NCBI RefSeq assembly: GCF_016744025.1
Contig: NZ_JADGFC010000001.1
Span: 16,028 to 80,027 of the forward strand
Direction: 5' to 3'
Origin: Sulfurimonas sp.
GTDB taxonomy: Bacteria > Campylobacterota > Campylobacteria > Campylobacterales > Sulfurimonadaceae
DNA length: 64,000 nucleotides
Made by a program: the position numbers and the translations under genes. The notes beneath the pieces were generated by a model. The model was not told where the DNA came from and did no database searches. It worked only from the letters and a program-made list of their open reading frames with translations. Positions 1 to 64,000 of the stretch are shown in pieces. Within the stretch, counting starts at the first letter, position 1; each line of letters opens with the position of its first letter.

Positions 1-1
1 C

Positions 2-496
2 CACATTATTGTAAAAAAAGAGGTTAGGAAAATATTAAGAGAAGAGATAATTATTTTTAGATACCCGAAAAATCCAAATACTTTTTTGATAAAAAGATGT
101 ATAGCTGTTAGTGGAGACAAAGTATTTATGAAAAACAAAACTCTTTATTTACAACCTTATGAAGGGGAAGAATACATTAAAAAGAATTATCCTATAGAAA
201 ATACTCTAACTATAAATAATTCTTTATGGGTAAAAAACCCTTATAAACAATCAATTAAAGCTATAAATAATGATGAAAAGATTATTGATGATGGGAACTA
301 TCCTCCTCCACTTTTCAATTTTAATCAAATCACGATTCCACAAGATAGCTATTTTGTAATGGGAGATAATAGAGATCATTCAAATGATAGTAGATTTTTT
401 GGATACATAAAAACAAAAAATATTTTTGGCATATTTAATGGTGTTATTTGTTTTAACTATAAAAACTTAAGTAGAATCAACTTAAAAATAAAATAA
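2..496 (+). CDS. lepB: Signal peptidase I, C-terminal portion (5' end outside window)
   Basis: Frame is open from the window edge. IIFRYPKNPNTFLIKRCIAVSGDKV and VMGDNRDHSNDSRFFG match conserved S26 signal-peptidase boxes. Confidence 0.85.
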   Translation, partial: HIIVKKEVRKILREEIIIFRYPKNPNTFLIKRCIAVSGDKVFMKNKTLYLQPYEGEEYIKKNYPIENTLTINNSLWVKNPYKQSIKAINNDEKIIDDGNYPPPLFNFNQITIPQDSYFVMGDNRDHSNDSRFFGYIKTKNIFGIFNGVICFNYKNLSRINLKIK

Positions 497-509
497 TAAA
501 AGTGAAATT

Positions 510-1346
510 ATGAATTATTGGCAGTTTAAATTTTCTAAATGGAATGGTTGGAAAAAACTTGAAGTAGGAGAAATTATTGAATGGCAATCACCTAAAAATA
601 GAAATAAAAAACCAAATGATATAGCTATTGATGATGTAGTATTTTTATTTCGAGGGGGAAGTGGCGTAAGTAAAGATAGTAAAGGAATTTATTTTATTAC
701 AGAAGTAAAAGACATAGATTTTACTTCAAATCCTCCTGTTAAATTGAAAGTGATTAAAAACCTACGAGAAGATTTTTTTATTGCAGAAAATTATGGCTTT
801 AGTAATTTTGTTAATCAAATAAATAATATGCGTCAAAATCCACATGCTACATATTATAAATTTTTAAAAAGTGAAAAACCAGAAAGATTATATGACATAA
901 TTATTAATAGTACCTCCATGATTGATGATCTATCAGAAATAAACAACTCAGAACAACTATCTGAAACTGAAAAGAAAAACCTAGTAAACTGCAGAATTGG
1001 ACAAGGTGATTTTAGAAAAAGTCTGATTAGTCATTGGAGTGGTTGTTCAATAACTAAACACAAACAAATTGATATACTAATTGCATCACATATTAAGCCT
1101 TGGAAAGACTCTACTAATAGCGAAAGACTAGATAAGTACAATGGCTTTTTACTTGTACCAAATTTAGATAAATTGTTTGATAAAGGTTATATATCTTTTG
1201 ATGATGAAGGTAAAATTATGATATCTACTGAACTTAGTAACTTTGAAAAACTTAGTGTTAACAAAAAAATGAAAGTAGATATAAAAAATGCGCATAAAAA
1301 ATACTTACAGTTTCATAGAGCGCATATATTTAAAAGTAATATATGA
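510..1346 (+). CDS. PUA-like (EVE-type) domain fused to an HNH_2-family nuclease; predicted modification-dependent (type IV-like) endonuclease
   Basis: N-terminus MNYWQFKFSKW...GIYFITEV resembles EVE/PUA-like readers. C-terminus CRIGQGDFRKSL...ASHIKPW...NGFLLVPNLDKLFDKGYISF is the HNH_2-type motif set. Confidence 0.6.
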   Translation: MNYWQFKFSKWNGWKKLEVGEIIEWQSPKNRNKKPNDIAIDDVVFLFRGGSGVSKDSKGIYFITEVKDIDFTSNPPVKLKVIKNLREDFFIAENYGFSNFVNQINNMRQNPHATYYKFLKSEKPERLYDIIINSTSMIDDLSEINNSEQLSETEKKNLVNCRIGQGDFRKSLISHWSGCSITKHKQIDILIASHIKPWKDSTNSERLDKYNGFLLVPNLDKLFDKGYISFDDEGKIMISTELSNFEKLSVNKKMKVDIKNAHKKYLQFHRAHIFKSNI

Positions 1347-1374
1347 CTAAAATAAAAAATCAGAGATTCTTATT

Positions 1375-1396
1375 CTTTCCTCTATAAAGAGGAAAG
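1375..1396. terminator. Hairpin between convergent genes (possible bidirectional terminator)
   Basis: Perfect 9-bp stem CTTTCCTCT / AGAGGAAAG with ATAA loop. It lies between the stop of 510..1346 (+) and the stop of 1406..1579 (-). Confidence 0.5.
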
Positions 1397-1405
1397 TTAG
1401 AAATT

Positions 1406-1579
1406 TTAAGAATGGTTAAATGCGCCTTTTATATAGTTAGATATTACTTTATAATCTCTTGTATCTAAAGTGCCAAAAGCATTTAAGCCAAGTAGTAGTC
1501 TGTCTAACTCATTTAGTTTATCATGTAGTGTGAGAGCGTTCATTTTTTTTGTTTTAATCTTTTTTTGTGTATCATTCAT
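1406..1579 (-). CDS. Small hypothetical protein (57 aa, below ORF-track cut-off)
   Basis: Hand translation: MNDTQKKIKTKKMNALTLHDKLNELDRLLLGLNAFGTLDTRDYKVISNYIKGAFNHS. AAGGAAAG Shine-Dalgarno-like sequence about 7 nt upstream of the ATG. Confidence 0.35.
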   Translation of the reverse strand: MNDTQKKIKTKKMNALTLHDKLNELDRLLLGLNAFGTLDTRDYKVISNYIKGAFNHS

Positions 1580-1922
1580 TGTTTCTTTCCTTTGTCGGTG
1601 AGAACAGCGTAGGGAGTTTTTTCTTGGCGGAAGGGCTCTCTATGTGTTGTGTTATTTAAGACTTTATGTAGCATCTGCGCTCAAGTCTAACTATTGGTTT
1701 TACTATCGTACTCTTTTTTATACACCTCATAACTTCATACATTTCTCCTTGATTTTAGATGCAAATAATTAGCATCTACTAAAGCTTTTTTGCGTAATGC
1801 ACTTAGTTATTATACATAAATATGTATTAGAAAAAGTTTAATAGTTGATACTATTACACCTAAAAGAGATATTTTTATGTACTATTAAGATATTTAAAGT
1901 TCCTTTTTGATAGACTATTTTT

Positions 1923-2165
1923 ATGGAATTAAAAAATATTATAAACAAAACGCACTCACTTATTGAAGCCAAAGAGATGAACGGCAAAATATCACAAAGA
2001 GCTATGTCTGAAATGATAGGTGTTAAACCTCGAACATATACAGAATACACAAGAGGAACAAACGAACCTCTAGCTATGAAAGCATTGTTAAATATGCTAA
2101 ATAAACTAGATGATGAAGATATTATAAGAGTAGTTAGAAGTTGGGAAGAAAAGAATAAATCATAA
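1923..2165 (+). CDS. XRE-type helix-turn-helix protein
   Basis: 80 aa. ISQRAMSEMIGVKPRTYTEYTRG is a typical HTH_3-like helix-turn-helix segment. Confidence 0.6.
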   Translation: MELKNIINKTHSLIEAKEMNGKISQRAMSEMIGVKPRTYTEYTRGTNEPLAMKALLNMLNKLDDEDIIRVVRSWEEKNKS

Positions 2166-2219
2166 CAATTCTATTTAAGACAATTTCATATAGAATGTGC
2201 TTTATAAAAGGAAAAATTT

Positions 2220-2570
2220 ATGAATGAAAATATAATTTATGTGTTTGTTGCACTGGCTATTTTTATAGCCTATAGAAAGTATACTCGATATAAAGTACTG
2301 CAGCTTGTTCCAGCTCTTCTTGAACAAGATGGCAAAATTGTTGATGTTAGAACTAAAGATGAATTTCTCACAGCACATAAAGACGGAAGTATCAACATCC
2401 CATTAGAGTCACTTGATAAACAAATGAATAAGTTAGATAAAACTAAACCCATAATTATTTGTTGTGCAAGTGGAAGTAGAAGTGGATTGGCAAGACGCTC
2501 TTTAATGGCAAAAGGATTTGACAATGTATACAATGCAGGAGCATGGAGATCTCTTATAAAATTTCAGTAA
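2220..2570 (+). CDS. Membrane-anchored rhodanese-domain sulfurtransferase
   Basis: N-terminal TM helix. Rhodanese active-site loop CCASGSRSGLA and DVRTKDEF...GSINIP context. Confidence 0.8.
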   Translation: MNENIIYVFVALAIFIAYRKYTRYKVLQLVPALLEQDGKIVDVRTKDEFLTAHKDGSINIPLESLDKQMNKLDKTKPIIICCASGSRSGLARRSLMAKGFDNVYNAGAWRSLIKFQ

Positions 2571-2728
2571 TGCCCAATAATATTTCTCTCACTTAAAATC
2601 TTAGGGCTAAATTACACCGTTGTGAATGAATCTCCACTTCCATTATAAAAATCAGTAAACTCTATTAGTTAATACAATTTCATATAAAATAGAGTTTATT
2701 AAACACTTTATAAACTAAAGGATTACTT

Positions 2729-3043
2729 ATGAGATTTGAAAGAGTTGTTGGGCTTTATGTTACAGATGATGATATGTATGCAAAGTATAGAGAGGCGATG
2801 ATTCCCATACTTAAAACATTTGGTGGTGGGTTTAGTTATGACTTTAAAATCGCAGAGGTTTTAAAGAGTGAAGTTCCAGAGAAGATAAACCGTGTATTTG
2901 TTATTTACTTTAAAGATGAAGAATCCATGAACCAATTTTTCTCTAATGAGAAGTACTTAGAAGTAAAACAAAAATATTTTATCCCATCCGTTTCAGATGC
3001 AACAGAAATAGCAAGATATGAAAGACAATCTTTGATAGAATAG
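2729..3043 (+). CDS. DUF1330-like small protein
   Basis: 104 aa with YREAM.P....GG...F pattern and size typical of DUF1330. Recognised from memory only. Confidence 0.45.
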   Translation: MRFERVVGLYVTDDDMYAKYREAMIPILKTFGGGFSYDFKIAEVLKSEVPEKINRVFVIYFKDEESMNQFFSNEKYLEVKQKYFIPSVSDATEIARYERQSLIE

Positions 3044-3081
3044 TAAATTAATTAAAACGCATTAATGAAACAGGAGCAAAG

Positions 3082-3600
3082 ATGAAGAGATTAATCTTAG
3101 TAATATGCTTATTATTTAGTGTAAATGTATATGCCAAATGTGAAGGAGAGGGATTCTTTTACTTAGCTACTCTTCACTATGGTGGATTAGGTGTAAAACA
3201 AGATATAAATAAAGCTATTGAACTATTTAATAAATCTTGTGAAAGTGGATATTCCAAAGGGTGCAACACACTTGGACTTATGTACGAGTATGGTATCGCT
3301 CCAGAAACGGACTACAATAAAGCTATAAAATATTATTCTAAAGCGCATGATAATGAAGATGCCAATGGATATATCAATCTAGGTAGTATGTATTATCAAG
3401 GAAAATCTATAGAGAAAAACTTTGAAAAAGCCTTAGCCCTATTTAAAAAGGCTTGTGACTTAGGAAACTCTACCGGATGTTCATTTGCAGCAGATGTCTA
3501 CACAATAACAAAAGACATAGACGCTTCAAAAGTCCTATACAATAAGGCTTGCAATTTAGGAAATATCTATGGGTGCTTAAAAAATAAAAAAGGCATATAA
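3082..3600 (+). CDS. Secreted Sel1-like-repeat cysteine-rich protein (Hcp-like)
   Basis: Signal peptide. Repeated ~36-aa units with paired Cys (KSCESGYSKGCNTLGLMYEYG, KACDLGNSTGCSF, KACNLGNIYGC) as in Helicobacter cysteine-rich proteins. Confidence 0.75.
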   Translation: MKRLILVICLLFSVNVYAKCEGEGFFYLATLHYGGLGVKQDINKAIELFNKSCESGYSKGCNTLGLMYEYGIAPETDYNKAIKYYSKAHDNEDANGYINLGSMYYQGKSIEKNFEKALALFKKACDLGNSTGCSFAADVYTITKDIDASKVLYNKACNLGNIYGCLKNKKGI

Positions 3601-3605
3601 ATATT

Positions 3606-4262
3606 ATGAATGTTAGTCTATTTAAAAGAGTTGCTGTTTTTATCTTAGGCTTGTTTATTACGGCTTTAGGAGTCGCAGTATTAGTCAAGGCAAATCTTGG
3701 TGTATCTCCTCTTTCAAGTGTGCCTTATGTATACTCTCTTTCAACACCACTTAGTATTGGTGAACTAACAATCATTTTAGAATCTTTTTTTATTTTACTC
3801 CAAATAATCATTTTACGTAAAAACTACAAACTTATTCAACTAGTCCAACTTCCGGCTGTTATTGTTTTTGGTTATTTTATTGATTTTGCAATGCTTATTG
3901 TTGTTGATTTAAATCCTGTCCTTTACATAGAACAAGTTTTTATCTGCATCTTTGCTTGTGCAGTTTTGTCTTTTGGAGTTTTTCTACTTTTAAAGACACA
4001 CCTAACAAATCTACCTATTGAAGGTTTTGCTCTTGCTGTTGCTCAAACATATGAAAAAGAGTTTGGCACAATGAAAATCAGTATAGACAGTTCAATGGTA
4101 GCTTTTGGAATACTAAGCTCTTTTGCACTCTTAGGTCAGATAGAAGGTATAAGAGAAGGTACAATCCTCGCGGCTTTACTTGTGGGTGTACTCATTAAGT
4201 TATACAGCACTAAACTACCTATGATAGAAAGATGGCTTTGCCCACAAATCACACCTCTGTAG
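3606..4262 (+). CDS. Polytopic membrane protein (YczE/YitT-like)
   Basis: About 6 predicted TM helices. N-terminus FILGLFITALGVAVLVKANLGVSP resembles the YczE/DUF6198 family. Confidence 0.5.
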   Translation: MNVSLFKRVAVFILGLFITALGVAVLVKANLGVSPLSSVPYVYSLSTPLSIGELTIILESFFILLQIIILRKNYKLIQLVQLPAVIVFGYFIDFAMLIVVDLNPVLYIEQVFICIFACAVLSFGVFLLLKTHLTNLPIEGFALAVAQTYEKEFGTMKISIDSSMVAFGILSSFALLGQIEGIREGTILAALLVGVLIKLYSTKLPMIERWLCPQITPL

Positions 4263-4374
4263 GTGAGGTTTCACTTCCATTATATAAACTAGTAATTTTA
4301 TACTAATTAATCCTATTGATTAAGGTTCTTTTACATATAATTCGCCGCTTTAATAACAATAAAAAGGAAAATAC

Positions 4375-4830
4375 ATTATCAAAAAAATCACTATTATTAC
4401 AATATTAATATTATTTGTTTTTATTAATTCTGCACAAGCAGAGGAAAGTATAAAAGAAAAACCTCAAGAAGCTTCTCTATTAACAAAAATTTTACTTACT
4501 GAAGGGCTTATTCTTACTAACGTATGGATAGCTTCAGAATATCCAAATGCTTATGGTGGGGGATTAGCAGTATTAACACCAATATTTGGTACAAGACTAG
4601 ATAAAAATAATGATATTATATGGACTCCAATAATTACAACAGAAGCAATTGCCATATATAACTTAACAGTTGATCCAGATGACTATTCAAAAGAAGAAAT
4701 TTTTATAAACAATCTTATCGGATGGCATGTATCACTTTTGATAAATGTAATCTTACATACTGAAGAAGACAAAATCGCATTTCAATATACAGAAGACAAG
4801 ATTAAGTTAGCCTATAATATTAAGTTTTAA
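4375..4830 (+). CDS. Secreted hypothetical protein with no canonical start codon (ATT/ATC start proposed)
   Basis: 151-codon open frame bounded by TAA 4360-4362 and TAA 4828-4830. It contains no in-frame ATG/GTG/TTG. AAGGA at 4364-4368; signal-peptide-like KKITIITILILFVFINSAQA. Confidence 0.45.
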   Translation: MIKKITIITILILFVFINSAQAEESIKEKPQEASLLTKILLTEGLILTNVWIASEYPNAYGGGLAVLTPIFGTRLDKNNDIIWTPIITTEAIAIYNLTVDPDDYSKEEIFINNLIGWHVSLLINVILHTEEDKIAFQYTEDKIKLAYNIKF

Positions 4831-4900
4831 ATATAAAAAAGAAAAGCTTTATAGAACTTAAGACATCAAAACTGCTAGAATAGACTATTAAAGGTTAAAA

Positions 4901-6316
4901 ATGTTCATAAAATTCGCCCTAATTCTGAGTGTTCTTTTTTGTTTTGAGATAAATGCTCAAAATATTGATACTCAGACTTTTAATAAAATAGATACATATA
5001 TAAAAAAAGTACAAAAAAAAGCAAATATTCCAGCAGTGTCTATAGGAATTATCAAAGATGATAGTTTAGTCTATAAAAAAAGTTATTCTAAAGATGAAAA
5101 GGTTTCTGCTGATTCACTGTTTTATATTGGTTCTTTAACTAAGTCGTTTACGGCTTTAGCAATCATGCAGTTAGTTGAAGATGGAAAAATAAACTTAGAT
5201 GATCCACTCAAGAAGTATCTTCCTTGGTTTGAAATACAAAATATGCAAAGTGTAGATAAAATCACTATAAGAACCTTGCTAAACCAAACAAGTGGTTTTT
5301 CTACTTATGAAGGATTGAAAAACTTTGATAATTGGGATAGTAGTAGTTTTACTCTAGAGAAAACTATTCGCGCTTTAAAAGGTGTTCGCCTTGCATCTAA
5401 ACCATCAACTACTTTTCAATACTCAAACATAAACTATCAAATCTTAGGTTTAGTTATACAAAAGATAACTGGGCTATCTTACAATGACTATATAAAAGAA
5501 AATATATTTAACAAACTAGATATGAAAAATAGTTTTGCATCTTTAAAAGACATAGATGCAAAGCAGATAACACAAGGACATAGACTTTGGTTTGGAGAAG
5601 CCATAGAGAGTGATTTTCCTTTTAGTAAGGTAATGCTTCCTGCTGGATATATAATCTCAAATGTTGAAGATATGAGTAAGTATTTAATCGCTCAGTTAAA
5701 CAATGGCATCTATAAAAAAGAACAAGTGTTCTCCCCTTCTATGATAAAACAAATCCAAACTCCAAGTGCAACCGTAATCAAAGATAAATTTCATTATGCT
5801 TTTGGATGGTTTGTTGATACAAATAATAATATCAGCTTAAGTCATATGGGTTCAGTTCCGGGTTATACAAGTAAGGTAATTATGTATCCACAAGAGAAGT
5901 TAGCTCTTGTAATGCTCACAAATACTACTGCTTATGCTCTTGGACAAAAAGAGTTAAATAACTTAGCTAGTAATATTATGAATATAATTAAAAATAAAAA
6001 GATAAATACTAGTGAGTTTGACTTAGTATCCATATCTGCTTATATCTTTTTTATAGGATTTATAATTGCTCAACTATTTTTACTTAGATATTTTATAAAA
6101 AAACTCAAAAGTGCTTCAAAATACAAAATAATTCTATTTCTTGTTTTTGATATTATTATTGTTATCTCCCTATATTTAATCGTACCTCTCTTGTACAATT
6201 TAACCTTTAGTGTATTTTTAATGTTTACACCAGACATCGGATACCTCATGTTAGGTTCAATAATTGTAGCTATTTTAAGTGCTATTGTAAAAATTAATCG
6301 TTTATCAATAGCATAA
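4901..6316 (+). CDS. Beta-lactamase-family serine hydrolase with C-terminal membrane domain
   Basis: SxxK motif GSLTKSF and YxN motif QYSNINY. The last ~100 aa form 3 hydrophobic helices. Confidence 0.8.
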   Translation: MFIKFALILSVLFCFEINAQNIDTQTFNKIDTYIKKVQKKANIPAVSIGIIKDDSLVYKKSYSKDEKVSADSLFYIGSLTKSFTALAIMQLVEDGKINLDDPLKKYLPWFEIQNMQSVDKITIRTLLNQTSGFSTYEGLKNFDNWDSSSFTLEKTIRALKGVRLASKPSTTFQYSNINYQILGLVIQKITGLSYNDYIKENIFNKLDMKNSFASLKDIDAKQITQGHRLWFGEAIESDFPFSKVMLPAGYIISNVEDMSKYLIAQLNNGIYKKEQVFSPSMIKQIQTPSATVIKDKFHYAFGWFVDTNNNISLSHMGSVPGYTSKVIMYPQEKLALVMLTNTTAYALGQKELNNLASNIMNIIKNKKINTSEFDLVSISAYIFFIGFIIAQLFLLRYFIKKLKSASKYKIILFLVFDIIIVISLYLIVPLLYNLTFSVFLMFTPDIGYLMLGSIIVAILSAIVKINRLSIA

Positions 6317-6370
6317 TTGCTAATATACGCTTTTGGTAGTAAAAACAAGAAAATATAAATAGGAAAAATA

Positions 6371-6712
6371 ATGAAAAAAATAGCTATAGGAATAATAGTA
6401 ATAGCAATTGCGTTTTTTGCAGTAACAAGTCTAATCAACACTGGCGGAAGTGGTCTTATGAAAGCTGAGTGCAAATTATTTATAGATGGTAAAAAAACTG
6501 ATATGGCTTCTTTTAGTCTTGGAATGTACGATAGAGTAGATGAACTTTCGAAAAAAATCAAACCTGAAGATAAAAACAGTGCTTTAGAAGGTTTAAGCAA
6601 AGAACAAATTATGGTAAATATCTGTAAACAAACTCAAGAGTATGATGAGTTAGGTGGATCTACAACAGATAACTTTGACAAAGCAACATATAAAGTTTTG
6701 AGCAAAGATTAA
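6371..6712 (+). CDS. Small exported hypothetical protein
   Basis: N-terminal hydrophobic signal/anchor; RBS AATAGGAAAAATA upstream. No recognisable domain. Confidence 0.4.
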   Translation: MKKIAIGIIVIAIAFFAVTSLINTGGSGLMKAECKLFIDGKKTDMASFSLGMYDRVDELSKKIKPEDKNSALEGLSKEQIMVNICKQTQEYDELGGSTTDNFDKATYKVLSKD

Positions 6713-6718
6713 AAATCT

Positions 6719-7612
6719 TTAGCTCAACTTTTCCCAAGCTTCATCAATACTAGAAGCATTTTGGCTTACATAAAGATAAACAGCAGCGTTTAGTTTTGCA
6801 AGTTTCATATACTCATCAGATGGATTGTTTAACTGATTTAGTGAGTCTTGCAAAGTGATAGTATCAGATGATTTTGCATAATTGATTCCATAGTTTGCAG
6901 GATCAACTACTATCTCATCTACTTCTCCATCATTACAAATCCATAAACGACCCTTACTAAATAACTCAGGTGTTCCTTCATTTCCTTGTATAAGTGCAAA
7001 TCTTTTGTATCTATCAGAGAAAATCTCTACATATTTTTTTACATATGGTTTATGAAATACACCTGTAATAGCATACTCGCTGTTTGCAACACCAGGAAGC
7101 TTTTCTATAGTGTTAAAACCACTACGAAGACCTAGTTTCAAACGAAGCTCTGTAAGATCACTCATCTTAGGAAAAAAGTCTTTACGGTCAAAGTAGTGAG
7201 CGTTTTTATGTAACTCAATATTTGTACATATATCTTTGATAGTTATTCCACCTTTTGCAGGAGTCAATTCATCTCCGATAAGAACTAAATTTAGTCTTGA
7301 ATCTTCAAGAATTTTTGCAACAAGAGGAAATATATAAGGATTTTTTGCTTTTCCATCAAATGGATAACCAAGCTCTAGTGAGTTTGCAACAGTAGTTTTT
7401 TTGATGTAAGCGTCACAAGCTTGTATAGCTCCACGAAACTCCGTAGTTGTCTCAGGTTTTAATCTCCAACCTAAAAGAAAAGCAGCCGATTGTTCACTTG
7501 GAATAGACTGATTTAAAATCTGATCCATCATGTCTTTTGACTCTTCTAATGTTAAGTCTCTATTACCTTTTGGTCCTGTTCCTACAGCATGTATATACTT
7601 GAAAAAATCCAT
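6719..7612 (-). CDS. TrpD-like glycosyltransferase family 3 protein (TrpD paralog)
   Basis: N-terminal helical-bundle-like region (LTLEESKDMMDQIL...SAAFLLGWRLKPET) and overall GT3 look. Shorter than bona fide TrpD. Confidence 0.5.
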   Translation of the reverse strand: MDFFKYIHAVGTGPKGNRDLTLEESKDMMDQILNQSIPSEQSAAFLLGWRLKPETTTEFRGAIQACDAYIKKTTVANSLELGYPFDGKAKNPYIFPLVAKILEDSRLNLVLIGDELTPAKGGITIKDICTNIELHKNAHYFDRKDFFPKMSDLTELRLKLGLRSGFNTIEKLPGVANSEYAITGVFHKPYVKKYVEIFSDRYKRFALIQGNEGTPELFSKGRLWICNDGEVDEIVVDPANYGINYAKSSDTITLQDSLNQLNNPSDEYMKLAKLNAAVYLYVSQNASSIDEAWEKLS

Positions 7613-7692
7613 GTTTGTCCTTGATATCTATCTATAAATTTTATTTAGTGATATGATATACTCTTATACTTAAGTTTGAATTAGGAGAAAAT

Positions 7693-8511
7693 ATCAATAG
7701 AATTGTTCTTGTTACAGGTGCTAGTTCTGGTATGGGTAGAGCTACAGCCGAGTATTTATCAAAACATGATTTCATAGTATACGCAGGAACTCGTAGTGTT
7801 GAAAAACTACAAGATTTAAAGCACAAAAATATTATTCCTATTCATTTAGATATTACTGACCAAGAGAATATAAACAAGGTTACTTCTCGCATCTACAAAG
7901 AGCATAAAAAGATAGATGTTCTTGTAAATAATGCAGGTTATGGTCTTGTCTCTACAGTTGAAGATGTTACTGAAGAAGAGATGTTCGCACAGTTTAATGT
8001 CAATGTATTTGGAGTGCTTAGAGTTTGTAAATCTGTCATCCCAATCATGAGAGAAAAAGAAGATGGTGTCATCATAAATATCTCTTCATTTTTAGGCAAA
8101 ATCGGGCTTCCACTTCTTACAATGTACAACTCTAGTAAGTATGCAGTTGAAGGAATCACTGACTCTCTTCGTTATGAGTTAAAAGATTTTAACATTAGAG
8201 TTCATTCTATCATGCCAGGTTTTTTTAATACTAACTTTGCAAGAGATAACCTTGTAACAAATGAGCAAACCTTTGCTGAGGACTCGCCTTATGCTTCACT
8301 AGTATCTAAGCTTGCGCCAGTGATAGTTGAGCAGATTAACAGCGGTAATTCTGCCTCTGAGATAGGTGAAATGATTTTAGAAATCATCAATGACGATAAA
8401 TATCCAGCTCGCACAACTATAGGAGATAAAGCTAAAAAATTTATACCTATGAGAAAAGAGCTTAGTGATGAAGATTTTGAAAGACGTGTACGGGAGCATT
8501 ACAATTTATAA
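7693..8511 (+). CDS. Short-chain dehydrogenase/reductase (paralog of 9534..10346); non-ATG start likely
   Basis: NNAG, catalytic S...YNSSKYAVEG. The Rossmann motif VTGASSGMG lies upstream of the first ATG (7732). AGGAG at 7683-7687 precedes ATC 7693 / ATT 7702. Confidence 0.75.
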   Translation: MNRIVLVTGASSGMGRATAEYLSKHDFIVYAGTRSVEKLQDLKHKNIIPIHLDITDQENINKVTSRIYKEHKKIDVLVNNAGYGLVSTVEDVTEEEMFAQFNVNVFGVLRVCKSVIPIMREKEDGVIINISSFLGKIGLPLLTMYNSSKYAVEGITDSLRYELKDFNIRVHSIMPGFFNTNFARDNLVTNEQTFAEDSPYASLVSKLAPVIVEQINSGNSASEIGEMILEIINDDKYPARTTIGDKAKKFIPMRKELSDEDFERRVREHYNL

Positions 8512-9431
8512 TGGATAGTTTTTTCTTTAACATAACAAACACCAGTTATAAAATAACAAAACTACTTCAAACAAAAAAAGAGCACATTACAAGAGTCGAT
8601 ATCTCAAATGGAATAGTCTTTTATGACATACATTTAAACTCTTCAAAAGACCGAGAATATCAGGTAAAAAATCTTGATAGAATGATAGCTATATCTGTTA
8701 ATAAAAAAGGCTCTTTTAGTATAAATGAGCATATCAATAAGAACTCTTTTGAGCTTAAAGAAGATAGTATAAATGTTTTCTCATCTTCAAGACAAGACCT
8801 AACTTTAAAGATAAAAAAAGACCAAGATGCAGAGATATTTGTACTTTTTATAGCTGACTTTATTTTAAAAAGATATCTTAGCTCAGATGCAAATGAAATC
8901 ATAAACTATTTGTACAATAAACTACAAGATGAAGTTTCATGTGAGCTTATGGGTTCTCATCCAGTAGATGCAATGAGTCTGCATATCATAGACAAAATAC
9001 TAAACACAAAAGCAGACGCTTATATGAATAGCATTAGATGCGAGCATAATATCTTGGAGTTTATGATTCATAGATTTGCTCTTTTAGATATGCTCGATAA
9101 TGAACTAAGCGATGATGAGATTTGTATATCTAAAACTTCTAAAAACATCTTGTTGAAAACTTTTACTACACCTCCTAGTATCCAAGTACTAGCCCATTTG
9201 TGTGCAACGAATGAGACAAGTTTAAAAAGAATTTTTAAAAAAGTTTATAAAACAACTATCTACGGATATATACAAAAACTTCGTCTTGAAAAAGCAAACT
9301 TACTTTTAAAAGAGAAGTCCCTAAACATCGGTGAAATTGCCAAAGAAGTCGGTTATAAACATCAAGGTCATTTCTCAAAATTATTCTTTGAGAACTATGG
9401 CATCTATCCAAAAGATCTACTAAAAAAATAA
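8511..9431 (+). CDS. AraC-family transcriptional regulator
   Basis: C-terminal double HTH: LAHLCATNETSLKRIFKK...IGEIAKEVGYKHQGHFSKLFFENYGIYPKD. Confidence 0.85.
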   Translation: MDSFFFNITNTSYKITKLLQTKKEHITRVDISNGIVFYDIHLNSSKDREYQVKNLDRMIAISVNKKGSFSINEHINKNSFELKEDSINVFSSSRQDLTLKIKKDQDAEIFVLFIADFILKRYLSSDANEIINYLYNKLQDEVSCELMGSHPVDAMSLHIIDKILNTKADAYMNSIRCEHNILEFMIHRFALLDMLDNELSDDEICISKTSKNILLKTFTTPPSIQVLAHLCATNETSLKRIFKKVYKTTIYGYIQKLRLEKANLLLKEKSLNIGEIAKEVGYKHQGHFSKLFFENYGIYPKDLLKK

Positions 9432-9439
9432 TTCCTCCA

Positions 9440-9478
9440 GTGCTAAAATAAAAGTCTTCTACTGCTAAAAAACTATTG
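9440..9478 (+). promoter_or_regulatory. Operator-like element, copy 1 (TGCTAAAA direct repeats 22 bp apart)
   Basis: GTGCTAAAATAAAAGTCTTCTACTGCTAAAAAACTATTG. About 35/39 identical to 10355..10393. TATACT -10-like hexamer 58 bp downstream and ATG 93 bp downstream of the first repeat. Confidence 0.5.
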
Positions 9479-9533
9479 AAGATAACTTCTGCTTTATATA
9501 TACTCTAAGTAAATTAAATCTCAGGAGTTCAAA

Positions 9534-10346
9534 ATGTCAAAAGTAGTATTAATAACTGGTGCGAGCTCAGGAATGGGAAAACTAACAGCAGAGTTTTTAT
9601 CTAAAAATGGTTATACAGTGTATGCTGGGACAAGAGATGCGACTGCTTTAAGTGATGATTCTTCTTTAAAAAAAATATATATAGATGTAACAAAAACAAA
9701 AACTATCCAGAGTACAATAAAAACTATCATAGAAAATGAAGGTAAAATTGACGTACTTGTTAACAATGCGGGATATGGGCTTTTATCAACTGTTGAGGAT
9801 GGAACTGATGAAGAGATGTTCAATCAATTTGATGTAAATGTATTTGGTCTACTAAAGGTTACTCGCGCTGTTCTTCCTCATATGAGAAAAGCAAAAAGTG
9901 GTGTAATTATTAATATATCTTCATTTTTAGGAAAAATCGGCCTGCCTCTTTTAGCACAATACAATGCTTCAAAGTATGCTGTAGAAGGAATAGTTGATTC
10001 TTTAAGATTTGAAGTTCTTCCTTATAATATTAGAGTTCATTCTATTCAAGCAGGACTATTTGGTACAAACTTTGTTCAAAATGGGCTTGTTACTAATGAT
10101 AAAACGATGTCAGAGGATTCTCCATATAAGAGTCTAGTAGCTCACTTTGTACCAATAGTTGCAAATGCGATAAATGAAGGTCCAAGCCCTCAACCAATAG
10201 CAGATGCAGTTAAGAATATCATCGAAGATGAAAACTCTAAAATCTTTGTACCTGTTGGCGCAGAAGCTGAAACTTTTGTTCCTTTGAGAAAAGAAATGAG
10301 TGATGAAGCATTTGAGACAAAGGTAAAAGAGACCTTTGGCATCTAA
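9534..10346 (+). CDS. Short-chain dehydrogenase/reductase
   Basis: ITGASSGMG Rossmann motif, NNAG, YNASKYAVEG catalytic motif. Collinear paralog of 7693..8511. Confidence 0.85.
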   Translation: MSKVVLITGASSGMGKLTAEFLSKNGYTVYAGTRDATALSDDSSLKKIYIDVTKTKTIQSTIKTIIENEGKIDVLVNNAGYGLLSTVEDGTDEEMFNQFDVNVFGLLKVTRAVLPHMRKAKSGVIINISSFLGKIGLPLLAQYNASKYAVEGIVDSLRFEVLPYNIRVHSIQAGLFGTNFVQNGLVTNDKTMSEDSPYKSLVAHFVPIVANAINEGPSPQPIADAVKNIIEDENSKIFVPVGAEAETFVPLRKEMSDEAFETKVKETFGI

Positions 10347-10354
10347 GTCCTTTT

Positions 10355-10393
10355 GTGCTAAAACAAAAGTCTTCTATTGCTAAAAAGTTATTG
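10355..10393 (+). promoter_or_regulatory. Operator-like element, copy 2
   Basis: GTGCTAAAACAAAAGTCTTCTATTGCTAAAAAGTTATTG. Same 58-bp distance to TATACT (10414) and 93-bp distance to the ATG (10449) as copy 1. Confidence 0.5.
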
Positions 10394-10448
10394 CTATCTT
10401 TTTTCATTTAGCCTATACTATACAAGACTAAAATAATAGGTAATTCTT

Positions 10449-11660
10449 ATGAAATTTTTTGTATATGTATTTATATTTATTATACTGCTTGTAACAACCG
10501 TTGCTTTTCTTTTACCTACAAAAGAGAAGCGTCAGTTCAGCGATGATGGACTAAGAACAGCTGCACTATCAAGAAATATGTCTAGTACTCCTGCCACTTA
10601 TGAAGAACTTTTAAACTTAGTAGATACTCCACAAAACAGAATGAGTAAAGAAAAAATTGATTTAGGTCGTGACCTTTACCATGAGAAAATGCTCTCTAAA
10701 GACAATGATATAAGCTGTGCTACTTGTCACGTTTTAAGTAAAGACTTAAAAGACAAAAACATCTATCTAAAAGCACTTACTTCTAAAACGAATGATAAGA
10801 CTGACTGTGTAGTATGTCACCTCTCCGACCAAAGTGCTACTGATAGATTTGAGACCTCTGTTGGACATGGTGGAGCAAAAAATCCATTTCACTTAAATAC
10901 TCTTACAACTCTAAATGCAGCTTTGGCAAAATACCAAACTTGGGATGGAAGTGTTAAAACTGTAGAAGAACAAGTTGGACTATCCATACAAAACCCAACT
11001 CAGATGAATCTTTCAAAAGAAGAAGTTGTAAAAAGACTTCTCTTAGATGCTACGTACGTAAAAAAGTTTGAACTCTCTTTTGATAAAGTAAGTTTTGAAA
11101 ATGTTCAAAAAGCTATTGGAGCGTATCTTAAAACACTTATCACTAGAAGTGATTATGATAGGTTTTTAGATGGTGATAATAACGCGATAAATACTAAGGC
11201 GAAAAAAGGTCTCTCACACTTTTTAAACTTTGGGTGTAAGGGATGTCATACTGGAGTAACCGTTGGTGGACAGAGCATACAAAAGTTTCCTCTTAGAGAC
11301 TATAACAGCATTGTAGATGTTACAAACTCTTTTAACGAAGAAGATAAAGGGCGTGAGGTTAGTGACTTTGACTTTAACGCTAAGATGTATCATCCTTTTC
11401 CATTTGAGAATAAAGGTGGATTTATGGGTAAAGATGGAGAAAGACTCTTTAGAGTTCCTATGCTTCGTAACGTGACAAAAACCTCTCCATACTTTCATAA
11501 CGGTGCAGTAGCAAAACTAAGAGAAGCTGTTTTTCTTATGGGAAAACATCAACTTGGAATGCATCTAACATATCAACAAACTGATGAAATTGTAGAGTTT
11601 TTAAAGTCATTAGAAGGTGATGTTGTGGATTATAAAGTTGTAAATAAGGGTGCATTGTGA
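10449..11660 (+). CDS. Di-haem cytochrome c peroxidase (CCP/MauG family)
   Basis: CxxCH motifs CATCH and CKGCH plus an extra CVVCH. C-terminal FRVPMLRNV..TSPYFHNG signature of bacterial CCPs. Confidence 0.85.
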   Translation: MKFFVYVFIFIILLVTTVAFLLPTKEKRQFSDDGLRTAALSRNMSSTPATYEELLNLVDTPQNRMSKEKIDLGRDLYHEKMLSKDNDISCATCHVLSKDLKDKNIYLKALTSKTNDKTDCVVCHLSDQSATDRFETSVGHGGAKNPFHLNTLTTLNAALAKYQTWDGSVKTVEEQVGLSIQNPTQMNLSKEEVVKRLLLDATYVKKFELSFDKVSFENVQKAIGAYLKTLITRSDYDRFLDGDNNAINTKAKKGLSHFLNFGCKGCHTGVTVGGQSIQKFPLRDYNSIVDVTNSFNEEDKGREVSDFDFNAKMYHPFPFENKGGFMGKDGERLFRVPMLRNVTKTSPYFHNGAVAKLREAVFLMGKHQLGMHLTYQQTDEIVEFLKSLEGDVVDYKVVNKGAL

Positions 11661-13474
11661 AAAATGTATATATGAAAATACTTATTCTTTTAATGTTTAT
11701 GAGTGGAGTATTTCAACTTAGTATCTTCAACCTAGAGTGGGAATACTTTAGAATGGTTCAAGCACTGCATATTTTAAGTTCTGTTCTTATAGCTACCTTT
11801 CTTCTAGTTCCATATGTGAATATGCATACTTATGAGTACATGATAGTTAAACGTGCCAAAAGCACAAGCGGTGTGATTCTTGGCGTCTTACTTTTATTTA
11901 TAGTTGCTAGTGGATTTTACTTATTTTTTCTAGGAAATACAGGAGGAGATACTATCGGACTTATTTCATACTACATACATCTGTATGGCTCATTTATATT
12001 GTTGTATTTTTTATTTTTACATGCAAAAAAGAAAATCGACTTTAATGCAAAACCATTTATTGCTATCGCTTTAGTAGTTGGCATCTCTTATCCTAGCCTT
12101 TCTTATTCTAGTGAAAAACTTACAAACATAAAACTTGAAGATGGAGTTGAGAGATACCACAATGAAGATTGGACTTCTTCGGCTAAATGTAAATCTTGCC
12201 ATGAAGAAATTTTCGATCAGTGGGCGGACTCAAACCATAGACATCTAACAGGTACAAACCCTTACTACATGGTTATGGAAAACCTAGCTGCTGCAGATAT
12301 GGGAGATGAGTTTAGACAGTGGTGTATGGGATGTCATAATCCAAGTGCAGTTACAACTAAACAAAAAAGATCTACACATAGAATGGCCATAAACGATATG
12401 CCAGATGCACTTTTTGAGAAGGGTTCAAAGAGTTTAGTAGATGAGTTAAAGAGTCATGGAAACTCTAGACTTGAACAAGGTGTTTCTTGTGTGACCTGTC
12501 ATAGAATCACAAAAACAGATTCAAAAGGAAATAGCTCATATTCACTTGATCTTACAAATAGAAAAAAATACGTTTTTGAAGATAGTAACTCTGATGTAGA
12601 GACTTGGCTTAGTGAAAAGTTTATAAACTCTAACCCAGAGGTTCATAAACAGAGTTACTCAAAAGAGTTATATAAAGAGAGTTCTTACTGTGCATCTTGT
12701 CATGATGAATTTTTACCTGATGACTCAAAAAGGCAGATAGTATCTACTTTTAAAGAGTGGGAAAAATCGCCTTTTAACAATCCTAAAGACCCAACTAAAC
12801 ACAAGACTTGTATAGATTGTCATATGACCTACCTTGAAAATGGAAAATTTTCCCCATTAAAAGGTCAGTCAACTACAAGAGGAAAAGTAAAAGATGATAT
12901 TAAAGTTCACTATTTTTCTGGTTCTAACCACTTTTTATCTGGTCTAAAAAGTCAAAAGCATGCAGAGCAAACTATACAACTTCTTCGTACATCAGCAGAT
13001 ATAGATGTGGATATAAAAGATGGAAAAATTTTAGTCGGAGTTAAAAATGTAGGAGCTGGGCATCACTTGCCAACGGGAGTATCTGACTTTAGAGAAATCT
13101 GGTTAGATATCACTGTTACAGATAGAGACTCTAAAGTTGTTTTTAGTAGTGGTAAGTTAAAAGACGATGGCGATTTAGACATAGATGCAAGACCTTTTAT
13201 GAAAGTCTTTGGTGATGAGAACTCAAAACCAGTAGGTCTTCTCTTTTGGAGATATAAAAAACTGATAAGTGATACTAGAATTCCTGCGGGAGAAAGAAGA
13301 GTAGAGTCTTACGATATTTCAGATGCTAAAGCTTTAAAACGTCCTCTAAAAGTAGTGGTAAAACTAAACTTTAGAATCTACCCTCAATGGGTAACAAATG
13401 CAGTACAAAGAGCTTTTCCTCAACTGCCAAATCCACCTGTTGTTCTCTTAAAAGAGATACAAAAAGAGTTCTAA
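11657..13474 (+). CDS. Membrane-anchored pentahaem c-type cytochrome
   Basis: N-terminal ~150 aa with about 4-5 TM helices. Five CxxCH (CKSCH, CMGCH, CVTCH, CASCH, CIDCH). 4-nt overlap with the peroxidase gene. Confidence 0.75.
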   Translation: MKNVYMKILILLMFMSGVFQLSIFNLEWEYFRMVQALHILSSVLIATFLLVPYVNMHTYEYMIVKRAKSTSGVILGVLLLFIVASGFYLFFLGNTGGDTIGLISYYIHLYGSFILLYFLFLHAKKKIDFNAKPFIAIALVVGISYPSLSYSSEKLTNIKLEDGVERYHNEDWTSSAKCKSCHEEIFDQWADSNHRHLTGTNPYYMVMENLAAADMGDEFRQWCMGCHNPSAVTTKQKRSTHRMAINDMPDALFEKGSKSLVDELKSHGNSRLEQGVSCVTCHRITKTDSKGNSSYSLDLTNRKKYVFEDSNSDVETWLSEKFINSNPEVHKQSYSKELYKESSYCASCHDEFLPDDSKRQIVSTFKEWEKSPFNNPKDPTKHKTCIDCHMTYLENGKFSPLKGQSTTRGKVKDDIKVHYFSGSNHFLSGLKSQKHAEQTIQLLRTSADIDVDIKDGKILVGVKNVGAGHHLPTGVSDFREIWLDITVTDRDSKVVFSSGKLKDDGDLDIDARPFMKVFGDENSKPVGLLFWRYKKLISDTRIPAGERRVESYDISDAKALKRPLKVVVKLNFRIYPQWVTNAVQRAFPQLPNPPVVLLKEIQKEF

Positions 13475-13489
13475 TATGGAGATAAATCT

Positions 13490-13879
13490 ATGCGTTTATT
13501 AGCACTTATTTTACTACTAATATCTACTCTTAGCGCCAATCATATTAGTTGGCAATCAAACTTTGATAAAGCCCATCAAAAGGCACTTAAAGAGAATAAA
13601 AAACTTATGGTTTTGCTAATAAAAAAAGATTGTAAAGAGTGTATCGACACGATAAAAACAAGTTTTATAAATCAGCCATATATAGATAAAATAAATAAAG
13701 AATATATCTCTGTACTAATCACGAAAGATCAAAAGAGCAGTTACCCTATTGAGATGCTATATACACTTGAGTATCCATCACTATTTTTTTTAGACAATAA
13801 AGAACTTTTTGTATGTGAACCGATGAGAGGAGGAGTTACTCCAAATAAGCTAAATAGCTATTTGGAGCAGTGTAGGTAA
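13490..13879 (+). CDS. Periplasmic thioredoxin-fold protein
   Basis: Signal peptide. KLMVLLIKKDCKECIDT places a CxxC in thioredoxin-like context. Confidence 0.55.
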   Translation: MRLLALILLLISTLSANHISWQSNFDKAHQKALKENKKLMVLLIKKDCKECIDTIKTSFINQPYIDKINKEYISVLITKDQKSSYPIEMLYTLEYPSLFFLDNKELFVCEPMRGGVTPNKLNSYLEQCR

Positions 13880-13880
13880 A

Positions 13881-14246
13881 TTAGTGAGAAGAAGCTTTTT
13901 TACTAAGTTCATCTTCAATTGCGTCACGAAGATCTGAAGTTTCAGAGTTATCTGAAAAGTCTACATATCCGCCATGAAATTTAACAGTTGAAGAAATAGT
14001 TTTATCTCCATCAGTTTTTTCAGCAATTACTTCATTACTTTTAAACTCAGTAATTTTCCAGCCAGTTTCTTCACCAGCTTTTTCTATTGCATGAATTATT
14101 TTTTTGCTATCATGTGTTTTAACATAAAGTGCATCTTCTGAGATTCTCATGTCACGATCTTCAGCTGATGGTGAATTTCCACCACAACCTGTATATAAAA
14201 CTAGAGAGACTGCAGAGATTAAGGTTATCGATAAGATTTTATTCAT
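13881..14246 (-). CDS. Lipoprotein, function unknown
   Basis: Lipobox LYTGC after a signal peptide. Acidic 121-aa mature part. Confidence 0.6.
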   Translation of the reverse strand: MNKILSITLISAVSLVLYTGCGGNSPSAEDRDMRISEDALYVKTHDSKKIIHAIEKAGEETGWKITEFKSNEVIAEKTDGDKTISSTVKFHGGYVDFSDNSETSDLRDAIEDELSKKASSH

Positions 14247-14338
14247 TTATTGTCCTTTTTTTTAAGTTTCTTAATAAAAAATAAATTTTACAAAGAAATT
14301 CAATCGATCAATGATATAATAAGAAACTTAAAAAATAA

Positions 14339-14352
14339 TTGATGTATATCAA
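14339..14352. promoter_or_regulatory. FNR/CRP-family (Dnr/NnrR-type) binding box
   Basis: TTGATGTATATCAA is a perfect match to TTGAT-N4-ATCAA. It lies in the divergent intergenic region 14247-14384. Confidence 0.55.
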
Positions 14353-14384
14353 GATTTTAAACTACAATTAAACAAAGGTAAATA

Positions 14385-14576
14385 ATGACTCAAGACATAG
14401 TAATCATATTAGTAATGGCAGTACCTATGATACTCTTTGGCATCTACCCAGGCCTTAAATTAGGGGAGATTCTTGAGCGTAAGTATAATATAAACGAAAG
14501 TCAAAAAAGAAAAGTTATGATTATCACAACCATTGCATTTACGATAACTTTATCCTCTTTACTATACTACTTATAA
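14385..14576 (+). CDS. Small membrane protein (63 aa)
   Basis: Two hydrophobic helices; RBS AAAGG upstream. No recognisable family. Confidence 0.4.
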   Translation: MTQDIVIILVMAVPMILFGIYPGLKLGEILERKYNINESQKRKVMIITTIAFTITLSSLLYYL

Positions 14577-14667
14577 TATAATTTATACTAATCTTATTCC
14601 ACCTGCTTGTTTCATAAAGTTACATAGAATATAAAACTTTCCTTAAATTTTAAATTAATCTAATAAA

Positions 14668-14681
14668 TTGATTTATATCAA
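14668..14681. promoter_or_regulatory. FNR/CRP-family (Dnr/NnrR-type) binding box
   Basis: TTGATTTATATCAA is a perfect TTGAT-N4-ATCAA. Its centre is about 75 bp upstream of ATG 14750; TAGACT -10-like hexamer at 14705-14710. Confidence 0.6.
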
Positions 14682-14749
14682 TTCTTTTTCATCTAAATCA
14701 CAATAGACTACACCTGATTCTGAAAAACTATAAATAAAAAGGAGATATC

Positions 14750-15076
14750 ATGATTGAAGAAGTAGTAATGAGACAAGATATTGCTTTAGACGATTTCTTA
14801 CCAATTTTCATATCATCCTCTCTTGTTTTAGTATTTGGAGGATTCTATGTTGGTATATATACAGCTGTAAAAGTTAAACTACTCAAAAAATGGACTATGC
14901 CTATCGCATATATATTTTGGATGTTAACTGCCTACTGCTTGTATTTAATGGGAAGTTTAATGCATGTAGGGGAATTTACGGCTAAGGCTCTAGTAGTTGC
15001 TGCAATTGGATTATTTTTACTTCCACACGCAGTCTATTTTATGCAGCATCAAGTTCACGAAGAAAATGAACATTGA
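14750..15076 (+). CDS. Three-helix membrane protein encoded directly upstream of norC
   Basis: 108 aa with three hydrophobic segments. AAGGAG RBS; 41 bp from norC. Confidence 0.5.
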   Translation: MIEEVVMRQDIALDDFLPIFISSSLVLVFGGFYVGIYTAVKVKLLKKWTMPIAYIFWMLTAYCLYLMGSLMHVGEFTAKALVVAAIGLFLLPHAVYFMQHQVHEENEH

Positions 15077-15117
15077 TATCATGTATATATTTCAACAGCA
15101 ATTTATAGGAGGTCACA

Positions 15118-15804
15118 GTGGCTAAAACATCCGTATGGAGTGACAATCGATTCTGGCAGCGTTCAGCAGGTTGGATCACAGGGTTTGCAGCAGTATTACT
15201 TATTTGGCTAACTTTTGACACAGCTGGTCAAATAGCAATGGGTACTGATGAAGATTTAAAAAATGGCGTAACTAAAAGAGTCCCAGGACCTACAGTTATT
15301 AACTATAAAATCACTTATGAAATGAGTGATAAACGTGGTCATGAGGTACCTTATATAGGTGGTAATGATGGTAAGGGTGGTTCACTTTTTCAAGAAAAAC
15401 AAAAGTTTTTTGGAAGAGATGATTACTCAGAAGAAGAAGCAGCAGCTTTACTTCACCTAGGTAAACTAGGATCTCAAACTAAAAACTGTATGAATTGTCA
15501 TACACTACTTGGAAATGGAGCATATTATGCACCAGATTTAACTAAAGCTTGGTTAGATCCAGCTTGGCAAGATGATGGTACGATGCAAGCAATGACTGGC
15601 AAAAGTACAAAAGAAGAGGCTATGGCTGAATTCTTACAACATCCATCTACTTATCCTACTCATGCTCGTATGATGCCAGATCTTGGTATTACAGCTGAAG
15701 AGGCAAAAGGTTTAGTTGCTTTCTTGAAACATATGTCATCTATTGACACAAACGGTTTCCCAAGAAACTTTGGAAAAATTCGAGGAGCAGTAAATGGCAA
15801 ATAA
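15118..15804 (+). CDS. norC: Nitric oxide reductase subunit C (membrane-anchored monohaem cytochrome c)
   Basis: GTG start after AGGAGG. N-terminal anchor, single CMNCH haem site, overlaps norB. Confidence 0.85.
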   Translation: MAKTSVWSDNRFWQRSAGWITGFAAVLLIWLTFDTAGQIAMGTDEDLKNGVTKRVPGPTVINYKITYEMSDKRGHEVPYIGGNDGKGGSLFQEKQKFFGRDDYSEEEAAALLHLGKLGSQTKNCMNCHTLLGNGAYYAPDLTKAWLDPAWQDDGTMQAMTGKSTKEEAMAEFLQHPSTYPTHARMMPDLGITAEEAKGLVAFLKHMSSIDTNGFPRNFGKIRGAVNGK

Positions 15805-17227
15805 TCACTTAACAGGTATTGGAAGTGAATCAAAACAGTTAGCGACATGGTATTTTACTTTTGCAGCTATACTTTTTGGTGCACAATTATTATTTGGTTT
15901 AGTTGCAGCTATTCAGTATGTAATGCCAGGTTTCTTATTTGAGTTATTAGACTTCTCGGTTGCTAGAATGTTACACATCAATGCACTTGTTGTATGGATG
16001 GTATTTGCTATGTTTGGCTCAGTATATTGGTTACTACCTGATGAAACCGGGATTGAGACAATCGGTATCAAAATTGGTAAACTATTATACTGGGTATTCG
16101 TAGCAGCAATCGTTGTTGTTGTATTAGTATATTTATTCGTTCAAGTTGGACCGGCAGATGAAACATCTATCTGGTTTATACATGAAGGTCGTGAGTATAT
16201 TGAAGCACCTCGTTGGGCTGACTTCGGTATCGTTGTAGTTGCACTTGGATTCGTTGCTAACCTTTTCTTGACAGGAACTGCTGGTAATCGTTCAGGTATT
16301 GTTACAGTACTTATGGCTGATATGATCGCTTTTGCTGGTCTTTACTTAGCAGGTATGTTCTTTACAGATAATATCTCTGTAGATCAGTACTGGTGGTGGT
16401 GGGTAATTCACTTATGGGTTGAAGCTACTTGGGAAGTTTATGTTGGTGCTATTGCTGCATATGGTCTAATCACTATGATTGGAGCACATCGTAAAGTTGT
16501 TGAAATGTGGTTATGGATTGAAGTAGCAATGCTATTTGGTTCAGGTATCTTAGGTATCGGTCATCACTATTTCTGGATTGGTACACCTGAGTACTGGTGG
16601 GAAATTGGAGCATTATTTAGTGCACTAGAGCCATTACCACTTGTTGCTATGTTTATCCACGTTCTTTATGACTGGGGAAAAACACAAGGTGCTCAAGATG
16701 CTACTGGGGTAGAAGTTTCAGTTATTAATAATAAGCCTGCGTTTACATGGTTTGTTCTTAATGCATTCGGAAACTTCTTAGGTGCTGGTATATGGGGATT
16801 CTTCCATACATTACCACAAGTAAATCTGTATACTCATGGTACACAGTTTACTTCAGCACACGGACACCTTGCGTTCTTTGGTGCTTATGCAACTATCCTT
16901 ATAGGTATGATGTATATTGCTGTTCAAGGAACAAATGGTATTAAAGTTATGAAACACACTAAGTCTTCTCTCTGGGCTGTTAGTATGATTTGTGGTGGTG
17001 TTATGGGTATGACAGTTGCACTTACTGTTGCTGGTTACGTTCAAGTTCTTGTTTCTCGTGCACAAATGGGTGCTACTTGGGCAGGTTACTTTGACGGACA
17101 AAGTGGTATGTGGTTTGCACAAGCAATGGATTGGAGACTGGTTATGGGTGCGGTTACGTTCCTAGGTTTCTTATTCTTAGCTAAAGATTTACTGTCTACT
17201 GGCAAAAACCCAGTACACGAAAGATAA
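15794..17227 (+). CDS. norB: Nitric oxide reductase subunit B (cNOR haem-copper oxidase family)
   Basis: 12-TM protein with conserved HLWVE, GIGHHYFW and HGHLAFFGAY histidine motifs of NorB. Confidence 0.92.
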   Translation: MANNHLTGIGSESKQLATWYFTFAAILFGAQLLFGLVAAIQYVMPGFLFELLDFSVARMLHINALVVWMVFAMFGSVYWLLPDETGIETIGIKIGKLLYWVFVAAIVVVVLVYLFVQVGPADETSIWFIHEGREYIEAPRWADFGIVVVALGFVANLFLTGTAGNRSGIVTVLMADMIAFAGLYLAGMFFTDNISVDQYWWWWVIHLWVEATWEVYVGAIAAYGLITMIGAHRKVVEMWLWIEVAMLFGSGILGIGHHYFWIGTPEYWWEIGALFSALEPLPLVAMFIHVLYDWGKTQGAQDATGVEVSVINNKPAFTWFVLNAFGNFLGAGIWGFFHTLPQVNLYTHGTQFTSAHGHLAFFGAYATILIGMMYIAVQGTNGIKVMKHTKSSLWAVSMICGGVMGMTVALTVAGYVQVLVSRAQMGATWAGYFDGQSGMWFAQAMDWRLVMGAVTFLGFLFLAKDLLSTGKNPVHER

Positions 17228-17238
17228 GGGGAATTATT

Positions 17239-17391
17239 ATGTTTGAACCAATGACAGATGTCGTACCAAGCTTTTTTGCTTGGTTAAATCAGGGTCCATT
17301 GACTCTAACTATTTTTCTTCACACTGTGATTATACTTCCAATGTTTTGGATTTATAAACAAGAAAAAACTCGTTTAGAGAAAGAAAGTTAA
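17239..17391 (+). CDS. Small membrane protein (50 aa) downstream of norB
   Basis: Hand translation MFEPMTDVVPSFFAWLNQGPLTLTIFLHTVIILPMFWIYKQEKTRLEKES. AAGGGGA RBS 11 nt after the norB stop. Confidence 0.4.
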   Translation: MFEPMTDVVPSFFAWLNQGPLTLTIFLHTVIILPMFWIYKQEKTRLEKES

Positions 17392-17408
17392 GAAAAGTCA
17401 ATTTGTTG

Positions 17409-17426
17409 GCGGGCCTTCGGGCCTGC
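17409..17426 (+). terminator. GC-rich hairpin with TTCG loop (partial terminator or processing/stability element)
   Basis: GCGGGCC-TTCG-GGCCTGC: 7-bp stem with one G:T pair. Striking GC island in AT-rich DNA between 17239..17391 and nirS. Only a weak T tract follows. Confidence 0.45.
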
Positions 17427-17454
17427 TCTATCTAATTTTAAAAGGAAGAATAAA

Positions 17455-19095
17455 ATGAGATTAAATAAGTTAGTTATGTCAGCTGCTGCATTAGCAGTAG
17501 TTAGTTCGGGGTTATTTGCTGGAACATCTTCAATGGATGTTGAAAAAGTATTTGAAAGAGAATGTCAGGGTTGTCACGGTCCAAATCACGAAGGTGGTGT
17601 TGGTTCTGATTTACGTCCTACTGTAATTGCTAAGAAGAATGCTTATAAGCTTTCTGAAATTATTTTAGGTGGTAAAGCTGGTACAGCAATGCCTCCATTT
17701 GCAGAGAAAATGAATATTGACGATGCAAATAAAATGGTTGATTACTTACAAAGCTTTAAGGGTAGAAAAATGGCTGTATTAACACTTGATAGTGTTAAAG
17801 CTGGTTGGAAACCTTTAAATGACAGAGCGGCTTTCTTTAAGAAATATCCAAAAGCTGTAGATGTTAAGAAAAATACTGACATTTGTTTCGTAACAGAAAG
17901 AGATGCTGAAAGAGTTGCATTTGTTGATGGTACTTCTGGTAAAGTTTTATCTAAGCACCCTGCTGGTTTTGCTGTACACGTTACAGTAACTAACAAGCGT
18001 CAGCCTCGTTATGCTTACTCAATCTCTCGTTCAGGTTTAGTAACAATGTTCGACCTTAACACTCCGGGTCAACAAAAAATTGCTCAAACTCAAGTTGGTT
18101 CTGACTCACGTGGTCTAGCAGTTTCTCCAGATGGTAAATACCTAATGGCTGGTAACTACGTTCCAGGTGGAGCAATCCTAATGGACGCAATGACTCTTGA
18201 GCCATTAAAAGTTTATCCTACTTCATCAGTAATTGATACAGAAGGTAATATTAACTCTTCTCGTGTTGCTGGTATTTATGACACTCCATATGGTCCATAC
18301 ATTGCATTTGCACTTAAAGATGCAGGTCACGTATATATCATAGATTACTCTAAGCCTAATTTCCCAATCGTTGGTGATATTCCAAATATTGGTAAAATTC
18401 TTCATGATGGTTTCCTAAACGAAGGTAAAGAAATAGGTCGTTACTTATTCCAAGCTTCTCAAGGTTCTGATGTTATGGGTGTTGTAGACTTTAAAACTAA
18501 ATCTTTAGTTACTAAAATCTATACAGGTCCATCTGCTAAGCCACATCCAGGTCAAGGTTCTTCATGGTTTAATGAAGGTCTAGGTCAACAACTTGGTGCA
18601 ACAGTTAACATGAACTTAGGTCAAGTTACTATCTGGGATGATAACTTCGATGTAATTCGTCAAATTCCAACTGCTGGTGGTGGTTTATTCATCGGTACAT
18701 CTGAGCACACTCCATTCCTATGGGCTGATAATGTTCTTGGTGGAGCTTCTAACTGGAACAAGATTTACTTAATTAATAAGCAAACTCTTGAAGTAGATAG
18801 AATTCTTACTGTTGGTACTAAAAAGGGAACAATTACTGATCCTGTAAGTCACAAGACTCTTTACTCTTGGAATGTTCCAACTGTTAAAGATGCAAAAGGT
18901 AAGGTTGTTACACCTAGAATCCTTCACGCTGAGCCTGCTAATCATGGTGCGTGGACTATGATTTCTGAGTGGAACGCTGGTCGTATCGGTATCTATGAAG
19001 CTAAAACTGGTAAATTTGTTAAATATATCAAAGGTTTAACAACTCCTACTTTTACTTACTCTATCGAACACAGACAAACTATTCCAGGTGCATAA
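17455..19095 (+). CDS. nirS: Cytochrome cd1 nitrite reductase
   Basis: Signal peptide, N-terminal haem c site CQGCH with downstream GTAMPPF, then a ~430-aa beta-propeller d1 domain. Confidence 0.93.
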   Translation: MRLNKLVMSAAALAVVSSGLFAGTSSMDVEKVFERECQGCHGPNHEGGVGSDLRPTVIAKKNAYKLSEIILGGKAGTAMPPFAEKMNIDDANKMVDYLQSFKGRKMAVLTLDSVKAGWKPLNDRAAFFKKYPKAVDVKKNTDICFVTERDAERVAFVDGTSGKVLSKHPAGFAVHVTVTNKRQPRYAYSISRSGLVTMFDLNTPGQQKIAQTQVGSDSRGLAVSPDGKYLMAGNYVPGGAILMDAMTLEPLKVYPTSSVIDTEGNINSSRVAGIYDTPYGPYIAFALKDAGHVYIIDYSKPNFPIVGDIPNIGKILHDGFLNEGKEIGRYLFQASQGSDVMGVVDFKTKSLVTKIYTGPSAKPHPGQGSSWFNEGLGQQLGATVNMNLGQVTIWDDNFDVIRQIPTAGGGLFIGTSEHTPFLWADNVLGGASNWNKIYLINKQTLEVDRILTVGTKKGTITDPVSHKTLYSWNVPTVKDAKGKVVTPRILHAEPANHGAWTMISEWNAGRIGIYEAKTGKFVKYIKGLTTPTFTYSIEHRQTIPGA

Positions 19096-19104
19096 TTAGC
19101 ACTT

Positions 19105-19126
19105 GTTACAAAACTTTCTCTCCCTC
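19105..19126 (+). terminator. Hairpin after nirS
   Basis: TTTCTCTCCC-TC-GGGAGAGAAA inverted repeat 10 nt after the nirS stop. Confidence 0.45.
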
Positions 19127-19180
19127 GGGAGAGAAAACTTCTTTAAACTACAATCAATATTTCTTAAAAAATTTACAAAA

Positions 19181-19194
19181 TTGACTAATATCAA
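19181..19194. promoter_or_regulatory. FNR/CRP-family (Dnr/NnrR-type) binding box
   Basis: TTGACTAATATCAA has one mismatch to TTGAT-N4-ATCAA. It lies in the 218-bp gap upstream of the cytochrome c-nirJ-nirF-cobA genes. Confidence 0.5.
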
Positions 19195-19313
19195 CGATAT
19201 ATTTATAAATAAAAGCTATTCTTAAAAGAATAAAAAATGACAAATTCTAGATTTTAAAAGCTTTGATTAAAGCTAGTTTTCGATAGAATAATTTATCAAA
19301 ATAAAGAATAAAT

Positions 19314-19619
19314 ATGAAAAAATACATACTCTTAATACTTATAATATCTTCTCTTTTATACTCTCAGGACTCTGATGGTAAAAAAGTCTTTGAGAGCTAC
19401 TGTTGGGGCTGTCATCACCAGACTGCTGTTGCATTTGGACCTCCATTCTCAGAAATTGCTTCTAAACGAACACAAGATGAAATCGAAGCATATATCATAG
19501 AACCAAAAGCAATGTACAAGGCATTTGGATATAAAAGAACAGTAATGACTGAGTTAAAATTAAACGACAAAGAGAGACAAGCTATAGCTAAATATATTCT
19601 CTCATATAAAGGCAAATAA
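19314..19619 (+). CDS. Periplasmic monohaem cytochrome c (NirC/c55X-like position)
   Basis: Signal peptide and single CWGCH. Stop overlaps the nirJ start. Confidence 0.75.
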   Translation: MKKYILLILIISSLLYSQDSDGKKVFESYCWGCHHQTAVAFGPPFSEIASKRTQDEIEAYIIEPKAMYKAFGYKRTVMTELKLNDKERQAIAKYILSYKGK

Positions 19620-20734
19620 TGTTTAGACTAACAAATCTTATATCTTCTGTAGTAGAAGGCAAAAAAGAAAGAATTTTAGACGGCTCGATAGCTATATGGA
19701 ACTTTACAAATCGCTGTAACTTATCTTGTATGCATTGTTATTCAAAATCAACTCTTGATGAAGTTGACACTCTGACTACTGAACAAATCAAAAAAACTAT
19801 ATTACAAATGAAAGAAAACGGTGTAAAGTTCATTATTTTCTCTGGAGGAGAGCCTCTTACAAGAAAAGACTTATTTGATATAGCCGATTTTTGTAAAGAT
19901 AACGGAATCATTACTTATCTATCAAGTAATGGTTTATACTTCACAAAAAGCAATGTACAACGCATAGTTGATACATTTAACTATGTTGGAGTGAGTATAG
20001 ATGGAGATGAGCCTACTCATGATCACTTTCGTGGTCTTAAAGGTGCATTTAGAGAGACCCTTAAAGCTGTTCAACTTGCAAACTCTACAGGTGCAAAAGT
20101 TGGTATTCGTTTCACTATTACAAAAGAAACAATTAATTCATTAGAATATATTTTTGATCTAGTTGAAAAAGAAAATATTCCAAAGATATATATCTCGCAT
20201 CTTGTTTATTCAGGTCGTGGTCTTGATAATCTTGAAATGGATCTTACAAAAGAACAAAGAAGAAAATCTGTAGAGTTCATACTTAAAAAAGCATTTGAGT
20301 ACTACGATACTGGCAGAGATATCGAGATAGTAACTGGGAATATGGAACAAGATGCAATCCTTTTCTTAAATGAGTTTGCATCTAGATATCCTGAGCTAAA
20401 AGAAAAAATTAGAAATAGACTTACAAACTGGGGAGGAAACTCAGCTGGTAGAAAACTTCTTAACATTAACAGTGAAGGCGATGTAAGACCTGACCCTTTC
20501 TTTCCAATAACTGTTGGAAACATCATTGAGCAAGATTTTGGTGATATCTGGCAAAAAGGCGAACTATTAGATAAGCTTAGAGTTCACCCAAGAGACGTTA
20601 GTGGAATCTGTAAGGATTGTGAACAAATAGATATCTGTAATGGTGGTTCACGTGCTCGTGCATACGCTATTACAGGTGATTTATGGAGTGAAGATCCATC
20701 ATGTTATTTAAGCCAAGAGGAGAGAAAACAATAA
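19619..20734 (+). CDS. nirJ: Radical SAM haem d1 biosynthesis protein NirJ
   Basis: CNLSCMHC radical SAM cluster motif. C-terminal SPASM-like CKDCEQIDICNGG. Located between nirS and nirF. Confidence 0.8.
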   Translation: MFRLTNLISSVVEGKKERILDGSIAIWNFTNRCNLSCMHCYSKSTLDEVDTLTTEQIKKTILQMKENGVKFIIFSGGEPLTRKDLFDIADFCKDNGIITYLSSNGLYFTKSNVQRIVDTFNYVGVSIDGDEPTHDHFRGLKGAFRETLKAVQLANSTGAKVGIRFTITKETINSLEYIFDLVEKENIPKIYISHLVYSGRGLDNLEMDLTKEQRRKSVEFILKKAFEYYDTGRDIEIVTGNMEQDAILFLNEFASRYPELKEKIRNRLTNWGGNSAGRKLLNINSEGDVRPDPFFPITVGNIIEQDFGDIWQKGELLDKLRVHPRDVSGICKDCEQIDICNGGSRARAYAITGDLWSEDPSCYLSQEERKQ

Positions 20735-21870
20735 TGATAATTAAAAAAATATTACTTGGTGCTATAGTTACAGCATCTATTCTGACAAATATTCAAGCAC
20801 AAGGTGTAAACCCAGTTTTAGCAATGCTTAACACAGAAGAGAAAATTTTTGTTGTTGAGAGAGAAAGTCAATCTCTAGCTGTTATTGAAAAGGGCTTACC
20901 AAAATCTCATATTAGCGGAATGCACAATATGAATCACGGTGTTGTTAAGTTTGACGGTAAAGATGGTTATGTAATCTCTCGTGATGGTTATGTAATTAAA
21001 TTTGATCCCGTAAAAGAAGTTATTTTAAAAGAGCAAAAGACTAGTGACAGTGCAATTGGTTTTACTATTACAAAGAACTATCTTGCTGTTGCAAACTATG
21101 CTAAAAAGAGTGTAGATATTTTAGATAGAGATTTAAATCCTCTTCAGTCATTTGAGACTGGTTCTAAAAATGTTGGTATTAAGACTTACAAGAATTATTT
21201 AGTTTTTTCACAAATGGATAACGACAAAATCACTGTTTTAAGAGACAAAAATGATGGAAAAGGTCTTCCAAACTTTGAGATATACAAAGAGTTTGAAGAT
21301 GTTGGAGTTATGCCTTTTGACGCAATGATAAAAGACAATAATTTTATTACAGGTTTTTTTCAAAGTGATCACTTTGGTGTTGTTAATTTAGACACTATGA
21401 AATACTCAAAAATCAAAATACTTTTAGATGACAGAAAACCTGTACTTAAAGTTCCACACTTTGGTTTTTGGAGTATTGGTGCTGGATATGTATTTATCCC
21501 TGCTGTTGGAAACAACAAAGTACTAGTTTATACACCTGATTTTAAATTCGTAAAAAACATTGAAACAGAAGGTTTACCTGTATTTACAGCTCTATCACCT
21601 GATAAAAAATATTTAGCAGTAACATTTAGTGGAAAGAAATTTCCAGTTATTCAAATCATTGATACTAAAACTCTAAAAATCGTTAAAAGATTTGAGTTTG
21701 ATGGAAAAGTTCTTCATGTAAGATGGTCAAATATCAGACCTAACCTTTATGTATCTGTAAATGACACGAATAAAGTTGCTGTAATAAATACTAAACAATG
21801 GTATTTAAGTCGTGAGATATTTCAAATCAAAAAGCCATCTGGCATATTTATTTATGAGGAAAAACAATAA
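20735..21870 (+). CDS. nirF: NirF-like cd1-family beta-propeller protein (no haem c site)
   Basis: Signal peptide MIIKKILLGAIVTASIL. Propeller-like repeats, no CxxCH. ATG directly follows the nirJ stop. Confidence 0.7.
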
Positions 21871-22610
21871 TGGGTAAGGTATATTTAACGGGAGCTGGTC
21901 CAGGAGACATTGAGTTACTAACAGTCAAAGCACTTAGAGTAATCAAAGAAGCTGATGTAATTATTTACGATCGTCTTGCTAACCCTGATTTACTTGAAGA
22001 AGCGAAGAATGGCTGTGAGTTCGTGTACGTTGGTAAAGAAGATGGACGTCATATCGTACCTCAAGATGATATCAATGAAGTAATTTATCAAAATGCACTA
22101 AAGCATGACAATGTTGTTCGCCTTAAAGGTGGAGATCCTTTTGTTTTTGGTCGCGGTGGAGAAGAAGCTCTTTATTTACAAGAAAGAGGTGTTAAATTTG
22201 ATGTAATTCCAGGTATTACTTCTGCAATCTCTGCTCCTGCATATGCAGGTATTCCTGTTACTCATCGTGGTGTAGCAGTAAGCTTTAGAGTTGTTACTGG
22301 ACATGAATCACCAAATAAAAAAGTATCTCAAATTCCATGGAATCATTTTAAAACAGATGATACTATTGTATTTTTAATGGGTCTTCATAATCTTCCAAAG
22401 ATAAGTAAGAAACTAATTGAGATTGGAAAAGCTAAAGACTATCCTGTAGCTGTAATCTCAAAAGGAACAACAAAAGATCAAATTGTTGTTGTTGGAACTT
22501 TAGAAAACATAGTTGAAAAAGCTAAAGACGTACCAACACCTGCATTAATAGTAGTAGGAAAGGTAGTTGAGCTTAGAGAACAACTGAAGTGGTTTGAGGG
22601 TAATGCCTAA
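21870..22610 (+). CDS. cobA: Uroporphyrinogen-III C-methyltransferase (SUMT; NirE role in d1 haem synthesis)
   Basis: VYLTGAGPGDIELLTVKA, RLKGGDPFVFGRGGEE and VIPGITSA motifs. Confidence 0.9.
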   Translation: MGKVYLTGAGPGDIELLTVKALRVIKEADVIIYDRLANPDLLEEAKNGCEFVYVGKEDGRHIVPQDDINEVIYQNALKHDNVVRLKGGDPFVFGRGGEEALYLQERGVKFDVIPGITSAISAPAYAGIPVTHRGVAVSFRVVTGHESPNKKVSQIPWNHFKTDDTIVFLMGLHNLPKISKKLIEIGKAKDYPVAVISKGTTKDQIVVVGTLENIVEKAKDVPTPALIVVGKVVELREQLKWFEGNA

Positions 22611-24114
22611 TCCTCTTCACGACTACAAGCAGCCCATAGAGATAGCTGATAGCATCTACTGGGTTGGTATGTATCTTGAAAATGATCCATTTCAATGTCA
22701 CCCCTACTTTATTAAAAATGGAGATGAGTCTATCTTAATAGACCCAGGTTCTATGCTTGAATTTAACGAAACTGTGAGAAAAGTCAAAAGTATCGCAGAT
22801 ATCAAATCTATTAAATACATCATCCTACACCATCAAGATCCTGACTTAGCAGCAGCTGTTCCCGAGATAGAAAAACTAATTGATAGAGATGACCTTCTAA
22901 TTGTTACTCACTCTAGAATGTCTGTATTGATAAAACACTATCTTGTAAGTTCAGACTATTATGAGATAGATAAACATGATAATACTCTAATTACCTCAAA
23001 TGGTTACAAATTAGATTTTCTTACTACTCCATACTGTCACTCACCGGGTGCTTTTGTTAGTTATGAGCCAAATACTAAAACACTATTCTCAGGAGATATA
23101 TTTGGCGGGATAGAAGAATCATGGGAGTTTTATGCAGATGCAACATATTTTGAAAAAGCAAAACAATTCCATCAAGAGTATATGCCAAGTAAGGACATAT
23201 TTAACTATGCCCTTAATAAGATAGAACAACTAGATATCCAACTAATAGCTCCTCAGCATGGTTCAATTATTAAAAAACCTTACATTAAAAACCTCATAGA
23301 AGATATGAAAAACCTTGATTGTGGGCTTTATATAGAAGATAAATATAATCGTGAACTATTAGATACTATTAATAAACTTCAAGAAAAAGAAAAAACTATT
23401 AAAGAGAGAGATAGACTCCTATTTGAGCAGTCTAAAAGAGCAGAAATGGGTGAAATGGTAGGAAACATCGCGCATCAGTGGCGTCAACCCTTAGCCATAG
23501 TAAACACTTTAGTTGCAATATTAAAAGAGAAAAATGAAGTTGGTATTTTAGACAGAGCTGAAATCTCTTCTAAACTAGATACGATGGAAAAACGGGTTGT
23601 ATATATGTCAGATACTATCGAAGACTTTATGAATTACTATAAGCCAAACAAAAACAAATCAGTTTTTAGTGTTTACACTGCCATAACTAAAGCACTTGAA
23701 ATTACAAACTATAATAAAGAAAGTGAAAAAGTAGATATAAATATTAATGGAGACAAAAATCTTAATATCTATGGTCTTATGAACGAGTTTATACAAGTAA
23801 TTGTTTCTATACTCTCTAATATATATGATATCAAGAAAAGCAGGTCTATAACTAATATAAAGATAGATATAATTCTTCAAAGAGAAAATGAAGATGCTGT
23901 ACTTTGTATTAGTGATAATGCTGGTGGAATAGACGAAAGCATACTAACAAAGATTTTCAATCCATACTTTACAACAAAACATCAATCTATGGGGACTGGT
24001 TTAGGTTTACATATTGCTAAAATGATTATAGAAGACCAGATGGATGGTAAACTACAAGCACACAACAATAGCCTTGGAGCAACATTTACAATAAGGATGA
24101 AGAATGAAAAATAG
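22603..24114 (+). CDS. Sensor histidine kinase with N-terminal flavodiiron/ODP-like metallo-beta-lactamase domain
   Basis: First ~250 aa: FDP-like MBL fold with candidate metal ligands HHQDPD, CHSPG, SGD, PQHG. Then a coiled coil, H-box NIAHQWRQPL and ATPase G-boxes (DNAGGI, GTGLGL). Confidence 0.75.
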   Translation: MPNPLHDYKQPIEIADSIYWVGMYLENDPFQCHPYFIKNGDESILIDPGSMLEFNETVRKVKSIADIKSIKYIILHHQDPDLAAAVPEIEKLIDRDDLLIVTHSRMSVLIKHYLVSSDYYEIDKHDNTLITSNGYKLDFLTTPYCHSPGAFVSYEPNTKTLFSGDIFGGIEESWEFYADATYFEKAKQFHQEYMPSKDIFNYALNKIEQLDIQLIAPQHGSIIKKPYIKNLIEDMKNLDCGLYIEDKYNRELLDTINKLQEKEKTIKERDRLLFEQSKRAEMGEMVGNIAHQWRQPLAIVNTLVAILKEKNEVGILDRAEISSKLDTMEKRVVYMSDTIEDFMNYYKPNKNKSVFSVYTAITKALEITNYNKESEKVDININGDKNLNIYGLMNEFIQVIVSILSNIYDIKKSRSITNIKIDIILQRENEDAVLCISDNAGGIDESILTKIFNPYFTTKHQSMGTGLGLHIAKMIIEDQMDGKLQAHNNSLGATFTIRMKNEK

Positions 24115-24793
24115 TGAATTAATTGAAGATATTTCAATACTCATAGCTGAAGATGAATCAGAGTTAAGAGAGTATCTACAAGAGTATTTACAAATTTTCT
24201 TTAAAAAAGTATATATAGCTAAATGTGGTAATGAAGGCTATATGCAGTACTTAGAAAAGAGACCTGATATCATTTTAACTGATATTAATATGCCAAATCT
24301 TGATGGATTAAGCATGATTAAACGTATTAGAGAACGTGATGATGAAACTGATATTATCATTATGAGTGCTCACTCTGAGCAAGAAAAACTTCTTCAAGCT
24401 ATAGAGCTTAAACTAGTAACTTATCTTATAAAGCCTATAAACTCACAAAAGCTAAAAGGTGTTTTACTAAGTCTTGTAGATAAACTAAGATCTTCTAAGA
24501 AGAGGATTTATCTAAGTCAAGAGATCTTTTGGGATAAGACCTCTTCTACTCTATGGAACTCAGAGAAACAGATCTCTTTAAAAGATAAAGAATTGATGTT
24601 GTTTAAACTTCTATGCTCAAAAGTAAATCATGCTTTTACAGCAGAAAATATCTTTTACCATCTATATGGAGAAGGTGAAAAAGAGTTCTCAGAGTACTCA
24701 ATAACATCATTCATAAAACGTCTGAGAGCAAAACTCCCAGAGAACCTAATAGAAAATGAGTATGGATTAGGTTATAAAATAGTACTAAAATAA
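24104..24793 (+). CDS. Response regulator (REC + OmpR-type winged helix)
   Basis: ILIAEDE...DIILTDINMPNLDG receiver motifs. C-terminal ...FIKRLRAKL...GLGYKI winged-helix pattern. Overlaps the kinase stop. Confidence 0.85.
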   Translation: MKNSELIEDISILIAEDESELREYLQEYLQIFFKKVYIAKCGNEGYMQYLEKRPDIILTDINMPNLDGLSMIKRIRERDDETDIIIMSAHSEQEKLLQAIELKLVTYLIKPINSQKLKGVLLSLVDKLRSSKKRIYLSQEIFWDKTSSTLWNSEKQISLKDKELMLFKLLCSKVNHAFTAENIFYHLYGEGEKEFSEYSITSFIKRLRAKLPENLIENEYGLGYKIVLK

Positions 24794-24808
24794 CTTTAGC
24801 AACCCAAT

Positions 24809-24836
24809 AAAATCAGAACTTATAAATTCTGATTTT
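24809..24836. terminator. Bidirectional terminator hairpin
   Basis: AAAATCAGAA-cttataaa-TTCTGATTTT: 10-bp stem between convergent genes. T run follows on the + strand. Confidence 0.55.
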
Positions 24837-25968
24837 ATTTAATAGTAAGCATTTCTTGGATGCCTATCGATTGCTTAATTATATCTTTTGCAGTAATACC
24901 CGCCATTTTTGCTAAAACTGGATTTATAAGATAACTTACCCATGTAGTTTTAACTATATCACCCTTTTGCAACTTAGGTACCTTGTATGTAATTACCTTA
25001 GAACTATTCGCTCTTAAATTTCTATTGAGTTTATATCCTAGGGCTTTGTTTGGCAAAGTAGCTTTACCATCTATATCTTTGAATATAATAACAAAGGTAG
25101 CTTCCTTATCATTTGCAGGATCTTCTTTAAAGTTACTCCAAATGATTTTAGAATCTCTTGTAATAATAGTTTTGGCATACTTTAATCTCATTGGATGAGT
25201 AATTATAGCGTGACCCATTTTATTGTTTATTGTAAGTTTAAGTTGTGAATTTTTATAAGAGAGTTCCAGTTTTACTGCTTTTTTTATCATTTTTTGAGAG
25301 TGTACCCCTAAAAACTCATGTGATACATAACTCTCTCTCATTCCCTTATCTTTTTTCTCAATAGTTCCAGAAGTTCTTGGCATATGACAACCTATACAAT
25401 CTGTTTGTTTGTCATATCCTTTTTCTACATTACAGACTTCAAAACCTATATAGTTTTGTTTATGTGCATGACATCCCATACAGACTTCAGAGGTTTTATA
25501 TATCTCATTAGACTCAGAATAATGTTCATTACTCTCATATGCTTTTTTAAGATTTCCAAATACAGTCGGTTTTTTGTCACCACTATAGTTTGAATAATTT
25601 ATTTTATGTGCTGGAGAGTCATAAATCTTTTTTATTTGATGACAAAAAAAGCATGAAACTCCATCTGTCTGTCTATACTTTGTTGAGTCAGGCTGTTCCT
25701 TTCCACTCATCATAGCACGCATATTTTTTGTTGCAGGCATATGGCATACTGCACAACCGTATTCATTTTTGTTTACTATATCTTTCATTGTTGCATGAAA
25801 TTCATCTTTAAAAAGAGACGACTTAGGATGCATAGATGATTGGTGCTCACGATATATATTTTCATGACACTCGTTACAGGATTCAGAAGATGGATATTTT
25901 ACTTCAGCATTAGCGCTAATAGTAAGAAGTAGTAAAATAGATAGAAGAAAGTTCACAATATACTCCAT
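24835..25968 (-). CDS. Periplasmic pentahaem c-type cytochrome (paralog of the soluble part of 11657..13474)
   Basis: Signal peptide. CNECH, CAVCH, CFFCH, CMGCH, CIGCH with the same order and spacing as the 605-aa protein (GVSCFFCH vs GVSCVTCH). Confidence 0.8.
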   Translation of the reverse strand: MEYIVNFLLSILLLLTISANAEVKYPSSESCNECHENIYREHQSSMHPKSSLFKDEFHATMKDIVNKNEYGCAVCHMPATKNMRAMMSGKEQPDSTKYRQTDGVSCFFCHQIKKIYDSPAHKINYSNYSGDKKPTVFGNLKKAYESNEHYSESNEIYKTSEVCMGCHAHKQNYIGFEVCNVEKGYDKQTDCIGCHMPRTSGTIEKKDKGMRESYVSHEFLGVHSQKMIKKAVKLELSYKNSQLKLTINNKMGHAIITHPMRLKYAKTIITRDSKIIWSNFKEDPANDKEATFVIIFKDIDGKATLPNKALGYKLNRNLRANSSKVITYKVPKLQKGDIVKTTWVSYLINPVLAKMAGITAKDIIKQSIGIQEMLTIK

Positions 25969-26008
25969 AAATTAATATGGAGTTATTATACTATAAGAAA
26001 TATTATAA

Positions 26009-26710
26009 TTAATATTTTTCTAGATTATACTTAGACCATAAGAGCTGTGCATCTTTATTTCCACTATCTTTTGATTTTTGTGCCCATTTTTTTGCTTTTT
26101 TAAACTTTTCTGCTTCACAATATATCTCTGCTAAAAGATAATAAGCTTTCTCATCACCATTTGCCGCATTTTTTTCTAACCAAAAAGCAGCTTTATCAAA
26201 CTTGATAAGTTGCATATATACAAGACCTACATTTTTCTCTGCAAGCTTATTACCTTGAAGTGCAGATTTTTCTAAAAGCTCTGCTGTTTTTGAGACATTT
26301 TGATCTGCTACGTCACCTCTGTAATACATTAGGGCTAAGTTAAACTGAGCATTAGAGTTCTTCGCATCTGAAGCCTTTGTAAGCCATTTAAATGCACTCT
26401 TAGAGTCTTGCTTAATATTGCGACCTGTTAAGTACATCATACCTAGATCATTTTGTGCTCTGGCATCTGAGCTATTTGCAGCTTTTTGCAACCAAACAAG
26501 ACCTTTATCAGCATCTTTAGAGATACCTAGACCATTAAAGTATAGATAACTTAGTGCATTTTGAGCAGTAGTATCTCCAGCTTTTGCACTCTTTTCATAT
26601 AGCTTAAAAGCCACCTCATAGTCTTTTTTCTTAAATGCTTCAAGAGCATCTTTACTCTCTGCAAAAAGGGCTGTTGTTATCAACAACATAGATAGAACAA
26701 GCTTTAACAT
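26009..26710 (-). CDS. Secreted Sel1-like repeat protein
   Basis: Signal peptide. Repeats of AQN.L..(M/L)Y..G.G(I/V)..D...A..W..KAA. Confidence 0.8.
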   Translation of the reverse strand: MLKLVLSMLLITTALFAESKDALEAFKKKDYEVAFKLYEKSAKAGDTTAQNALSYLYFNGLGISKDADKGLVWLQKAANSSDARAQNDLGMMYLTGRNIKQDSKSAFKWLTKASDAKNSNAQFNLALMYYRGDVADQNVSKTAELLEKSALQGNKLAEKNVGLVYMQLIKFDKAAFWLEKNAANGDEKAYYLLAEIYCEAEKFKKAKKWAQKSKDSGNKDAQLLWSKYNLEKY

Positions 26711-26718
26711 TAGAATCC

Positions 26719-27144
26719 TTATTTATTATTATTACAATTTTTCATCATCTCTCGCCAATCTAGAGAGAAGTTTTTTAATACAAATGATTTGTGATGTGGA
26801 ACACTACATGGTGAACAGTTTTGATGGATTACACCCTTACCTACAAATTCTTCGCCATTACCTACATCACACTTACTAAGCACAGTAAACTCATCTTTAG
26901 TCTCTAAAGAATCATCATTAAACCTAAAGTTAGGACAAGCACACATATAACAGTTTAACTCATCCATATCATGGCACTTTTTATTCTTTTTATAAAGAGG
27001 ACAAAAGTCAATTTCTTCTTTTACCATATTATCAAAATCAAAATACTCAACTATGTCTTGTGTTGAGTAACCTGACTCTACTAACTTATCTACTATTACT
27101 TTATGCTTATTAGCATGGGCGTCAAACCACTTAATATAACTCAT
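26719..27144 (-). CDS. Cysteine-rich small-domain protein (putative metal/cluster binding)
   Basis: FCPLYKKNKKCHDMDELNCYMCACPNF plus later C..C.SPCS. Resembles the cysteine-rich small domain (zf-like, PF04071-type) pattern; from memory. Confidence 0.4.
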   Translation of the reverse strand: MSYIKWFDAHANKHKVIVDKLVESGYSTQDIVEYFDFDNMVKEEIDFCPLYKKNKKCHDMDELNCYMCACPNFRFNDDSLETKDEFTVLSKCDVGNGEEFVGKGVIHQNCSPCSVPHHKSFVLKNFSLDWREMMKNCNNNK

Positions 27145-27223
27145 AGGGTATGTTACCTAAAAAAGTAAAATCTTTTAAGCTATAATGACAAAAAAATAGC
27201 ACTTATTCGCAAAAGATTAAATA

Positions 27224-28087
27224 TTGAAAAATTCTCATTTTACCTACCTTCTTATTTTAGCAATGTTTCTATGGGGTGGCGGATGGAGTGCTCTAAAAAT
27301 TCTAACTTATGAGACACCTATAGATGTCATAATATTTTGGCGTTTTTTTCTTATGAGTATCTCCTTTATTCCTATTCTTTACTTTATGAAAGTACCTCTA
27401 ACTCTAAACCGTTCTAGTGCAAAGTTTGTAGTATCTAGTTCTGTATTAAATTTATCATTCATGGTTTTTTCTTTTCTAGGGGTACAGTATGGTTTTGCAG
27501 GAAGTGGTGGAGTTATTATCCCAACTCTTGCACCAATTATGACTTTTTTATTTGTTTGCATAATCTTTAAAACTAAACTATATGCTTCTCAATATATTGG
27601 ACTCTTTATTGGTCTTGTTGGTGGAGTGATTATACTTCAACTAAATGATTTTAGTCTCTTTATGCACAGCTCTAATATCTATTTTGTACTTTGTGCACTT
27701 ATCTGGGCTGGAATCACTCTACTATCTCAATATTCCAATAAACATATTCATCCAGTTCACTATAGTTTTTATATATCAGTAGTTGCTTCACTAGCTTCAT
27801 TTATTTACGCTTTTAACAGTGATTTAATGAGTGTATTTGAGCAAGGTGCAAAGTTTTGGATAGCTATGATTTTCTTGTCCATTTTAGCTCAAACAGTAGC
27901 TACAACTATTTTCTTTATATCTTCAGCAAAACTAGGCAGTCAAAAAACAAGTTCATTTATGTTTTTAGTCCCTCTATTCTCTCTATTAATTGCGTGGGTT
28001 GTGTTAGACGAAGCTATACATACACACATCCTTATTGGTGGTTCGCTTAGTCTTATTGCCGTGTATTTTATAAACAAAAAAACTTAA
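27224..28087 (+). CDS. DMT-superfamily (EamA-like) transporter
   Basis: 10 predicted TM helices in two similar halves. TTG start. Confidence 0.8.
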   Translation: MKNSHFTYLLILAMFLWGGGWSALKILTYETPIDVIIFWRFFLMSISFIPILYFMKVPLTLNRSSAKFVVSSSVLNLSFMVFSFLGVQYGFAGSGGVIIPTLAPIMTFLFVCIIFKTKLYASQYIGLFIGLVGGVIILQLNDFSLFMHSSNIYFVLCALIWAGITLLSQYSNKHIHPVHYSFYISVVASLASFIYAFNSDLMSVFEQGAKFWIAMIFLSILAQTVATTIFFISSAKLGSQKTSSFMFLVPLFSLLIAWVVLDEAIHTHILIGGSLSLIAVYFINKKT

Positions 28088-28096
28088 TAGAATTTT

Positions 28097-28120
28097 AATA
28101 TTACTTGTAGTAATATTTTT
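28097..28120 (+). terminator. AT-rich intrinsic terminator after the DMT transporter gene
   Basis: AATATTACT-tgt-AGTAATATT: perfect 9-bp stem followed by TTT. Confidence 0.45.
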
Positions 28121-28148
28121 CATTACCAAACTTTATACAAAGGTTCTT

Positions 28149-29333
28149 ATGAAAACTGCTTTAATTATTGGAGGTGGCTTCGCTGGTCTTGAAGCTGCTA
28201 TCTTTTTAAGAAAATCAAATTATGATGTTACTCTAGTTAGCGAAAGAGATTATTTCTTTATTTACCCAACCTCTATTTGGATTCCAACAAGAGAACAAAA
28301 ATTTGATGATATTTGTATAGATTTAAACAAACTAAAAGAAGTACATGGATTTAATCTAATAGTAGATTCACTTGAAGTGATAGATGCCAAAGAGAATTCA
28401 TATACTCTAAGTAGTGGAACTATCCTAAAAGATTATGACCATGTAATATTAGCAATGGGTGCTTCGAAAATGAAGCATAATGGAATACAAAATACACTTT
28501 CAATTTGTGGTGCACCAGAACAATCCCTAAAAATTCGTGATTCAATAGATGCCCTTATAGAAAAAGGAAGTGGTAAAATCTGCTTTGGTTTTGGAGGAAA
28601 TCCGAAAGACAGTTCTGCTGTTCGAGGAGGTCCTGCATTTGAGTTACTTTTTAATACTCACCATCTTTTGAATAAAAAAGGCATTAGAGATAATTTTGAA
28701 TTAACATTTTTTGCTCCGATGGCTGAACCTGGAAAAAGAATGGGTAAGCAAGCTCTTAAGATGATGGCTGAATTTTTCAAAAAATTAGATATAAAACAGG
28801 AATTTGGCAAAAAAATAAAAACATTTGAAAATGATTCTATTATATTTGAAGATGACTCAAGACTTGAATCTGACTTTACAATGTTTATAGCTGCTGGAGA
28901 TGGTCACGATGTAGTTAAGAAATCAAACTTACCAACTAATGAAGCTGGATTTATAAAGATAAATGACTACTGTAATGTTGTATTTGAAGATCCTAATATG
29001 CCTAGTAATATCTACGCTATCGGTGATGTAGCTGCTTTAGAAGGAGCAGATTGGAGAGCAAAACAAGGTCATGTAGCAGAGGTAATGGCAAGAAATGTTG
29101 CTTTTAATATTGAGCAAAAAGACAAGGGGCTTTGGGATTTTAAAGGTTACCAAGAGCATATCAATATTCTTTGTGTTATGGACAGCGGAAATGGTGCTTC
29201 ATTTATATATAGAGATAGTAAAAGAGCTCTTATGATTCCACTTCCATTTATTGGTCACTGGCTAAAAAAAGGATGGGGTTCGTATTTTAAGTTATCTAAA
29301 CTAAATAAAATACCTAGAATCCCAGGTCTTTAA
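28149..29333 (+). CDS. FAD-dependent pyridine nucleotide-disulfide oxidoreductase (SQR / NDH-2-like)
   Basis: ALIIGGGFAGLEAA dinucleotide fold. Second fold around KICFGFGG and IYAIGDVAAL near the C-terminal third. Confidence 0.7.
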   Translation: MKTALIIGGGFAGLEAAIFLRKSNYDVTLVSERDYFFIYPTSIWIPTREQKFDDICIDLNKLKEVHGFNLIVDSLEVIDAKENSYTLSSGTILKDYDHVILAMGASKMKHNGIQNTLSICGAPEQSLKIRDSIDALIEKGSGKICFGFGGNPKDSSAVRGGPAFELLFNTHHLLNKKGIRDNFELTFFAPMAEPGKRMGKQALKMMAEFFKKLDIKQEFGKKIKTFENDSIIFEDDSRLESDFTMFIAAGDGHDVVKKSNLPTNEAGFIKINDYCNVVFEDPNMPSNIYAIGDVAALEGADWRAKQGHVAEVMARNVAFNIEQKDKGLWDFKGYQEHINILCVMDSGNGASFIYRDSKRALMIPLPFIGHWLKKGWGSYFKLSKLNKIPRIPGL

Positions 29334-29457
29334 TTAGCTTCACACTTAATTTACACTTTTTACTTTTATAATATGAGTCAAGAAAGAGAACTATAGGACT
29401 TTATGTCCACATGAAGTATACTTTCTTTCCGGTCACTTCCCTTAAATTTCAAAGCAT

Positions 29458-29498
29458 TGCCGCATAACTTACCCCTTTAGGTTGCGGCACTACTTTTT
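29458..29498 (+). terminator. Rho-independent terminator (+ orientation)
   Basis: TGCCGCA ... TGCGGCA: 7-bp GC-rich stem followed by CTACTTTTT. Confidence 0.55.
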
Positions 29499-30546
29499 AG
29501 TTTTCACTATTTATCTTTTCTCTTCTTTTTTGTTTCATTTTTGTTTTTGCAAGTTCTCTCATATCTTCTGTAGTATCACTTTCATCAACTATTTCAACAC
29601 CTAATATTGTTTCAACACAGTCTTCTAAGGTAATGATTCCTTCTGTTTGATCGTAGTTGTCAATAACTAAGAACATATGATCTTTTTTAGATATAAATAA
29701 GTCTAGAGCCTTAGAAACAGGAATATTTTCATTTATAGAAAAAATCTCTTTTTTTATTGAACCTACAGTTACGCTATCGTCTTTAAGAGCTTGCTTGAAA
29801 ATCTTTTTAGTTAAAACAATTCCGATAACCTCTTCTATAGAACCTTTATAAACTGGAATACGAGAGAATTTAAAGATAGATAGTTGCGTCTCTATGACTT
29901 CTTTTATTGTCATATTTTCATCAAGGGCAAAAACAACGCTTCTTGGAGTTAAGACCTCTCCAACTTTTATCTTATTAAGATTTAGAATATTTTCTATAAA
30001 ATCAGACTCTTTTTCATCAATAACACCATCATCTTCACTAAGAAGCATACTATGGAGTAACTCTTCTTTAGTTAAGCTGTTTGCATCTTTTTTACCCTTG
30101 GATATCCTATTTGTTACGAAAAGGGTACTTAATATAATTGGGTATGTAATAAAAATGAATATTCTAATAACTCTTGTTGATAATGGAGCTAACTGTTTCC
30201 AATAAATTGCACCAATTGTTTTTGGAATAATTTCTGATAGAAATAAGATTGCAAATGTTAAAACGATAGAAACATAAACAACTGCATCATTTCCAAAGAT
30301 AATAGAAGCTTGAGCACCAACGGCTGCTGCACCTAAAGTATTTGCGATAGTGTTTAAGATTAAAATTGAAGCTATAGACTTGTTTATATTTTGTTTATGA
30401 GATCTTAAATATGCTCCCACTCTTGGTCTCTCTTTTTCTAACACAGAAACATAAGACATGTTCACTGATAAAAGTACTGACTCTAAAATTGAGCATAAAA
30501 ATGAAACACTCACCGACAATACAAAAAATAGTATTAATAAATCCAT
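29497..30546 (-). CDS. CNNM/DUF21 + CBS-pair membrane protein (CorC/TlyC-like divalent cation efflux family)
   Basis: Four N-terminal TM helices, then tandem CBS-like segments. Encoded directly downstream of mgtE. Confidence 0.8.
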   Translation of the reverse strand: MDLLILFFVLSVSVSFLCSILESVLLSVNMSYVSVLEKERPRVGAYLRSHKQNINKSIASILILNTIANTLGAAAVGAQASIIFGNDAVVYVSIVLTFAILFLSEIIPKTIGAIYWKQLAPLSTRVIRIFIFITYPIILSTLFVTNRISKGKKDANSLTKEELLHSMLLSEDDGVIDEKESDFIENILNLNKIKVGEVLTPRSVVFALDENMTIKEVIETQLSIFKFSRIPVYKGSIEEVIGIVLTKKIFKQALKDDSVTVGSIKKEIFSINENIPVSKALDLFISKKDHMFLVIDNYDQTEGIITLEDCVETILGVEIVDESDTTEDMRELAKTKMKQKRREKINSEN

Positions 30547-30562
30547 TAAGTTTTAAAATTCC

Positions 30563-31891
30563 TTATAATAGTATATATGTTGCTAGGCCTAAAAAACTTA
30601 AGAAGCCTATAACATCTGTAACTGTTGTTAAAATAACCGTGCTACCTATAGCAGGGTCTATATCCATTCTCTTTAAAAAGAGTGGAATTGTTGCACCAAA
30701 AAAACCAGCCATCAAAAGGTTTATTACCATACTTAGTGCAATTACCACCCCAAGCATTCCCTTATCAAACCATACTGCTGCTACTATTCCCATAATTATA
30801 GCAAATAAGATTCCATTAGCTAGAGATAAGGTAACTTCTTTTTTTATAATCCTCGTTGCATCTCCTTGAGAGATGTCTCCAAGTGCTAATTGTCTAACAA
30901 CAACAGTAAGACTTTGAGTTCCAGCATTTCCACCCATAGAGGCAACTATTGGCATTAAAACTGCAAGAGCTACCATACTCTCTAGAGTATCTGAGAACAT
31001 GCTAATTACTAAAGATGCAGCAATAGCTGTAAAAAGGTTTAAAGAAAGCCAAGTAGCGCGCTTTCGCCCTGCTTTTATTATCTCATCATCTTCTTCTGCA
31101 TCATCATCAAGACCTGCAAGATTATACATTTGTTCTGTTGCATGTTCATTAATAATATCATATATATCATCTGATGTAATTCTACCAAGTAAGATGCCAT
31201 ATGCATTTACAATAGGCATAACAGGGAGATCATACTCTTCAAAAACGTGAACGACTTCTTTTATATCATCTGTATCTATTGCCTTTTTAGGTTCAAAACT
31301 ATCACCGCTTAATTCAATATTTTCAAAGAGTGTTTTTTCAAAATCAAATATAAGAAGATCATCTAATCCTACTGTGTAACGCAACTTGTTATCACTGCCC
31401 GTAATAAATAAATTTTGAACATTTTCAAGCTCATTTGCACGTCTTAATGAAGCAAATCTTTTGATAACTTCTTGAACTGTTTCATCTATATAAGCAGTAA
31501 AAACCTCAAACTGCATATATGCACCAGCTTCATCTTCATCATAAGTTTGAAGCTTTGTTATCTCTTGCTTATCTTCTTCATCTAGAGTATCAAAAACTTG
31601 AGAGGCTACGCTTTCATCAACTTCTTCAAGCTCTTGCATAAACTCTAGTTGATCATCTGATTCAAGCTCTGTTACGGCATGAGAAAGTTCATCAACACTA
31701 AGAGATTCTACTATATCGTCAAAGTATCTATCAGGAAGAGCTAGGGCTACAGCACCAACAAGATCTTTTGGAACCAGTTTAATGGTTTTGGCAAACTCAC
31801 TATCATCTAGTTGTTTTAATATTTTGGCAATATCTGATGGGTGAATCTCACTAAGTTCGTGAGAATTTAAGTATTCTTGTAACTTGTTCAT
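30563..31891 (-). CDS. mgtE: Magnesium transporter MgtE
   Basis: Acidic N-domain, CBS pair, C-terminal 5-TM domain with ...GNAGTQS... and ...DPA.GS... motifs. Confidence 0.92.
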   Translation of the reverse strand: MNKLQEYLNSHELSEIHPSDIAKILKQLDDSEFAKTIKLVPKDLVGAVALALPDRYFDDIVESLSVDELSHAVTELESDDQLEFMQELEEVDESVASQVFDTLDEEDKQEITKLQTYDEDEAGAYMQFEVFTAYIDETVQEVIKRFASLRRANELENVQNLFITGSDNKLRYTVGLDDLLIFDFEKTLFENIELSGDSFEPKKAIDTDDIKEVVHVFEEYDLPVMPIVNAYGILLGRITSDDIYDIINEHATEQMYNLAGLDDDAEEDDEIIKAGRKRATWLSLNLFTAIAASLVISMFSDTLESMVALAVLMPIVASMGGNAGTQSLTVVVRQLALGDISQGDATRIIKKEVTLSLANGILFAIIMGIVAAVWFDKGMLGVVIALSMVINLLMAGFFGATIPLFLKRMDIDPAIGSTVILTTVTDVIGFLSFLGLATYILL

Positions 31892-32067
31892 ATTATTGCA
31901 ATTATACCCTAGATATATTACTTAATTAATACAATAGCATAAATAGCCAATACGCCGATGTTTCAAATAGTTATAAATAACGTAATTAAATTTCGTAAAG
32001 TTTATACTTATAATTACTATAAAAGAGTAGTAATGTATAATATGTCTTCATAAAAGGATAATAGATA

Positions 32068-32328
32068 ATGGTAAGTATACAAGATTTAAAGGGAAAAATT
32101 ATTGAAGGTTTAAACCTTGAGGATATTAGTGCTGATGAAATTGAAGATGATATGGCACTTTTTGGTGACGAAGGACTAGGCCTTGATTCTGTAGATGCAA
32201 TTGAGCTAACACTTATTTTAGAAAAAGAGTTTGGAGTTAAAGTGACAAATATGGCTGAAGCTGAGAACATATTTGCGTCTTGTACATCTCTTACTTCATA
32301 CATAAATGAGCAACTAAAAGTTGACTAA
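32068..32328 (+). CDS. Acyl carrier protein (cluster ACP 1)
   Basis: 86 aa. Phosphopantetheine attachment motif GLGLDSVDAIEL. Confidence 0.85.
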   Translation: MVSIQDLKGKIIEGLNLEDISADEIEDDMALFGDEGLGLDSVDAIELTLILEKEFGVKVTNMAEAENIFASCTSLTSYINEQLKVD

Positions 32329-33424
32329 GACATACATAACTGCTACTTCTTTACGGAGTGCATCTGGGGCAACACAAGATTCAATATATGATGTATTCAA
32401 CAAAAAAAGTGCTTTATGTGTTTATGACGACATTATACATGAGAAAAAAATTTGCATAGGAAAGTTTAAAAAAGATTTTACTTTTAATGAACTTCTTATA
32501 CAAAGTGTTCAAGAAGTTTTGGGTGCTTCTAATCTAAAAGATTTTTCAAGTACACTCTTACTAGTTGGTTCATCAGTTGGTGGAATGGCAACAACAGAAA
32601 AAATTCTATTTAAAGAAAACAATTACGAAAAAATCAATCCACAAAAACATAGTATCAATGTTATAGCTTCTACCTTAGATAATCAATTTAATTTTTTAGC
32701 AAATCGTTCATATTCTACAGCTTGTACATCCAGTGCAAATGCTTTAAAAACTGCAAAAGATCTTATATCTTTAAAAGCATATGAAAATATTTTAATAATT
32801 GGTGCCGATGAGATATGCTCAACAACTATCTTTGGGTTCAGTTCTTTAGGTATTTTATCAGATGAGATATGTACCCCTTTTAAACAAGATAGAAAAGGGA
32901 TGAATGTAGCAGAGGGTATTGGAGTACTTCTACTACAAAATAAACCTAATAAAAACTCAATTGAGCTTTGTGGTGCTGGAGCTAGTAGCGATGCTTATCA
33001 TATCGCAAATCCAGATCCAACTTCCGCTGGAGCAATATCTGCTATAAAAAAAGCACTTATAGATGCCAATATAGACGCTTCTCAGATTAACTATATAAAC
33101 GCTCATGGGACAGGAACACAGGCAAACGATGAATCTGAAGCAAATGCAATTATAGATATTTTCGGTACTGATGTAGCCGTTAGTTCATCTAAATCAAATT
33201 TGGGACATACTCTTGGTGCTGCTGGAGCAATAGAAGCAATTATATGCGCAGAAGCTTTAAAAAGACAGATCTTTCCTCCTCAACTTGACTGTACGCAAAA
33301 AGAAAAAGAGATTAACCTAGTTGCAGAGCCAAAAGAGTCAAAGATAAATTACGTACTAAGTAACTCTTTTGCTTTTGGCGGTAATAATGTTTCTCTTGTT
33401 TTTGGAGTTTATAATGAAAATTAA
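32321..33424 (+). CDS. Beta-ketoacyl-ACP synthase (type II KS, set 1)
   Basis: Active-site Cys in STACTSSANAL. His motifs NAHGTGTQAND and LGHTLGAAG. C-terminal FAFGGNN. Confidence 0.85.
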   Translation: MTKTYITATSLRSASGATQDSIYDVFNKKSALCVYDDIIHEKKICIGKFKKDFTFNELLIQSVQEVLGASNLKDFSSTLLLVGSSVGGMATTEKILFKENNYEKINPQKHSINVIASTLDNQFNFLANRSYSTACTSSANALKTAKDLISLKAYENILIIGADEICSTTIFGFSSLGILSDEICTPFKQDRKGMNVAEGIGVLLLQNKPNKNSIELCGAGASSDAYHIANPDPTSAGAISAIKKALIDANIDASQINYINAHGTGTQANDESEANAIIDIFGTDVAVSSSKSNLGHTLGAAGAIEAIICAEALKRQIFPPQLDCTQKEKEINLVAEPKESKINYVLSNSFAFGGNNVSLVFGVYNEN

Positions 33425-34055
33425 CGTAGAAATTATTAAAAAAGCTCTTATTCATCATCCTCTTCAAATTGAAAAATTAAATGAAAAAGAACTTGTTAAA
33501 AAAATGATGATAAGACGTAGGCTAAGTCGAAATTCTAAAATATTGGTCTACCTTGCTAATGAATGTGAGTTTAAAACTGGGCGAGTAATTTATGGTAGTG
33601 CTTATGGTGAACTAGGTGATAGTGTTAAAATTTTAGAAGCTATAAATGCTAAAGAAATGGTAAGTCCTACTACTTTTCAAAACTCTGTTTATAATACTGC
33701 TCCATCTTATCACTCTATCGTTGAGGGAAATACAGATGAGATAACAACTATTTCATCTGGGGATAATACTTCATATACTGTTATGCAAGAAGGAGCCCTA
33801 GCTCTACATAAGTGTGATGAAGTATTTGTTTGTACAGCAGAGGCAATGAACTTTGATGGAGTTGATATTTTAAATAAATGCAAAAATGAGCTTGAATACG
33901 GTGTTGCTTTTGTAATTAAAAAAGCAGTAGATGAAGCAAATATAATTGTTAAAAGCGACTCTAGAATAGGTGTCCCAAAATCTATAGAGTGGATGCAAAA
34001 CTTATATGATTTATGTGAGAGTAATGATAGATGCATCATAGAGGTTGAATTATGA
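33414..34055 (+). CDS. KS-partner / chain-length-factor-like protein (no active-site Cys)
   Basis: Start overlaps the KS stop. 213 aa. Same position and size as Cys-less KS-beta partners of aryl-polyene clusters. Confidence 0.5.
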   Translation: MKINVEIIKKALIHHPLQIEKLNEKELVKKMMIRRRLSRNSKILVYLANECEFKTGRVIYGSAYGELGDSVKILEAINAKEMVSPTTFQNSVYNTAPSYHSIVEGNTDEITTISSGDNTSYTVMQEGALALHKCDEVFVCTAEAMNFDGVDILNKCKNELEYGVAFVIKKAVDEANIIVKSDSRIGVPKSIEWMQNLYDLCESNDRCIIEVEL

Positions 34056-34402
34056 TAAAACTAAATTTACCACATCAAGCACCCGTAAGATTTGCAAAAT
34101 ATATTATTTCAAAAGATGAAACTTCGGCTATTGTTAGAGCTGAGTTTGAGTCTTTACCATCTCTAGCTATGTTAGTTGAAGCGGCAGCACAGAGCAGTGC
34201 TGCATTTAGTGATGGTAAAGGGAAAATGGGATTTTTAGTAACCCTAAAGAATGTTAAACTTATACAAGAAGCAAAAGTTTTAAAGTATGATATTACAGTC
34301 ACTTATCAACATGCACTAGAAGCACTAACATATTTTAGTTTTGAAGTAAACGATGATAATACACTTGTAGCATCTGGTGTTTTTGTTATCGCTTTGCAGT
34401 GA
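34052..34402 (+). CDS. Hot-dog-fold 3-hydroxyacyl-ACP dehydratase-like protein
   Basis: 116 aa. N-terminal LPHQAPVRFAKYI resembles the LPH..P...(V/I) entry motif of FabZ-like/APE dehydratases. 4-nt overlap with the upstream gene. Confidence 0.45.
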   Translation: MIKLNLPHQAPVRFAKYIISKDETSAIVRAEFESLPSLAMLVEAAAQSSAAFSDGKGKMGFLVTLKNVKLIQEAKVLKYDITVTYQHALEALTYFSFEVNDDNTLVASGVFVIALQ

Positions 34403-34476
34403 TTTAATCTACTTCTCACATTAAGCAACATAGAAGAATATTTTAATTAATATACTGATAAAAATAAGGAAAAAAA

Positions 34477-35022
34477 ATGAAAAGAATCATATCTATAATA
34501 AGTTTACTATTAACGACATTTGTATTAATAGGTTGTGGAGCAGCAAAATTGTCCCCAGCTCAACAAGAACTGGTTAAATCTAATGCTACTATGTATACTA
34601 AGGTATCTATGTGGACAGAAAAAAATAGGGTTTATGGAACTAACTATTCAAGAGGTTTACACATTCCAATAAATACTGAAGTTAAAATTTTAGCTGTATC
34701 TTCAAAAGTTATAACATTTGAATACATGGGTTCTAAAATAAACTATTATGTATATACAAAATATACCAAAGTTGATGCTGCTGGAACTTTAGATAGATTA
34801 TTCTCTAAAACTAAAGTAGATTTATCAATGTATTCTGAAGATACTCTACAAAATATATTAGATGGAAAAATTGTTGTTGGAATGACAAAAGAAGAAGTGG
34901 TTTTATCTCGCGGATACCCTCCATTTCACGCAACAATATCTTTAAAAGCAGATGTATGGAAATATTGGAATAATAGATTTCAGACAATTGAAGTTAGGTT
35001 TGAAGACAATAAAGTTATATAA
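34477..35022 (+). CDS. Lipoprotein with BamE/SmpA-OmlA-like C-terminal domain (paralog of 46099..46698)
   Basis: Lipobox LIGC. GMTKEEVVLSRGYPP...VWKYW. Collinear similarity to 46099..46698. Confidence 0.6.
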   Translation: MKRIISIISLLLTTFVLIGCGAAKLSPAQQELVKSNATMYTKVSMWTEKNRVYGTNYSRGLHIPINTEVKILAVSSKVITFEYMGSKINYYVYTKYTKVDAAGTLDRLFSKTKVDLSMYSEDTLQNILDGKIVVGMTKEEVVLSRGYPPFHATISLKADVWKYWNNRFQTIEVRFEDNKVI

Positions 35023-35062
35023 ATTATTGGTGACATTACTTAATACTTGAAGTGCTACATAG

Positions 35063-35087
35063 TGTAAGGCTAGTTTTTAGCCTTACA
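35063..35087. terminator. Hairpin between convergent genes
   Basis: TGTAAGGCTA-gtttt-TAGCCTTACA: perfect 10-bp stem overlapping the stop codon of the methyltransferase gene. Confidence 0.5.
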
Positions 35088-36134
35088 TATCATTAGTGTG
35101 TGCCCAAATCCAAGACCATTAATCTCTTCTTCAACTTCAAGTCCAGCTTCATCAACAAACTTTGACATTTCACTAGCTCTATACATCTTACTAGTACCAT
35201 TTGCTAATGCGCTAAAATATGGTGATGTATTTATTAGACAATAAGATCCTATTTCATGAGTTTGCCTATCCCAAAAAGGTTCTACTATATAAACTCGGCC
35301 ATCTTTATTTAATGCTTCTTTAGAACGTTTTAATAAAGCTATAATATCTTTTGGAGCAAAACAATCTAAAAACTGACTCATCCAAACACCATCAAAATCT
35401 TTAGGAAAGTCTATTGTATGATCAAGTAAATTTATAGCCTTACCATTTACTCTATCACCTACACCTTTTAAATCAGCATTTTGCATAGCAACATCTATCT
35501 GTCCCTGATGATCTAATATTGTAACAGTTGTAGATGGAGATGCTGTGGTTAATGCTATTGACCATTTTCCAGTATTTCCACCTGGTTCAAGAAGTTTTTT
35601 TATTCCGCGCTTACTCATAATATCTACTAATTTTACAAATGCCGCATCTGAGTAAAAGTGATCAAAACCAAACCAACTTTTTTTTGCTTTGGGAGGTAGT
35701 TTTGAAAGTATAGGATAAATCGTTTCTTCTTTAGAAAATGTTTGATGAAGACCTGATGGTTTTTGAGATTTAAGTGCTTCATCGAGGAAGAAAAGACCTT
35801 GATAATTGACATCATGATTAAAATCCATATTGACTTTTGTCATCTCATCATTAAGTAAAAAGTAGCCTATTTTTGTAAGAGTGTATATATCCCCTTCTAA
35901 TTTAAGAGCCCCCATACTAAAACCTGATTCACATAAAATTTGTGCAGCATATAGAGTCAAACCTAGTTTTTCACTTATAATTTCTACACTAAAGCCATTT
36001 TTATTATCTTCTAAAAGTTTAAAAACACCCCAATCACGTAATAGTCTCGCTGATTGGAAAACAACTGCTCCAAAAGCAATCTTTTGAGCTTCTAGTAGGG
36101 CTTCTGCGCCATTACGTTGAGTGTCATCAAACAT
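35070..36134 (-). CDS. SAM-dependent O-methyltransferase (class I, family-2-like with N-terminal dimerisation/winged-helix region)
   Basis: SAM motif I LLEPGGNTGKWS, then acidic ILD and later DGVWMSQFLDCF post-motifs. Confidence 0.7.
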   Translation of the reverse strand: MFDDTQRNGAEALLEAQKIAFGAVVFQSARLLRDWGVFKLLEDNKNGFSVEIISEKLGLTLYAAQILCESGFSMGALKLEGDIYTLTKIGYFLLNDEMTKVNMDFNHDVNYQGLFFLDEALKSQKPSGLHQTFSKEETIYPILSKLPPKAKKSWFGFDHFYSDAAFVKLVDIMSKRGIKKLLEPGGNTGKWSIALTTASPSTTVTILDHQGQIDVAMQNADLKGVGDRVNGKAINLLDHTIDFPKDFDGVWMSQFLDCFAPKDIIALLKRSKEALNKDGRVYIVEPFWDRQTHEIGSYCLINTSPYFSALANGTSKMYRASEMSKFVDEAGLEVEEEINGLGFGHTLMICKAKN

Positions 36135-36334
36135 TATTTAGCTTCAGATGTTTTGTTATCATCTTTTTTTTCATTTTTCTCATAAGTTTTTGTAGATTCT
36201 TTAAAATCTTCTTTACCTTCATTCCATCTTTTTGATGTACCGTCTTTAACATTATGCCAATTTGTTTTAAACTCTTTTTTTGTACAACCCGTAACAAAGA
36301 CTAATGTAACTAACAATATTAAAAAATATTTCAT
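36134..36334 (-). CDS. Small K/E-rich lipoprotein
   Basis: Lipobox VTGC. 66 aa. Stop overlaps the methyltransferase start (TAATG). Confidence 0.45.
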   Translation of the reverse strand: MKYFLILLVTLVFVTGCTKKEFKTNWHNVKDGTSKRWNEGKEDFKESTKTYEKNEKKDDNKTSEAK

Positions 36335-36503
36335 GATTTACCTTTATTGAATATTGCTGATTGTACTAAATCTTTGTTTATTTTTAGCATAATCAAGGTA
36401 AAATACTCTCCATATTTAGTATAAATAAAAATATTATATAACTTTTATTATAGTAAAATTTATGAAGATGACATACAACTTATCAAGGTGACCCAAAATA
36501 ACT

Positions 36504-36797
36504 ATGATGCATAAGCAACTATATAATATAGATTTTAAAGATGACAACAGTGCTATAATAACTCTTTGCGATGAAAATCATCCAATATTTAAAGCCCACT
36601 TTCCATCCCAACCAATACTCCCAGGTTTTATTCATTTTGAAATAATATCTGATATTTTCCAACTAGATATTACTACAATCAAAAAAGCAAAATTTACTAA
36701 AGTCATATCACCTTCTCAGACAATCAAGTATGAAAAAAACAATAACAAATTTAAAGTATTTTGCCAAGATGCAGAGGTAGCAAGTTTTAGCCTATGA
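36504..36797 (+). CDS. FabA/FabZ-like hot-dog dehydratase
   Basis: 97 aa with catalytic-His motif HFPSQPILPGFIHFE. Confidence 0.65.
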   Translation: MMHKQLYNIDFKDDNSAIITLCDENHPIFKAHFPSQPILPGFIHFEIISDIFQLDITTIKKAKFTKVISPSQTIKYEKNNNKFKVFCQDAEVASFSL

Positions 36798-37480
36798 ATT
36801 TTTGTATAGTTATTCCCGTTTACAACTCCCCATATATTAGAGAAGTTATCCAAGATGTTTTAAGCTATAACTACAAAGTTGTGGTAGTAGATGATGGTTC
36901 TTCAACACCTATAGATGTGCAAGAATTAGATATAGAGTTAGTTACTCATTCTTCTAATATGGGCAAAGGTGAGGCCATTTTAAGTGGTGCAAAAAAAGCA
37001 AAAGAGTTAGGTTTCAACTCATTTGTCAGCGTAGATGCAGACAAACAGCATCTAAGCTCACAGATTCAAAAACTAACAGATGCTTACGAAGATGAAACTA
37101 TTGTAATAGGAAACCGAGATTTCGAGCAAGAGAATATTCCTAATAGTTCAAAATTTGGTAGAAAATTTAGCAACTTCTGGGTTATGCTAGAGACTCTCAA
37201 AGCTTTAGGCGATACGCAGAGCGGTTTTAGAATGTACCCTGTTTCTATTTTAGACCTGCCCCTTACAAATCGACGTTTTGATTTTGAAGTAGAGATTTTA
37301 GTCCATCATTCATATAGAGGTGCAAAGATTAAAGATGTAGAAGTTGAGTGCTACTATCCACCGCACGAGGAGAGAGTTTCTCACTTTGACAAGCTTTGGG
37401 ACAATGTACACATAACTCTTCTTCACATAAAATTGCTTATGCAAAGATATCTTTTACTTAGAGGCTGGTTGTGGAGATAA
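36794..37480 (+). CDS. Family 2 glycosyltransferase
   Basis: VIPVYNS...VVVVDDGS...VSVDADKQH motifs. Confidence 0.8.
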   Translation: MNFCIVIPVYNSPYIREVIQDVLSYNYKVVVVDDGSSTPIDVQELDIELVTHSSNMGKGEAILSGAKKAKELGFNSFVSVDADKQHLSSQIQKLTDAYEDETIVIGNRDFEQENIPNSSKFGRKFSNFWVMLETLKALGDTQSGFRMYPVSILDLPLTNRRFDFEVEILVHHSYRGAKIKDVEVECYYPPHEERVSHFDKLWDNVHITLLHIKLLMQRYLLLRGWLWR

Positions 37481-38319
37481 AACAAAGAGGAAATGCATTT
37501 GGCTATAAACTACTGCTTTTTGCATATAGTGTTCTTGGTTATAACTTAGTTGTTTTTATACTAAACTTTGTTGCACTTTACTACCTACTTTTTGCACCAA
37601 GTGTGAAAAAATCAATGCAGAGTTATTATGATAACATAGGCATTAAATTAACAAATACAAGCTATTTTAATCACTTAAAAATGTTTGCTATATCAATTTT
37701 TGACAGATTTGTCTCTCGTATAAAACCGCAAGACTTAAGCTTTTGTATTCACAATAATGACGTTATCAAAACACTCAATGAAAATGGAGGAGTAATTCTG
37801 CTTTCTCATGTTGGAAGTTGGGCGAGTGCTGCCCACTGTTTAAGTGATGAACTACCACCAATGAGCATAGTAATGCGTGAAAACACTAAAGAAAACATCC
37901 AAGAAGTAGAAAAAAATAGAGAAAGAGTAAATGAGCAAAGAGTAAAGATTATAGACCTCAATCAAGGTGCAATTCTTGCTAATATTCAAATAGCAAATGC
38001 TCTTATGAACAAAGAGTTAGTGGCAATGATGGCAGATAGAGCAGTTGATAAGACTAAAACCATAGAAGTAAAATTTTTAGACAAAAAAGTACTTATAAAC
38101 AAAAACCCTTTTGAAATTGCACTTAGAGTCAAAAAACCTCTTGTAGCCATCTTTGTTACTAACAACTCACTAAATAAATATGACCTAGCACTAGAGCTGA
38201 TTAAAGAGTCTTCACTGGAACAAATGTCGCAAGACTATGCAGATGTCTTACAAAATACAATAAGAGAATATCCCAATCAATGGTATAATTTCTACGATTT
38301 TTTTAAAAAGATGAATTAA
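37471..38319 (+). CDS. LpxL/HtrB-like lysophospholipid (lipid A-type) acyltransferase
   Basis: N-terminal TM helices. LSHVGSWA resembles the H.GNWE active-site region of the LpxL family. Same role as the acyltransferase of APE clusters. Confidence 0.6.
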   Translation: MEIKQRGNAFGYKLLLFAYSVLGYNLVVFILNFVALYYLLFAPSVKKSMQSYYDNIGIKLTNTSYFNHLKMFAISIFDRFVSRIKPQDLSFCIHNNDVIKTLNENGGVILLSHVGSWASAAHCLSDELPPMSIVMRENTKENIQEVEKNRERVNEQRVKIIDLNQGAILANIQIANALMNKELVAMMADRAVDKTKTIEVKFLDKKVLINKNPFEIALRVKKPLVAIFVTNNSLNKYDLALELIKESSLEQMSQDYADVLQNTIREYPNQWYNFYDFFKKMN

Positions 38320-39230
38320 TGAAAAAAATTTTAATACTTTACTACTCACAATCAGGACAACTCAAACGAGTTTTAGACAGCTTCTTATCAGACTTAGAAG
38401 ATGAAGAGATAAAGCTGGATATTAAAGAAATAACACCAAAAGTAAAGTACCCATTTCCTTGGCCCTTTTACCAGTTTTTTGATGAATTTCCAGAATCTGT
38501 TTTCTTGGACGGGTGCGAGATTAATGAGCTTGAAGATTTGGAAGATGATTATGACATGATTATTTTGGGATATACGGTTTGGTATATGGCTCCATCTATT
38601 CCTATCACTGCCTTTATGCACTCTGAACAAGCTAAAAAAGTATTTAAAGACAAACCTGTAGTAACTCTTGTAGCTTGTCGTGACATGTGGGTTTTAGCTC
38701 AAGAAAAAGTAAAAGAGATGCTAAAAGCTGTTGATGCTAAACTTATCGACCATGTGGCTTTAACAGATCAAGGAGGAAGTGTTCTTAGTCTTGTAACACT
38801 CCCAGGTTTTCTTTTAACAGGAAAGAAAAAACCTTTTATGTTTTTTCCGCCTGCGGGAATCAAAGACTCAGATATTCAAGAAGCTTCAAGATTTGGGAAA
38901 AGACTAAATGAAGCCCTTCACCAAGACAAAGAAAAAAGTGGTGAAGCTCTACTAAAAAACTTAAATGCAGTAAGCGTAAATGGTAAACTTATAGCTACTG
39001 AGAAAATTGCAGACAGAAGTTTTAAAATCTGGAGCAGACTTATTAAAGCATCAGGGGAGAAGTACTCTTTTGGCAGAAAAGTTATAATCTCTATCTACGT
39101 TTGTTTTTTAATAACTTTGCTATTAACTGTCGTTCCTTTAAATATATTAGCAAGAAAAATTTTAAATATATTTCAAAAAGATAAACTAAAAATTATGGAA
39201 GACTATTATGAATTACCAAGTGGAAGATAA
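38319..39230 (+). CDS. darA: DarA-like protein (flavodoxin-like fold, C-terminal membrane helix); putative dialkylresorcinol aromatase
   Basis: N-terminus MKKILILYYSQSGQLKRV matches my recollection of DarA-annotated proteins. ~300 aa; encoded immediately upstream of a KAS III-like gene, as in dar loci. Confidence 0.5.
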   Translation: MKKILILYYSQSGQLKRVLDSFLSDLEDEEIKLDIKEITPKVKYPFPWPFYQFFDEFPESVFLDGCEINELEDLEDDYDMIILGYTVWYMAPSIPITAFMHSEQAKKVFKDKPVVTLVACRDMWVLAQEKVKEMLKAVDAKLIDHVALTDQGGSVLSLVTLPGFLLTGKKKPFMFFPPAGIKDSDIQEASRFGKRLNEALHQDKEKSGEALLKNLNAVSVNGKLIATEKIADRSFKIWSRLIKASGEKYSFGRKVIISIYVCFLITLLLTVVPLNILARKILNIFQKDKLKIMEDYYELPSGR

Positions 39231-39236
39231 AAGACA

Positions 39237-40385
39237 ATGTTAAGAGAAGTATACATTAATAAAATATCAGCATTTTTACCAAATGAAGCTGTTGACAATG
39301 AAAATATAGAAAAAGTACTCGGACAAGTTGGAGATAGACCTTCTCGTGCAAAAAGAATCATACTTAGATCAAATAAAATAACAAATAGATACTATGCAAT
39401 TGATCCTAATACAAGAGAAGCTACTCATTCTAATGCACAACTTACAGCTCAAGCTATAAGAAAACTTAAAAAAGATGGTCTTGATCTAGATAGTGTTGAT
39501 GTTTTAGCATGTGGTACAACAATGCCTGATCAACTGATGCCAAATCATGCCATTATGGTTCACGGTGAACTTAAATGCAAACCACTTGAAGTAGTATCTA
39601 CTGCAGGAATTTGTCTTAGTGGAATTACTGCACTAAAATATGCTTACACTTCTATCAAATCAGGAGAAGCAGAGTCTGCTGTTGCAACTGGAAGCGAAAA
39701 CTCATCAGCAATAATGAGAGCTGAAAACTTTACTCCTGAGATAGAAAATAAAGTTGAGATGCTGGAAAAAAATCAAGAAATAGCTTTTGAAAAAGATTTT
39801 TTAAGATGGATGCTAAGCGATGGTGCTGGAGCAATGGCACTCAGTGCCAAAGCAAATGAAAATTCTCTCTCTCTTAAGATAAACAAAATCTTCTCTATAT
39901 CTTATGCAAATATTTTAGACACTTGTATGTACTCTGGATGTGAAAAACTTGAAGATGGTTCAACTAAAAGCTGGAGACAATATACTCCAAAAGAGTGGCT
40001 ACATAAGTCTATATTTTCTGTTAAACAAGATGTAAAACTTCTAAATGAAAATGTTATGGAATATACTGTTGCACAAGCTTTAATGGTAATGCTGGAAAAA
40101 CAGATGTTCAATCCGCAGGAAATAGACTGGTTTTTACCTCACTACTCATCTGGTTACTTTAGAGATGAAGTTTACGAGAAGATGTTAAAAGCAGGCTGTG
40201 ATATACCTCAAGAGAAGTGGTTTACAAACCTATCTACAAAAGGTAATACAGGCTCAGCATCTATATATATTATGTTAGAAGAGCTTTTTAACTCAGCCAA
40301 TGTGAAAAAAGGCGAAAAACTTTTATGCTACATTCCTGAGAGCGGACGATTTTCCACAGCTTTCATGCTACTAGAGGCTGTGTAA
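39237..40385 (+). CDS. darB: KAS III-like ketosynthase, DarB-like (putative dialkylresorcinol condensing enzyme)
   Basis: Thiolase fold. Cys in STAGICLSGITAL. C-terminal KGNTGSASIYIML as in FabH-like enzymes. The DarB assignment rests on pairing with the DarA-like gene. Confidence 0.6.
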   Translation: MLREVYINKISAFLPNEAVDNENIEKVLGQVGDRPSRAKRIILRSNKITNRYYAIDPNTREATHSNAQLTAQAIRKLKKDGLDLDSVDVLACGTTMPDQLMPNHAIMVHGELKCKPLEVVSTAGICLSGITALKYAYTSIKSGEAESAVATGSENSSAIMRAENFTPEIENKVEMLEKNQEIAFEKDFLRWMLSDGAGAMALSAKANENSLSLKINKIFSISYANILDTCMYSGCEKLEDGSTKSWRQYTPKEWLHKSIFSVKQDVKLLNENVMEYTVAQALMVMLEKQMFNPQEIDWFLPHYSSGYFRDEVYEKMLKAGCDIPQEKWFTNLSTKGNTGSASIYIMLEELFNSANVKKGEKLLCYIPESGRFSTAFMLLEAV

Positions 40386-40801
40386 TGGATATCAATGATG
40401 TTCCTCAAGAAGATAGTTCAACATACGCAAAAAATAAAAAAGCTATCTATGCAAAAAGTGAAAATGGTGAAATAAGCATAGTAGGGTCAACTGGTTGGAA
40501 TGTAGAGGAGACTGCTACAAAACTAGCCCTTGAAGACTTAGAATCTAGTGCTCACGAGGCATACTGTGAAGTTAAAAAAGGTATTAAATCACCTCTATTT
40601 TATTATATGTTTAAAGAGAGAATGGACTTGCAACTATTAGCCGAGACAAGCGGTTTTTTTAAGTGGACTATTTCTCGTGATTTTAAACCAGAAGTTTTTA
40701 AAAAGATAAGCGATAAAAGACTATCGGTTTATGCAGAAGTTCTAGGAATAACTATAGAAAATTTAAAAGTATTGGAAGACATAAATTATGAATGTAACTG
40801 A
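40385..40801 (+). CDS. Hypothetical protein with HTH-like C-terminal half
   Basis: 138 aa. LAETSGFFKWTISRDFKPEVF...VYAEVLGITIENL resembles an XRE-like HTH. Translationally coupled on both sides. Confidence 0.35.
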   Translation: MDINDVPQEDSSTYAKNKKAIYAKSENGEISIVGSTGWNVEETATKLALEDLESSAHEAYCEVKKGIKSPLFYYMFKERMDLQLLAETSGFFKWTISRDFKPEVFKKISDKRLSVYAEVLGITIENLKVLEDINYECN

Positions 40802-41789
40802 ATTTAAACACTCTCACTCTGCTCATTGTGAAAGCGGAGTAATGGTGTCACTTCTTAGACATTATGGGCTTAACCTTAGTGAACCTATGATTTTTGGTCT
40901 ATCTTCAGCTTTAACATTTGCATACCTTCCCTTTATTAAGATCGGAGGAATGCCTCTTGTCGCTTATAGAAATTTGCCAAAATCAATTATTAAAAATATT
41001 CAAAAGAATCTAAAAATAAAAATGAAACTAGAAACTTTTTCAAGTAAAGAAAAAGGTGAAGCAAGATTAGATGAACTACTAAGTGAAGGAAAAGTTACAG
41101 GGGCACAAACTTCAGTCTACTGGCTTCCATATTTTCCACCTGAAATGCGTTTTCATTTTAATGCTCACAACTTAGTTATATATGCAAAAGAATCTGACAA
41201 CTATCTTATCAGTGATCCTGTTTTTGAGCACAGTGTTAAATCGGATAAAGCTTCTCTATCCAAGGCTAGATTTGCAAAAGGGATGATGGCTCCAAAAGGT
41301 CTTCTTTACTATCCAACTTTTGTTCCTCAAAACATTGATTTACAGCCTATTATTATAAAAACAATGAAAAAGACAGCTAAGGCAATGTTAAACACTCCAG
41401 TTCCTATCTCTGGCTTAAAAGCTATAAAATATTTAGCTAAATCAATCCTAAAGCTAGAATCCAAAGATGAAAAATATGCAAAACTATATCTTGGTCATAT
41501 AGTTAGAATGCAAGAAGAAATAGGTACAGGAGGAGCTGGATTTAGATATATTTATGCTTCTTTTTTACAAGAGTCAAGCACTCTTTTTAACAATGATTCA
41601 ACTCTACAAGAGGCTTCAACAATGATGCTAGAAGTTGGGGATAAGTGGAGAGAATTTGCCCTTCTAATTGCAAAAGCCATAAAATCTAAAAAGCCAATAG
41701 ACTTTACTTCTATCTCAAATATGTTAATGTCAATCTCTGATGAAGAAGCCAAAGTTTATACAAAAATGCTCGAGTTTACTGGCAAATAA
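40788..41789 (+). CDS. BtrH_N/DUF4872-like (papain-fold, C39-like) protein; candidate ACP-dependent acyltransferase
   Basis: N-terminal HSAHCESGVMVSLLRHYG resembles the catalytic Cys region of BtrH-like proteins. 333 aa fits that architecture. Confidence 0.45.
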   Translation: MNVTEFKHSHSAHCESGVMVSLLRHYGLNLSEPMIFGLSSALTFAYLPFIKIGGMPLVAYRNLPKSIIKNIQKNLKIKMKLETFSSKEKGEARLDELLSEGKVTGAQTSVYWLPYFPPEMRFHFNAHNLVIYAKESDNYLISDPVFEHSVKSDKASLSKARFAKGMMAPKGLLYYPTFVPQNIDLQPIIIKTMKKTAKAMLNTPVPISGLKAIKYLAKSILKLESKDEKYAKLYLGHIVRMQEEIGTGGAGFRYIYASFLQESSTLFNNDSTLQEASTMMLEVGDKWREFALLIAKAIKSKKPIDFTSISNMLMSISDEEAKVYTKMLEFTGK

Positions 41790-41792
41790 TAG

Positions 41793-42668
41793 ATGATTCA
41801 AATATCAAATATATCTAAGTCATTCTCAAATACAAAAGCTCTCAACAATTTATCTTTAAATATTAAAGAAGGAAGTGTTTTTGGTCTTCTTGGTGTAAAT
41901 GGAGCTGGTAAAACAACCCTTCTTTCCATACTTAATGGTCTTGTTGATATTGATAGTGGAGATATTAAAATCTTCGGATATGATCTTAAAAAGCAAAAAA
42001 AAGATATTAAAAAAATAAGTTCTATAATACCTCAACACTTAGCATTTTACGAAAAACTTACAGTTAAGGAAAATCTTGATTTTTTTGCAGATATACAAAA
42101 TGCTAAAAAAGAAGATTATGAAAAAGCTCTGCAGGTAAACTCTTTAGAGAAACTACTAAATCAAAAAGCTTCCTCCCTCTCAGGTGGTCAAAAAAGAAGA
42201 TTAAATATAGCGATAGGATTACTGAATAATCCTAAAATCATATACTTTGATGAACCAACAGTTGGACTTGACCCAAAAAGCAGAAATGAAATACTTGATT
42301 CTATTAAAAATTATAAAAAACTCGGAATTACTGTTATATATACAAGTCATTATATGACAGAGATAGAAAAAATTTGCGATGAAGTTGCTATTATAGATCA
42401 TGGAGAACTTCTTATACAAGACACTCTTTTTAATCTACTTTCAAATAAAATCTCTGATATTATTACTATCGAGATAGTTTATCAAGAGATAGTAGATTCA
42501 TTAGGATTAAGTGTAAAAAACTCATCTTTTATTGAAACTAAAGAAGGTGAACTTTTTAATACAATAAACCTTCTAAAGAAGAATAACATTTCGATTAAAC
42601 AGATTAAATATGCTTCAACAAATTTGGAAAAATATTTTTTAGATATAACAGGTTCATCTGATGCTTAG
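41793..42668 (+). CDS. ABC transporter ATP-binding protein
   Basis: Walker A GVNGAGKTT, signature LSGGQKRRL, Walker B IIYFDEPT. Confidence 0.9.
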   Translation: MIQISNISKSFSNTKALNNLSLNIKEGSVFGLLGVNGAGKTTLLSILNGLVDIDSGDIKIFGYDLKKQKKDIKKISSIIPQHLAFYEKLTVKENLDFFADIQNAKKEDYEKALQVNSLEKLLNQKASSLSGGQKRRLNIAIGLLNNPKIIYFDEPTVGLDPKSRNEILDSIKNYKKLGITVIYTSHYMTEIEKICDEVAIIDHGELLIQDTLFNLLSNKISDIITIEIVYQEIVDSLGLSVKNSSFIETKEGELFNTINLLKKNNISIKQIKYASTNLEKYFLDITGSSDA

Positions 42669-43797
42669 TGCTATGATAAAAAAAGAGTTTTTACTCGTAT
42701 TGAGAGATAAACATGCTCTACTTGCTCTTTTTGTTATGCCTGCTATCTTTATACTTATAATGTCAGTTGCCATGAGAGATCAGTTTTCCACAAATACTAT
42801 AGAATTTACTGTTTATGCGCAAGATTCAGATAAAACCCAAATAAGTAAAAAAATAATTTCTGATATTAAGGAAGATAAAAACTTTACACTTGTAAGTCAC
42901 AAAACAGAGGCTCAGTTTTTAGCTTATATTCCAAAAAATTATTCTAAAGATACAAATAAAAAAATTGAGCTAGTAGTTAATAAGTCCTTAAAGAGTGACC
43001 AAATAGAAATATTTAAATCAATGCTCTCAAAGCATCTATTAAGTGCTAGATTTACTTCAATGGCAGAAACTCTTAAAAAATATTCACCAGAAACCTCTAA
43101 AATATTATCTTCTATAAACATATCCAATGAGAACCTCTATAAAGTAAAATATAATGATTTAAAAAGTATGCCAAACTCAACACAACAAAGTGTACCTTCA
43201 TGGATAGTTTTTGGTATGTTTTTTATTATCATACCTATGTCTACAATATATGTAAATGAGAGAAAACAAAACACTCTTGCAAGATTAAACTCTATGAATG
43301 TATCTATTCTTTGGATGAGTATTTCAAAAAGTATCCCCTATCTTGTTATAAATCAAATACAAGTAGCAATAATGCTTGGTGTTGGAATATTTTTAGTTCC
43401 TATGTTTAATACTTCTGCATTAGAGATCAATGGTTCTCTTGGCGCAATTGCAACTATCTCTTTAGCTTTAAGTGTATCTGCAATAGGAGTATCTACTTTA
43501 ATTGCCGTTAGTGCAAGTTCAAGTGAACAAGCTACTACAATAGGTGGAATCTTCAATATTTTATTAGGGGCTATTGGTGGTGTTATGGTTCCAAAATATA
43601 TTATGCCTGAGTCTATGCAAAGAATATCAGAATTTTCACCTATGTCATGGGGACTAGATGGATTTTTAGATATATTTTTAAAATCTGCAAATGCGTCTAT
43701 GATACTCGAAGATGCTCTTAAACTTTTTGTCTTTGGAATAATCTCCTTAATTATATCTATGATAATATTGCGTATTAGAATAAACAAGGGTCTCTAG
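42661..43797 (+). CDS. ABC-2 type transporter permease
   Basis: N-terminal TM, large loop, then 5 C-terminal TM helices. Overlaps the ATPase gene stop. Confidence 0.8.
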   Translation: MLSAMIKKEFLLVLRDKHALLALFVMPAIFILIMSVAMRDQFSTNTIEFTVYAQDSDKTQISKKIISDIKEDKNFTLVSHKTEAQFLAYIPKNYSKDTNKKIELVVNKSLKSDQIEIFKSMLSKHLLSARFTSMAETLKKYSPETSKILSSINISNENLYKVKYNDLKSMPNSTQQSVPSWIVFGMFFIIIPMSTIYVNERKQNTLARLNSMNVSILWMSISKSIPYLVINQIQVAIMLGVGIFLVPMFNTSALEINGSLGAIATISLALSVSAIGVSTLIAVSASSSEQATTIGGIFNILLGAIGGVMVPKYIMPESMQRISEFSPMSWGLDGFLDIFLKSANASMILEDALKLFVFGIISLIISMIILRIRINKGL

Positions 43798-44054
43798 TGG
43801 ATATAGAACAATTAAAATATGATTTAAAAGATATGATAATCACTGAATGTGAGAAAGAAGATATAACACCTAACGAGATAGACAATAGTGTTGAACTATT
43901 TTCACATGAGAGTGGCTTAGAACTAGATTCTTTAGATGCACTTCAAATCTCAATGAGTATACAAAAAAAATATGGGGTAAGACTTGTTGACCCAAAAGAA
44001 TTTAGAAGAAGAGTAACAACTATAGATGAGTTAGCAGAGTTTTTAAAAACTTAA
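43797..44054 (+). CDS. Acyl carrier protein (cluster ACP 2)
   Basis: 85 aa. GLELDSLDALQI attachment motif. GTG start. Confidence 0.8.
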   Translation: MDIEQLKYDLKDMIITECEKEDITPNEIDNSVELFSHESGLELDSLDALQISMSIQKKYGVRLVDPKEFRRRVTTIDELAEFLKT

Positions 44055-44055
44055 T

Positions 44056-45177
44056 ATGAAAAATGTAGGTATCTCAAAGTATATTATCAAGTCATCCCAG
44101 GGTAATCTACAACAAACTCTTAAATCAGTAAAAAATCAACAAACTAAAATATCAACTAAAACAATTGAATCACTTATGGAAGATGTAATCCTCCCTTATT
44201 TCTTATTTGACAACGAGGTAGAAGACAATCAAGATAGCATCTACGAAGAGTTAAGAGAGTTAGTTAGTGAGCTTGTTCTTGAATTAGATGCAGTCCAAAG
44301 AAAATCTACAGCGATAATTATAGGCACATCTATAATAGACTGGTATACAATAAATGCTATACAAGACACTCTATATAATAAAAAAGCCTATTCTTCTAAA
44401 AAGCATAGTATAGATAGTTTTGCTAAAAAGCTTTCACAGGAATTTGGACTAAACGATTTTACAATGACTATAAATACAGCTTGTACTTCAAGTGCAAATG
44501 CAATGCTTGAAGCTGCGAACCTTATCAATGCTTCCATTTTTAAAAACGTGATAATTATAGGGGCAGAAGTTTTTTCTTCTATTATGAATAAGGGTTTTAA
44601 TTCTATGCAATTGCTCTCATCAAGCTCACAAAAACCTTTTGATAAAAATTGTGATGGTATGATTTTAGGTGAAGGGTTTGCTGGAGTTTTATTATCTAAT
44701 GAGAACTGTTTATGGTCACTTGAAGGTGGAGTAAATTGCTCAAATTCTGAAAATATAACTGCTGCAAGTGAAAGTGGTTTAGAGTTTGTGCAAGTGATGA
44801 ATTTAGCACTTGAAAATACTAAGATAGATGCTAAAGATATAACAGCACTAAAAGCTCATGCTACTTCTACTTCTTCTAATGACTCAGCAGAGATAAATGC
44901 AATAACTCAAGTTTTTAAAAAAGGTATAGACTTTACTTGTGTAAAACCATATATTGGTCATACACTAGGTGCTTGCGGGGTTTTAGAACTAGTCCTTTTC
45001 ATGGCTTGTATAGATGATGGGTTTATACCAAAAACTCCATCTTTTCATAATCCAATGAGCTCTGAATTAAAACCACTTAATGAAAATAAACAATGCAGTA
45101 GTGGAACTTTCATGTGTAATTATTTTGGCTTTGGTGGAAACAATGCATCTCTAATTATAAAAAAAGAAGCAGTATGA
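44056..45177 (+). CDS. Beta-ketoacyl-ACP synthase (type II KS, set 2)
   Basis: NTACTSSANAM (Cys), KAHATSTSSND and IGHTLGACG (His), FGFGGNNASL. Confidence 0.8.
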   Translation: MKNVGISKYIIKSSQGNLQQTLKSVKNQQTKISTKTIESLMEDVILPYFLFDNEVEDNQDSIYEELRELVSELVLELDAVQRKSTAIIIGTSIIDWYTINAIQDTLYNKKAYSSKKHSIDSFAKKLSQEFGLNDFTMTINTACTSSANAMLEAANLINASIFKNVIIIGAEVFSSIMNKGFNSMQLLSSSSQKPFDKNCDGMILGEGFAGVLLSNENCLWSLEGGVNCSNSENITAASESGLEFVQVMNLALENTKIDAKDITALKAHATSTSSNDSAEINAITQVFKKGIDFTCVKPYIGHTLGACGVLELVLFMACIDDGFIPKTPSFHNPMSSELKPLNENKQCSSGTFMCNYFGFGGNNASLIIKKEAV

Positions 45178-45974
45178 AACTCTATATACTAAACTATAGT
45201 TCTTTTAGAAACGATCTAAACACTATAGATGTAAAAACTGAGTTGAAAACAAAATATAAAATAGACACTAGGCGTCAAGATAACTTTATTCACTTAGGTC
45301 TATTTGGAGCATTGAGGTTAAAAGATAAAATAAACATATCAATAGATGATGAACTATATATTACAAGTGGAATAGGTAATATTGATGTATTTCAAAAAGC
45401 AACTCATTGTGCTAATAACAAAGAGTTTATGAAGATATCTGATTTTATCAATATTTTAGGTAATAGTACTAGTTATTACATTTCTAAAGCACTTGGTATT
45501 AAAGGTAAAAGTCTATTTCAAATTTCAGACAACTTCACTTATATCAATACTCTCATATCTATATATTCTTCTTTATACTCTTCAAAAAAAGAAGCTATTT
45601 TTGGTTCTATTGATTTAGTTAGCCAGCCAAATGAAATACTAAAAAGAGTTCTTGGTTTAGATGAAATCTCTGAAATTGTAAGTAGTGTAAATTTTCAAAA
45701 ACTCTCATTATCAAGTCAAGATGCTATTGCCGAGATAGAATTTGACACACAATCGTATAATTCAGAAGAAATAAAAGAAATTTTAAAAGTTAATGACAGG
45801 ATTGTTTATACATCTATGAGGTGTTTAGATTTAGAATTTAAAAAAGAAACAAATTTTTTTCAAACAGAGCTTAGTTATACTATAAATAAAGTTATTGAGT
45901 CAAGAGAAGACATGCTTTACATTGACTGCTTTGAAGATTGTTATAAAGTATTGAGATTAAAAACTTTGGTCTAA
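45174..45974 (+). CDS. Divergent KS-partner-like protein (function uncertain)
   Basis: Overlaps the KS stop by 4 nt, like the 33414 gene. 266 aa, no catalytic Cys motif. Assignment is by position only. Confidence 0.3.
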   Translation: MKLYILNYSSFRNDLNTIDVKTELKTKYKIDTRRQDNFIHLGLFGALRLKDKINISIDDELYITSGIGNIDVFQKATHCANNKEFMKISDFINILGNSTSYYISKALGIKGKSLFQISDNFTYINTLISIYSSLYSSKKEAIFGSIDLVSQPNEILKRVLGLDEISEIVSSVNFQKLSLSSQDAIAEIEFDTQSYNSEEIKEILKVNDRIVYTSMRCLDLEFKKETNFFQTELSYTINKVIESREDMLYIDCFEDCYKVLRLKTLV

Positions 45975-46098
45975 ATTAAATATAATAATGTATCACACAT
46001 AAAGACTGTATTTACTACATTATTAAGCATTTGCATATTTAATAAATGATAATATTCAAACCATAAATATATTTAGTTATATCTACTTAAGGAAAAGC

Positions 46099-46698
46099 AT
46101 GTCAAAAATTTGTAAATTAATAATGATACTACTTTCAGCCATAGTAATTACAGGCTGTGTAAATGAACCAAAAGTGAAGATAAAAGAAAAAGTTTATACA
46201 CAAGTTGGCATGTGGTATTTAAATAAAAGTGTTACTATTATCGATACTAGTAATGTACTCTCTGATGATGACACAATAACAATAGATAAAAAAATTCCTT
46301 CTGTTAACTACTCAAGAGATGTTTTTATTCCTGTAAATACAGCTGTAACAATTATTGACAACCATAATATCGGTATTATTTTTGAGTATGATGGAAAAAG
46401 CATTGTACTATTTAATAAAAAAGCATATACCGGTTTAAACCAAGATAATCTTCTAAAGAGAATGTTTGCTCCAACTCCTGTAGATTTAAGTAGTTTCACT
46501 GATGCTGAGCAAATTCTTATTAAACAAGGTACAGTTGAATTAAATATGAGTAAAGAAGCTCTTATTTTAAGTAGAGGTTATCCACCTATTCATCGTACTC
46601 CAAGCCTAAAAGGGAATACTTGGCGTTATTGGGAAGCTAGATTCAACTCTCGTAACTATATCTTTAAAGACAATAAACTTATTAAATTACAAAATTAA
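46099..46698 (+). CDS. Lipoprotein with BamE/SmpA-OmlA-like C-terminal domain (paralog of 34477..35022)
   Basis: Lipobox ITGC. NMSKEALILSRGYPPIHRTPSLKGNTWRYW parallels GMTKEEVVLSRGYPPFHATISLKADVWKYW. Confidence 0.6.
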   Translation: MSKICKLIMILLSAIVITGCVNEPKVKIKEKVYTQVGMWYLNKSVTIIDTSNVLSDDDTITIDKKIPSVNYSRDVFIPVNTAVTIIDNHNIGIIFEYDGKSIVLFNKKAYTGLNQDNLLKRMFAPTPVDLSSFTDAEQILIKQGTVELNMSKEALILSRGYPPIHRTPSLKGNTWRYWEARFNSRNYIFKDNKLIKLQN

Positions 46699-46745
46699 TA
46701 AATTCATTTACGTAATCAAAAATACAATAAATCAGGAAAATAAAT

Positions 46746-48260
46746 ATGACAATAGACAATAATACAGTATCTTACAAAGACTTCTTAAAAAAAGGAACTG
46801 TTAAACTAAATGATTCTCAAGAGTTTATAGATTTTATAAATGCTGGACATGACTTTTTAATTGAAAATATTAGCAAAGGTCGCCCTATCTATGGTGTTAC
46901 TACTGGTTATGGTGAAGCTGGACAAAACTATGCAGCTTTTGAAGAAGCAGAAGAGCTTCAGTATAATCTCTTTTCTTTTCATGGCTGTGGTGTAGGTGAA
47001 TATTTAAGTGCTGATGTGTCTCGTATTATGACTACTGTTAGGATGATAAGTCTCTCAAAAGGTAAAAGTGGAATTAGCTATGATTTACTTAAGAGATTTG
47101 AACTTCTTTTAGATAAAGAGATTTATCCTCTTATCCCATCTCAAGGTTCAGTTGGAGCAAGTGGAGATTTAACTCCTCTTTCTTATATTGCAGCAGCTAT
47201 TGCTGGAGAGAGAGAAGTTATATATAAGGGTGAAGAAAGACCTACTAGTGAAGTTTATAAAGAGTTAGGTATTACTCCTTACAAGTTTAAAGCAAAAGAG
47301 GCTTTAGCTATTATGAACGGTACAGCAGCTATGAGTGCTATTGCCATAGATGCTATTGAAAAGTTTGAAATTTTACTTGATACATCTGAGAGTTTTGTTG
47401 CATCTGTATTTGAACTTCTTCTTTGTGATATCACTCCGCTTGAACCATTTGTTCATGACTCAAAACCTTTTGATGGTCAAAAACTTGCAGCTTCAAATAT
47501 ACTAAAGAAATGTATAAACTCATCTCTTACTCATGAAGCATTTAGCAGATATGAAAACTTCCATTTAGAAAAAGAACAAAATATTCAAGATAGATATTCT
47601 ATTCGTTGTTCACCACAAGTATTAGGTGTTATACATGATAATTTAGATATTGCCAAAAAATGGATAGAAACTGAGATTAATGGTGTAAATGACAATCCTC
47701 TTATAGATCATATCGGTAAAAGAATCTACACTTCGGGTAACTTTTACGGTGGTTATATAGCTCATGCAATGGATACAATGCGTATTTGTGTTGGTAACTT
47801 AGCTGACTTACTTGATAAAGAATTTGGACTTTTAGTTGACCATAAATTTAACAAAGGCTTAGGTGAATCTCTTAAACTAAATACAAAATCTACTCATCAC
47901 GGCTTTAAAGCAATGCAAATAACTCTTAGTTCACTGACTGCAGATGTCATTATGAATACAGTCCCTGCATCTCTGCACTCTCGTCCTACAGAGTCGTTTA
48001 ACCAAGACAAAGTTAGTATGGGAACAACAGCAGCTCTTCATTTTGCAAAGCAGTTACCTGATTTAACAAATATGCTTAGTATTGCTCTTATGGGAATGGC
48101 TCAAGGAGTTGATTTAAGAGGTAAAGAGAAGTGTTCTGCATTTTTACAAAACAACTTTGAAACTATTAGAAGTGAAGTCCAAAAGCTTACTAATGATAGA
48201 AGAATGGATATAGATATTAAAGTAGTCAATAAAATGATTAGAGAAGGTCTTTTCTCATGA
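46746..48260 (+). CDS. MIO-dependent aromatic amino acid ammonia-lyase (HAL/TAL/PAL family)
   Basis: MIO-forming triad in SQGSVGASGDLTPLSYIA. Also YGVTTGYG, NDNPLI and QDRYSIRC family motifs. Confidence 0.9.
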   Translation: MTIDNNTVSYKDFLKKGTVKLNDSQEFIDFINAGHDFLIENISKGRPIYGVTTGYGEAGQNYAAFEEAEELQYNLFSFHGCGVGEYLSADVSRIMTTVRMISLSKGKSGISYDLLKRFELLLDKEIYPLIPSQGSVGASGDLTPLSYIAAAIAGEREVIYKGEERPTSEVYKELGITPYKFKAKEALAIMNGTAAMSAIAIDAIEKFEILLDTSESFVASVFELLLCDITPLEPFVHDSKPFDGQKLAASNILKKCINSSLTHEAFSRYENFHLEKEQNIQDRYSIRCSPQVLGVIHDNLDIAKKWIETEINGVNDNPLIDHIGKRIYTSGNFYGGYIAHAMDTMRICVGNLADLLDKEFGLLVDHKFNKGLGESLKLNTKSTHHGFKAMQITLSSLTADVIMNTVPASLHSRPTESFNQDKVSMGTTAALHFAKQLPDLTNMLSIALMGMAQGVDLRGKEKCSAFLQNNFETIRSEVQKLTNDRRMDIDIKVVNKMIREGLFS

Positions 48261-48312
48261 TAAGAATTAAAATTCAATGCAGTGAGGCACTAACCCTCAA
48301 CCAAAAAGGACT

Positions 48313-49017
48313 ATGATGACGAATCGTAAGAAGGTTCTAGTAACCGGTTCAACAGGCTCAATTGGTGAAGCTTGTGCTAGATATTTTCATGATAATGGAT
48401 ACTTTGTATATCTTCACTACCGTTCACAAGAGTCAAAAGCAAAAGAGTTAAACGCAGAACTTTCAAACTCTCAAACTCTTCAGTTTGACATCACAAAAAA
48501 AGATGAAGTTGTGAGTGCTATTGGTGAGTTAGAACTTGATGTTTTAGTTAATAATGCTGGTATAACAAAAGATAATCTTTTCTTTTGGATGAGTGATGAA
48601 GAGTGGAGTGATGTAATAGACACTTCTGTAAATGGAACTTTTTACGTAACAAAAGCAATTCTAAAAAATATGATTGCAAATAAAAAGGGTTCAATTATAA
48701 ACGTTGCATCTATATCTGGTCTTGTTGGAAATGCAGGTCAAACAAATTATTCAGCAGCAAAAGGTGCAATGATAGCTTTTACAAAAGCCCTATCAGCAGA
48801 AGTTGCAAGATATAAGATTAGAGTGAATGCAGTAGCTCCTGGACTGGTTGAATCTGAAATGACAAAAGAATTAGATTTAAAAGAGATGAAAAAAGCAATT
48901 CCACTAAAGAGAATTGGTAAGCCTGAAGATATAGCAGAATGTGTCTTCTTCTTAGGAGATAAAGCGAGCTATGTAACTGGTGAAGTTTTAAATATCAGTG
49001 GTGGTATGGTACGATGA
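48313..49017 (+). CDS. fabG: 3-oxoacyl-ACP reductase
   Basis: VTGSTGSIGEA, NNAGI, NVASISG and YSAAKGA catalytic motifs. Confidence 0.88.
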   Translation: MMTNRKKVLVTGSTGSIGEACARYFHDNGYFVYLHYRSQESKAKELNAELSNSQTLQFDITKKDEVVSAIGELELDVLVNNAGITKDNLFFWMSDEEWSDVIDTSVNGTFYVTKAILKNMIANKKGSIINVASISGLVGNAGQTNYSAAKGAMIAFTKALSAEVARYKIRVNAVAPGLVESEMTKELDLKEMKKAIPLKRIGKPEDIAECVFFLGDKASYVTGEVLNISGGMVR

Positions 49018-50336
49018 ATATTGCAATAGTTGGAGGAGGATTAAGTGGCCTTCTATGTGCTTTTCTTCTAGAGAAAAAAGGCTATTCGCCAACTATTTAT
49101 GAAAAACTTCCAAAGACTGGTGGAGTAATTGATTCATTTAGAAGAAAAAAGATCATGTTTGATGTAGGTTTTCACTACTCTGGATCACTAGCACCTAAAC
49201 AGTTCTTATATGAAGAGTTTAAAAAATATGGTCTGCTAGATAAACTGGAGCTTTACTCTTATGAGGGAGATTTTGACACACTTTACTTTGATGAAGAAAA
49301 GTTTTCAATACCAAATAGTTCTGTAGAATTTAAGCAAAAGCTTCAAACATATTTTGAATCTGAAAAAGATGCTTTAGATATTTTCTTTGATAAGTGTTAT
49401 GAAGCTTCTAAAATTACCCTAAAAGTAAAAGACGATTATACAAATATTGATTCACGCTCTTTAGGGAGTGTGATGTCTGATATAAAAGATACTAAATTAA
49501 GAAAGATACTTCTTCATTTTACTATTTTTTACGCAGAGGTTCAATACGAAGATGCTTCTTTTGAAATATATGCAAAAATTATGATAAATATGCTTGATGG
49601 AACAAGAAAGATAAAAGGAAATGGAAGAGCAATTGTAGATGCCCTAAAAAGTGGACTTAAAAATACAACTATTAAAACTAGAGATGAAATATCTCAAATA
49701 ATTCATGATGAAAATGGTATACAAGCACTTAAATGTAAGGATGGAATCATCAAATACGATGCTGTAATAAGCACTCTACATCCAAGAACAACAACATCTC
49801 TTCTTAACTTAGAAAACAAAAAACTAAAACGATATGCTAAACATGTAAGTGAACTTAAAGAGTCTCCAACATTTTTCTCAATCTTTTGTCTTGTAGATGC
49901 AGATATAGCTTCAAACCTCTACTTTTATGGCGATGATTGTATCTCTGTTTTACCATCAACTAAAATCAATGATAAGAGAGCTATAACAGTTATAGCAAGA
50001 AGTAATTATACAGACTATACAAATCTTGAAAAAGAAGAATATAAAAGACGAAAACAAGAAGAGTGTAAGTATCATATTTCAACATTAAAAAAACTATATG
50101 ACTTTGGTGAGATAGAAGTTATTGATTGTTCAACTCCCCTTACAAAGCAACATTATTCTAATGGACATGAAGGAAGTGCTTACGGAATCTTATGTTCTGC
50201 AAAGCAAAAAAGTCTTTCAATGGTAATGCCAAAAACTAGAGTTGAAAATTTATACTTAGCAGGTGAAAGTGCCTTAGCTCCTGGGCTTCTTGGATGCTAT
50301 TTAGGTGCTCAAAAAGTTATGAACTACTTTGAATAA
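49014..50336 (+). CDS. NAD(P)/FAD-dependent oxidoreductase (CrtI/amine-oxidase-like)
   Basis: N-terminal IAIVGGGLSGLLCAFLLEKKG dinucleotide motif. 440 aa. Confidence 0.7.
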   Translation: MNIAIVGGGLSGLLCAFLLEKKGYSPTIYEKLPKTGGVIDSFRRKKIMFDVGFHYSGSLAPKQFLYEEFKKYGLLDKLELYSYEGDFDTLYFDEEKFSIPNSSVEFKQKLQTYFESEKDALDIFFDKCYEASKITLKVKDDYTNIDSRSLGSVMSDIKDTKLRKILLHFTIFYAEVQYEDASFEIYAKIMINMLDGTRKIKGNGRAIVDALKSGLKNTTIKTRDEISQIIHDENGIQALKCKDGIIKYDAVISTLHPRTTTSLLNLENKKLKRYAKHVSELKESPTFFSIFCLVDADIASNLYFYGDDCISVLPSTKINDKRAITVIARSNYTDYTNLEKEEYKRRKQEECKYHISTLKKLYDFGEIEVIDCSTPLTKQHYSNGHEGSAYGILCSAKQKSLSMVMPKTRVENLYLAGESALAPGLLGCYLGAQKVMNYFE

Positions 50337-50349
50337 AAAAGGAGAAAAG

Positions 50350-51773
50350 ATGAATGACATTATATTTATAAACCCTCCCTATGAGCAAATTGCACCTGGG
50401 AATGATCATGTTAAACATGTTATAAATAGATCACCATCTTTAGGACTTTTATTATTAGCTGCTCAAGCTAGAAAAGACGGATATTCTCCAAAAATCATAG
50501 AGAGTGACTTAGAAAATTTATCTCCTCAAACCGTAGCAAATATGGTTCTTGAAATAAATCCAAAGTTTGTGGGCATCACACTTTTTACAGTAGGTGTTTT
50601 TAATGCTGCAATCATAGCCAAACTAATTAAAGAAAAAAATCCTAATATCGTAATTATGGTAGGTGGCCCACATATATCTTCTATGGGTTTTGAGACTATG
50701 CAAAAATTTGAAAATTTTGATATTGCAGCTCTTTATGAAGGTGAATTGATACTTAATAAACTACTCTCAAGTATAGAAAACAATGATCCTCTAGAAGAAG
50801 TTCAAGGAATAGTATACAGAGACGAAAATAACACTTTAAGAAGAACCCCTCCTCCACCAAGTATAAAAGACTTAGACTCACTGCCCATCCCAGCGTGGGA
50901 CCTTTTACCAAATTTTCCGAAAGCCTATCTTCCAGCAATTTTTGACTACCCAAGAGCTCCAGTTGCTACTTATTCTGCTTCAAGAGGTTGTCCTTTTAAA
51001 TGTGAATTTTGTGACACTTCAACCTTTGGTACCAAAATCAGATATAACTCATCAAAAAAAGTACATGAGATTATGAAGCATTTGAGTCTAGAATATGGGA
51101 TTAAACATTTGCAGTTTGTTGATGATCTTTTTGTTGCTAATAATGCTAAAGTATTAGAGTTATGTGAACTTTTAATTACAGATAAGGTTGATATGACTTG
51201 GAGTTGTACAGCTAGAGTTGATACTGTTAAGCCAGATACATTAAAAAAAATGAAAGAAGCTGGATGCTGGGAAATTAGCTTTGGATTAGAGAGTGGTTCT
51301 GATGAAATGCTCAAAAATATGAAAAAATCAATTACAGCTGAAGTATCTGCTCGCGCTGTAAATTGGACTAGTGAAGCTGGAATCAGAGTAAAAGGCCTAT
51401 TTATGTTGGGTTATCCAGGAGAAACTAAAGAGAGTGTTAAAGTAACAAAAGAGTTTATTAAAAGTCTTCCTCTGACAACAATGAATCTCTCAAAATTTAC
51501 TCCATATCCAGGATCACAATTTATAAAAAGCTATACGGAACATCTATTAGAGAAGAAGATTGGGATAGACTTAACGGTATGAATTTTGTGTATAAAGCAG
51601 AGGCTTTTACTCAAGAAGAGCTCGACTATGAGTATAAAGAAGTAATTACTACATTTTACAAACGTGTTAAAATACTACTTCACTATCAAAATATGGCACT
51701 ATCCAACCCTACGCATATAAAGAGACTTTTACTCTTTTTTCTAGGGTTTATGAAAAAAAAGTTAAGGACTTAA
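50350..51773 (+). pseudogene. B12-binding radical SAM enzyme interrupted by a single-nucleotide frameshift near 51520-51530 (pseudogene, sequence error or recoding)
   Basis: Cobalamin-binding-like N-domain (FVGITLFT...IVIMVGGPHIS) and radical SAM CPFKCEFC. Frame A ends ...FTPYPGSQF, then junk and TGA at 51582. The other frame, open from 51462, reads YKKLYGTSIREEDWDRLNGMNFVYKAEAFTQEEL and continues into ORF 51579..51773. Confidence 0.65.
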
Positions 51774-51774
51774 T

Positions 51775-53004
51775 ATGAGAAGAGTTGTAATCACAGGTGT
51801 TGGTTTAAATTCACCACTAGGAAATAGCTATGAAGAACTTTACGAAAATTTAAAGAATGAGAAATGTGGGATTGAGTATGTTCCTGAGTGGGATGAAATA
51901 GATTATTTCGGAACAAAAATTGCCGGTGTAGTAAAGGATGTTGATTTAAAATCTATTCCAAGAAAATACCGCCGTTCAATGGATAGAGTAGCTCAACTTA
52001 GTGCAGTCTCAACTTCAGATGCAATCAATGACGCAAACTTAAACCAAGAAACTCTTAGTTCAAAAAGATGTGGTATTGCCTTTGGTTCAACTATGGGAGG
52101 AAATGAAACTCTTTTTGAGTATATCCCCGAAGTAAAAGAGAAGATGAGCTTTAGAGGACAAAATTCTATGGCATTTCTAAAAATAATGAGCCATACAGTA
52201 GCTGCAAACTTAGCACAGATGTTCTCAATTAAAGGTCGTAATATTCCTACATGTTCAGCTTGTACATCATCAGCACAAGCAATTGGAGCCGGTTATGAAA
52301 GTATTAAATATGGGATGAGTGATATCATGATATGTGGTGGGGCTGAAGGGCTTCATTATTTAGCTGGTGGAGTTTTTGATGTTATGGGTGCTGCAGCTAC
52401 AAAACATAATCATGAACCAACACTTGCATCTCGTCCATTTGATGAGAGTCGTGATGGATTAGTATTAGGAGAAGGAAGTGGCGCCTTAGTTTTAGAAGAA
52501 CTTGAACACGCTTTAGCTCGCGATGCTAAGATATATGGAGAAGTAATTGGATATGCAACATCTTGTGATGGCGAGCATATAACAACTCCATCTAAAGAGG
52601 GAATGATGCAGGTAATGGAGACATCTCTAGAAGATGCTTGTATTAAAGCACAAGATATTGAATATATTAATGCTCACGCTACTGCAACTCAAATGGGAGA
52701 TATAGCAGAATCAAATGCTACCTTTAATCTTTTTGGCTCTGAGACACCAGTTAGTAGTACAAAAGGTCATATGGGACATCTTCTAGGCGGATGTGGTGTT
52801 GTTGAAAGCATTATCTGTCTTATTGCATTAAACAAGTCATTTTTACCAAAAACAATGAACTTTAAAACATTAGATAAAAATTGCGCAAATATCAACGTTT
52901 TAGGAAAAAACATGCTAAAAGATATTACAATTGCGATGAATAATAACTTTGCATTTGGTGGGATTAACAGCTCACTTATTTTTAAAGACTACAAAGGTAA
53001 ATAA
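51775..53004 (+). CDS. FabF/FabB-type beta-ketoacyl-ACP synthase (KS 3)
   Basis: SACTSSAQAI (Cys), NAHATATQMGD and GHMGHLLGGCG (His), FAFGGINSSL. Confidence 0.9.
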   Translation: MRRVVITGVGLNSPLGNSYEELYENLKNEKCGIEYVPEWDEIDYFGTKIAGVVKDVDLKSIPRKYRRSMDRVAQLSAVSTSDAINDANLNQETLSSKRCGIAFGSTMGGNETLFEYIPEVKEKMSFRGQNSMAFLKIMSHTVAANLAQMFSIKGRNIPTCSACTSSAQAIGAGYESIKYGMSDIMICGGAEGLHYLAGGVFDVMGAAATKHNHEPTLASRPFDESRDGLVLGEGSGALVLEELEHALARDAKIYGEVIGYATSCDGEHITTPSKEGMMQVMETSLEDACIKAQDIEYINAHATATQMGDIAESNATFNLFGSETPVSSTKGHMGHLLGGCGVVESIICLIALNKSFLPKTMNFKTLDKNCANINVLGKNMLKDITIAMNNNFAFGGINSSLIFKDYKGK

Positions 53005-53006
53005 TA

Positions 53007-53255
53007 ATGACACGTGAAGATGTATATGACAAGATAGTATCTGTATTAGTTGAAGAGTTTGAAGTTGAAGCAGATGATATAAAAATGGAAGCCAACTTAT
53101 TTACAGACTTAGAACTAGACTCTCTAGATGCTATAGATTTAATGGTTACACTAGACAAAGAGCTAGGTATCGAGATAAAAACAGAAGAGATGAAAGACAT
53201 TAGAACAATATCTGATGTGTGTGATTTCGCTTTAGCTGCTAATGAAGATGAGTAG
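53007..53255 (+). CDS. Acyl carrier protein (cluster ACP 3)
   Basis: 82 aa. DLELDSLDAIDL attachment motif. Confidence 0.85.
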   Translation: MTREDVYDKIVSVLVEEFEVEADDIKMEANLFTDLELDSLDAIDLMVTLDKELGIEIKTEEMKDIRTISDVCDFALAANEDE

Positions 53256-53790
53256 TGTCTTTACACTACTTTTTGCTCCAAGCTTTTTAATATTTCTACA
53301 CTACTTTGAATTTAAAGTAGTTCTTAGCATATATATCGTCCTATCAATACTACTTTTTATATTCACATACATAAAACATAAATTTTCTAAAAACTTACTA
53401 ATTCCAACTATATACTTTTCATTACTTTTAATTTCATACTTTTTTGCCAGTTTTACAATAATTAAATTTATTCCAGTTATTATTTCAATGATGTTTCTTA
53501 CTCTCTTTATTGATGCTACAATTAATAAAAGAGAACTCATTCTTAAATTTACACAAAAATTTTATCCAAAAAAATTAGCTAAAGAAGAGATTGCTTTTTT
53601 AAAAAATGGCGATAAATATTGGGTTTGGGTTATTTCTATATCTACTATATTCCAATTTGCACTTATTTTTTATGATGATGTTTTTTGGGCATTTTATAGC
53701 TCTGCAGGTTGGTATATGTTTTTCTTTATATCTTTGATTATTCAGATACTTTATGGGAGGTTCTATGCGATTAGGTTGTATAGCAAGTAG
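53242..53790 (+). CDS. Polytopic membrane protein (same position as ApeG-type membrane proteins)
   Basis: 182 aa with 5-6 TM helices. No catalytic motif recognised. Confidence 0.4.
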   Translation: MKMSSVFTLLFAPSFLIFLHYFEFKVVLSIYIVLSILLFIFTYIKHKFSKNLLIPTIYFSLLLISYFFASFTIIKFIPVIISMMFLTLFIDATINKRELILKFTQKFYPKKLAKEEIAFLKNGDKYWVWVISISTIFQFALIFYDDVFWAFYSSAGWYMFFFISLIIQILYGRFYAIRLYSK

Positions 53791-54490
53791 TTTTGCATTT
53801 ATACTTTTTTTTGGTCTTATTGGGTTGTTCGTATTCCCCTCACTAATCATTTATGCACTCTTTTATCCATTTGATAAGTACCCTCAAGATAAGTTTCAAT
53901 ATCTGTCTTCTGTAATTTACAAAATCTTTTTTGCTCTTATGCCTGGAATCAGACTTGATATCAATTTGTCAGAGAATCTTCCAGATAGTGCTATTTATGT
54001 TTCAACACATCAGTCAAACTTAGACTACCCTATCTTGGGTTATTTTATAAAAAAATATATAATTATGACTAATATGAATTTTAAAAAAATTCCATTTATC
54101 TCTCAAGTAGGTCACCTTATAGGAATAAGACATTTAGACAAAAGAAACCTTGGCAAGATTAATAATACATACATGGAATTTGAGCAGATGCTAAAAGAAA
54201 ATAGAAATATAGTTTTTTTTGTAGAAGGTACTCGTGGCAATGGAATAACTCTTGGTAAATTTAAAAAAGGTGCTTTTCGTTTAGCTATGAAGATGAATAA
54301 ACCTATTGTTCCAGTAGTTATCCAAGGAACAGGAGATATTCTCTCAAAAGGAAATTTTTGTTTCTCACACAATAGAGAATCAAAGATCAGAGTCCGGACA
54401 TTAGATGCTATCTATCCAGATAAGTTTTCTAATGAAAACGATATGCTAAAATACACATATAAAATAATGAGTGAGTCATGTCAAAAATAA
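53765..54490 (+). CDS. PlsC-family 1-acyl-sn-glycerol-3-phosphate acyltransferase-like protein
   Basis: HX4D motif STHQSNLD and FFVEGTRG motif. GGGAGG RBS 5 nt before ATG 53765. Confidence 0.85.
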   Translation: MRLGCIASSFAFILFFGLIGLFVFPSLIIYALFYPFDKYPQDKFQYLSSVIYKIFFALMPGIRLDINLSENLPDSAIYVSTHQSNLDYPILGYFIKKYIIMTNMNFKKIPFISQVGHLIGIRHLDKRNLGKINNTYMEFEQMLKENRNIVFFVEGTRGNGITLGKFKKGAFRLAMKMNKPIVPVVIQGTGDILSKGNFCFSHNRESKIRVRTLDAIYPDKFSNENDMLKYTYKIMSESCQK

Positions 54491-54963
54491 TCATACTAAT
54501 TTTTAGCTTTTTAATAGCAAATGCAAATACTTTTAACTTTACTGAACTTAGATATAGTGATGCTCTGGGTAGTAGCATGGAACTTCACGGTGAGATTAGT
54601 TTTTTTAAAAATGGTTTATCTATAAACTATGTTGATGCTAAAAAAACTCTGCAGCTAAATGATTCAATACTAACTTATAAAGAAGACATGCAAGTAGTCC
54701 CTCTTGATGAAGAGCGAAGTGAACAGATTACTCAATACCTAGAAACAGTATTTTTACTTCATAGTGGTGATAATGAGTTATTAAATAGCATGTTTGATAT
54801 AGAAACTATTAATGAAAAAAGCATACTAAAACCAATAGGAAGTATTAGTTATTTCGTTTCTTCAATTGAATTGAGTAAAGATAAGAATACAATAAAAGAA
54901 GTAAAACTTTTTTTGAAAAACAGTGATGAAATAACAATAAAAATAGATAATGAAATACGCTAA
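54478..54963 (+). CDS. Periplasmic LolA-like carrier protein (assignment by context)
   Basis: Signal peptide, ~160 aa. Sits between the acyltransferase and the MMPL-type exporter, as the LolA-like gene does in APE clusters. Sequence evidence is weak. Confidence 0.4.
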   Translation: MSKIIILIFSFLIANANTFNFTELRYSDALGSSMELHGEISFFKNGLSINYVDAKKTLQLNDSILTYKEDMQVVPLDEERSEQITQYLETVFLLHSGDNELLNSMFDIETINEKSILKPIGSISYFVSSIELSKDKNTIKEVKLFLKNSDEITIKIDNEIR

Positions 54964-57052
54964 CTACATAATTCTTACCCTTCTTCTTGGGCTAGCTTTT
55001 TTACTTAAAGAACATATAAATATATCTACAAACTTACTATCACTATTTGCGTCTGAGGAATCCATCAAGAAGTTAAATATTGCTTCTAAACTAGGCTACT
55101 CCAAAGAGATGCTAATCGCAGTAAAAGGCTTTGATAATTCTTCAAAAACAAAGCTTCTTGAACTCTCCAAAAAGTTAAATAAGCTGGATGGCATAAAAAG
55201 CGTACAATCTACTTTAACACCTTCTAAGAAGCAACTTGATTACTACAAAAAAAACTACCCTCTTCTAACTTCTTTTAATGATGAAATTCAAAACGCTCAA
55301 AGTATAAGAGAGAAACTTCAAAATTCTTATAATGAAATGACCACAAATATTTTTTACTCAAATATTGATAAAAATGATCCTCTGAAGCTTTTCAATCTAG
55401 AAAGAAAAAAGACAAGCCTCTCTCATAAGGGAGAGTATTTAGCACTTGGAGGGTATGGATATCTTATGCGTGTAAGTACTGATGTTTCCGCCTCTGATAT
55501 TAGTAAAGCAAAAATTTTATATGAAGAAGTAAACTCAATTTTAAATGAGTATTCTGATGTTGTTGCTTTCGCTCCATTTTTTTATACGGTTGAAAATTCT
55601 ACAAAGATTAAAGCTGATGTAAAATGGATAATTCTTCTATCGTCCATAGTTCTAATCCTAATTTACTATATACTCATAAAAAATATTCGCTTACTCTCAC
55701 ATACATTATTAGCCCTATTCTCTTCTATGGTATCTGCAACTCTTGTTAGTACTATGTTATATCCAAATTTCAATGTTTTATCCTTAGCTTTTGGTATGAG
55801 TATAACCGCGGTTAGCATTGATTATCTTCTTCATTATTATTTTCATAACTTCTATCAAGATAAAAGTATCGTAGATAAAAATGTTCTTTATGGATTTTTA
55901 ACTACAACAGTAGCCTTTGGAATTTTTTCTTTAATCCCTATTCCAATTATTTCACAAATAAGTTTCTTCGCAGTTCTTTCGCTATCTTTTGCTTATTTTT
56001 TGTTTACGTTTATTTTCAAAAAACTCAATATATCTGAGTATAGACAAGATGCAGTTATTAGTTCTAAGTCTAAAAAATTATCATCTTCTACTTTTTTTAT
56101 ATTTTCTCTTATGCTAATAAGTTTTAGTATATATAATCTTTCTCTAGATAATAATATTAGAAATTTAGACTATCAAAATACAAAACTTATAAATACAGAA
56201 AACTTTTTTAAATCATCCATAAAAACAAATCTAAAACCAGTAATCATACAAGCAAAGTCAAAAGATGAACTTATGAATAATCTTCATTTACTACATTATG
56301 AACTCCCTAGTAGCTTCTCTTTAGCTTCTTTTGTTCAAGACAAAAAAAGCTGTGAGAAAAGAAGAAAGTTACTACAAAATTATGATTTCTCAAATCTAAA
56401 CACCATCTTAAATATTGAAGCTTCTAAGATAGGATTTAGAGACTCTTACTTTAAAGATGCATATTCATTCACTAAAGATATACCAAAATGTAAAATACCT
56501 AATCTAGAAATATTCAACTCTTATAATCTCTATATATACAATGATAAAAGTACTTATTATACTATGGCTTTTATAGATGATATGTCAAAAGCCTCTATCT
56601 TTAGTTTTGTATCAGATATAGATGTTAAAAAGATGTTTTCCCAACAAGCTGATAAGATGTATGATGATTTAGCTTTATATTCCAGTTTAGTTATTACAGC
56701 TGTTTTCATACTACTTTTCTTTAGTGTAAAGACAAAATTTTTATACGCTTTAAACTATATAATATTTCCTTCTAGTTTTGTACTTGCTATTTTAAGTGCT
56801 ATTTACACTATAAATCTTATGCATCTATTTTCTCTTATTATACTAATAGCTATTGGGATTGACTACGGAATTTACATGAGTAATACAAGTAAAAAATCTA
56901 ATACTATTTTAGCAATAAGATACTCTTTACTTAGTACTTTTGCAGGTTTTGGAGTATTAGCTTTTAGCTCTATAGTAGCATTGCAGTCTATTGGAATAGT
57001 CATTATCTTAGGTGTTATATCAATTTTTATACTTATTAGGAGTCAAAAGTGA
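54950..57052 (+). CDS. MMPL/RND-like membrane exporter
   Basis: 700 aa. Two blocks of ~5-6 TM helices, each preceded by a soluble domain. Confidence 0.65.
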   Translation: MKYANYIILTLLLGLAFLLKEHINISTNLLSLFASEESIKKLNIASKLGYSKEMLIAVKGFDNSSKTKLLELSKKLNKLDGIKSVQSTLTPSKKQLDYYKKNYPLLTSFNDEIQNAQSIREKLQNSYNEMTTNIFYSNIDKNDPLKLFNLERKKTSLSHKGEYLALGGYGYLMRVSTDVSASDISKAKILYEEVNSILNEYSDVVAFAPFFYTVENSTKIKADVKWIILLSSIVLILIYYILIKNIRLLSHTLLALFSSMVSATLVSTMLYPNFNVLSLAFGMSITAVSIDYLLHYYFHNFYQDKSIVDKNVLYGFLTTTVAFGIFSLIPIPIISQISFFAVLSLSFAYFLFTFIFKKLNISEYRQDAVISSKSKKLSSSTFFIFSLMLISFSIYNLSLDNNIRNLDYQNTKLINTENFFKSSIKTNLKPVIIQAKSKDELMNNLHLLHYELPSSFSLASFVQDKKSCEKRRKLLQNYDFSNLNTILNIEASKIGFRDSYFKDAYSFTKDIPKCKIPNLEIFNSYNLYIYNDKSTYYTMAFIDDMSKASIFSFVSDIDVKKMFSQQADKMYDDLALYSSLVITAVFILLFFSVKTKFLYALNYIIFPSSFVLAILSAIYTINLMHLFSLIILIAIGIDYGIYMSNTSKKSNTILAIRYSLLSTFAGFGVLAFSSIVALQSIGIVIILGVISIFILIRSQK

Positions 57053-58233
57053 CTTTAGAATATATTCATAAAGATTCTTCAAGAGAAATCATAAATTTGA
57101 ATCTCACTCAAGAAATTACAAACAATTGGATAAATATAGATTCTAGTTCTAAAAAAGAGTTTGTACAAGCTTTTATACCTGCCTTTAATAGCGGACAAAA
57201 GATTGTTCTCTTTGACAAAAATCATACTAAACTTCTAAAGTTTTACAAAGAAAATGATCTTAATAGTTTTGAAGGTATGAATGAAGTAAATAAGATTGCA
57301 AAACTTCTTTTTTTTACATCTGGAAGCACTGGTTTTCCGGTTGGTGCTTTTAAAAGCAAAGAAAACATTTTAAAAGAAGTAGAAGTACTAAAGAATTTGT
57401 TAAATGATTTTAATATTAAACGTGTTGTTGTAAGCGTCCCTTTTATTCATATATACGGGATATTAGCAGGACTTCTGCTACCTTTGCATCTAGAGGATAT
57501 CTCTCTAATTGTTAAAGAAGATTTTTTGCCATATGAATTACTTGAAGAAGCTTCATATGATGATACTTTAATTATTACAACTCCCTTGTTTATAAAAGCA
57601 CTTTGCAAAGTTAGTGATGACAAAGAACTAACTAAGAGCTTGTTTATATCCTCTACTGGCCCTCTGCATCTAGATGATGTAACTCTTTTTCAAAATAGGT
57701 ATAAGACTACACTAATACAACTATTTGGCTCAACAGAGACTGGTGGAATAGCTTATAAAAAAGGTATTAATAAAGAGTGGGATAGTCTAATGTATGTAGA
57801 TATAAAAAGTGAAGATGAAAGGTTAGCTCTTAGTTCTCCATTCATATCTAAGTACCTTTTAGAAAATACTATTAAAGAGATTAGACAACCTTTTCAAACT
57901 CAAGATATAGTTGAAATAAATGATAATAAATTTACACTCTTAGGACGAGCTAATAAGCTTATAAAAATAGCTGGAAAAAGGATTTCTGCATTAGAAATAG
58001 AGTCTATAATCGAGACTATTCCTAGTGTAGTTAAAGCAGTAGTTAGTTTAGTTTATAAAAAAGAGTTATTAAGAAGTGAACAAATTTTAATTACTTTACA
58101 AACTGAAAATAAAATAGACAAAAAACTTATAAAAGAAAAAATTGCACAAAATTTTGGAACTCTTACTATTCCATTTAAAGTAGAATATGTTGATACAATC
58201 AACTACTCTTCAATGGGTAAAGTAATTTTTTAA
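57049..58233 (+). CDS. AMP-dependent synthetase/ligase (aryl-acid or acyl-ACP ligase)
   Basis: AMP-binding core FFTSGSTGFPVG, later FGSTETGG and C-terminal GKRI..LEIE. GTG start overlaps the upstream stop. Confidence 0.8.
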   Translation: MTLEYIHKDSSREIINLNLTQEITNNWINIDSSSKKEFVQAFIPAFNSGQKIVLFDKNHTKLLKFYKENDLNSFEGMNEVNKIAKLLFFTSGSTGFPVGAFKSKENILKEVEVLKNLLNDFNIKRVVVSVPFIHIYGILAGLLLPLHLEDISLIVKEDFLPYELLEEASYDDTLIITTPLFIKALCKVSDDKELTKSLFISSTGPLHLDDVTLFQNRYKTTLIQLFGSTETGGIAYKKGINKEWDSLMYVDIKSEDERLALSSPFISKYLLENTIKEIRQPFQTQDIVEINDNKFTLLGRANKLIKIAGKRISALEIESIIETIPSVVKAVVSLVYKKELLRSEQILITLQTENKIDKKLIKEKIAQNFGTLTIPFKVEYVDTINYSSMGKVIF

Positions 58234-58243
58234 CGTACAATAC

Positions 58244-58852
58244 TTACTCTAAACTTTTAAGACCATCATTTTCTGTTAACAATGGTCTTTTATAGGCCTC
58301 TTTGTTCATCCAGTCTTTGTAATATTCATTATACTTAGATTGAATACTTTCAGCGTTATCAATTGACCATTGTTGTGTATCAGAATTCACTTCAACTAGT
58401 TGACATTCTTTTAGCCATGTAGTAAATTTCTCTGAACTCAATTGTTTTAAATGCACTGGGGCCAAAGAAAATCTTGCTTTCCAAAACCCTAGTCTTGGCG
58501 TTACCAATGCATAGTATATTTTATCAGCTTCTAAATTTGCAGACATGAAATCTGCACTTTTTCCAATAACCATAAACAAGTGCTTTCCAGGATCTAGTTC
58601 ATAAGAAACTTTTTTCTTTGCAGCAACAATACCAACAATTGATGTTACATTGTTGTCCACTTTGAAAACACTAGATTGAATAGCATATCCTAGAGTACTT
58701 GGGCGCATAAAAACTATTTTTGATTTGCCACTTGCTGGCGCTTCTATTAGTTTATTTGGAGCAGAAGCTGTCATATTTTTAATTGATCCTGAACAGCCAC
58801 TAAAGCCTATTGCAAAAGCAAATATAACAAGAGAATAGATAATTTTTTTCAT
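58244..58852 (-). CDS. Lipoprotein (DUF2846-like)
   Basis: Lipobox FSGC. GKSKIVFMRP...KIYY pattern reminiscent of DUF2846. Confidence 0.45.
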   Translation of the reverse strand: MKKIIYSLVIFAFAIGFSGCSGSIKNMTASAPNKLIEAPASGKSKIVFMRPSTLGYAIQSSVFKVDNNVTSIVGIVAAKKKVSYELDPGKHLFMVIGKSADFMSANLEADKIYYALVTPRLGFWKARFSLAPVHLKQLSSEKFTTWLKECQLVEVNSDTQQWSIDNAESIQSKYNEYYKDWMNKEAYKRPLLTENDGLKSLE

Positions 58853-58977
58853 AGATAATTTCCTTTAATTATTTAATAAAATAATACTATCTAAATTAAA
58901 TCACAGCACACCTTAAATGATATAAATAAACAGTTTGTCTTTTAGAATATTCTTTAGTGAGAAATTATTTTGATTTA

Positions 58978-59625
58978 TTATCGTAATTTAAAAAGGTATC
59001 CATTAGATATTTTTTGCATTTTATATCTATACTGTCCATCAAGTTCTATTACTGCGCGGTAATAACCAGAGTGGTTACCAACTCTAACTTTAGTAAATAT
59101 ACCTTTTTTATTTTCTTTTATGTAACTCTTTAGACTAGCGTCTCTTTTAAAATCTAGAACTATTCTATGAGGATTTACAAGTAAAAAGTTTCTTATTATT
59201 TTGTCTTTACTTAGAACTTTAAGAGTTTTATTTGAAGATAGGAATTTTGCATATTTTACAGACGCAATTTGTTTATATTTTATAGATTTAATTTTTTTAC
59301 TTGTTGCTTGTATTTGTTTTGTTTTATTTTCTGTTTGAGCGTAACTTTGAGATATAAATATAGGTAGATGCCAGTCTATAGAGTTATCAAGAATTATACT
59401 TTTTGTCTCTATGCTTGCATCTAAGTTTGCATACTCTATTGTTACTTTTTTAATTATTCTTGCAGATGATGGAAGAGTTATTGAAGAGCGCTTTAGTGCT
59501 TCTAATGATTTTACATTGTTAGAAGTATAAGGAATGTCTTTTTCACCTTTAGCAGGAAAAAATGGATTTTCACGAGCTTCTAAAGTGATTAGTAAAAAAA
59601 GTGAAATAAATAAAACTCTAATCAA
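58978..59625 (-). CDS. Periplasmic AMIN-domain-like protein
   Basis: Signal peptide. C-terminal NPHRIVLDFK...VRVGNHSGYYRAVIELDG resembles AMIN domains. Confidence 0.5.
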   Translation of the reverse strand: MIRVLFISLFLLITLEARENPFFPAKGEKDIPYTSNNVKSLEALKRSSITLPSSARIIKKVTIEYANLDASIETKSIILDNSIDWHLPIFISQSYAQTENKTKQIQATSKKIKSIKYKQIASVKYAKFLSSNKTLKVLSKDKIIRNFLLVNPHRIVLDFKRDASLKSYIKENKKGIFTKVRVGNHSGYYRAVIELDGQYRYKMQKISNGYLFKLR

Positions 59626-59662
59626 AACAACCCCTGAATTAATTTGTAAACATTATAACAAG

Positions 59663-59941
59663 TTACTGCGCAGAAATTTCTTTGAGTTCAAAAAACTCTC
59701 TTTGAAGCTCTGCATTTTCACTTTTTAGTCTGTAAACTTCGTCTTGAAGGTAAGTCTCATAGTCTTGAAGCCCAAAAAGAACTTCTAAAGAGTTTGTTCC
59801 ATAAAGAAGTATACCTAGATAAACTCCTAGCGCTAAGACTATTAGCACTAGACTTAAGAACTTTGTTAAAGAAAGTCCCATGTATCTTTGAGTGATACTT
59901 TGGGAAGTGTCTATATCTTCGTAAAGTTCTTCATTTTGCAT
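59663..59941 (-). CDS. FtsB/DivIC-like septum formation initiator
   Basis: 92 aa: single TM helix followed by a coiled coil (EVYRLKSENAELQREFFELKE). Encoded directly downstream of eno. Confidence 0.6.
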   Translation of the reverse strand: MQNEELYEDIDTSQSITQRYMGLSLTKFLSLVLIVLALGVYLGILLYGTNSLEVLFGLQDYETYLQDEVYRLKSENAELQREFFELKEISAQ

Positions 59942-59950
59942 TTTATTATC

Positions 59951-61216
59951 TTAATTAAAAAGCTCAGAACCTAAGTATTCACCATATACAACTTCATTTT
60001 CTATTTCTAAAAGACGGTTGTACTTAGCAGTTCTCTCTCCACGAGCAGTTGAACCAGTTTTGATTTGACCACAGTTAAGTGCTACAGCAAAGTCAGCTAT
60101 AAAAGCATCTTCACTCTCACCAGAACGGTGACTCATAACACAAGTATAACCATTTCTTTGAGCAAGACGAACAGTAAGCATAGTCTCAGAAACTGAACCG
60201 ATTTGGTTTGGCTTAATCAAAATTGAGTTTGCGATTCCTTCGTTAATACCTCTTGATAAGATGTTAGCATTTGTAACAAAAAGATCATCACCAACAATTT
60301 GAATCTTATCACCAAGTTTCTCAGTCATTAATTTAAAACCATCCCAATCATCTTCATTAAGACCATCTTCTATAGAAACAATAGGGTATTTAGCACATAA
60401 ATCAACATAATAATCTACTAACTCTGCAGAAGTTACAGTACGATTTTCTGATTCTAGTCTATACCCACCATCAGCAATAATTTCAGATGCAGCAACATCT
60501 AAAGCGATAGCAATTTGCTCACCAGCTTTATATCCTGCTTTCTCAATTGCTTCCATAATTATTACAATTGGTTCTTCATTTGAACTAAGGTCTGGTGCAA
60601 AACCACCCTCATCACCAAGTGCAGTATTATGTTTTTTAACTTTTAAAATAGCTTTTAAGTTATGGTAAACTTCAGCAGATGCTCTTAGTCCCTCAGCAAA
60701 ATCTTCAAATCCAACTGGAACAATCATATACTCTTGAAAGTCTACTGAATTATCAGCGTGTGAACCACCATTGATAATGTTTAACATAGGAGTAGGAATA
60801 GTAAGTGCATTTGCACCACCTAGGTAACGATAAAGTGGCATACCTAAGCTCTTAGCAGCAGCACGAGCAACAGCCATAGAAACACCAAGAACAGAGTTAG
60901 CTCCAAGGTTACCATAGTTGTCAGTTCCATCAAGTTCTTTCATCGTAGCATCTATTACAGCTTGATTAAAAGGTGAAAGACCTATTAGTACGTCTGAGAT
61001 TTGAGAGTTAACATTCTCAACTGCTGTCAAAACACCCTTACCCATGTAGCGATCACCGCCATCACGAAGTTCTAAAGCCTCACGTTTACCAGTACTAGCA
61101 CCTGAAGGTACAATTGCACTCTCAACTGTTCCATCACTTAATTCTACTGTCGCTTTAACCGTTGGGTTACCACGTGAATCCATTACTTCAATCGCACTTA
61201 CACTATCTATAAACAT
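59951..61216 (-). CDS. eno: Enolase
   Basis: [27 protein letters not shown] and SHRSGESED motifs. Confidence 0.97.
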
Positions 61217-61232
61217 TTAACATTTCCTTGTA

Positions 61233-62270
61233 TTATGTATCTGAGTCATCTATCTCAGAAGTATCCATGACCATAACATTTGTTACACCCATAGCTACTT
61301 TAATTTTTTCTTCTATTTCTTTAGCCAGTTCAGGTTCTTCTTTGAACTTAGCTTTAACGTTTTCACGTCCTTGACCAAGCTTAGTTTCCTCATATGAAAA
61401 CCATGCACCTGCTTTATCTACAATGTCTAGTTTAACACCGTAATCAACAAGTTCACCCTCTTTGGAGATTCCTTCTCCAAACATTATATCAAACTCTGCT
61501 TGACGAAATGGTGGTGCAACCTTATTTTTAATAACTTTTGCTTTTACACGGTTACCAATTTGACTCTCACCTTGTTTAAGTGAAGCTATACGTCTTACAT
61601 CTATACGAACAGATGCATAAAATTTCAGTGCATTACCACCAGTTGTTGTCTCCGGAGAGCCATAACCCATCATACCAATTTTCATACGAATTTGATTGAT
61701 AAAAATTACTGTACAGTTCATTTTACTAAGAACACCTGTTAACTTACGAAGTGCTTTTGACATTAAACGAGCTTGTACACCAACATTTTGGTCTGACATC
61801 TCACCTTCAATCTCAGACTTAGGTGTAAGCGCAGCAACAGAATCTATAACGACTAAATTTACAGCACCACTTCTTGCAATAGTTTCAACAATATCTAAAG
61901 CTTGTTCTCCATAATCTGGTTGTGAAACAAGTAGGTTTTCAACATCTACACCTAAGTTCTTAGCATAAATTGGGTCAAGAGCATGTTCAGCATCTATAAA
62001 TGCACAAACTCCTCCATCTTTTTGACATTCAGCAGTTATCTGAAGTGCTAAAGTTGTTTTACCAGAACTTTCAGGCCCATAAATCTCAATAACTCTTCCT
62101 TGAGGAACGCCACCTATGCCAAGTGCTAAGTCAAGACCAATAGAACCAGTACTTATTGATTTAATCGGTTCAATATTCTTGTCGCCCAATCTCATTAAAG
62201 CACCTTTACCAAATGCCTTATCGATTTGTTTCATTGCTAAGTCTAATGATTTTTGTTTGTTTGCGTCCAT
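61233..62270 (-). CDS. recA: Recombinase RecA
   Basis: Walker [29 protein letters not shown]. Confidence 0.97.
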
Positions 62271-62427
62271 CTTGGGCTCACTTATATTAAATTTGACTTA
62301 TTGTATGGCAATTTTTTATTTTCTTACGAAAACATTGCAAAATGTCATATTTTTAGTGAATTTCTTTTATATAGAATTTATATATAAATTAGTGGAATTT
62401 TATCCTTATTTGGTTAAAATCTAGTTT

Positions 62428-63291
62428 ATGAAAAGAACTTTAATTGCGCACTCCCCAGATGCTGATGATATCTTCATGTATTATGCCATCAAATTCGGTT
62501 GGGTAGATATGAAAAACACCCTATTTGACAACATAGCTAAAGATATACAAACACTAAATGAAGATGCTCTAAAGGGCACTTATGACATAGTTGCGATAAG
62601 CTTTGCTCTGTATCCTCACATAAAAGAAGAGTACGCTCCTCTTAGAACAGCTGTAAGTTTTGGTGAGGGTTATGGTCCTAAACTTATTAAGCAAAAAGGC
62701 GCAAAACTTAAAAGAAATTTTAAAGTCGCTCTTAGCGGAAAACACACTACAAATGCCATGTTATTTCGAATCGCTTATCCAGATGCTAGAGTTACTTATA
62801 TGAACTTCTTAGAGATTGAGCAAGCTGTACTTGATGGTGTAGTAGATGCTGGTGTTTTAATTCATGAGAGTATCTTAACTTATGATAGCGCACTCGAAGT
62901 TGAACGTGAGATGTGGGATATTTGGCAAGAGTTAGCTGGAGAAGAACTTCCTCTTCCTCTTGGTGGTATGGCAATTCGTCGCTCACTACCACTTAACAAA
63001 GCTATAGATTACGAAGCAACTCTAACAAAAGCTGTACAAGTAGCACGTGACCATAAAGATAGACTATCTAAAATGCTAATTGAGAGAGACCTTGTTCGTA
63101 TTGACGCGGCTACACTTGATAAGTATCTAGAACTATATGCAAATGACGAATCTATAACTTTAAGTGAGATTCAATACAGAGCTATTGATAAACTATTTGA
63201 ACTCGGTTATAAACATGGTTTTTATGATGCACCTGTAAAAGTAGAAGACTTTATGATTCCAACTGAGTATGAAGAGATTAGGAACTCATAA
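62428..63291 (+). CDS. MqnA/MqnD-family protein (futalosine-pathway menaquinone biosynthesis)
   Basis: N-terminal IAHSPDADDIFMYYAI resembles the SPCPND-type start of the PF02621 family. 287 aa. Confidence 0.55.
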   Translation: MKRTLIAHSPDADDIFMYYAIKFGWVDMKNTLFDNIAKDIQTLNEDALKGTYDIVAISFALYPHIKEEYAPLRTAVSFGEGYGPKLIKQKGAKLKRNFKVALSGKHTTNAMLFRIAYPDARVTYMNFLEIEQAVLDGVVDAGVLIHESILTYDSALEVEREMWDIWQELAGEELPLPLGGMAIRRSLPLNKAIDYEATLTKAVQVARDHKDRLSKMLIERDLVRIDAATLDKYLELYANDESITLSEIQYRAIDKLFELGYKHGFYDAPVKVEDFMIPTEYEEIRNS

Positions 63292-63295
63292 TATT

Positions 63296-63562
63296 ATGGA
63301 AGCTAAACTAATTGCCCTTGGAGTTGAAACATTTAAAATCGCTCTTTTATTAGCATTGCCTGGTCTTTTAACAGGTATGCTTGTAGGTTTAGCAGTTAGT
63401 ATTTTTCAAGCAACCACACAGATTAATGAAATGACGCTTTCGTTTATTCCTAAGATTTTAGGAGTTGTTATTGTTATCATTCTTACTATGCCTTGGATGC
63501 TTAACTCTATGACAGATTTTGCAACAAATATATTTAATATGATGCCAGAATTCATAGAGTAA
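63296..63562 (+). CDS. fliQ: Flagellar export apparatus protein FliQ
   Basis: 88 aa. LPGLLTGMLVGLAVSIFQATTQINEMTLSFIPKI is the FliQ signature. ATG 63296 gives the canonical length. Confidence 0.9.
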   Translation: MEAKLIALGVETFKIALLLALPGLLTGMLVGLAVSIFQATTQINEMTLSFIPKILGVVIVIILTMPWMLNSMTDFATNIFNMMPEFIE

Positions 63563-64000
63563 TGAAAACAAAAAAAATTAACTTTTCAAAATTCTCTTCT
63601 ATAAATATAGGAGAGACTCTCGAAGTATCTCTTTTAGAAGACCCAAGCGATTTAACTTCAGAGTACTATCTTATAGGTTCATGCAACAATATTCTTATGG
63701 GTACACAGCCTCCAAAACTTATAAAACTCTCAAAAAAATATGATTATATAAAAATAGAAGATAATACTCTTAAAATAGGAGCTTCAACTCCATCTGGGAA
63801 AATAGCTTCATTTTGTAAAAAGCACAATATAAAAAACTTTGAATTTGTCTCGCATCTACCGGGAACTCTTGGTGGTTTAGTTTACATGAATGCTGGGTTA
63901 AAAGAGTATGAAATATTTAATAATTTACTTAGCATCTCTACTACAAAAGCTACATTGAATAAAAATGAGATTGACTTTGGATACAGATATACAAATATTA
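63562..64000 (+). CDS. murB: UDP-N-acetylenolpyruvoylglucosamine reductase, N-terminal part (3' end outside window)
   Basis: Hand translation MKTKKINFSKFSSINIGETL...LIGSCNNIL...HLPGTLGGLVYMNAGL...GYRYTNI matches short epsilon-type MurB. TAATG overlap with fliQ. Confidence 0.8.
   Translation, partial: MKTKKINFSKFSSINIGETLEVSLLEDPSDLTSEYYLIGSCNNILMGTQPPKLIKLSKKYDYIKIEDNTLKIGASTPSGKIASFCKKHNIKNFEFVSHLPGTLGGLVYMNAGLKEYEIFNNLLSISTTKATLNKNEIDFGYRYTNI

What the first reader, a model, noticed from the sequence alone, without database searches (positions are those of the whole stretch)
22603..24793. Two-component system whose kinase senses through a flavodiiron/ODP-like di-metal domain, fused onto the end of the d1-haem operon
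The kinase has no TM segment. Its first ~250 aa are a flavodiiron-protein-type metallo-beta-lactamase fold with candidate ligands HHQDPD, CHSPG, SGD and PQHG. In FDPs and in the ODP chemotaxis sensor this fold binds a di-iron centre that reacts with O2 and NO. Here it is joined by a coiled coil to a HisKA/HATPase core. The gene overlaps cobA/nirE by 8 nt and is followed by an OmpR-type regulator. This suggests a cytoplasmic NO/O2 sensor wired to denitrification. Such a kinase architecture has, to my knowledge, not been characterised functionally.
Basis: partly seen in the sequence, partly recalled or inferred. Interest (0 to 1): 0.65.

Follow-up and report, generated by a model that had tools for sequence, protein, structure and literature searches.

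The report
Di-iron ODP sensor kinase in denitrification operon
A Sulfurimonas bacterium ends its nitrite-reductase cofactor operon with a soluble two-component kinase whose sensor is an ODP-type di-iron domain, known elsewhere to bind oxygen; this is a real, widely conserved but untested candidate for how these denitrifiers sense oxygen or nitric oxide.

Summary
Window 22603-24114 encodes a 503-aa kinase with no membrane segment. Residues 1-245 are an ODP-family metallo-beta-lactamase domain (Pfam PF19583, E 3e-61). The AlphaFold2 model has pLDDT 92.7, and its best PDB matches are the ODP oxygen sensors (TM 0.82). All seven ODP-type metal ligand positions are invariant in 83 orthologues. An OmpR-type regulator follows at 24104-24793. 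The 8-nt overlap with cobA/nirE recurs in 48 of 53 nir-linked loci.

The kinase-regulator pair sits at the end of norCB-nirS-haem d1 clusters in about 50 Sulfurimonas and Sulfuricurvum genomes. Sister clades place it in front of the anaerobic ribonucleotide reductase genes nrdDG, or alone in Sulfurovum. That spread points to oxygen or anaerobiosis sensing more than to NO-specific sensing.

The nor promoter, and the promoter of the operon that holds the kinase, carry conserved Crp/Fnr-type class II boxes, so the pair is a second regulatory layer, not the sole switch. A conserved 10-bp direct repeat upstream of nor is a candidate regulator site.

ODP domains are common N-terminal sensor modules, mostly joined to GGDEF domains. 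I found no paper that tests an ODP-fused kinase. This is a new variant of a known kind. The ligand and the regulon remain untested.

The parts
22603..24114 (+). Soluble sensor histidine kinase, 503 aa, made of an ODP di-iron domain, a helical linker, a DHp domain and a catalytic ATPase domain
   Evidence: ORF. Pfam finds ODP, HisKA and HATPase_c. There is no TM segment. Homologues of 503 aa start at the same ATG.
22603..23337 (+). ODP-type metallo-beta-lactamase sensor domain (aa 1-245). Candidate di-iron ligands are H77, D79, D81, H146, D165, Q218 and H219. Clade-specific invariant residues are C32, H33, H103, R105, C145, H190 and C240.
   Evidence: PF19583 E 3e-61. Aligned to solved ODPs and a flavodiiron protein. 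AF2 pLDDT 92.7. Foldseek top hits are ODP 6qwo/6qrq at TM 0.82. Residue invariance.
23338..23445 (+). Helical linker (aa about 246-281) between the sensor domain and the DHp domain
   Evidence: Helices 242-260 and 270-313 appear in the low-confidence full-length model. The sequence is charged and heptad-like. This part is inferred.
23446..24105 (+). Kinase core: DHp with phospho-acceptor H291 (AHQWRQPL), then the catalytic domain with N-box, DxGxG and GTGLGL motifs
   Evidence: HisKA 26.7 bits and HATPase_c E 3e-15. H291, N406, D438, G442, G464, G466 and G468 are conserved in orthologues.
24104..24793 (+). OmpR/PhoB-type response regulator, 229 aa, with receiver Asp D60 in TDINMP and a winged-helix output domain
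   Evidence: Response_reg E 8e-25 and Trans_reg_C E 1.4e-11. It overlaps the kinase stop by 11 nt. It is always adjacent to the kinase in related loci.
21870..22610 (+). cobA/nirE, uroporphyrinogen-III C-methyltransferase. Its stop overlaps the kinase start by 8 nt.
   Evidence: TIGR01469 E 7e-91. Overlap seen. The same 8-nt overlap occurs in 48 of 53 loci.
19314..21870 (+). Cytochrome c, nirJ (radical SAM) and nirF-like genes, the upstream genes of the same tightly packed operon
   Evidence: Pfam and NCBIfam hits. Gene junctions overlap or abut.
19181..19222 (+). Candidate class II Crp/Fnr-type promoter of the cytc-nirJ-nirF-cobA-kinase-regulator operon: TTGACTAATATCAA, 22 nt, then TATTCT
   Evidence: Conserved with the same spacing in 12 loci of the window's subclade. 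The function is inferred.
19115..19136 (+). Terminator-like hairpin after nirS that separates nirS from the haem d1/kinase operon
   Evidence: The stem is conserved in the alignment of the nirS-cytc spacer.
14668..14709 (+). Class II Crp/Fnr-type promoter of hyp108-norCB: TTGATTTATATCAA, 22 nt, then TAGACT
   Evidence: The box is present at a fixed distance in 37 of 37 loci. A -10 hexamer TA(A/G)ACT lies 22 nt downstream in nearly all of them.
14609..14624 (+). Conserved direct repeat GTTTCA-N4-GTTACA with a 10-bp period, a candidate binding site for the OmpR-type regulator, about 50 nt upstream of the Crp/Fnr box
   Evidence: Phylogenetic footprint. Related repeats TTGACA-N4-(T/G)TGACA sit at the -35 position of promoters next to the regulator gene in sister clades. 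A hybrid GTGACA-N4-GTTACA lies upstream of nirS in L009. Binding is not shown.
14750..19095 (+). hyp108 membrane protein, norC, norB, a 50-aa ORF and nirS, the structural denitrification genes upstream
   Evidence: The synteny recurs in about 50 loci.
24809..24836 (.). Hairpin between the regulator gene and the convergent multihaem cytochrome gene, the likely end of the operon
   Evidence: The sequence read shows ATCAGAA ... TTCTGAT flanked by A and T runs. The function is inferred.

Best explanation
The locus is a cytoplasmic two-component system.

The kinase. It senses through an N-terminal ODP-type non-haem di-iron domain. This domain has a metallo-beta-lactamase fold and the ligand set H77, D79, D81, H146, D165, Q218, H219. 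A helical linker carries the signal to a dimeric DHp/ATPase core with phospho-acceptor H291. That core phosphorylates the adjacent OmpR-type regulator at D60.

Expression. In this Sulfurimonas the pair forms the last two cistrons of the cytc-nirJ-nirF-cobA operon, and the kinase gene is translationally coupled to cobA. The operon is transcribed from a Crp/Fnr-type class II promoter. The sensor is therefore made together with the nitrite-reductase cofactor machinery.

Most likely signal. O2 binds the diferrous centre and forms a peroxo-diferric adduct, as in the chemotaxis ODP. NO is a second possible ligand. My inference is that the ligand-free reduced form favours kinase activity and the O2- or NO-bound form switches it off.

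Output. The phosphorylated regulator would bind 10-bp-spaced direct hexamer repeats. It would act together with the Crp/Fnr-type factor at the nor promoter here, and at nirS in L009. In sister clades it would act as the main activator of nrdDG and of a small RNA.

Shown: the fold, the ligand set, the intact kinase and receiver motifs, the conserved gene coupling and the conserved promoter elements. Inferred: the metal, the ligand, the sign of the response and the regulator's binding site.
For: - Domain identity: Pfam ODP E 3e-61. Sequence matches to solved ODPs at E 6e-27. AF2 pLDDT 92.7 and Foldseek TM 0.82 to ODP 6qwo/6qrq/6r9n, ahead of flavodiiron cores.
- Ligands: seven positions are invariant in diverse ODP domains and in 83 orthologues. 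The ODP-specific Gln before the last His is present; its role as a ligand in T. maritima ODP is stated in PMC7785958.
- Kinase and regulator: the motifs are intact, and the kinase has no TM segment.
- Gene coupling: the nor-nir-d1-kinase-regulator order occurs in 53 loci, 48 of them with the same 8-nt overlap.
- Anaerobiosis theme: sister clade B2 has thioredoxin-kinase-regulator-nrdD-nrdG in 6 of 6 loci. nrdDG is oxygen-sensitive, as are the radical SAM enzyme NirJ and denitrification itself (established knowledge).
- Promoters: Crp/Fnr boxes with N22 spacing to a -10 hexamer occur upstream of nor in 37 of 37 loci, upstream of the kinase-bearing operon in 12 loci, and upstream of the Sulfurovum kinase genes.
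- Candidate regulator boxes: direct repeats occur almost only at homologous promoter positions across 1.1 Mb of related loci. A hybrid site lies in front of nirS in L009.
- Need for such a sensor: a review states that Campylobacterota lack FNR, ArcA and NarP orthologues and that regulation in the free-living members is unknown (PMC6682613).
- Precedent for the chemistry: the ODP of T. denticola senses O2 and Fe(II) through a stable peroxo di-iron species and lowers CheA phosphorylation. This comes from Muok et al. 2019 PNAS, which I know from memory and from citing papers, not from reading the paper.
Against: - No biochemical or expression data exist for any ODP-fused kinase, and no RNA runs match this sequence.
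- The metal could be Zn or mixed, since ODP crystals also exist in a Zn form (6qwo).
- Linkage to nir is clade-specific. Sulfurovum orthologues lie between ilvIH and ppx, and L007 keeps the pair without the nor-nir block.
- The nor promoter already has a Crp/Fnr site that could account for all O2/NO control.
- The window's direct repeat (GTTTCA/GTTACA) differs from the repeats beside the regulator gene in sister clades (TTGACA). It lies far upstream, at about -100, so its assignment to this regulator is tentative.
- As a bare pattern the repeat is not enriched in the window (3 hits against 1.9 expected).
- The kinase clade has invariant residues that the chemotaxis ODPs lack (C32, H33, H103, R105, C145), so its ligand chemistry may differ.
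Confidence: 0.5

Rival explanations
1. The kinase is an NO-specific feedback sensor. The di-iron site binds NO made by NirS, as flavodiiron NO reductases do, and the system balances NirS and NorCB levels to keep NO low.
For: The pair is co-transcribed with the cofactor genes of the NO-producing enzyme and lies next to norCB. The fold is shared with flavodiiron NO reductases at TM about 0.8. A candidate regulator site lies upstream of norCB.
Against: The domain is ODP-type, not flavodiiron-type, and the only tested ODP senses O2 and Fe(II). Sister clades control nrdDG or stand alone, with no NO-related neighbours. The nor promoter carries a Crp/Fnr-type box, which is the usual route of NO control (NnrR/DNR/Nss types).
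Confidence: 0.2
2. The kinase is an iron-availability sensor. Occupancy of the labile di-iron site reports cytoplasmic Fe(II), and the system matches the synthesis of iron-rich haem d1, cytochromes and iron-sulfur or radical enzymes to the iron supply.
For: T. denticola ODP mediates responses to Fe(II) as well as O2 (Muok 2019, recalled from memory). ODP crystals exist in apo, Zn and Fe forms (PDB titles). The regulated neighbours are iron-demanding: haem d1, NirJ and NrdG. One relative lies directly after NifU (L082).
Against: No iron uptake or storage genes flank the pair in any context examined. Fur is the general iron sensor. Occupancy sensing and O2 sensing are not mutually exclusive.
Confidence: 0.12
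3. The adjacency has no functional meaning. The pair is a general redox or unknown-signal system that was captured at the end of the nir cluster in one lineage and controls unrelated genes.
For: Orthologues occur in other contexts. L007 retains the pair without the nor-nir block. No B-type repeat is present in any intergenic region of the window.
Against: The 8-nt translational coupling is kept in 48 of 53 loci across kinases that have diverged to 60% identity. The pair shares a promoter with the haem d1 genes. A conserved direct repeat sits in the nor promoter, and in the nirS promoter in L009.
Confidence: 0.13
4. The N-terminal domain is an enzyme, either a hydrolase or an O2/NO scavenger, rather than a sensor, and it is only fused to a kinase.
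For: The metallo-beta-lactamase fold is usually catalytic, and flavodiiron proteins reduce O2 and NO.
Against: There is no flavodoxin or other electron-donor domain. The ligand set is that of the sensor ODP. The same domain is fused to GGDEF, EAL, SpoIIE, MCP and cyclase outputs, which is the hallmark of a sensor module.
Confidence: 0.05

Closest known systems
ODP, the oxygen-binding di-iron protein of Treponema denticola and Thermotoga maritima (PDB 6qnm, 6qrq, 6qwo, 6r9n; Pfam PF19583)
   Same: Same Pfam family and same fold (TM 0.82). Same ligand pattern: H-x-D-x-D, H, D and Q-H, including the Gln ligand. The FHxxYM motif and the C-terminal L-x-C-G motif are shared. Both are cytoplasmic sensors that act on a histidine kinase.
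   Different: ODP is a stand-alone protein of about 250 aa that works through a sensor-less chemoreceptor on CheA. Here the domain is covalently fused to a HisKA-type kinase with an OmpR-type transcription regulator, so the output is gene expression rather than motility. Identity is about 26-30%. The residues C32, H33, H103, R105 and C145, invariant here, are absent from the solved ODPs.
Flavodiiron proteins (Moorella FprA 1ycf, E. coli NorV/flavorubredoxin, D. gigas ROO 1e5d)
   Same: The di-iron metallo-beta-lactamase core is shared (TM about 0.8), and five of the ligand positions align.
   Different: There is no flavodoxin/FMN domain. The motif is H-x-D-x-D-L instead of H-x-E-x-D-H, and a Gln takes the place of the missing His. 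The expected role is sensing, not catalytic O2/NO reduction.
Gas- and redox-sensing two-component kinases: FixL and DosS/DosT (haem), NreB (iron-sulfur), H-NOX/HnoK and NosP/NahK (NO)
   Same: They follow the same logic: a soluble or cytoplasmic cofactor-bearing sensor controls a histidine kinase that governs anaerobic respiration or NO responses. NCBIfam finds similarity to the FixL kinase core.
   Different: The cofactor and fold of the sensor are unrelated to these. It is a non-haem di-iron centre in a metallo-beta-lactamase fold rather than haem-PAS/GAF, an Fe-S cluster, H-NOX or NosP.
Hemerythrin-domain signalling proteins (for example the Vibrio cholerae Bhr diguanylate cyclase and the DcrH chemoreceptor)
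   Same: A non-haem di-iron O2-binding domain is used as a signalling input, and most ODP fusions also carry GGDEF.
   Different: Hemerythrin is a four-helix bundle unrelated to the metallo-beta-lactamase fold. This comparison rests on my own knowledge and was not tested here.
Promoters co-dependent on FNR and NarL/NarP in enterobacteria, or on DNR and NarL in Pseudomonas
   Same: The promoter architecture matches: a Crp/Fnr box at class II spacing plus an upstream response-regulator repeat in front of respiratory genes.
   Different: The regulator here is OmpR-type and its kinase is a cytoplasmic di-iron sensor, not a periplasmic nitrate sensor. Binding has not been demonstrated.

Membership tests
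ODP family (Pfam PF19583) | Sequence match to the family model above the curated cut-off | tested here: met
   207 bits against a cut-off of 27.2, with full model coverage 1-194.
ODP family (Pfam PF19583) | Metallo-beta-lactamase alpha-beta-beta-alpha fold closest to the solved ODPs | tested here: met
   AF2 pLDDT 92.7 and pTM 0.90. Foldseek ranks 1-6 are ODP chains at TM 0.79-0.82 and E 1e-21.
ODP family (Pfam PF19583) | Ligand set H-x-D-x-D, H, D and Q-H, with Gln at motif 5 replacing the third His of motif 2 | tested here: met
   H77, D79, D81, H146, D165, Q218 and H219 align to the ODP motifs. They are invariant. The Gln feature is described in PMC7785958.
ODP family (Pfam PF19583) | Binds two irons and forms an O2 (peroxo) adduct | not testable with these tools
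   This needs metal analysis and spectroscopy.
ODP chemotaxis sensor system (ODP plus a sensor-less MCP plus CheA) | A stand-alone ODP genetically coupled to a cytoplasmic chemoreceptor | tested here: not met
   The domain is fused to HisKA/HATPase_c, and no MCP or che genes are seen among the neighbours.
Flavodiiron proteins | C-terminal flavodoxin (FMN) domain | tested here: not met
   There is no flavodoxin hit, and the C-terminus is a kinase core.
Flavodiiron proteins | H-x-E-x-D-H motif | tested here: not met
   The sequence is H-Q-D-P-D-L.
Two-component sensor histidine kinase (HisKA class) | H-box His in DHp plus N, G1 and G2 boxes in the ATPase domain | tested here: met
   H291 lies in AHQWRQPL. 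HATPase_c has E 3e-15. N406, D438, G442, G464, G466 and G468 are conserved. HisKA scores 26.7 bits, marginally under the 26.9 cut-off.
Two-component sensor histidine kinase (HisKA class) | Autophosphorylation and transfer to the cognate regulator | not testable with these tools
   Only adjacency and an 11-nt overlap with the regulator gene are shown.
OmpR/PhoB response regulators | Receiver domain with an acidic pocket and phospho-Asp, plus a winged-helix Trans_reg_C domain | tested here: met
   Response_reg E 8e-25 and Trans_reg_C E 1.4e-11. E16, D17 and D60 can be read in the sequence.
Crp/Fnr-dependent class II promoters (context) | TTGAT-N4-ATCAA palindrome placed 22 nt upstream of a -10 hexamer | tested here: met
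   Found at nor in 37 of 37 loci and at the kinase-bearing operon in 12 loci. The binding protein is not identified, and no Crp/Fnr gene was found among the window ORFs I scanned.

The most novel reading that the evidence does not exclude
The ODP-fused kinase and its regulator are the missing primary O2/NO switch of sulfur-oxidising Campylobacterota, which lack FNR, ArcA and NarXL. It would be a non-haem di-iron sensor kinase in a metallo-beta-lactamase fold, functionally analogous to FixL or NreB. Its regulator would bind GT(T/G)(T/A)CA-N4-GT(T/G)ACA repeats. Together with a Crp/Fnr-type factor it would turn on denitrification genes (nor, nirS). In sister lineages it would turn on the anaerobic ribonucleotide reductase and a C-rich small RNA. 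This would be the first sensor kinase of this cofactor and fold class, and it would define an anaerobiosis regulon in a globally important group of denitrifiers.
Probability: 0.3. Interest if true: 0.72.

Novelty: new variant of a known kind. Interest (0 to 1): 0.55.

Why it matters
Sulfurimonas and its relatives carry out much of the chemolithoautotrophic denitrification in marine redox zones, vents and aquifers. A 2019 review states that these bacteria lack the classical regulators FNR, ArcA and NarP, and that control of their respiratory chains is essentially unknown (PMC6682613).

This locus offers a concrete, testable candidate:
- a soluble kinase with a complete ODP di-iron site;
- translational coupling to the haem d1 genes in about 50 species;
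- defined candidate promoter elements.

If the di-iron domain gates kinase activity with O2 or NO, it would add a new cofactor and fold class to the known gas-sensing kinases. It would also extend ODP from chemotaxis to transcription control, and by implication to c-di-GMP signalling, because most ODP fusions carry GGDEF. Finally, it bears on how N2O- and NO-producing steps are regulated in the environment.

Tried and rejected
- Full-length AF2 model from 40 close homologues. It was poor (pLDDT 61.6, metal-site loops below 50), so I did not use it for any structural claim beyond helix positions. I replaced it with a domain model built on a diverse alignment.
- Ligand distances. They could not be measured because model coordinates are not exposed.
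- Muok et al. 2019 (PNAS). The paper is not held, so ODP properties come from citing papers and from memory.
- Sievert et al. 2008, the S. denitrificans genome paper. It is not held either.
- RNA evidence for co-transcription.
- Rfam. There are no hits in the window and none for the RNAs downstream of the regulator gene in L057. L052 gave only chance-level hits.
- A Crp/Fnr regulator gene in the window. None was found among the ORFs I scanned.
- Enrichment of the bare Crp/Fnr pattern or the direct-repeat pattern in the window. Neither is significant on its own (9 hits against 8.0 expected; 3 against 1.9). Their value comes only from positional conservation across loci.
- B-type repeats (TTGACA-N4-TTGACA) in the window. 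No convincing intergenic site exists.
- Reading the domain as a flavodiiron enzyme. Rejected because there is no flavodoxin domain and the motif is the wrong one.
- A second ODP paralogue in the window. None exists.

Full report
**Organism and locus**

The window has about 32% G+C. Its kinase is 84% identical to a histidine kinase of Sulfurimonas gotlandica GD1 and 89% identical to one from a Sulfurimonas MAG. The window therefore comes from a Sulfurimonas species, and the source run is a marine metagenome.

On the + strand the gene order is:
- a 63-aa ORF (14385-14576);
- a 108-aa membrane protein (14750-15076);
- norC (15118-15804) and norB (15794-17227);
- a 50-aa ORF (17239-17391);
- nirS (17455-19095);
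- a cytochrome c (19314-19619);
- nirJ (19619-20734);
- a nirF-like cytochrome-d1-domain protein (ending at 21870);
- cobA/nirE (21870-22610);
- the kinase (22603-24114);
- the regulator (24104-24793).

These assignments rest. A convergent multihaem cytochrome gene follows (24835-25968). A hairpin lies between it and the regulator gene.

**Checking the observation**

- The ATG at 22603 overlaps the cobA stop by 8 nt and is preceded by a GAGGG ribosome-binding site.
- Homologues of exactly 503 aa start at the same position.
- Pfam gives ODP (PF19583, E 3e-61, full model), HisKA (26.7 bits, just below the 26.9 cut-off) and HATPase_c (E 3e-15) for the kinase. It gives Response_reg plus Trans_reg_C for the regulator.
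- No 19-residue stretch reaches transmembrane hydrophobicity; the maximum is 1.36.
- The motifs HHQDPD, CHSPG, SGD and PQHG align with the metal motifs of the solved ODPs and of a flavodiiron protein.

**What the sensor domain is**

It is an ODP-family domain, not a flavodiiron enzyme.
- Flavodiiron proteins have H-x-E-x-D-H plus a flavodoxin domain. This protein has H-Q-D-P-D-L and no flavodoxin domain.
- A survey of the metallo-beta-lactamase superfamily notes that in T. maritima ODP the third His of motif 2 is replaced by a Gln at motif 5 (PMC7785958). The PQHG motif here carries that Gln (Q218).
- In an alignment of 26 diverse ODP domains going down to 35% identity, the invariant residues include exactly H77, D79, D81, H146, D165, Q218 and H219.
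- The same seven residues, and the phospho-acceptor H291, are 100% conserved in 83 orthologous kinases.
- A domain model built on the diverse alignment is confident (pLDDT 92.7, pTM 0.90). Its best PDB matches are the ODP structures (TM 0.79-0.82, E 1e-21), followed by flavodiiron cores at TM about 0.8.
- I could not measure ligand distances because coordinates are not exposed.
- The kinase clade also has invariant residues that the solved ODPs lack: C32, H33, H103, R105 and C145. Their role is unknown.

**How common the architecture is**

A search with the ODP domain against 1.84 billion cluster representatives gave 1293 hits, 216 of them at E 1e-30 or better. In most of these the domain is N-terminal in a longer protein.

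Among the 75 nearest representatives:

| C-terminal domain | Representatives |
|---|---|
| GGDEF | 39 |
| Response_reg | 15 |
| HATPase_c | 11 |
| SpoIIE | 3 |
| EAL | 2 |
| MCP signalling domain | 1 |
| Nucleotide cyclase | 1 |

ODP is therefore a general cytoplasmic sensor module, and the kinase fusion is recurrent but a minority. An ODP-PAS-kinase paralogue lies in an unrelated context in another Campylobacterales genome. Searches of the held literature found no functional work on any ODP fusion.

**Genomic context across relatives**

A scan of one genome per species found 153 relatives, of which 80 loci were retrieved. Synteny mapping and a distance tree give three clades, each with its own context.

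| Clade | Taxa and identity | Context |
|---|---|---|
| A | 53 loci including the window; Sulfurimonas and Sulfuricurvum; 60-89% identical to the window kinase | norCB-nirS-cytc-nirJ-nirF-cobA-kinase-regulator; the 8-nt cobA/kinase overlap is kept in 48 of 53 |
| B1 | Sulfurovum; about 60% identical | Stand-alone pair between ilvIH and ppx |
| B2 | Six loci; 61-64% identical | thioredoxin-kinase-regulator-nrdD-nrdG in six of six |

- Two deeper relatives follow NifU or a CCG-domain protein.
- L007 nests inside clade A but lacks the whole nor-nir block, while keeping the flanking genes on both sides. That is a secondary loss with the pair retained.
- What the contexts share is anaerobic, oxygen-sensitive metabolism rather than NO specifically. 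This fits the only tested property of an ODP, which is O2 and Fe(II) sensing.

**Promoters**

*Crp/Fnr-type boxes*
- Phylogenetic footprinting shows a Crp/Fnr-type palindrome, TTGAT-N4-(A/G)TCAA, at a fixed distance upstream of hyp108-norCB in 37 of 37 loci.
- A -10 hexamer TA(A/G)ACT lies 22 nt downstream, which is class II geometry. In the window the box is at 14668-14681 and the hexamer at 14704-14709.
- The operon that holds the kinase has its own copy: TTGACTAATATCAA (19181-19194), 22 nt, then TATTCT. This is conserved in 12 loci of the window's subclade.
- A terminator-like hairpin after nirS separates the two units.
- Sulfurovum kinase genes are preceded by TTGAT-N4-ATCAT, 22 nt, then TATACT.
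- The two-component genes therefore appear to belong to the regulon of a Crp/Fnr-type factor. This would resemble the Nss regulators of Wolinella mentioned in PMC6682613. No such gene lies among the window ORFs I scanned.

*Candidate regulator site*
- In clades B1 and B2, and in three clade A loci, a direct repeat TTGACA-N4-(T/G)TGACA lies immediately after the regulator gene, 11 nt upstream of a TATAAT or TATACT hexamer. This is the classic position of an OmpR/PhoB-type activator site.
- That repeat drives nrdDG in B2. In Sulfurovum it drives a conserved RNA of about 100 nt with a C-rich loop.
- In clade A a similar repeat, GTTTCA-N4-GTTACA (window 14609-14624), is conserved about 50 nt upstream of the nor Crp/Fnr box.
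- L009 has the hybrid GTGACA-N4-GTTACA plus the Crp/Fnr box plus TAAACT directly upstream of nirS.
- Across 1.1 Mb of related loci, the degenerate pattern hits almost only these homologous positions.
- The recognition helices of the regulators are similar in all clades.
- This makes a co-activation model plausible, but binding is not shown. As a bare pattern the repeat is not enriched in the window.

**Most likely mechanism**

The reduced di-iron ODP domain reports O2, and possibly NO, in the cytoplasm. A helical linker transmits the change to the dimeric kinase core, and the regulator is phosphorylated at D60. The regulator then acts at direct-repeat sites together with a Crp/Fnr-type factor on denitrification promoters. 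Because the pair is transcribed with the haem d1 genes, the sensor is made when the cell commits to nitrite reduction. It can then reinforce or shut down that programme.

The sign of the response (ligand-bound means kinase off) is inferred from the reported effect of peroxo-ODP on CheA. Alternatives that remain open are an NO-specific feedback sensor, an iron-availability sensor, and an unrelated regulon.

**Verdict**

The domain is ODP rather than flavodiiron. The theme is anaerobiosis rather than NO only. The system is a second layer under a Crp/Fnr-type regulator. The architecture is common in sequence databases but untested.
- It is a new variant of a known kind and a good experimental target.

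Noticed in passing
L057:11218-11370 and the homologous places in 14 other Sulfurovum loci; also L019:11161-11250: Immediately after the regulator gene, a TTGACA-N4-TTGACA repeat plus a TATACT hexamer precedes a conserved non-coding stretch. In Sulfurovum it reads AAGAGGTG, a hairpin with a CCCCCCTTGTA loop, then CACCTCT. In L019 the transcript would be about 55 nt and ends in a terminator hairpin. This is a candidate small RNA with a C-rich loop under control of the ODP two-component system. It has no Rfam match. The outer stem is invariant, so there is no covariation support.
   Followed up: partly
L050-L055 (for example L052:8633-14391): A sister clade of the kinase-regulator pair forms a thioredoxin-kinase-regulator-nrdD-nrdG block. 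The nrdD promoter carries the direct repeat at the -35 position, and the leader is about 200 nt long and conserved.
   Followed up: partly
window 14339-14352: A second exact Crp/Fnr-type palindrome, TTGATGTATATCAA, lies 33 nt upstream of a conserved 63-aa membrane ORF (14385-14576) at the head of the nor cluster.
   Followed up: partly
window 17239-17391: A conserved 50-aa hydrophobic ORF lies between norB and nirS and is followed by a GC-rich hairpin. It is also called as a gene in S. gotlandica (L001 4612-4764). Its function is unknown.
   Followed up: no
window 31960-31975: GTTTCAAATAGTTATA resembles the nor-promoter direct repeat with one change. It lies in the intergenic region upstream of an acyl-carrier-protein gene that heads a large cluster of lipid or polyketide type (about 32-58 kb), with ACP, ketoacyl synthases, a glycosyltransferase, an acyltransferase and a short-chain dehydrogenase.
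   Followed up: no
window 10449-13474 and 24835-25968: A di-haem cytochrome c peroxidase (CCP/MauG) gene and two multihaem c-type cytochrome genes flank the nor-nir cluster. A Sel1-repeat protein gene (26009-26710) and a Cys-rich 141-aa protein gene (26719-27144) are syntenic partners downstream of the regulator in most clade A loci.
   Followed up: no
window 19314-22610: The haem d1 operon here contains nirJ, a nirF-like gene and cobA/nirE. No nirD/L/G/H (siroheme decarboxylase) genes lie between nirS and the kinase.
   Followed up: no
L007:1-12252: A Sulfurimonas MAG whose kinase nests in the nir-linked clade (79% identical) lacks the whole nor-nir block. It keeps the DUF6198 and glycosyltransferase genes upstream and the 141-aa and EamA genes downstream. 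The block was therefore lost while the two-component pair was retained.
   Followed up: partly
kinase residues C32, H33, H103, R105, C145 (window 22696-22701, 22909-22917, 23035-23037): These residues are invariant in 83 orthologues, and H103 and R105 are nearly invariant in diverse fused ODP sensors. The solved stand-alone ODPs have other residues at these positions. They could tune ligand chemistry or carry the signal.
   Followed up: partly
window 510-1346: An HNH endonuclease-domain ORF lies near the start of the window in a region of lower G+C (about 27%).
   Followed up: no

Follow-up and report, generated by a model that had tools for sequence, protein, structure and literature searches.

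The window analyzed here, a stretch of 64,000 nucleotides of Sulfurimonas sp. (GCF_016744025.1, NZ_JADGFC010000001.1:16028-80027), contains between positions 32068 and 58233 a 26-kb cluster flanked by mgtE on one side and eno-recA on the other, just where a reading made from the sequence alone had placed it. That sequence-only reading counted about 31 genes, all but two co-oriented. The number was slightly off, but the tight packing is real: there are 30 ORFs, most of them overlapping or separated by less than 10 nt, 29 on the plus strand and one (35070-36134) on the minus strand. The second minus-strand gene may have been the one at 58244-58852, which lies just beyond the cluster. Apart from the B12-radical SAM gene considered below, all ORFs are full length, and catalytic residues are intact in the three ketosynthases (KS), the three acyl carrier proteins (ACPs), and the MIO (methylideneimidazolone cofactor) motif of the lyase. 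Profile searches (Pfam and NCBIfam) gave family matches for 23 of the 30 genes. GC content is uniform across the cluster, at about 0.29-0.33, so base composition gives no signal of an island.

The cluster begins with polyene-side genes: ACP1 (32068..32328; PF00550, with an LDSVD serine; nearest NCBIfam model PRK09184, 66 bits, under its cutoff of 70), KS1 (32321..33424; PF00109 and PF02801; PRK09185, 299 bits, under its cutoff of 407), whose Cys-His-His active site lies in the motifs TACTSS, HGTGT, and GH (alignment A1), and CLF1 (33369..34055), a partner of the chain-length-factor type that matches PF13723 (Ketoacyl-synt_2; 80.6 bits, cutoff 25) and is without the active-site Cys in the same alignment. 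Other genes of this kind lie further on: a FabG/FlxB-like ketoreductase (KR; 48313..49017; PF13561 and PF00106) that passes the FabG subfamily model PRK12826.1-2; KS3 (51775..53004; PF00109 and PF02801; PRK09116, 431 bits, under its cutoff of 470), a FabF/FabB-like elongating enzyme with Cys-His-His in A1; and ACP3 (53007..53255; PF00550; PRK05350, 87.5 bits, cutoff 65; LDSLD serine). An MIO aromatic amino-acid ammonia-lyase, predicted to use Tyr or Phe, is encoded at 46746..48260 (PF00221, 470 bits, with ASG at residues 138-140), and a short AMP-dependent ligase (PF00501), predicted to activate an aryl acid, ends the cluster at 57049..58233; its best NCBIfam matches, PRK08308 and the 4-coumarate-CoA ligase model TIGR02372, are both below cutoff. 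The sole minus-strand gene (35070..36134) encodes an FlxJ-like SAM methyltransferase (PF21212 and PF00891). The NCBIfam equivalog cutoffs for the Bacteroidota Flx proteins are not reached by the lyase (FlxA, 339 bits of 700), the ketoreductase (FlxB, 267 of 340), or the methyltransferase (FlxJ, 435 of 560), and these three are, to judge from their scores, related to the Bacteroidota proteins yet not equivalogs of them.

Two hot-dog dehydratases had also been proposed, and both proposals stand in weakened form. The 97-residue ApeI-like subunit (36504..36797) scores 22.1 bits with FabA and 15.9 bits with the ApeI-like model (cutoff 28.5), both below cutoff, while PF22818 (ApeI-like) is precomputed on an identical protein and on orthologues. 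The 116-residue putative hot-dog protein (34052..34402), a dehydratase or a thioesterase, has the motifs LPHxxPxxF and EAAAQS, kept across seven orthologues (alignment A3); a Pfam search gave no match, and the sole PDB profile match was FabZ (4h4g, E=0.9). No thioesterase was identified among the cluster genes.

Nine adjacent genes form a dialkylresorcinol (DAR) module. DarA (38319..39230), in the position of the DAR aromatase directly upstream of darB, is assigned by conserved adjacency and homology: it shares 33-79% identity with the gene beside darB in over 60 loci, those of the Azoarcus group and Bacteroidota among them, and in the loci examined that gene is always immediately 5' of darB. 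It has an N-terminal flavodoxin-like region (2mwm, E=7e-6) and a C-terminal TM helix. The KAS III of the earlier inventory is DarB (39237..40385), the predicted DAR-forming ketosynthase (NCBIfam StlD/DarB family, 607 bits, cutoff 450; the 'exception' model resorcinol_DarB gives 527 bits, under its cutoff of 550). There follow a DarG-family protein (40385..40801; 168 bits, cutoff 70; flexirubin_DarG equivalog, 126 bits, under its cutoff of 170), DarH, a BtrH-related acyltransferase (40788..41789; DarH_acyl, 493 bits, cutoff 300; PF14399 and PF16169), an ABC transporter ATPase (41793..42668; PF00005; syntenic in nearly all DAR loci), an ABC-2 permease (42661..43797; PF12698 and PF01061; six TM segments), ACP2 in the DarC position (43797..44054; PF00550; LDSLD serine), KS2 in the DarJ position (44056..45177; PF00109 and PF02801; Cys-His-His in A1), and, in the DarK position after KS2, where it is syntenic, CLF2 (45174..45974), which has weak fabF N-terminal similarity only and no active-site Cys in A1. 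The order DarA-DarB-DarG-DarH-ABC-ABC2-ACP-KS-CLF is identical to that of Azoarcus sp. BH72 (darA, darB, darD, darE (BtrH-like), darF (ABC), darI (permease), darC (ACP), darJ (KS), darK), and it recurs in about 60 other loci and in most of the longer ones compared, from Azoarcus to Bacteroidota. The BtrH-like protein and the ABC-2 exporter, which had been taken for extra genes hinting at a modified product, both belong to this conserved module.

Several genes appear to serve membrane attachment and export: a GT2 glycosyltransferase (36794..37480; PF00535, 67 bits), an LpxL-like (lipid A-type) acyltransferase (37471..38319; PF03279, 53.6 bits), and a PlsC-like acyltransferase (53753..54490; PF01553, 88 bits). 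The secreted 161-residue protein at 54478..54963 has a signal peptide and no sequence-family match; its 29 top Foldseek matches in the PDB are all LolA/LolB (E=1.7e-4 to 8e-3), but the model has a pLDDT of 46, and the name LolA-like is kept with less assurance than before. Similarly, the divergent 700-residue protein at 54950..57052 has the topology of an MMPL/RND-type exporter (12 TM segments arranged 1+5/1+5, with two large loops) and six distant full-length homologues that match PF03176 above threshold; it lacks a direct Pfam match itself, HpnN being found at E=0.04, and is a putative exporter. Two lipoproteins are paralogues (34% identity, E=2e-38): one of 181 residues (34477..35022; signal peptide then Cys), which has a weakly BamE-like C-terminus and whose orthologues adjoin darA in other Sulfurimonas, and one of 199 residues with a lipoprotein signal (46099..46698), lacking at the corresponding position in S. 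gotlandica GD1. Finally, a 182-residue integral membrane protein (Mem182; 53242..53790) with five TM segments and no family match in profile searches has orthologues that follow KR in other Campylobacterota clusters.

The remaining two genes lie between KR and KS3. The first (49014..50336; PF01593 and PF13450) encodes a carotenoid-desaturase-like (CrtI-like) FAD oxidoreductase, whose AF2 model (pLDDT 89) has as its top fold match the gamma-carotenoid desaturase 4rep (TM 0.78). Its relatives at or above 53% identity fill about 100 protein clusters, beyond which identity drops to 27% or less; where the source is named, all clusters at or above 53% are from Sulfurimonas or Campylobacterota, and the gene keeps its place between KR and KS3 in three related loci (L082, L084, and L085). 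The second is the B12-binding radical SAM gene (50329..51773; PF02310 and PF04055), which is frameshifted near 51514-51520. Its ORF ends at the stop at 51582, and about 68 C-terminal residues, present in the intact homologues P0122 and P0123, are encoded in the next frame, which ends with the stop codon 51771-51773. Since the gene is intact in a relative with 98% identity, an error in the assembly may account for the frameshift. Both genes had been read as signs of a modified product, and that argument fails for both: the flavoprotein belongs to a clade subfamily but has a distant homologue inside an unrelated aryl-polyene cluster (L087), and the radical SAM gene, besides being frameshifted here, is missing from one related cluster (L085), and a relative with 61% identity lies among housekeeping genes. 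Of the genes once taken for extras, the radical SAM gene alone is atypical.

The rest of the inventory was well drawn: three ACPs, each with a DS(L/V)D serine; three Cys-His-His ketosynthases with two Cys-less partners; FabG, the lyase, and the AMP-ligase by family matches; and the methyltransferase, GT2, LpxL-like, PlsC-like, BtrH-like, ABC and ABC-2, CrtI-like, and B12-radical SAM genes by profile matches. Classification followed the operational definition of flexirubin-type clusters in Schöner et al. 2014 (Table S7), under which a cluster is 'fused' if its DAR genes are contiguous. The locus has a polyene type II synthase (three Cys-His-His KS, a PF13723 CLF, three ACPs, a FabG-type reductase, and an ApeI-like protein), a PAL/HAL-domain protein with its ASG motif intact, and darA and darB, both contiguous with the polyene genes, with the StlD/DarB, DarG family, and DarH cutoffs all passed. 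Profile searches found no XanB2-type chorismate-utilizing enzyme (YjgF/YER057c/UK114-like domain) among the 30 ORFs. With lyase, AMP-ligase, DarA/DarB, and membrane-localization genes all present, the core of the earlier reading, an aryl polyene plus a dialkylresorcinol of the flexirubin type, is supported, and the locus is very probably a chromosomal, vertically inherited 'fused' flexirubin-type cluster of Sulfurimonas sp. that would work much as follows.

If homology to flx-dar of Chitinophaga/Flavobacterium and to arc-dar of Azoarcus is a guide, the lyase would deaminate tyrosine, or possibly phenylalanine, to (hydroxy)cinnamate, which the short AMP-ligase would activate and load onto an ACP. 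The type II synthase (KS1/CLF1, KS3, ACP1/ACP3, the FabG-like and ApeI-like proteins, and the 116-residue hot-dog protein) would extend it to an aryl-polyene acyl chain, and the FlxJ-like methyltransferase would decorate the product. In parallel, DarB would condense and cyclize two fatty-acyl-derived units from ACP2/KS2/CLF2, and DarA would aromatize the ring to give a 2,5-dialkylresorcinol, to which an acyltransferase (DarH being the best candidate) would esterify the polyene acid. Delivery of the pigment to the outer membrane may then fall to the GT2, the two acyltransferases (LpxL-like and PlsC-like), the LolA-like carrier, the lipoproteins, and the transporters of the MMPL and ABC-2 types. 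The CrtI-like flavoprotein and the B12-radical SAM enzyme would provide clade-specific tailoring steps.

Such a cluster is not new to the phylum. Schöner et al. 2014 (PMC3949708, Table S7) listed 'flexirubin / fused' clusters in Arcobacter nitrofigilis (Arnit_2308-2331), Sulfurospirillum barnesii (Sulba_2237-2263), and S. deleyianum (Sdel_2097-2124) and concluded that flexirubin is unusable as a marker for Bacteroidetes, and the yellow color of S. deleyianum colonies had been attributed to a flexirubin-type pigment (Zöphel et al. 1991). Relatives of DarB occur in at least 36 species-representative genomes labeled as Campylobacterota lineages. The Sulfurimonas cluster is therefore no first for Campylobacterota, and the general picture, in which flexirubin-type clusters outside Bacteroidota, this phylum included, were cataloged in 2014 and a Sulfurospirillum pigment in 1991, is unchanged. 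In sulfur-oxidizing or denitrifying members such as Sulfurimonas, no characterized flexirubin-type pigment was found in the searchable literature.

The tabulated clusters (Arnit, Sulba, and Sdel, considered here from Table S7) share with this one the phylum, the class, a PAL/HAL-domain gene, and fused DAR genes; module orders were compared on other Campylobacterota loci. S. gotlandica GD1, whose DarB is 86-87% identical, has the same layout starting at mgtE. The same gene set, lyase included, adjoins the DAR module in genomes of Sulfurovum, Arcobacteraceae, Sulfurovaceae, and Sulfurospirillum; in the Sulfurospirillum, Arcobacteraceae, and Sulfurovum loci the modules are shared, with DarB and the lyase 58-76% identical. 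The order common in the phylum is ApeI-GT2-DarA...CLF2-KS1-CLF1-lyase-KR-Mem182, whereas here KS1/CLF1 lie at the 5' end beside mgtE, and CrtI-like and radical SAM genes between KR and KS3 are found only in the Sulfurimonas clade.

Further afield, the Bacteroidota flx clusters (Chitinophaga pinensis flxA-flxY plus darAB; Flavobacterium johnsoniae Fjoh_1078-1110) have in common with this one the initiation by lyase and aryl-acid ligase, the type II KS/CLF/ACP/KR/DH synthase, the methyltransferase, DarA/DarB with the DarG, DarH, and ABC genes, and the GT2, acyltransferases, LolA-like protein, and exporter. One Bacteroidota locus (L078) has a comparable order, TAL-KR-KS3-ACP3-LpxL-DarA-DarB. Protein identity is 33-51%, however, the scores stay below the FlxA, FlxB, and FlxJ equivalog cutoffs, and the Sulfurimonas cluster adds the carotenoid-desaturase-like subfamily, the B12-radical SAM gene, and the paralogous lipoproteins; a polysaccharide-deacetylase gene was not found in it. 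The product logic, a polyene-DAR ester, is that of the Azoarcus arcuflavin (a xanthomonadin-DAR hybrid), but Azoarcus, which has no lyase, starts from 3-hydroxybenzoate made by a XanB2-type chorismatase and keeps its polyene and DAR clusters physically separate. Insertion mutants of Azoarcus BH72 have shown the polyene clusters to be essential for the polyene-DAR pigment. In its family inventory, set against the ape clusters of E. coli and Vibrio by description, the locus also resembles these: it has KS with a clear PF13723-type CLF, ACPs of two types, a GT2, a short AMP-ligase, and a lipid A-type acyltransferase, and less surely an ApeI-like dehydratase, a LolA-like protein, and an exporter of the MMPL type. 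The ape clusters start from 4-hydroxybenzoate and are not known to carry a DAR module or an ammonia-lyase.

The starter acid deserves a closer look. The lyase is under the cutoff of the HAL model (378 bits of 524), and its motif 2, NQDK, lacks the HAL glutamate. Its identity to a Bacteroidota cluster lyase is 33%. At the position that switches selectivity, where TALs have His and PALs Phe, it has Phe; Sulfurimonas lyases carry the switch motif 'F-H' and those of other Campylobacterota 'F-C', with Ser in place of Phe ('S-H') in one Bacteroidota cluster lyase. The nearest solved structures are cyanobacterial PALs. Since Phe at this switch may mean an aryl head lacking the phenolic hydroxyl that defines flexirubin behavior, the product could be a cinnamate-started, Phe-primed polyene-DAR pigment without the para-hydroxyl, an analogue not giving the classical KOH color shift. 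This is unlikely, if not negligibly so. FlxA of C. pinensis is a TAL, 1000-fold selective for Tyr, in defiance of its motif-based prediction; an uncultured Sulfurospirillum lyase also carries 'F-C', while S. deleyianum reportedly has a flexirubin-type pigment; and the O-methyltransferase-fold enzyme of the cluster fits a phenolic or activated ring.

A different doubt attaches to the joining of the two halves. The DAR module, self-contained with its own ACP, KS/CLF, and ABC transporter, has no polyene genes within 10 kb of it in loci from Desulfocapsa, Vibrionaceae, Aliivibrio, and Dechloromonas, so each half could have a product of its own: an outer-membrane-anchored aryl-polyene lipid, as from ape in E. 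coli and Vibrio, and a free dialkylresorcinol or its cyclohexanedione precursor, a signal or antimicrobial that would leave through the ABC-2 transporter. The GT2, LpxL-like, PlsC-like, LolA-like, and MMPL-type genes indeed make up an ape-type set for lipid attachment and export (compare L087). Yet the fused arrangement with the lyase is kept across several Campylobacterota families, S. deleyianum with its fused cluster has the reported pigment, Azoarcus makes an ester from clusters that lie apart, and DarH is curated as an acyltransferase, all of which leaves separate products, with an exported DAR, quite improbable. Least credible, and very much so, is that this strain makes no pigment, its locus being silent or in decay, a view that could appeal to the frameshift and to the lack of any report of Sulfurimonas pigmentation in the searchable literature but that has against it 29 full-length ORFs with intact catalytic residues, the intact radical SAM gene of the 98%-identical relative, the dispensability of that gene in related clusters (L085), and strong conservation of the protein sequences across the genus.

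The fused cluster making one polyene-DAR ester thus stands as the preferred reading. In marine redoxclines and at hydrothermal vents, Sulfurimonas species are key bacteria that detoxify sulfide and denitrify, and no report of a pigment or natural product from them was found in the searchable literature. That these microaerophiles conserve a cluster of 26 kb implies an investment in a polyene pigment of the membrane. The pigment is likely an antioxidant or photoprotective one, protecting against oxygen radicals at oxic-sulfidic interfaces, and the prediction is directly testable in S. gotlandica GD1, which is cultured and carries the same cluster. Perhaps, though the odds are against it, the pigment of the Sulfurimonas clade is a flexirubin analogue of new structure, distinct from the flexirubins of Bacteroidota and from the products of other Campylobacterota clusters. 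It could be set apart by the Phe-switch lyase, which could give a non-phenolic head, and by the clade-restricted flavoprotein between KR and KS3, and in some strains chain or ring could be tailored, by chemistry suited to very low oxygen, by the cobalamin-dependent radical SAM enzyme or by a halogenase. If so, the new analogue could serve as a biomarker of the lineage, or it could be an antioxidant adaptation in sulfur oxidizers of pelagic redoxclines.

The sequence-only reading had placed a pigment cluster at 32068-58233, and its presence is confirmed by the ORF listing, by Pfam and NCBIfam scans and by alignments. The interval holds 30 ORFs, only one of which (35070-36134) lies on the minus strand, and most of them overlap a neighbour or stand fewer than 10 nt from it. 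On the 5' side the cluster is flanked by mgtE (30563-31891, minus strand) and on the 3' side by eno and recA (59951-62270, minus strand). The scans bear out nearly all of the inventory first proposed: three acyl carrier proteins (ACPs), three full ketosynthases (KS) with a chain-length-factor-type (CLF) partner matching PF13723, a KAS III, a FabG-type reductase (KR), an aromatic amino-acid lyase (470 bits), an AMP-binding enzyme, an O-methyltransferase-fold enzyme, a GT2, LpxL-like and PlsC-like acyltransferases, a BtrH-like protein, an ABC ATPase, an ABC-2 permease, an amine-oxidase/CrtI-like flavoprotein and a B12-binding radical SAM protein. Active-site residues are in place as well. The Cys-His-His triad is present in KS1, KS2 and KS3, while both partners lack the active-site Cys (ketosynthase alignment A1); the DS(L/V)D serine is found in each ACP; and residues 138-140 of the lyase form the ASG triad of the methylideneimidazolone (MIO) cofactor.

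Six ORFs (at 34052, 34477, 46099, 53242, 54478 and 54950) gave nothing usable from Pfam (E up to 10) or from phmmer searches against PDB, and three of the functions proposed for them stand on weaker evidence. For the second of the two hot-dog dehydratases claimed (34052), the signs are only a LPHxxPxxF/EAAAQS motif that is conserved and one match, to FabZ, at E=0.9. The LolA-like protein (54478) found no match by sequence, and its model is of low confidence (pLDDT 46), but the top 29 Foldseek matches are all LolA or LolB. The 700-aa exporter (54950), called MMPL, has no direct Pfam match; it shows an RND-like topology of 12 TM helices, and distant full-length homologues match PF03176 above threshold. 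The exporter assignment was made solely through these homologues; even a weak match to HpnN was lost with a seven-sequence profile. An exact-match lookup returned no record for this exporter or for the protein P0206.

Two further members of this group (34477-35022 and 46099-46698) encode paralogous lipoproteins, 34% identical (E=2e-38), that share an 'SRGYPP' motif and a weakly BamE-like C-terminus. An orthologue of one adjoins darA in other Sulfurimonas, and the second copy is absent from S. gotlandica. A third, unrelated lipoprotein gene (58244-58852, minus strand) abuts the 3' end of the cluster.

When all proteins of the window were compared by tblastn with the loci of DarB relatives, a nine-gene dialkylresorcinol (DAR) module was found to keep the order DarA-DarB-DarG-DarH-ABC-ABC2-ACP-KS-CLF in nearly all of them. 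The same order is found in Azoarcus BH72 (darA, darB, darD, darE (BtrH-like), darF, darI, darC, darJ, darK), and on these grounds the 303-aa ORF at 38319, with its flavodoxin-like N-terminus and C-terminal TM helix, is taken to be DarA. By the same kept order, the BtrH-like gene and the ABC-2 transporter, two of the four genes at first considered extras suggesting a modified product, belong to the core of the module. In other Campylobacterota the usual arrangement is ApeI-GT2-[DAR module]-KS1-CLF1-lyase-KR-Mem182, the last a 182-aa membrane protein (53242 in the window). In the window and in S. gotlandica GD1, unlike those others, KS1 and CLF1 lie at the 5' end. The layout in S. gotlandica GD1 is that of the window, starting at mgtE: ACP-KS-CLF, an opposite-strand methyltransferase, ApeI-like, GT2, LpxL-like, DarA, DarB, DarG and DarH, followed by ABC, ABC-2, ACP, KS, CLF, lyase, reductase, amine-oxidase-like and B12-radical SAM genes. 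Absent from the window are two opposite-strand genes of the S. gotlandica locus (L082), one caspase-like (Peptidase_C14) and one LPP20-like, which at 3011-5166 separate the 116-aa hot-dog gene from that of the lipoprotein.

DarB itself is 98% identical to a protein from a Sulfurimonas MAG, 86-87% to that of S. gotlandica GD1 and 79% to that of S. lithotrophica, and more than 100 further protein clusters reach at least 75%. Species-representative genomes scanned with DarB gave 167 relatives. Of the best 80, 36 bear the labels of Campylobacterota lineages (Sulfurimonas, Sulfurovum, Sulfurospirillum, Arcobacteraceae, Sulfurovaceae and 'Helicobacteraceae'/'Campylobacteraceae' MAGs); the others are Desulfocapsa and Desulfobulbaceae (59-65% identity), Vibrionaceae (62%), Bacteroidota (50-51%), Marinobacter, Dechloromonas, Azonexus, Azoarcus and Brenneria. 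In one contig labelled as an uncultured gammaproteobacterium (L011), DarB shares 74% identity with the window's protein, as high as in no other locus outside Campylobacterota; this could mean a mis-binned contig or a recent transfer of the cluster.

The assignment of the cluster as flexirubin-type is supported, and a pathway may be proposed, each step of which is drawn by homology and none from this organism. The lyase would produce (hydroxy)cinnamate, which the short AMP-ligase would activate and load. KS1/CLF1, KS3, ACP1/ACP3, KR and the hot-dog proteins would then build an aryl-polyene, to be decorated by the FlxJ-like methyltransferase, while DarB and DarA, with ACP2/KS2/CLF2, would build a dialkylresorcinol. 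An acyltransferase, probably DarH, would join the two halves, and the GT2, LpxL-like, PlsC-like, LolA-like, MMPL-type, ABC-2 and lipoprotein genes would bring the product to the outer membrane. The main rival to this scheme, that the polyene and the DAR halves are separate products, is supported by stand-alone DAR modules in other phyla. It is weakened by the fused arrangement kept in Campylobacterota and by precedents from Sulfurospirillum and Azoarcus. In Azoarcus BH72, pigment formation was shown with insertion mutants to require the polyene clusters, and mass spectrometry identified a polyene-dialkylresorcinol ester.

The acid that would start the polyene depends on the lyase (46746-48260), which scores too low for either curated model, HAL (378 against a cutoff of 524) or FlxA (339 against 700). 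With the lyase of a Bacteroidota cluster it shares just 33% identity, and its closest solved structures are cyanobacterial PALs. Its motifs were read from an alignment with the HAL of Pseudomonas putida. The site occupied by 'S-H' in HALs is 'F-L' in PALs and 'H-L' in TALs. At this Tyr/Phe selectivity switch (residues 71-80), the lyases of the window and of Sulfurimonas have 'F-H', those of Sulfurovum, Arcobacteraceae and Sulfurovaceae MAGs and of an uncultured Sulfurospirillum have 'F-C', and that of the Bacteroidota flexirubin cluster has 'S-H'. Motif 2 is 'NQD' throughout (NQDK in the window), lacking the glutamate of HALs. With this motif, and with no hut genes nearby, a role as histidine ammonia-lyase is unlikely, and so, judging by sequence, is histidine as substrate. 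The Phe at the switch position is PAL-like, yet FlxA of C. pinensis, with the same mixed signature, proved by experiment to be a strongly Tyr-selective TAL (Schöner et al.). The starter acid would come from tyrosine or phenylalanine, a choice that the sequence does not settle.

The CrtI-like flavoprotein (49014-50336), another of the supposed extras, is encoded between KR and KS3 in all three Sulfurimonas-type clusters examined (L082, L084 and L085). Some 100 protein clusters make up its family, at 53% identity or higher, and all that carry an organism name come under Sulfurimonas or Campylobacterota; the next relatives share 27% or less. The fold closest to its model (pLDDT 89) is that of a gamma-carotenoid desaturase (4rep, TM 0.78). 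A distant homologue (P0346, 25%) lies inside an unrelated aryl-polyene cluster (L087), so that an FAD oxidoreductase is a recurrent accessory of such clusters. A reading of the CrtI-like gene as a canonical flexirubin gene of Bacteroidota was rejected, the homologue in Dyadobacter (P0347) standing in an unrelated context. The DAR modules of three loci from Desulfocapsaceae/Desulfobulbaceae (L037, L046 and L069) are flanked by distant CrtI-like (22-24% identity) and B12-radical SAM (24-25%) genes, a pairing also seen in Sulfurimonas, which may have arisen by convergent recruitment or go back to an old association.

The B12-radical SAM gene is found in S. gotlandica (L082) and in Sulfurimonas sp. 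CP093397 (L084) and is absent from the related cluster L085. In the window (51500-51775), the gene bears a one-base frameshift, reading 'GGATCACAATTT' where intact relatives imply GGATCACCAATT. Intact homologues are 474-478 aa long, with a tail '...FTPYPGSPIYKKLYGTS...'; in the window the last ~68 codons, which encode this tail, stand in the next frame, beginning near 51520 and ending with a stop at 51771-51773, and the start codon of KS3 follows directly at 51775. The truncation recurs in the NCBI protein from this assembly (P0121, 410 aa) but not in an intact relative of 98% identity (P0122, 474 aa). Either the gene is a true pseudogene or the assembly is in error. The idea that the family is specific to pigment clusters was rejected because a 61%-identical member adjoins lnt and ybeY: in a gammaproteobacterial MAG (L083, 10001-11500) its neighbours are a sensor kinase gene on one side and lnt, ybeY and phoH-like genes on the other, with polyene and DAR genes nowhere near. 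Pigment clusters are not the only setting in which this family has a role. At 1989-10004 of the CP093397 locus (L084) are a tryptophan-halogenase-like gene and a further FAD oxidoreductase, the second there, of 529 aa; two 115-aa ORFs are called for the ketoreductase, perhaps owing to a frameshift. Tailoring genes vary within Sulfurimonas, with radical SAM in the window and a halogenase in CP093397.

No evidence of a recent island was found: GC content is uniform across the window and no tRNA lies at the borders of the cluster. Together with the same layout in S. gotlandica, this makes the cluster look resident in the chromosome. An Rfam scan of the window gave no matches.

A flexirubin-type cluster has been defined as a polyene cluster with a PAL/HAL-domain gene and DAR genes (Schöner et al. 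2014, PMC3949708). The sequence-only reading knew of no such pigment in denitrifying or sulfur-oxidising Campylobacterota, but novelty at the level of the phylum does not hold. Table S7 of that study lists Arcobacter nitrofigilis DSM 7299, Sulfurospirillum barnesii SES-3 and S. deleyianum DSM 6946 under 'flexirubin, fused', and its authors concluded that flexirubin is unusable as a chemotaxonomic marker for Bacteroidetes. In the genome paper of S. deleyianum (PMC3035281), with reference to Zöphel et al. 1991, the yellow of its colonies is attributed to a flexirubin-type pigment. In the literature searched, no paper joined Sulfurimonas with aryl polyenes, and the sole match for Sulfurimonas and flexirubin was irrelevant. 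Three of the four supposed extras are ordinary for such clusters. What is new here is the genus Sulfurimonas among the hosts of already known flexirubin-type clusters, and what novelty remains would lie in the starter acid, the clade-specific desaturase-like flavoprotein and the variable tailoring genes.
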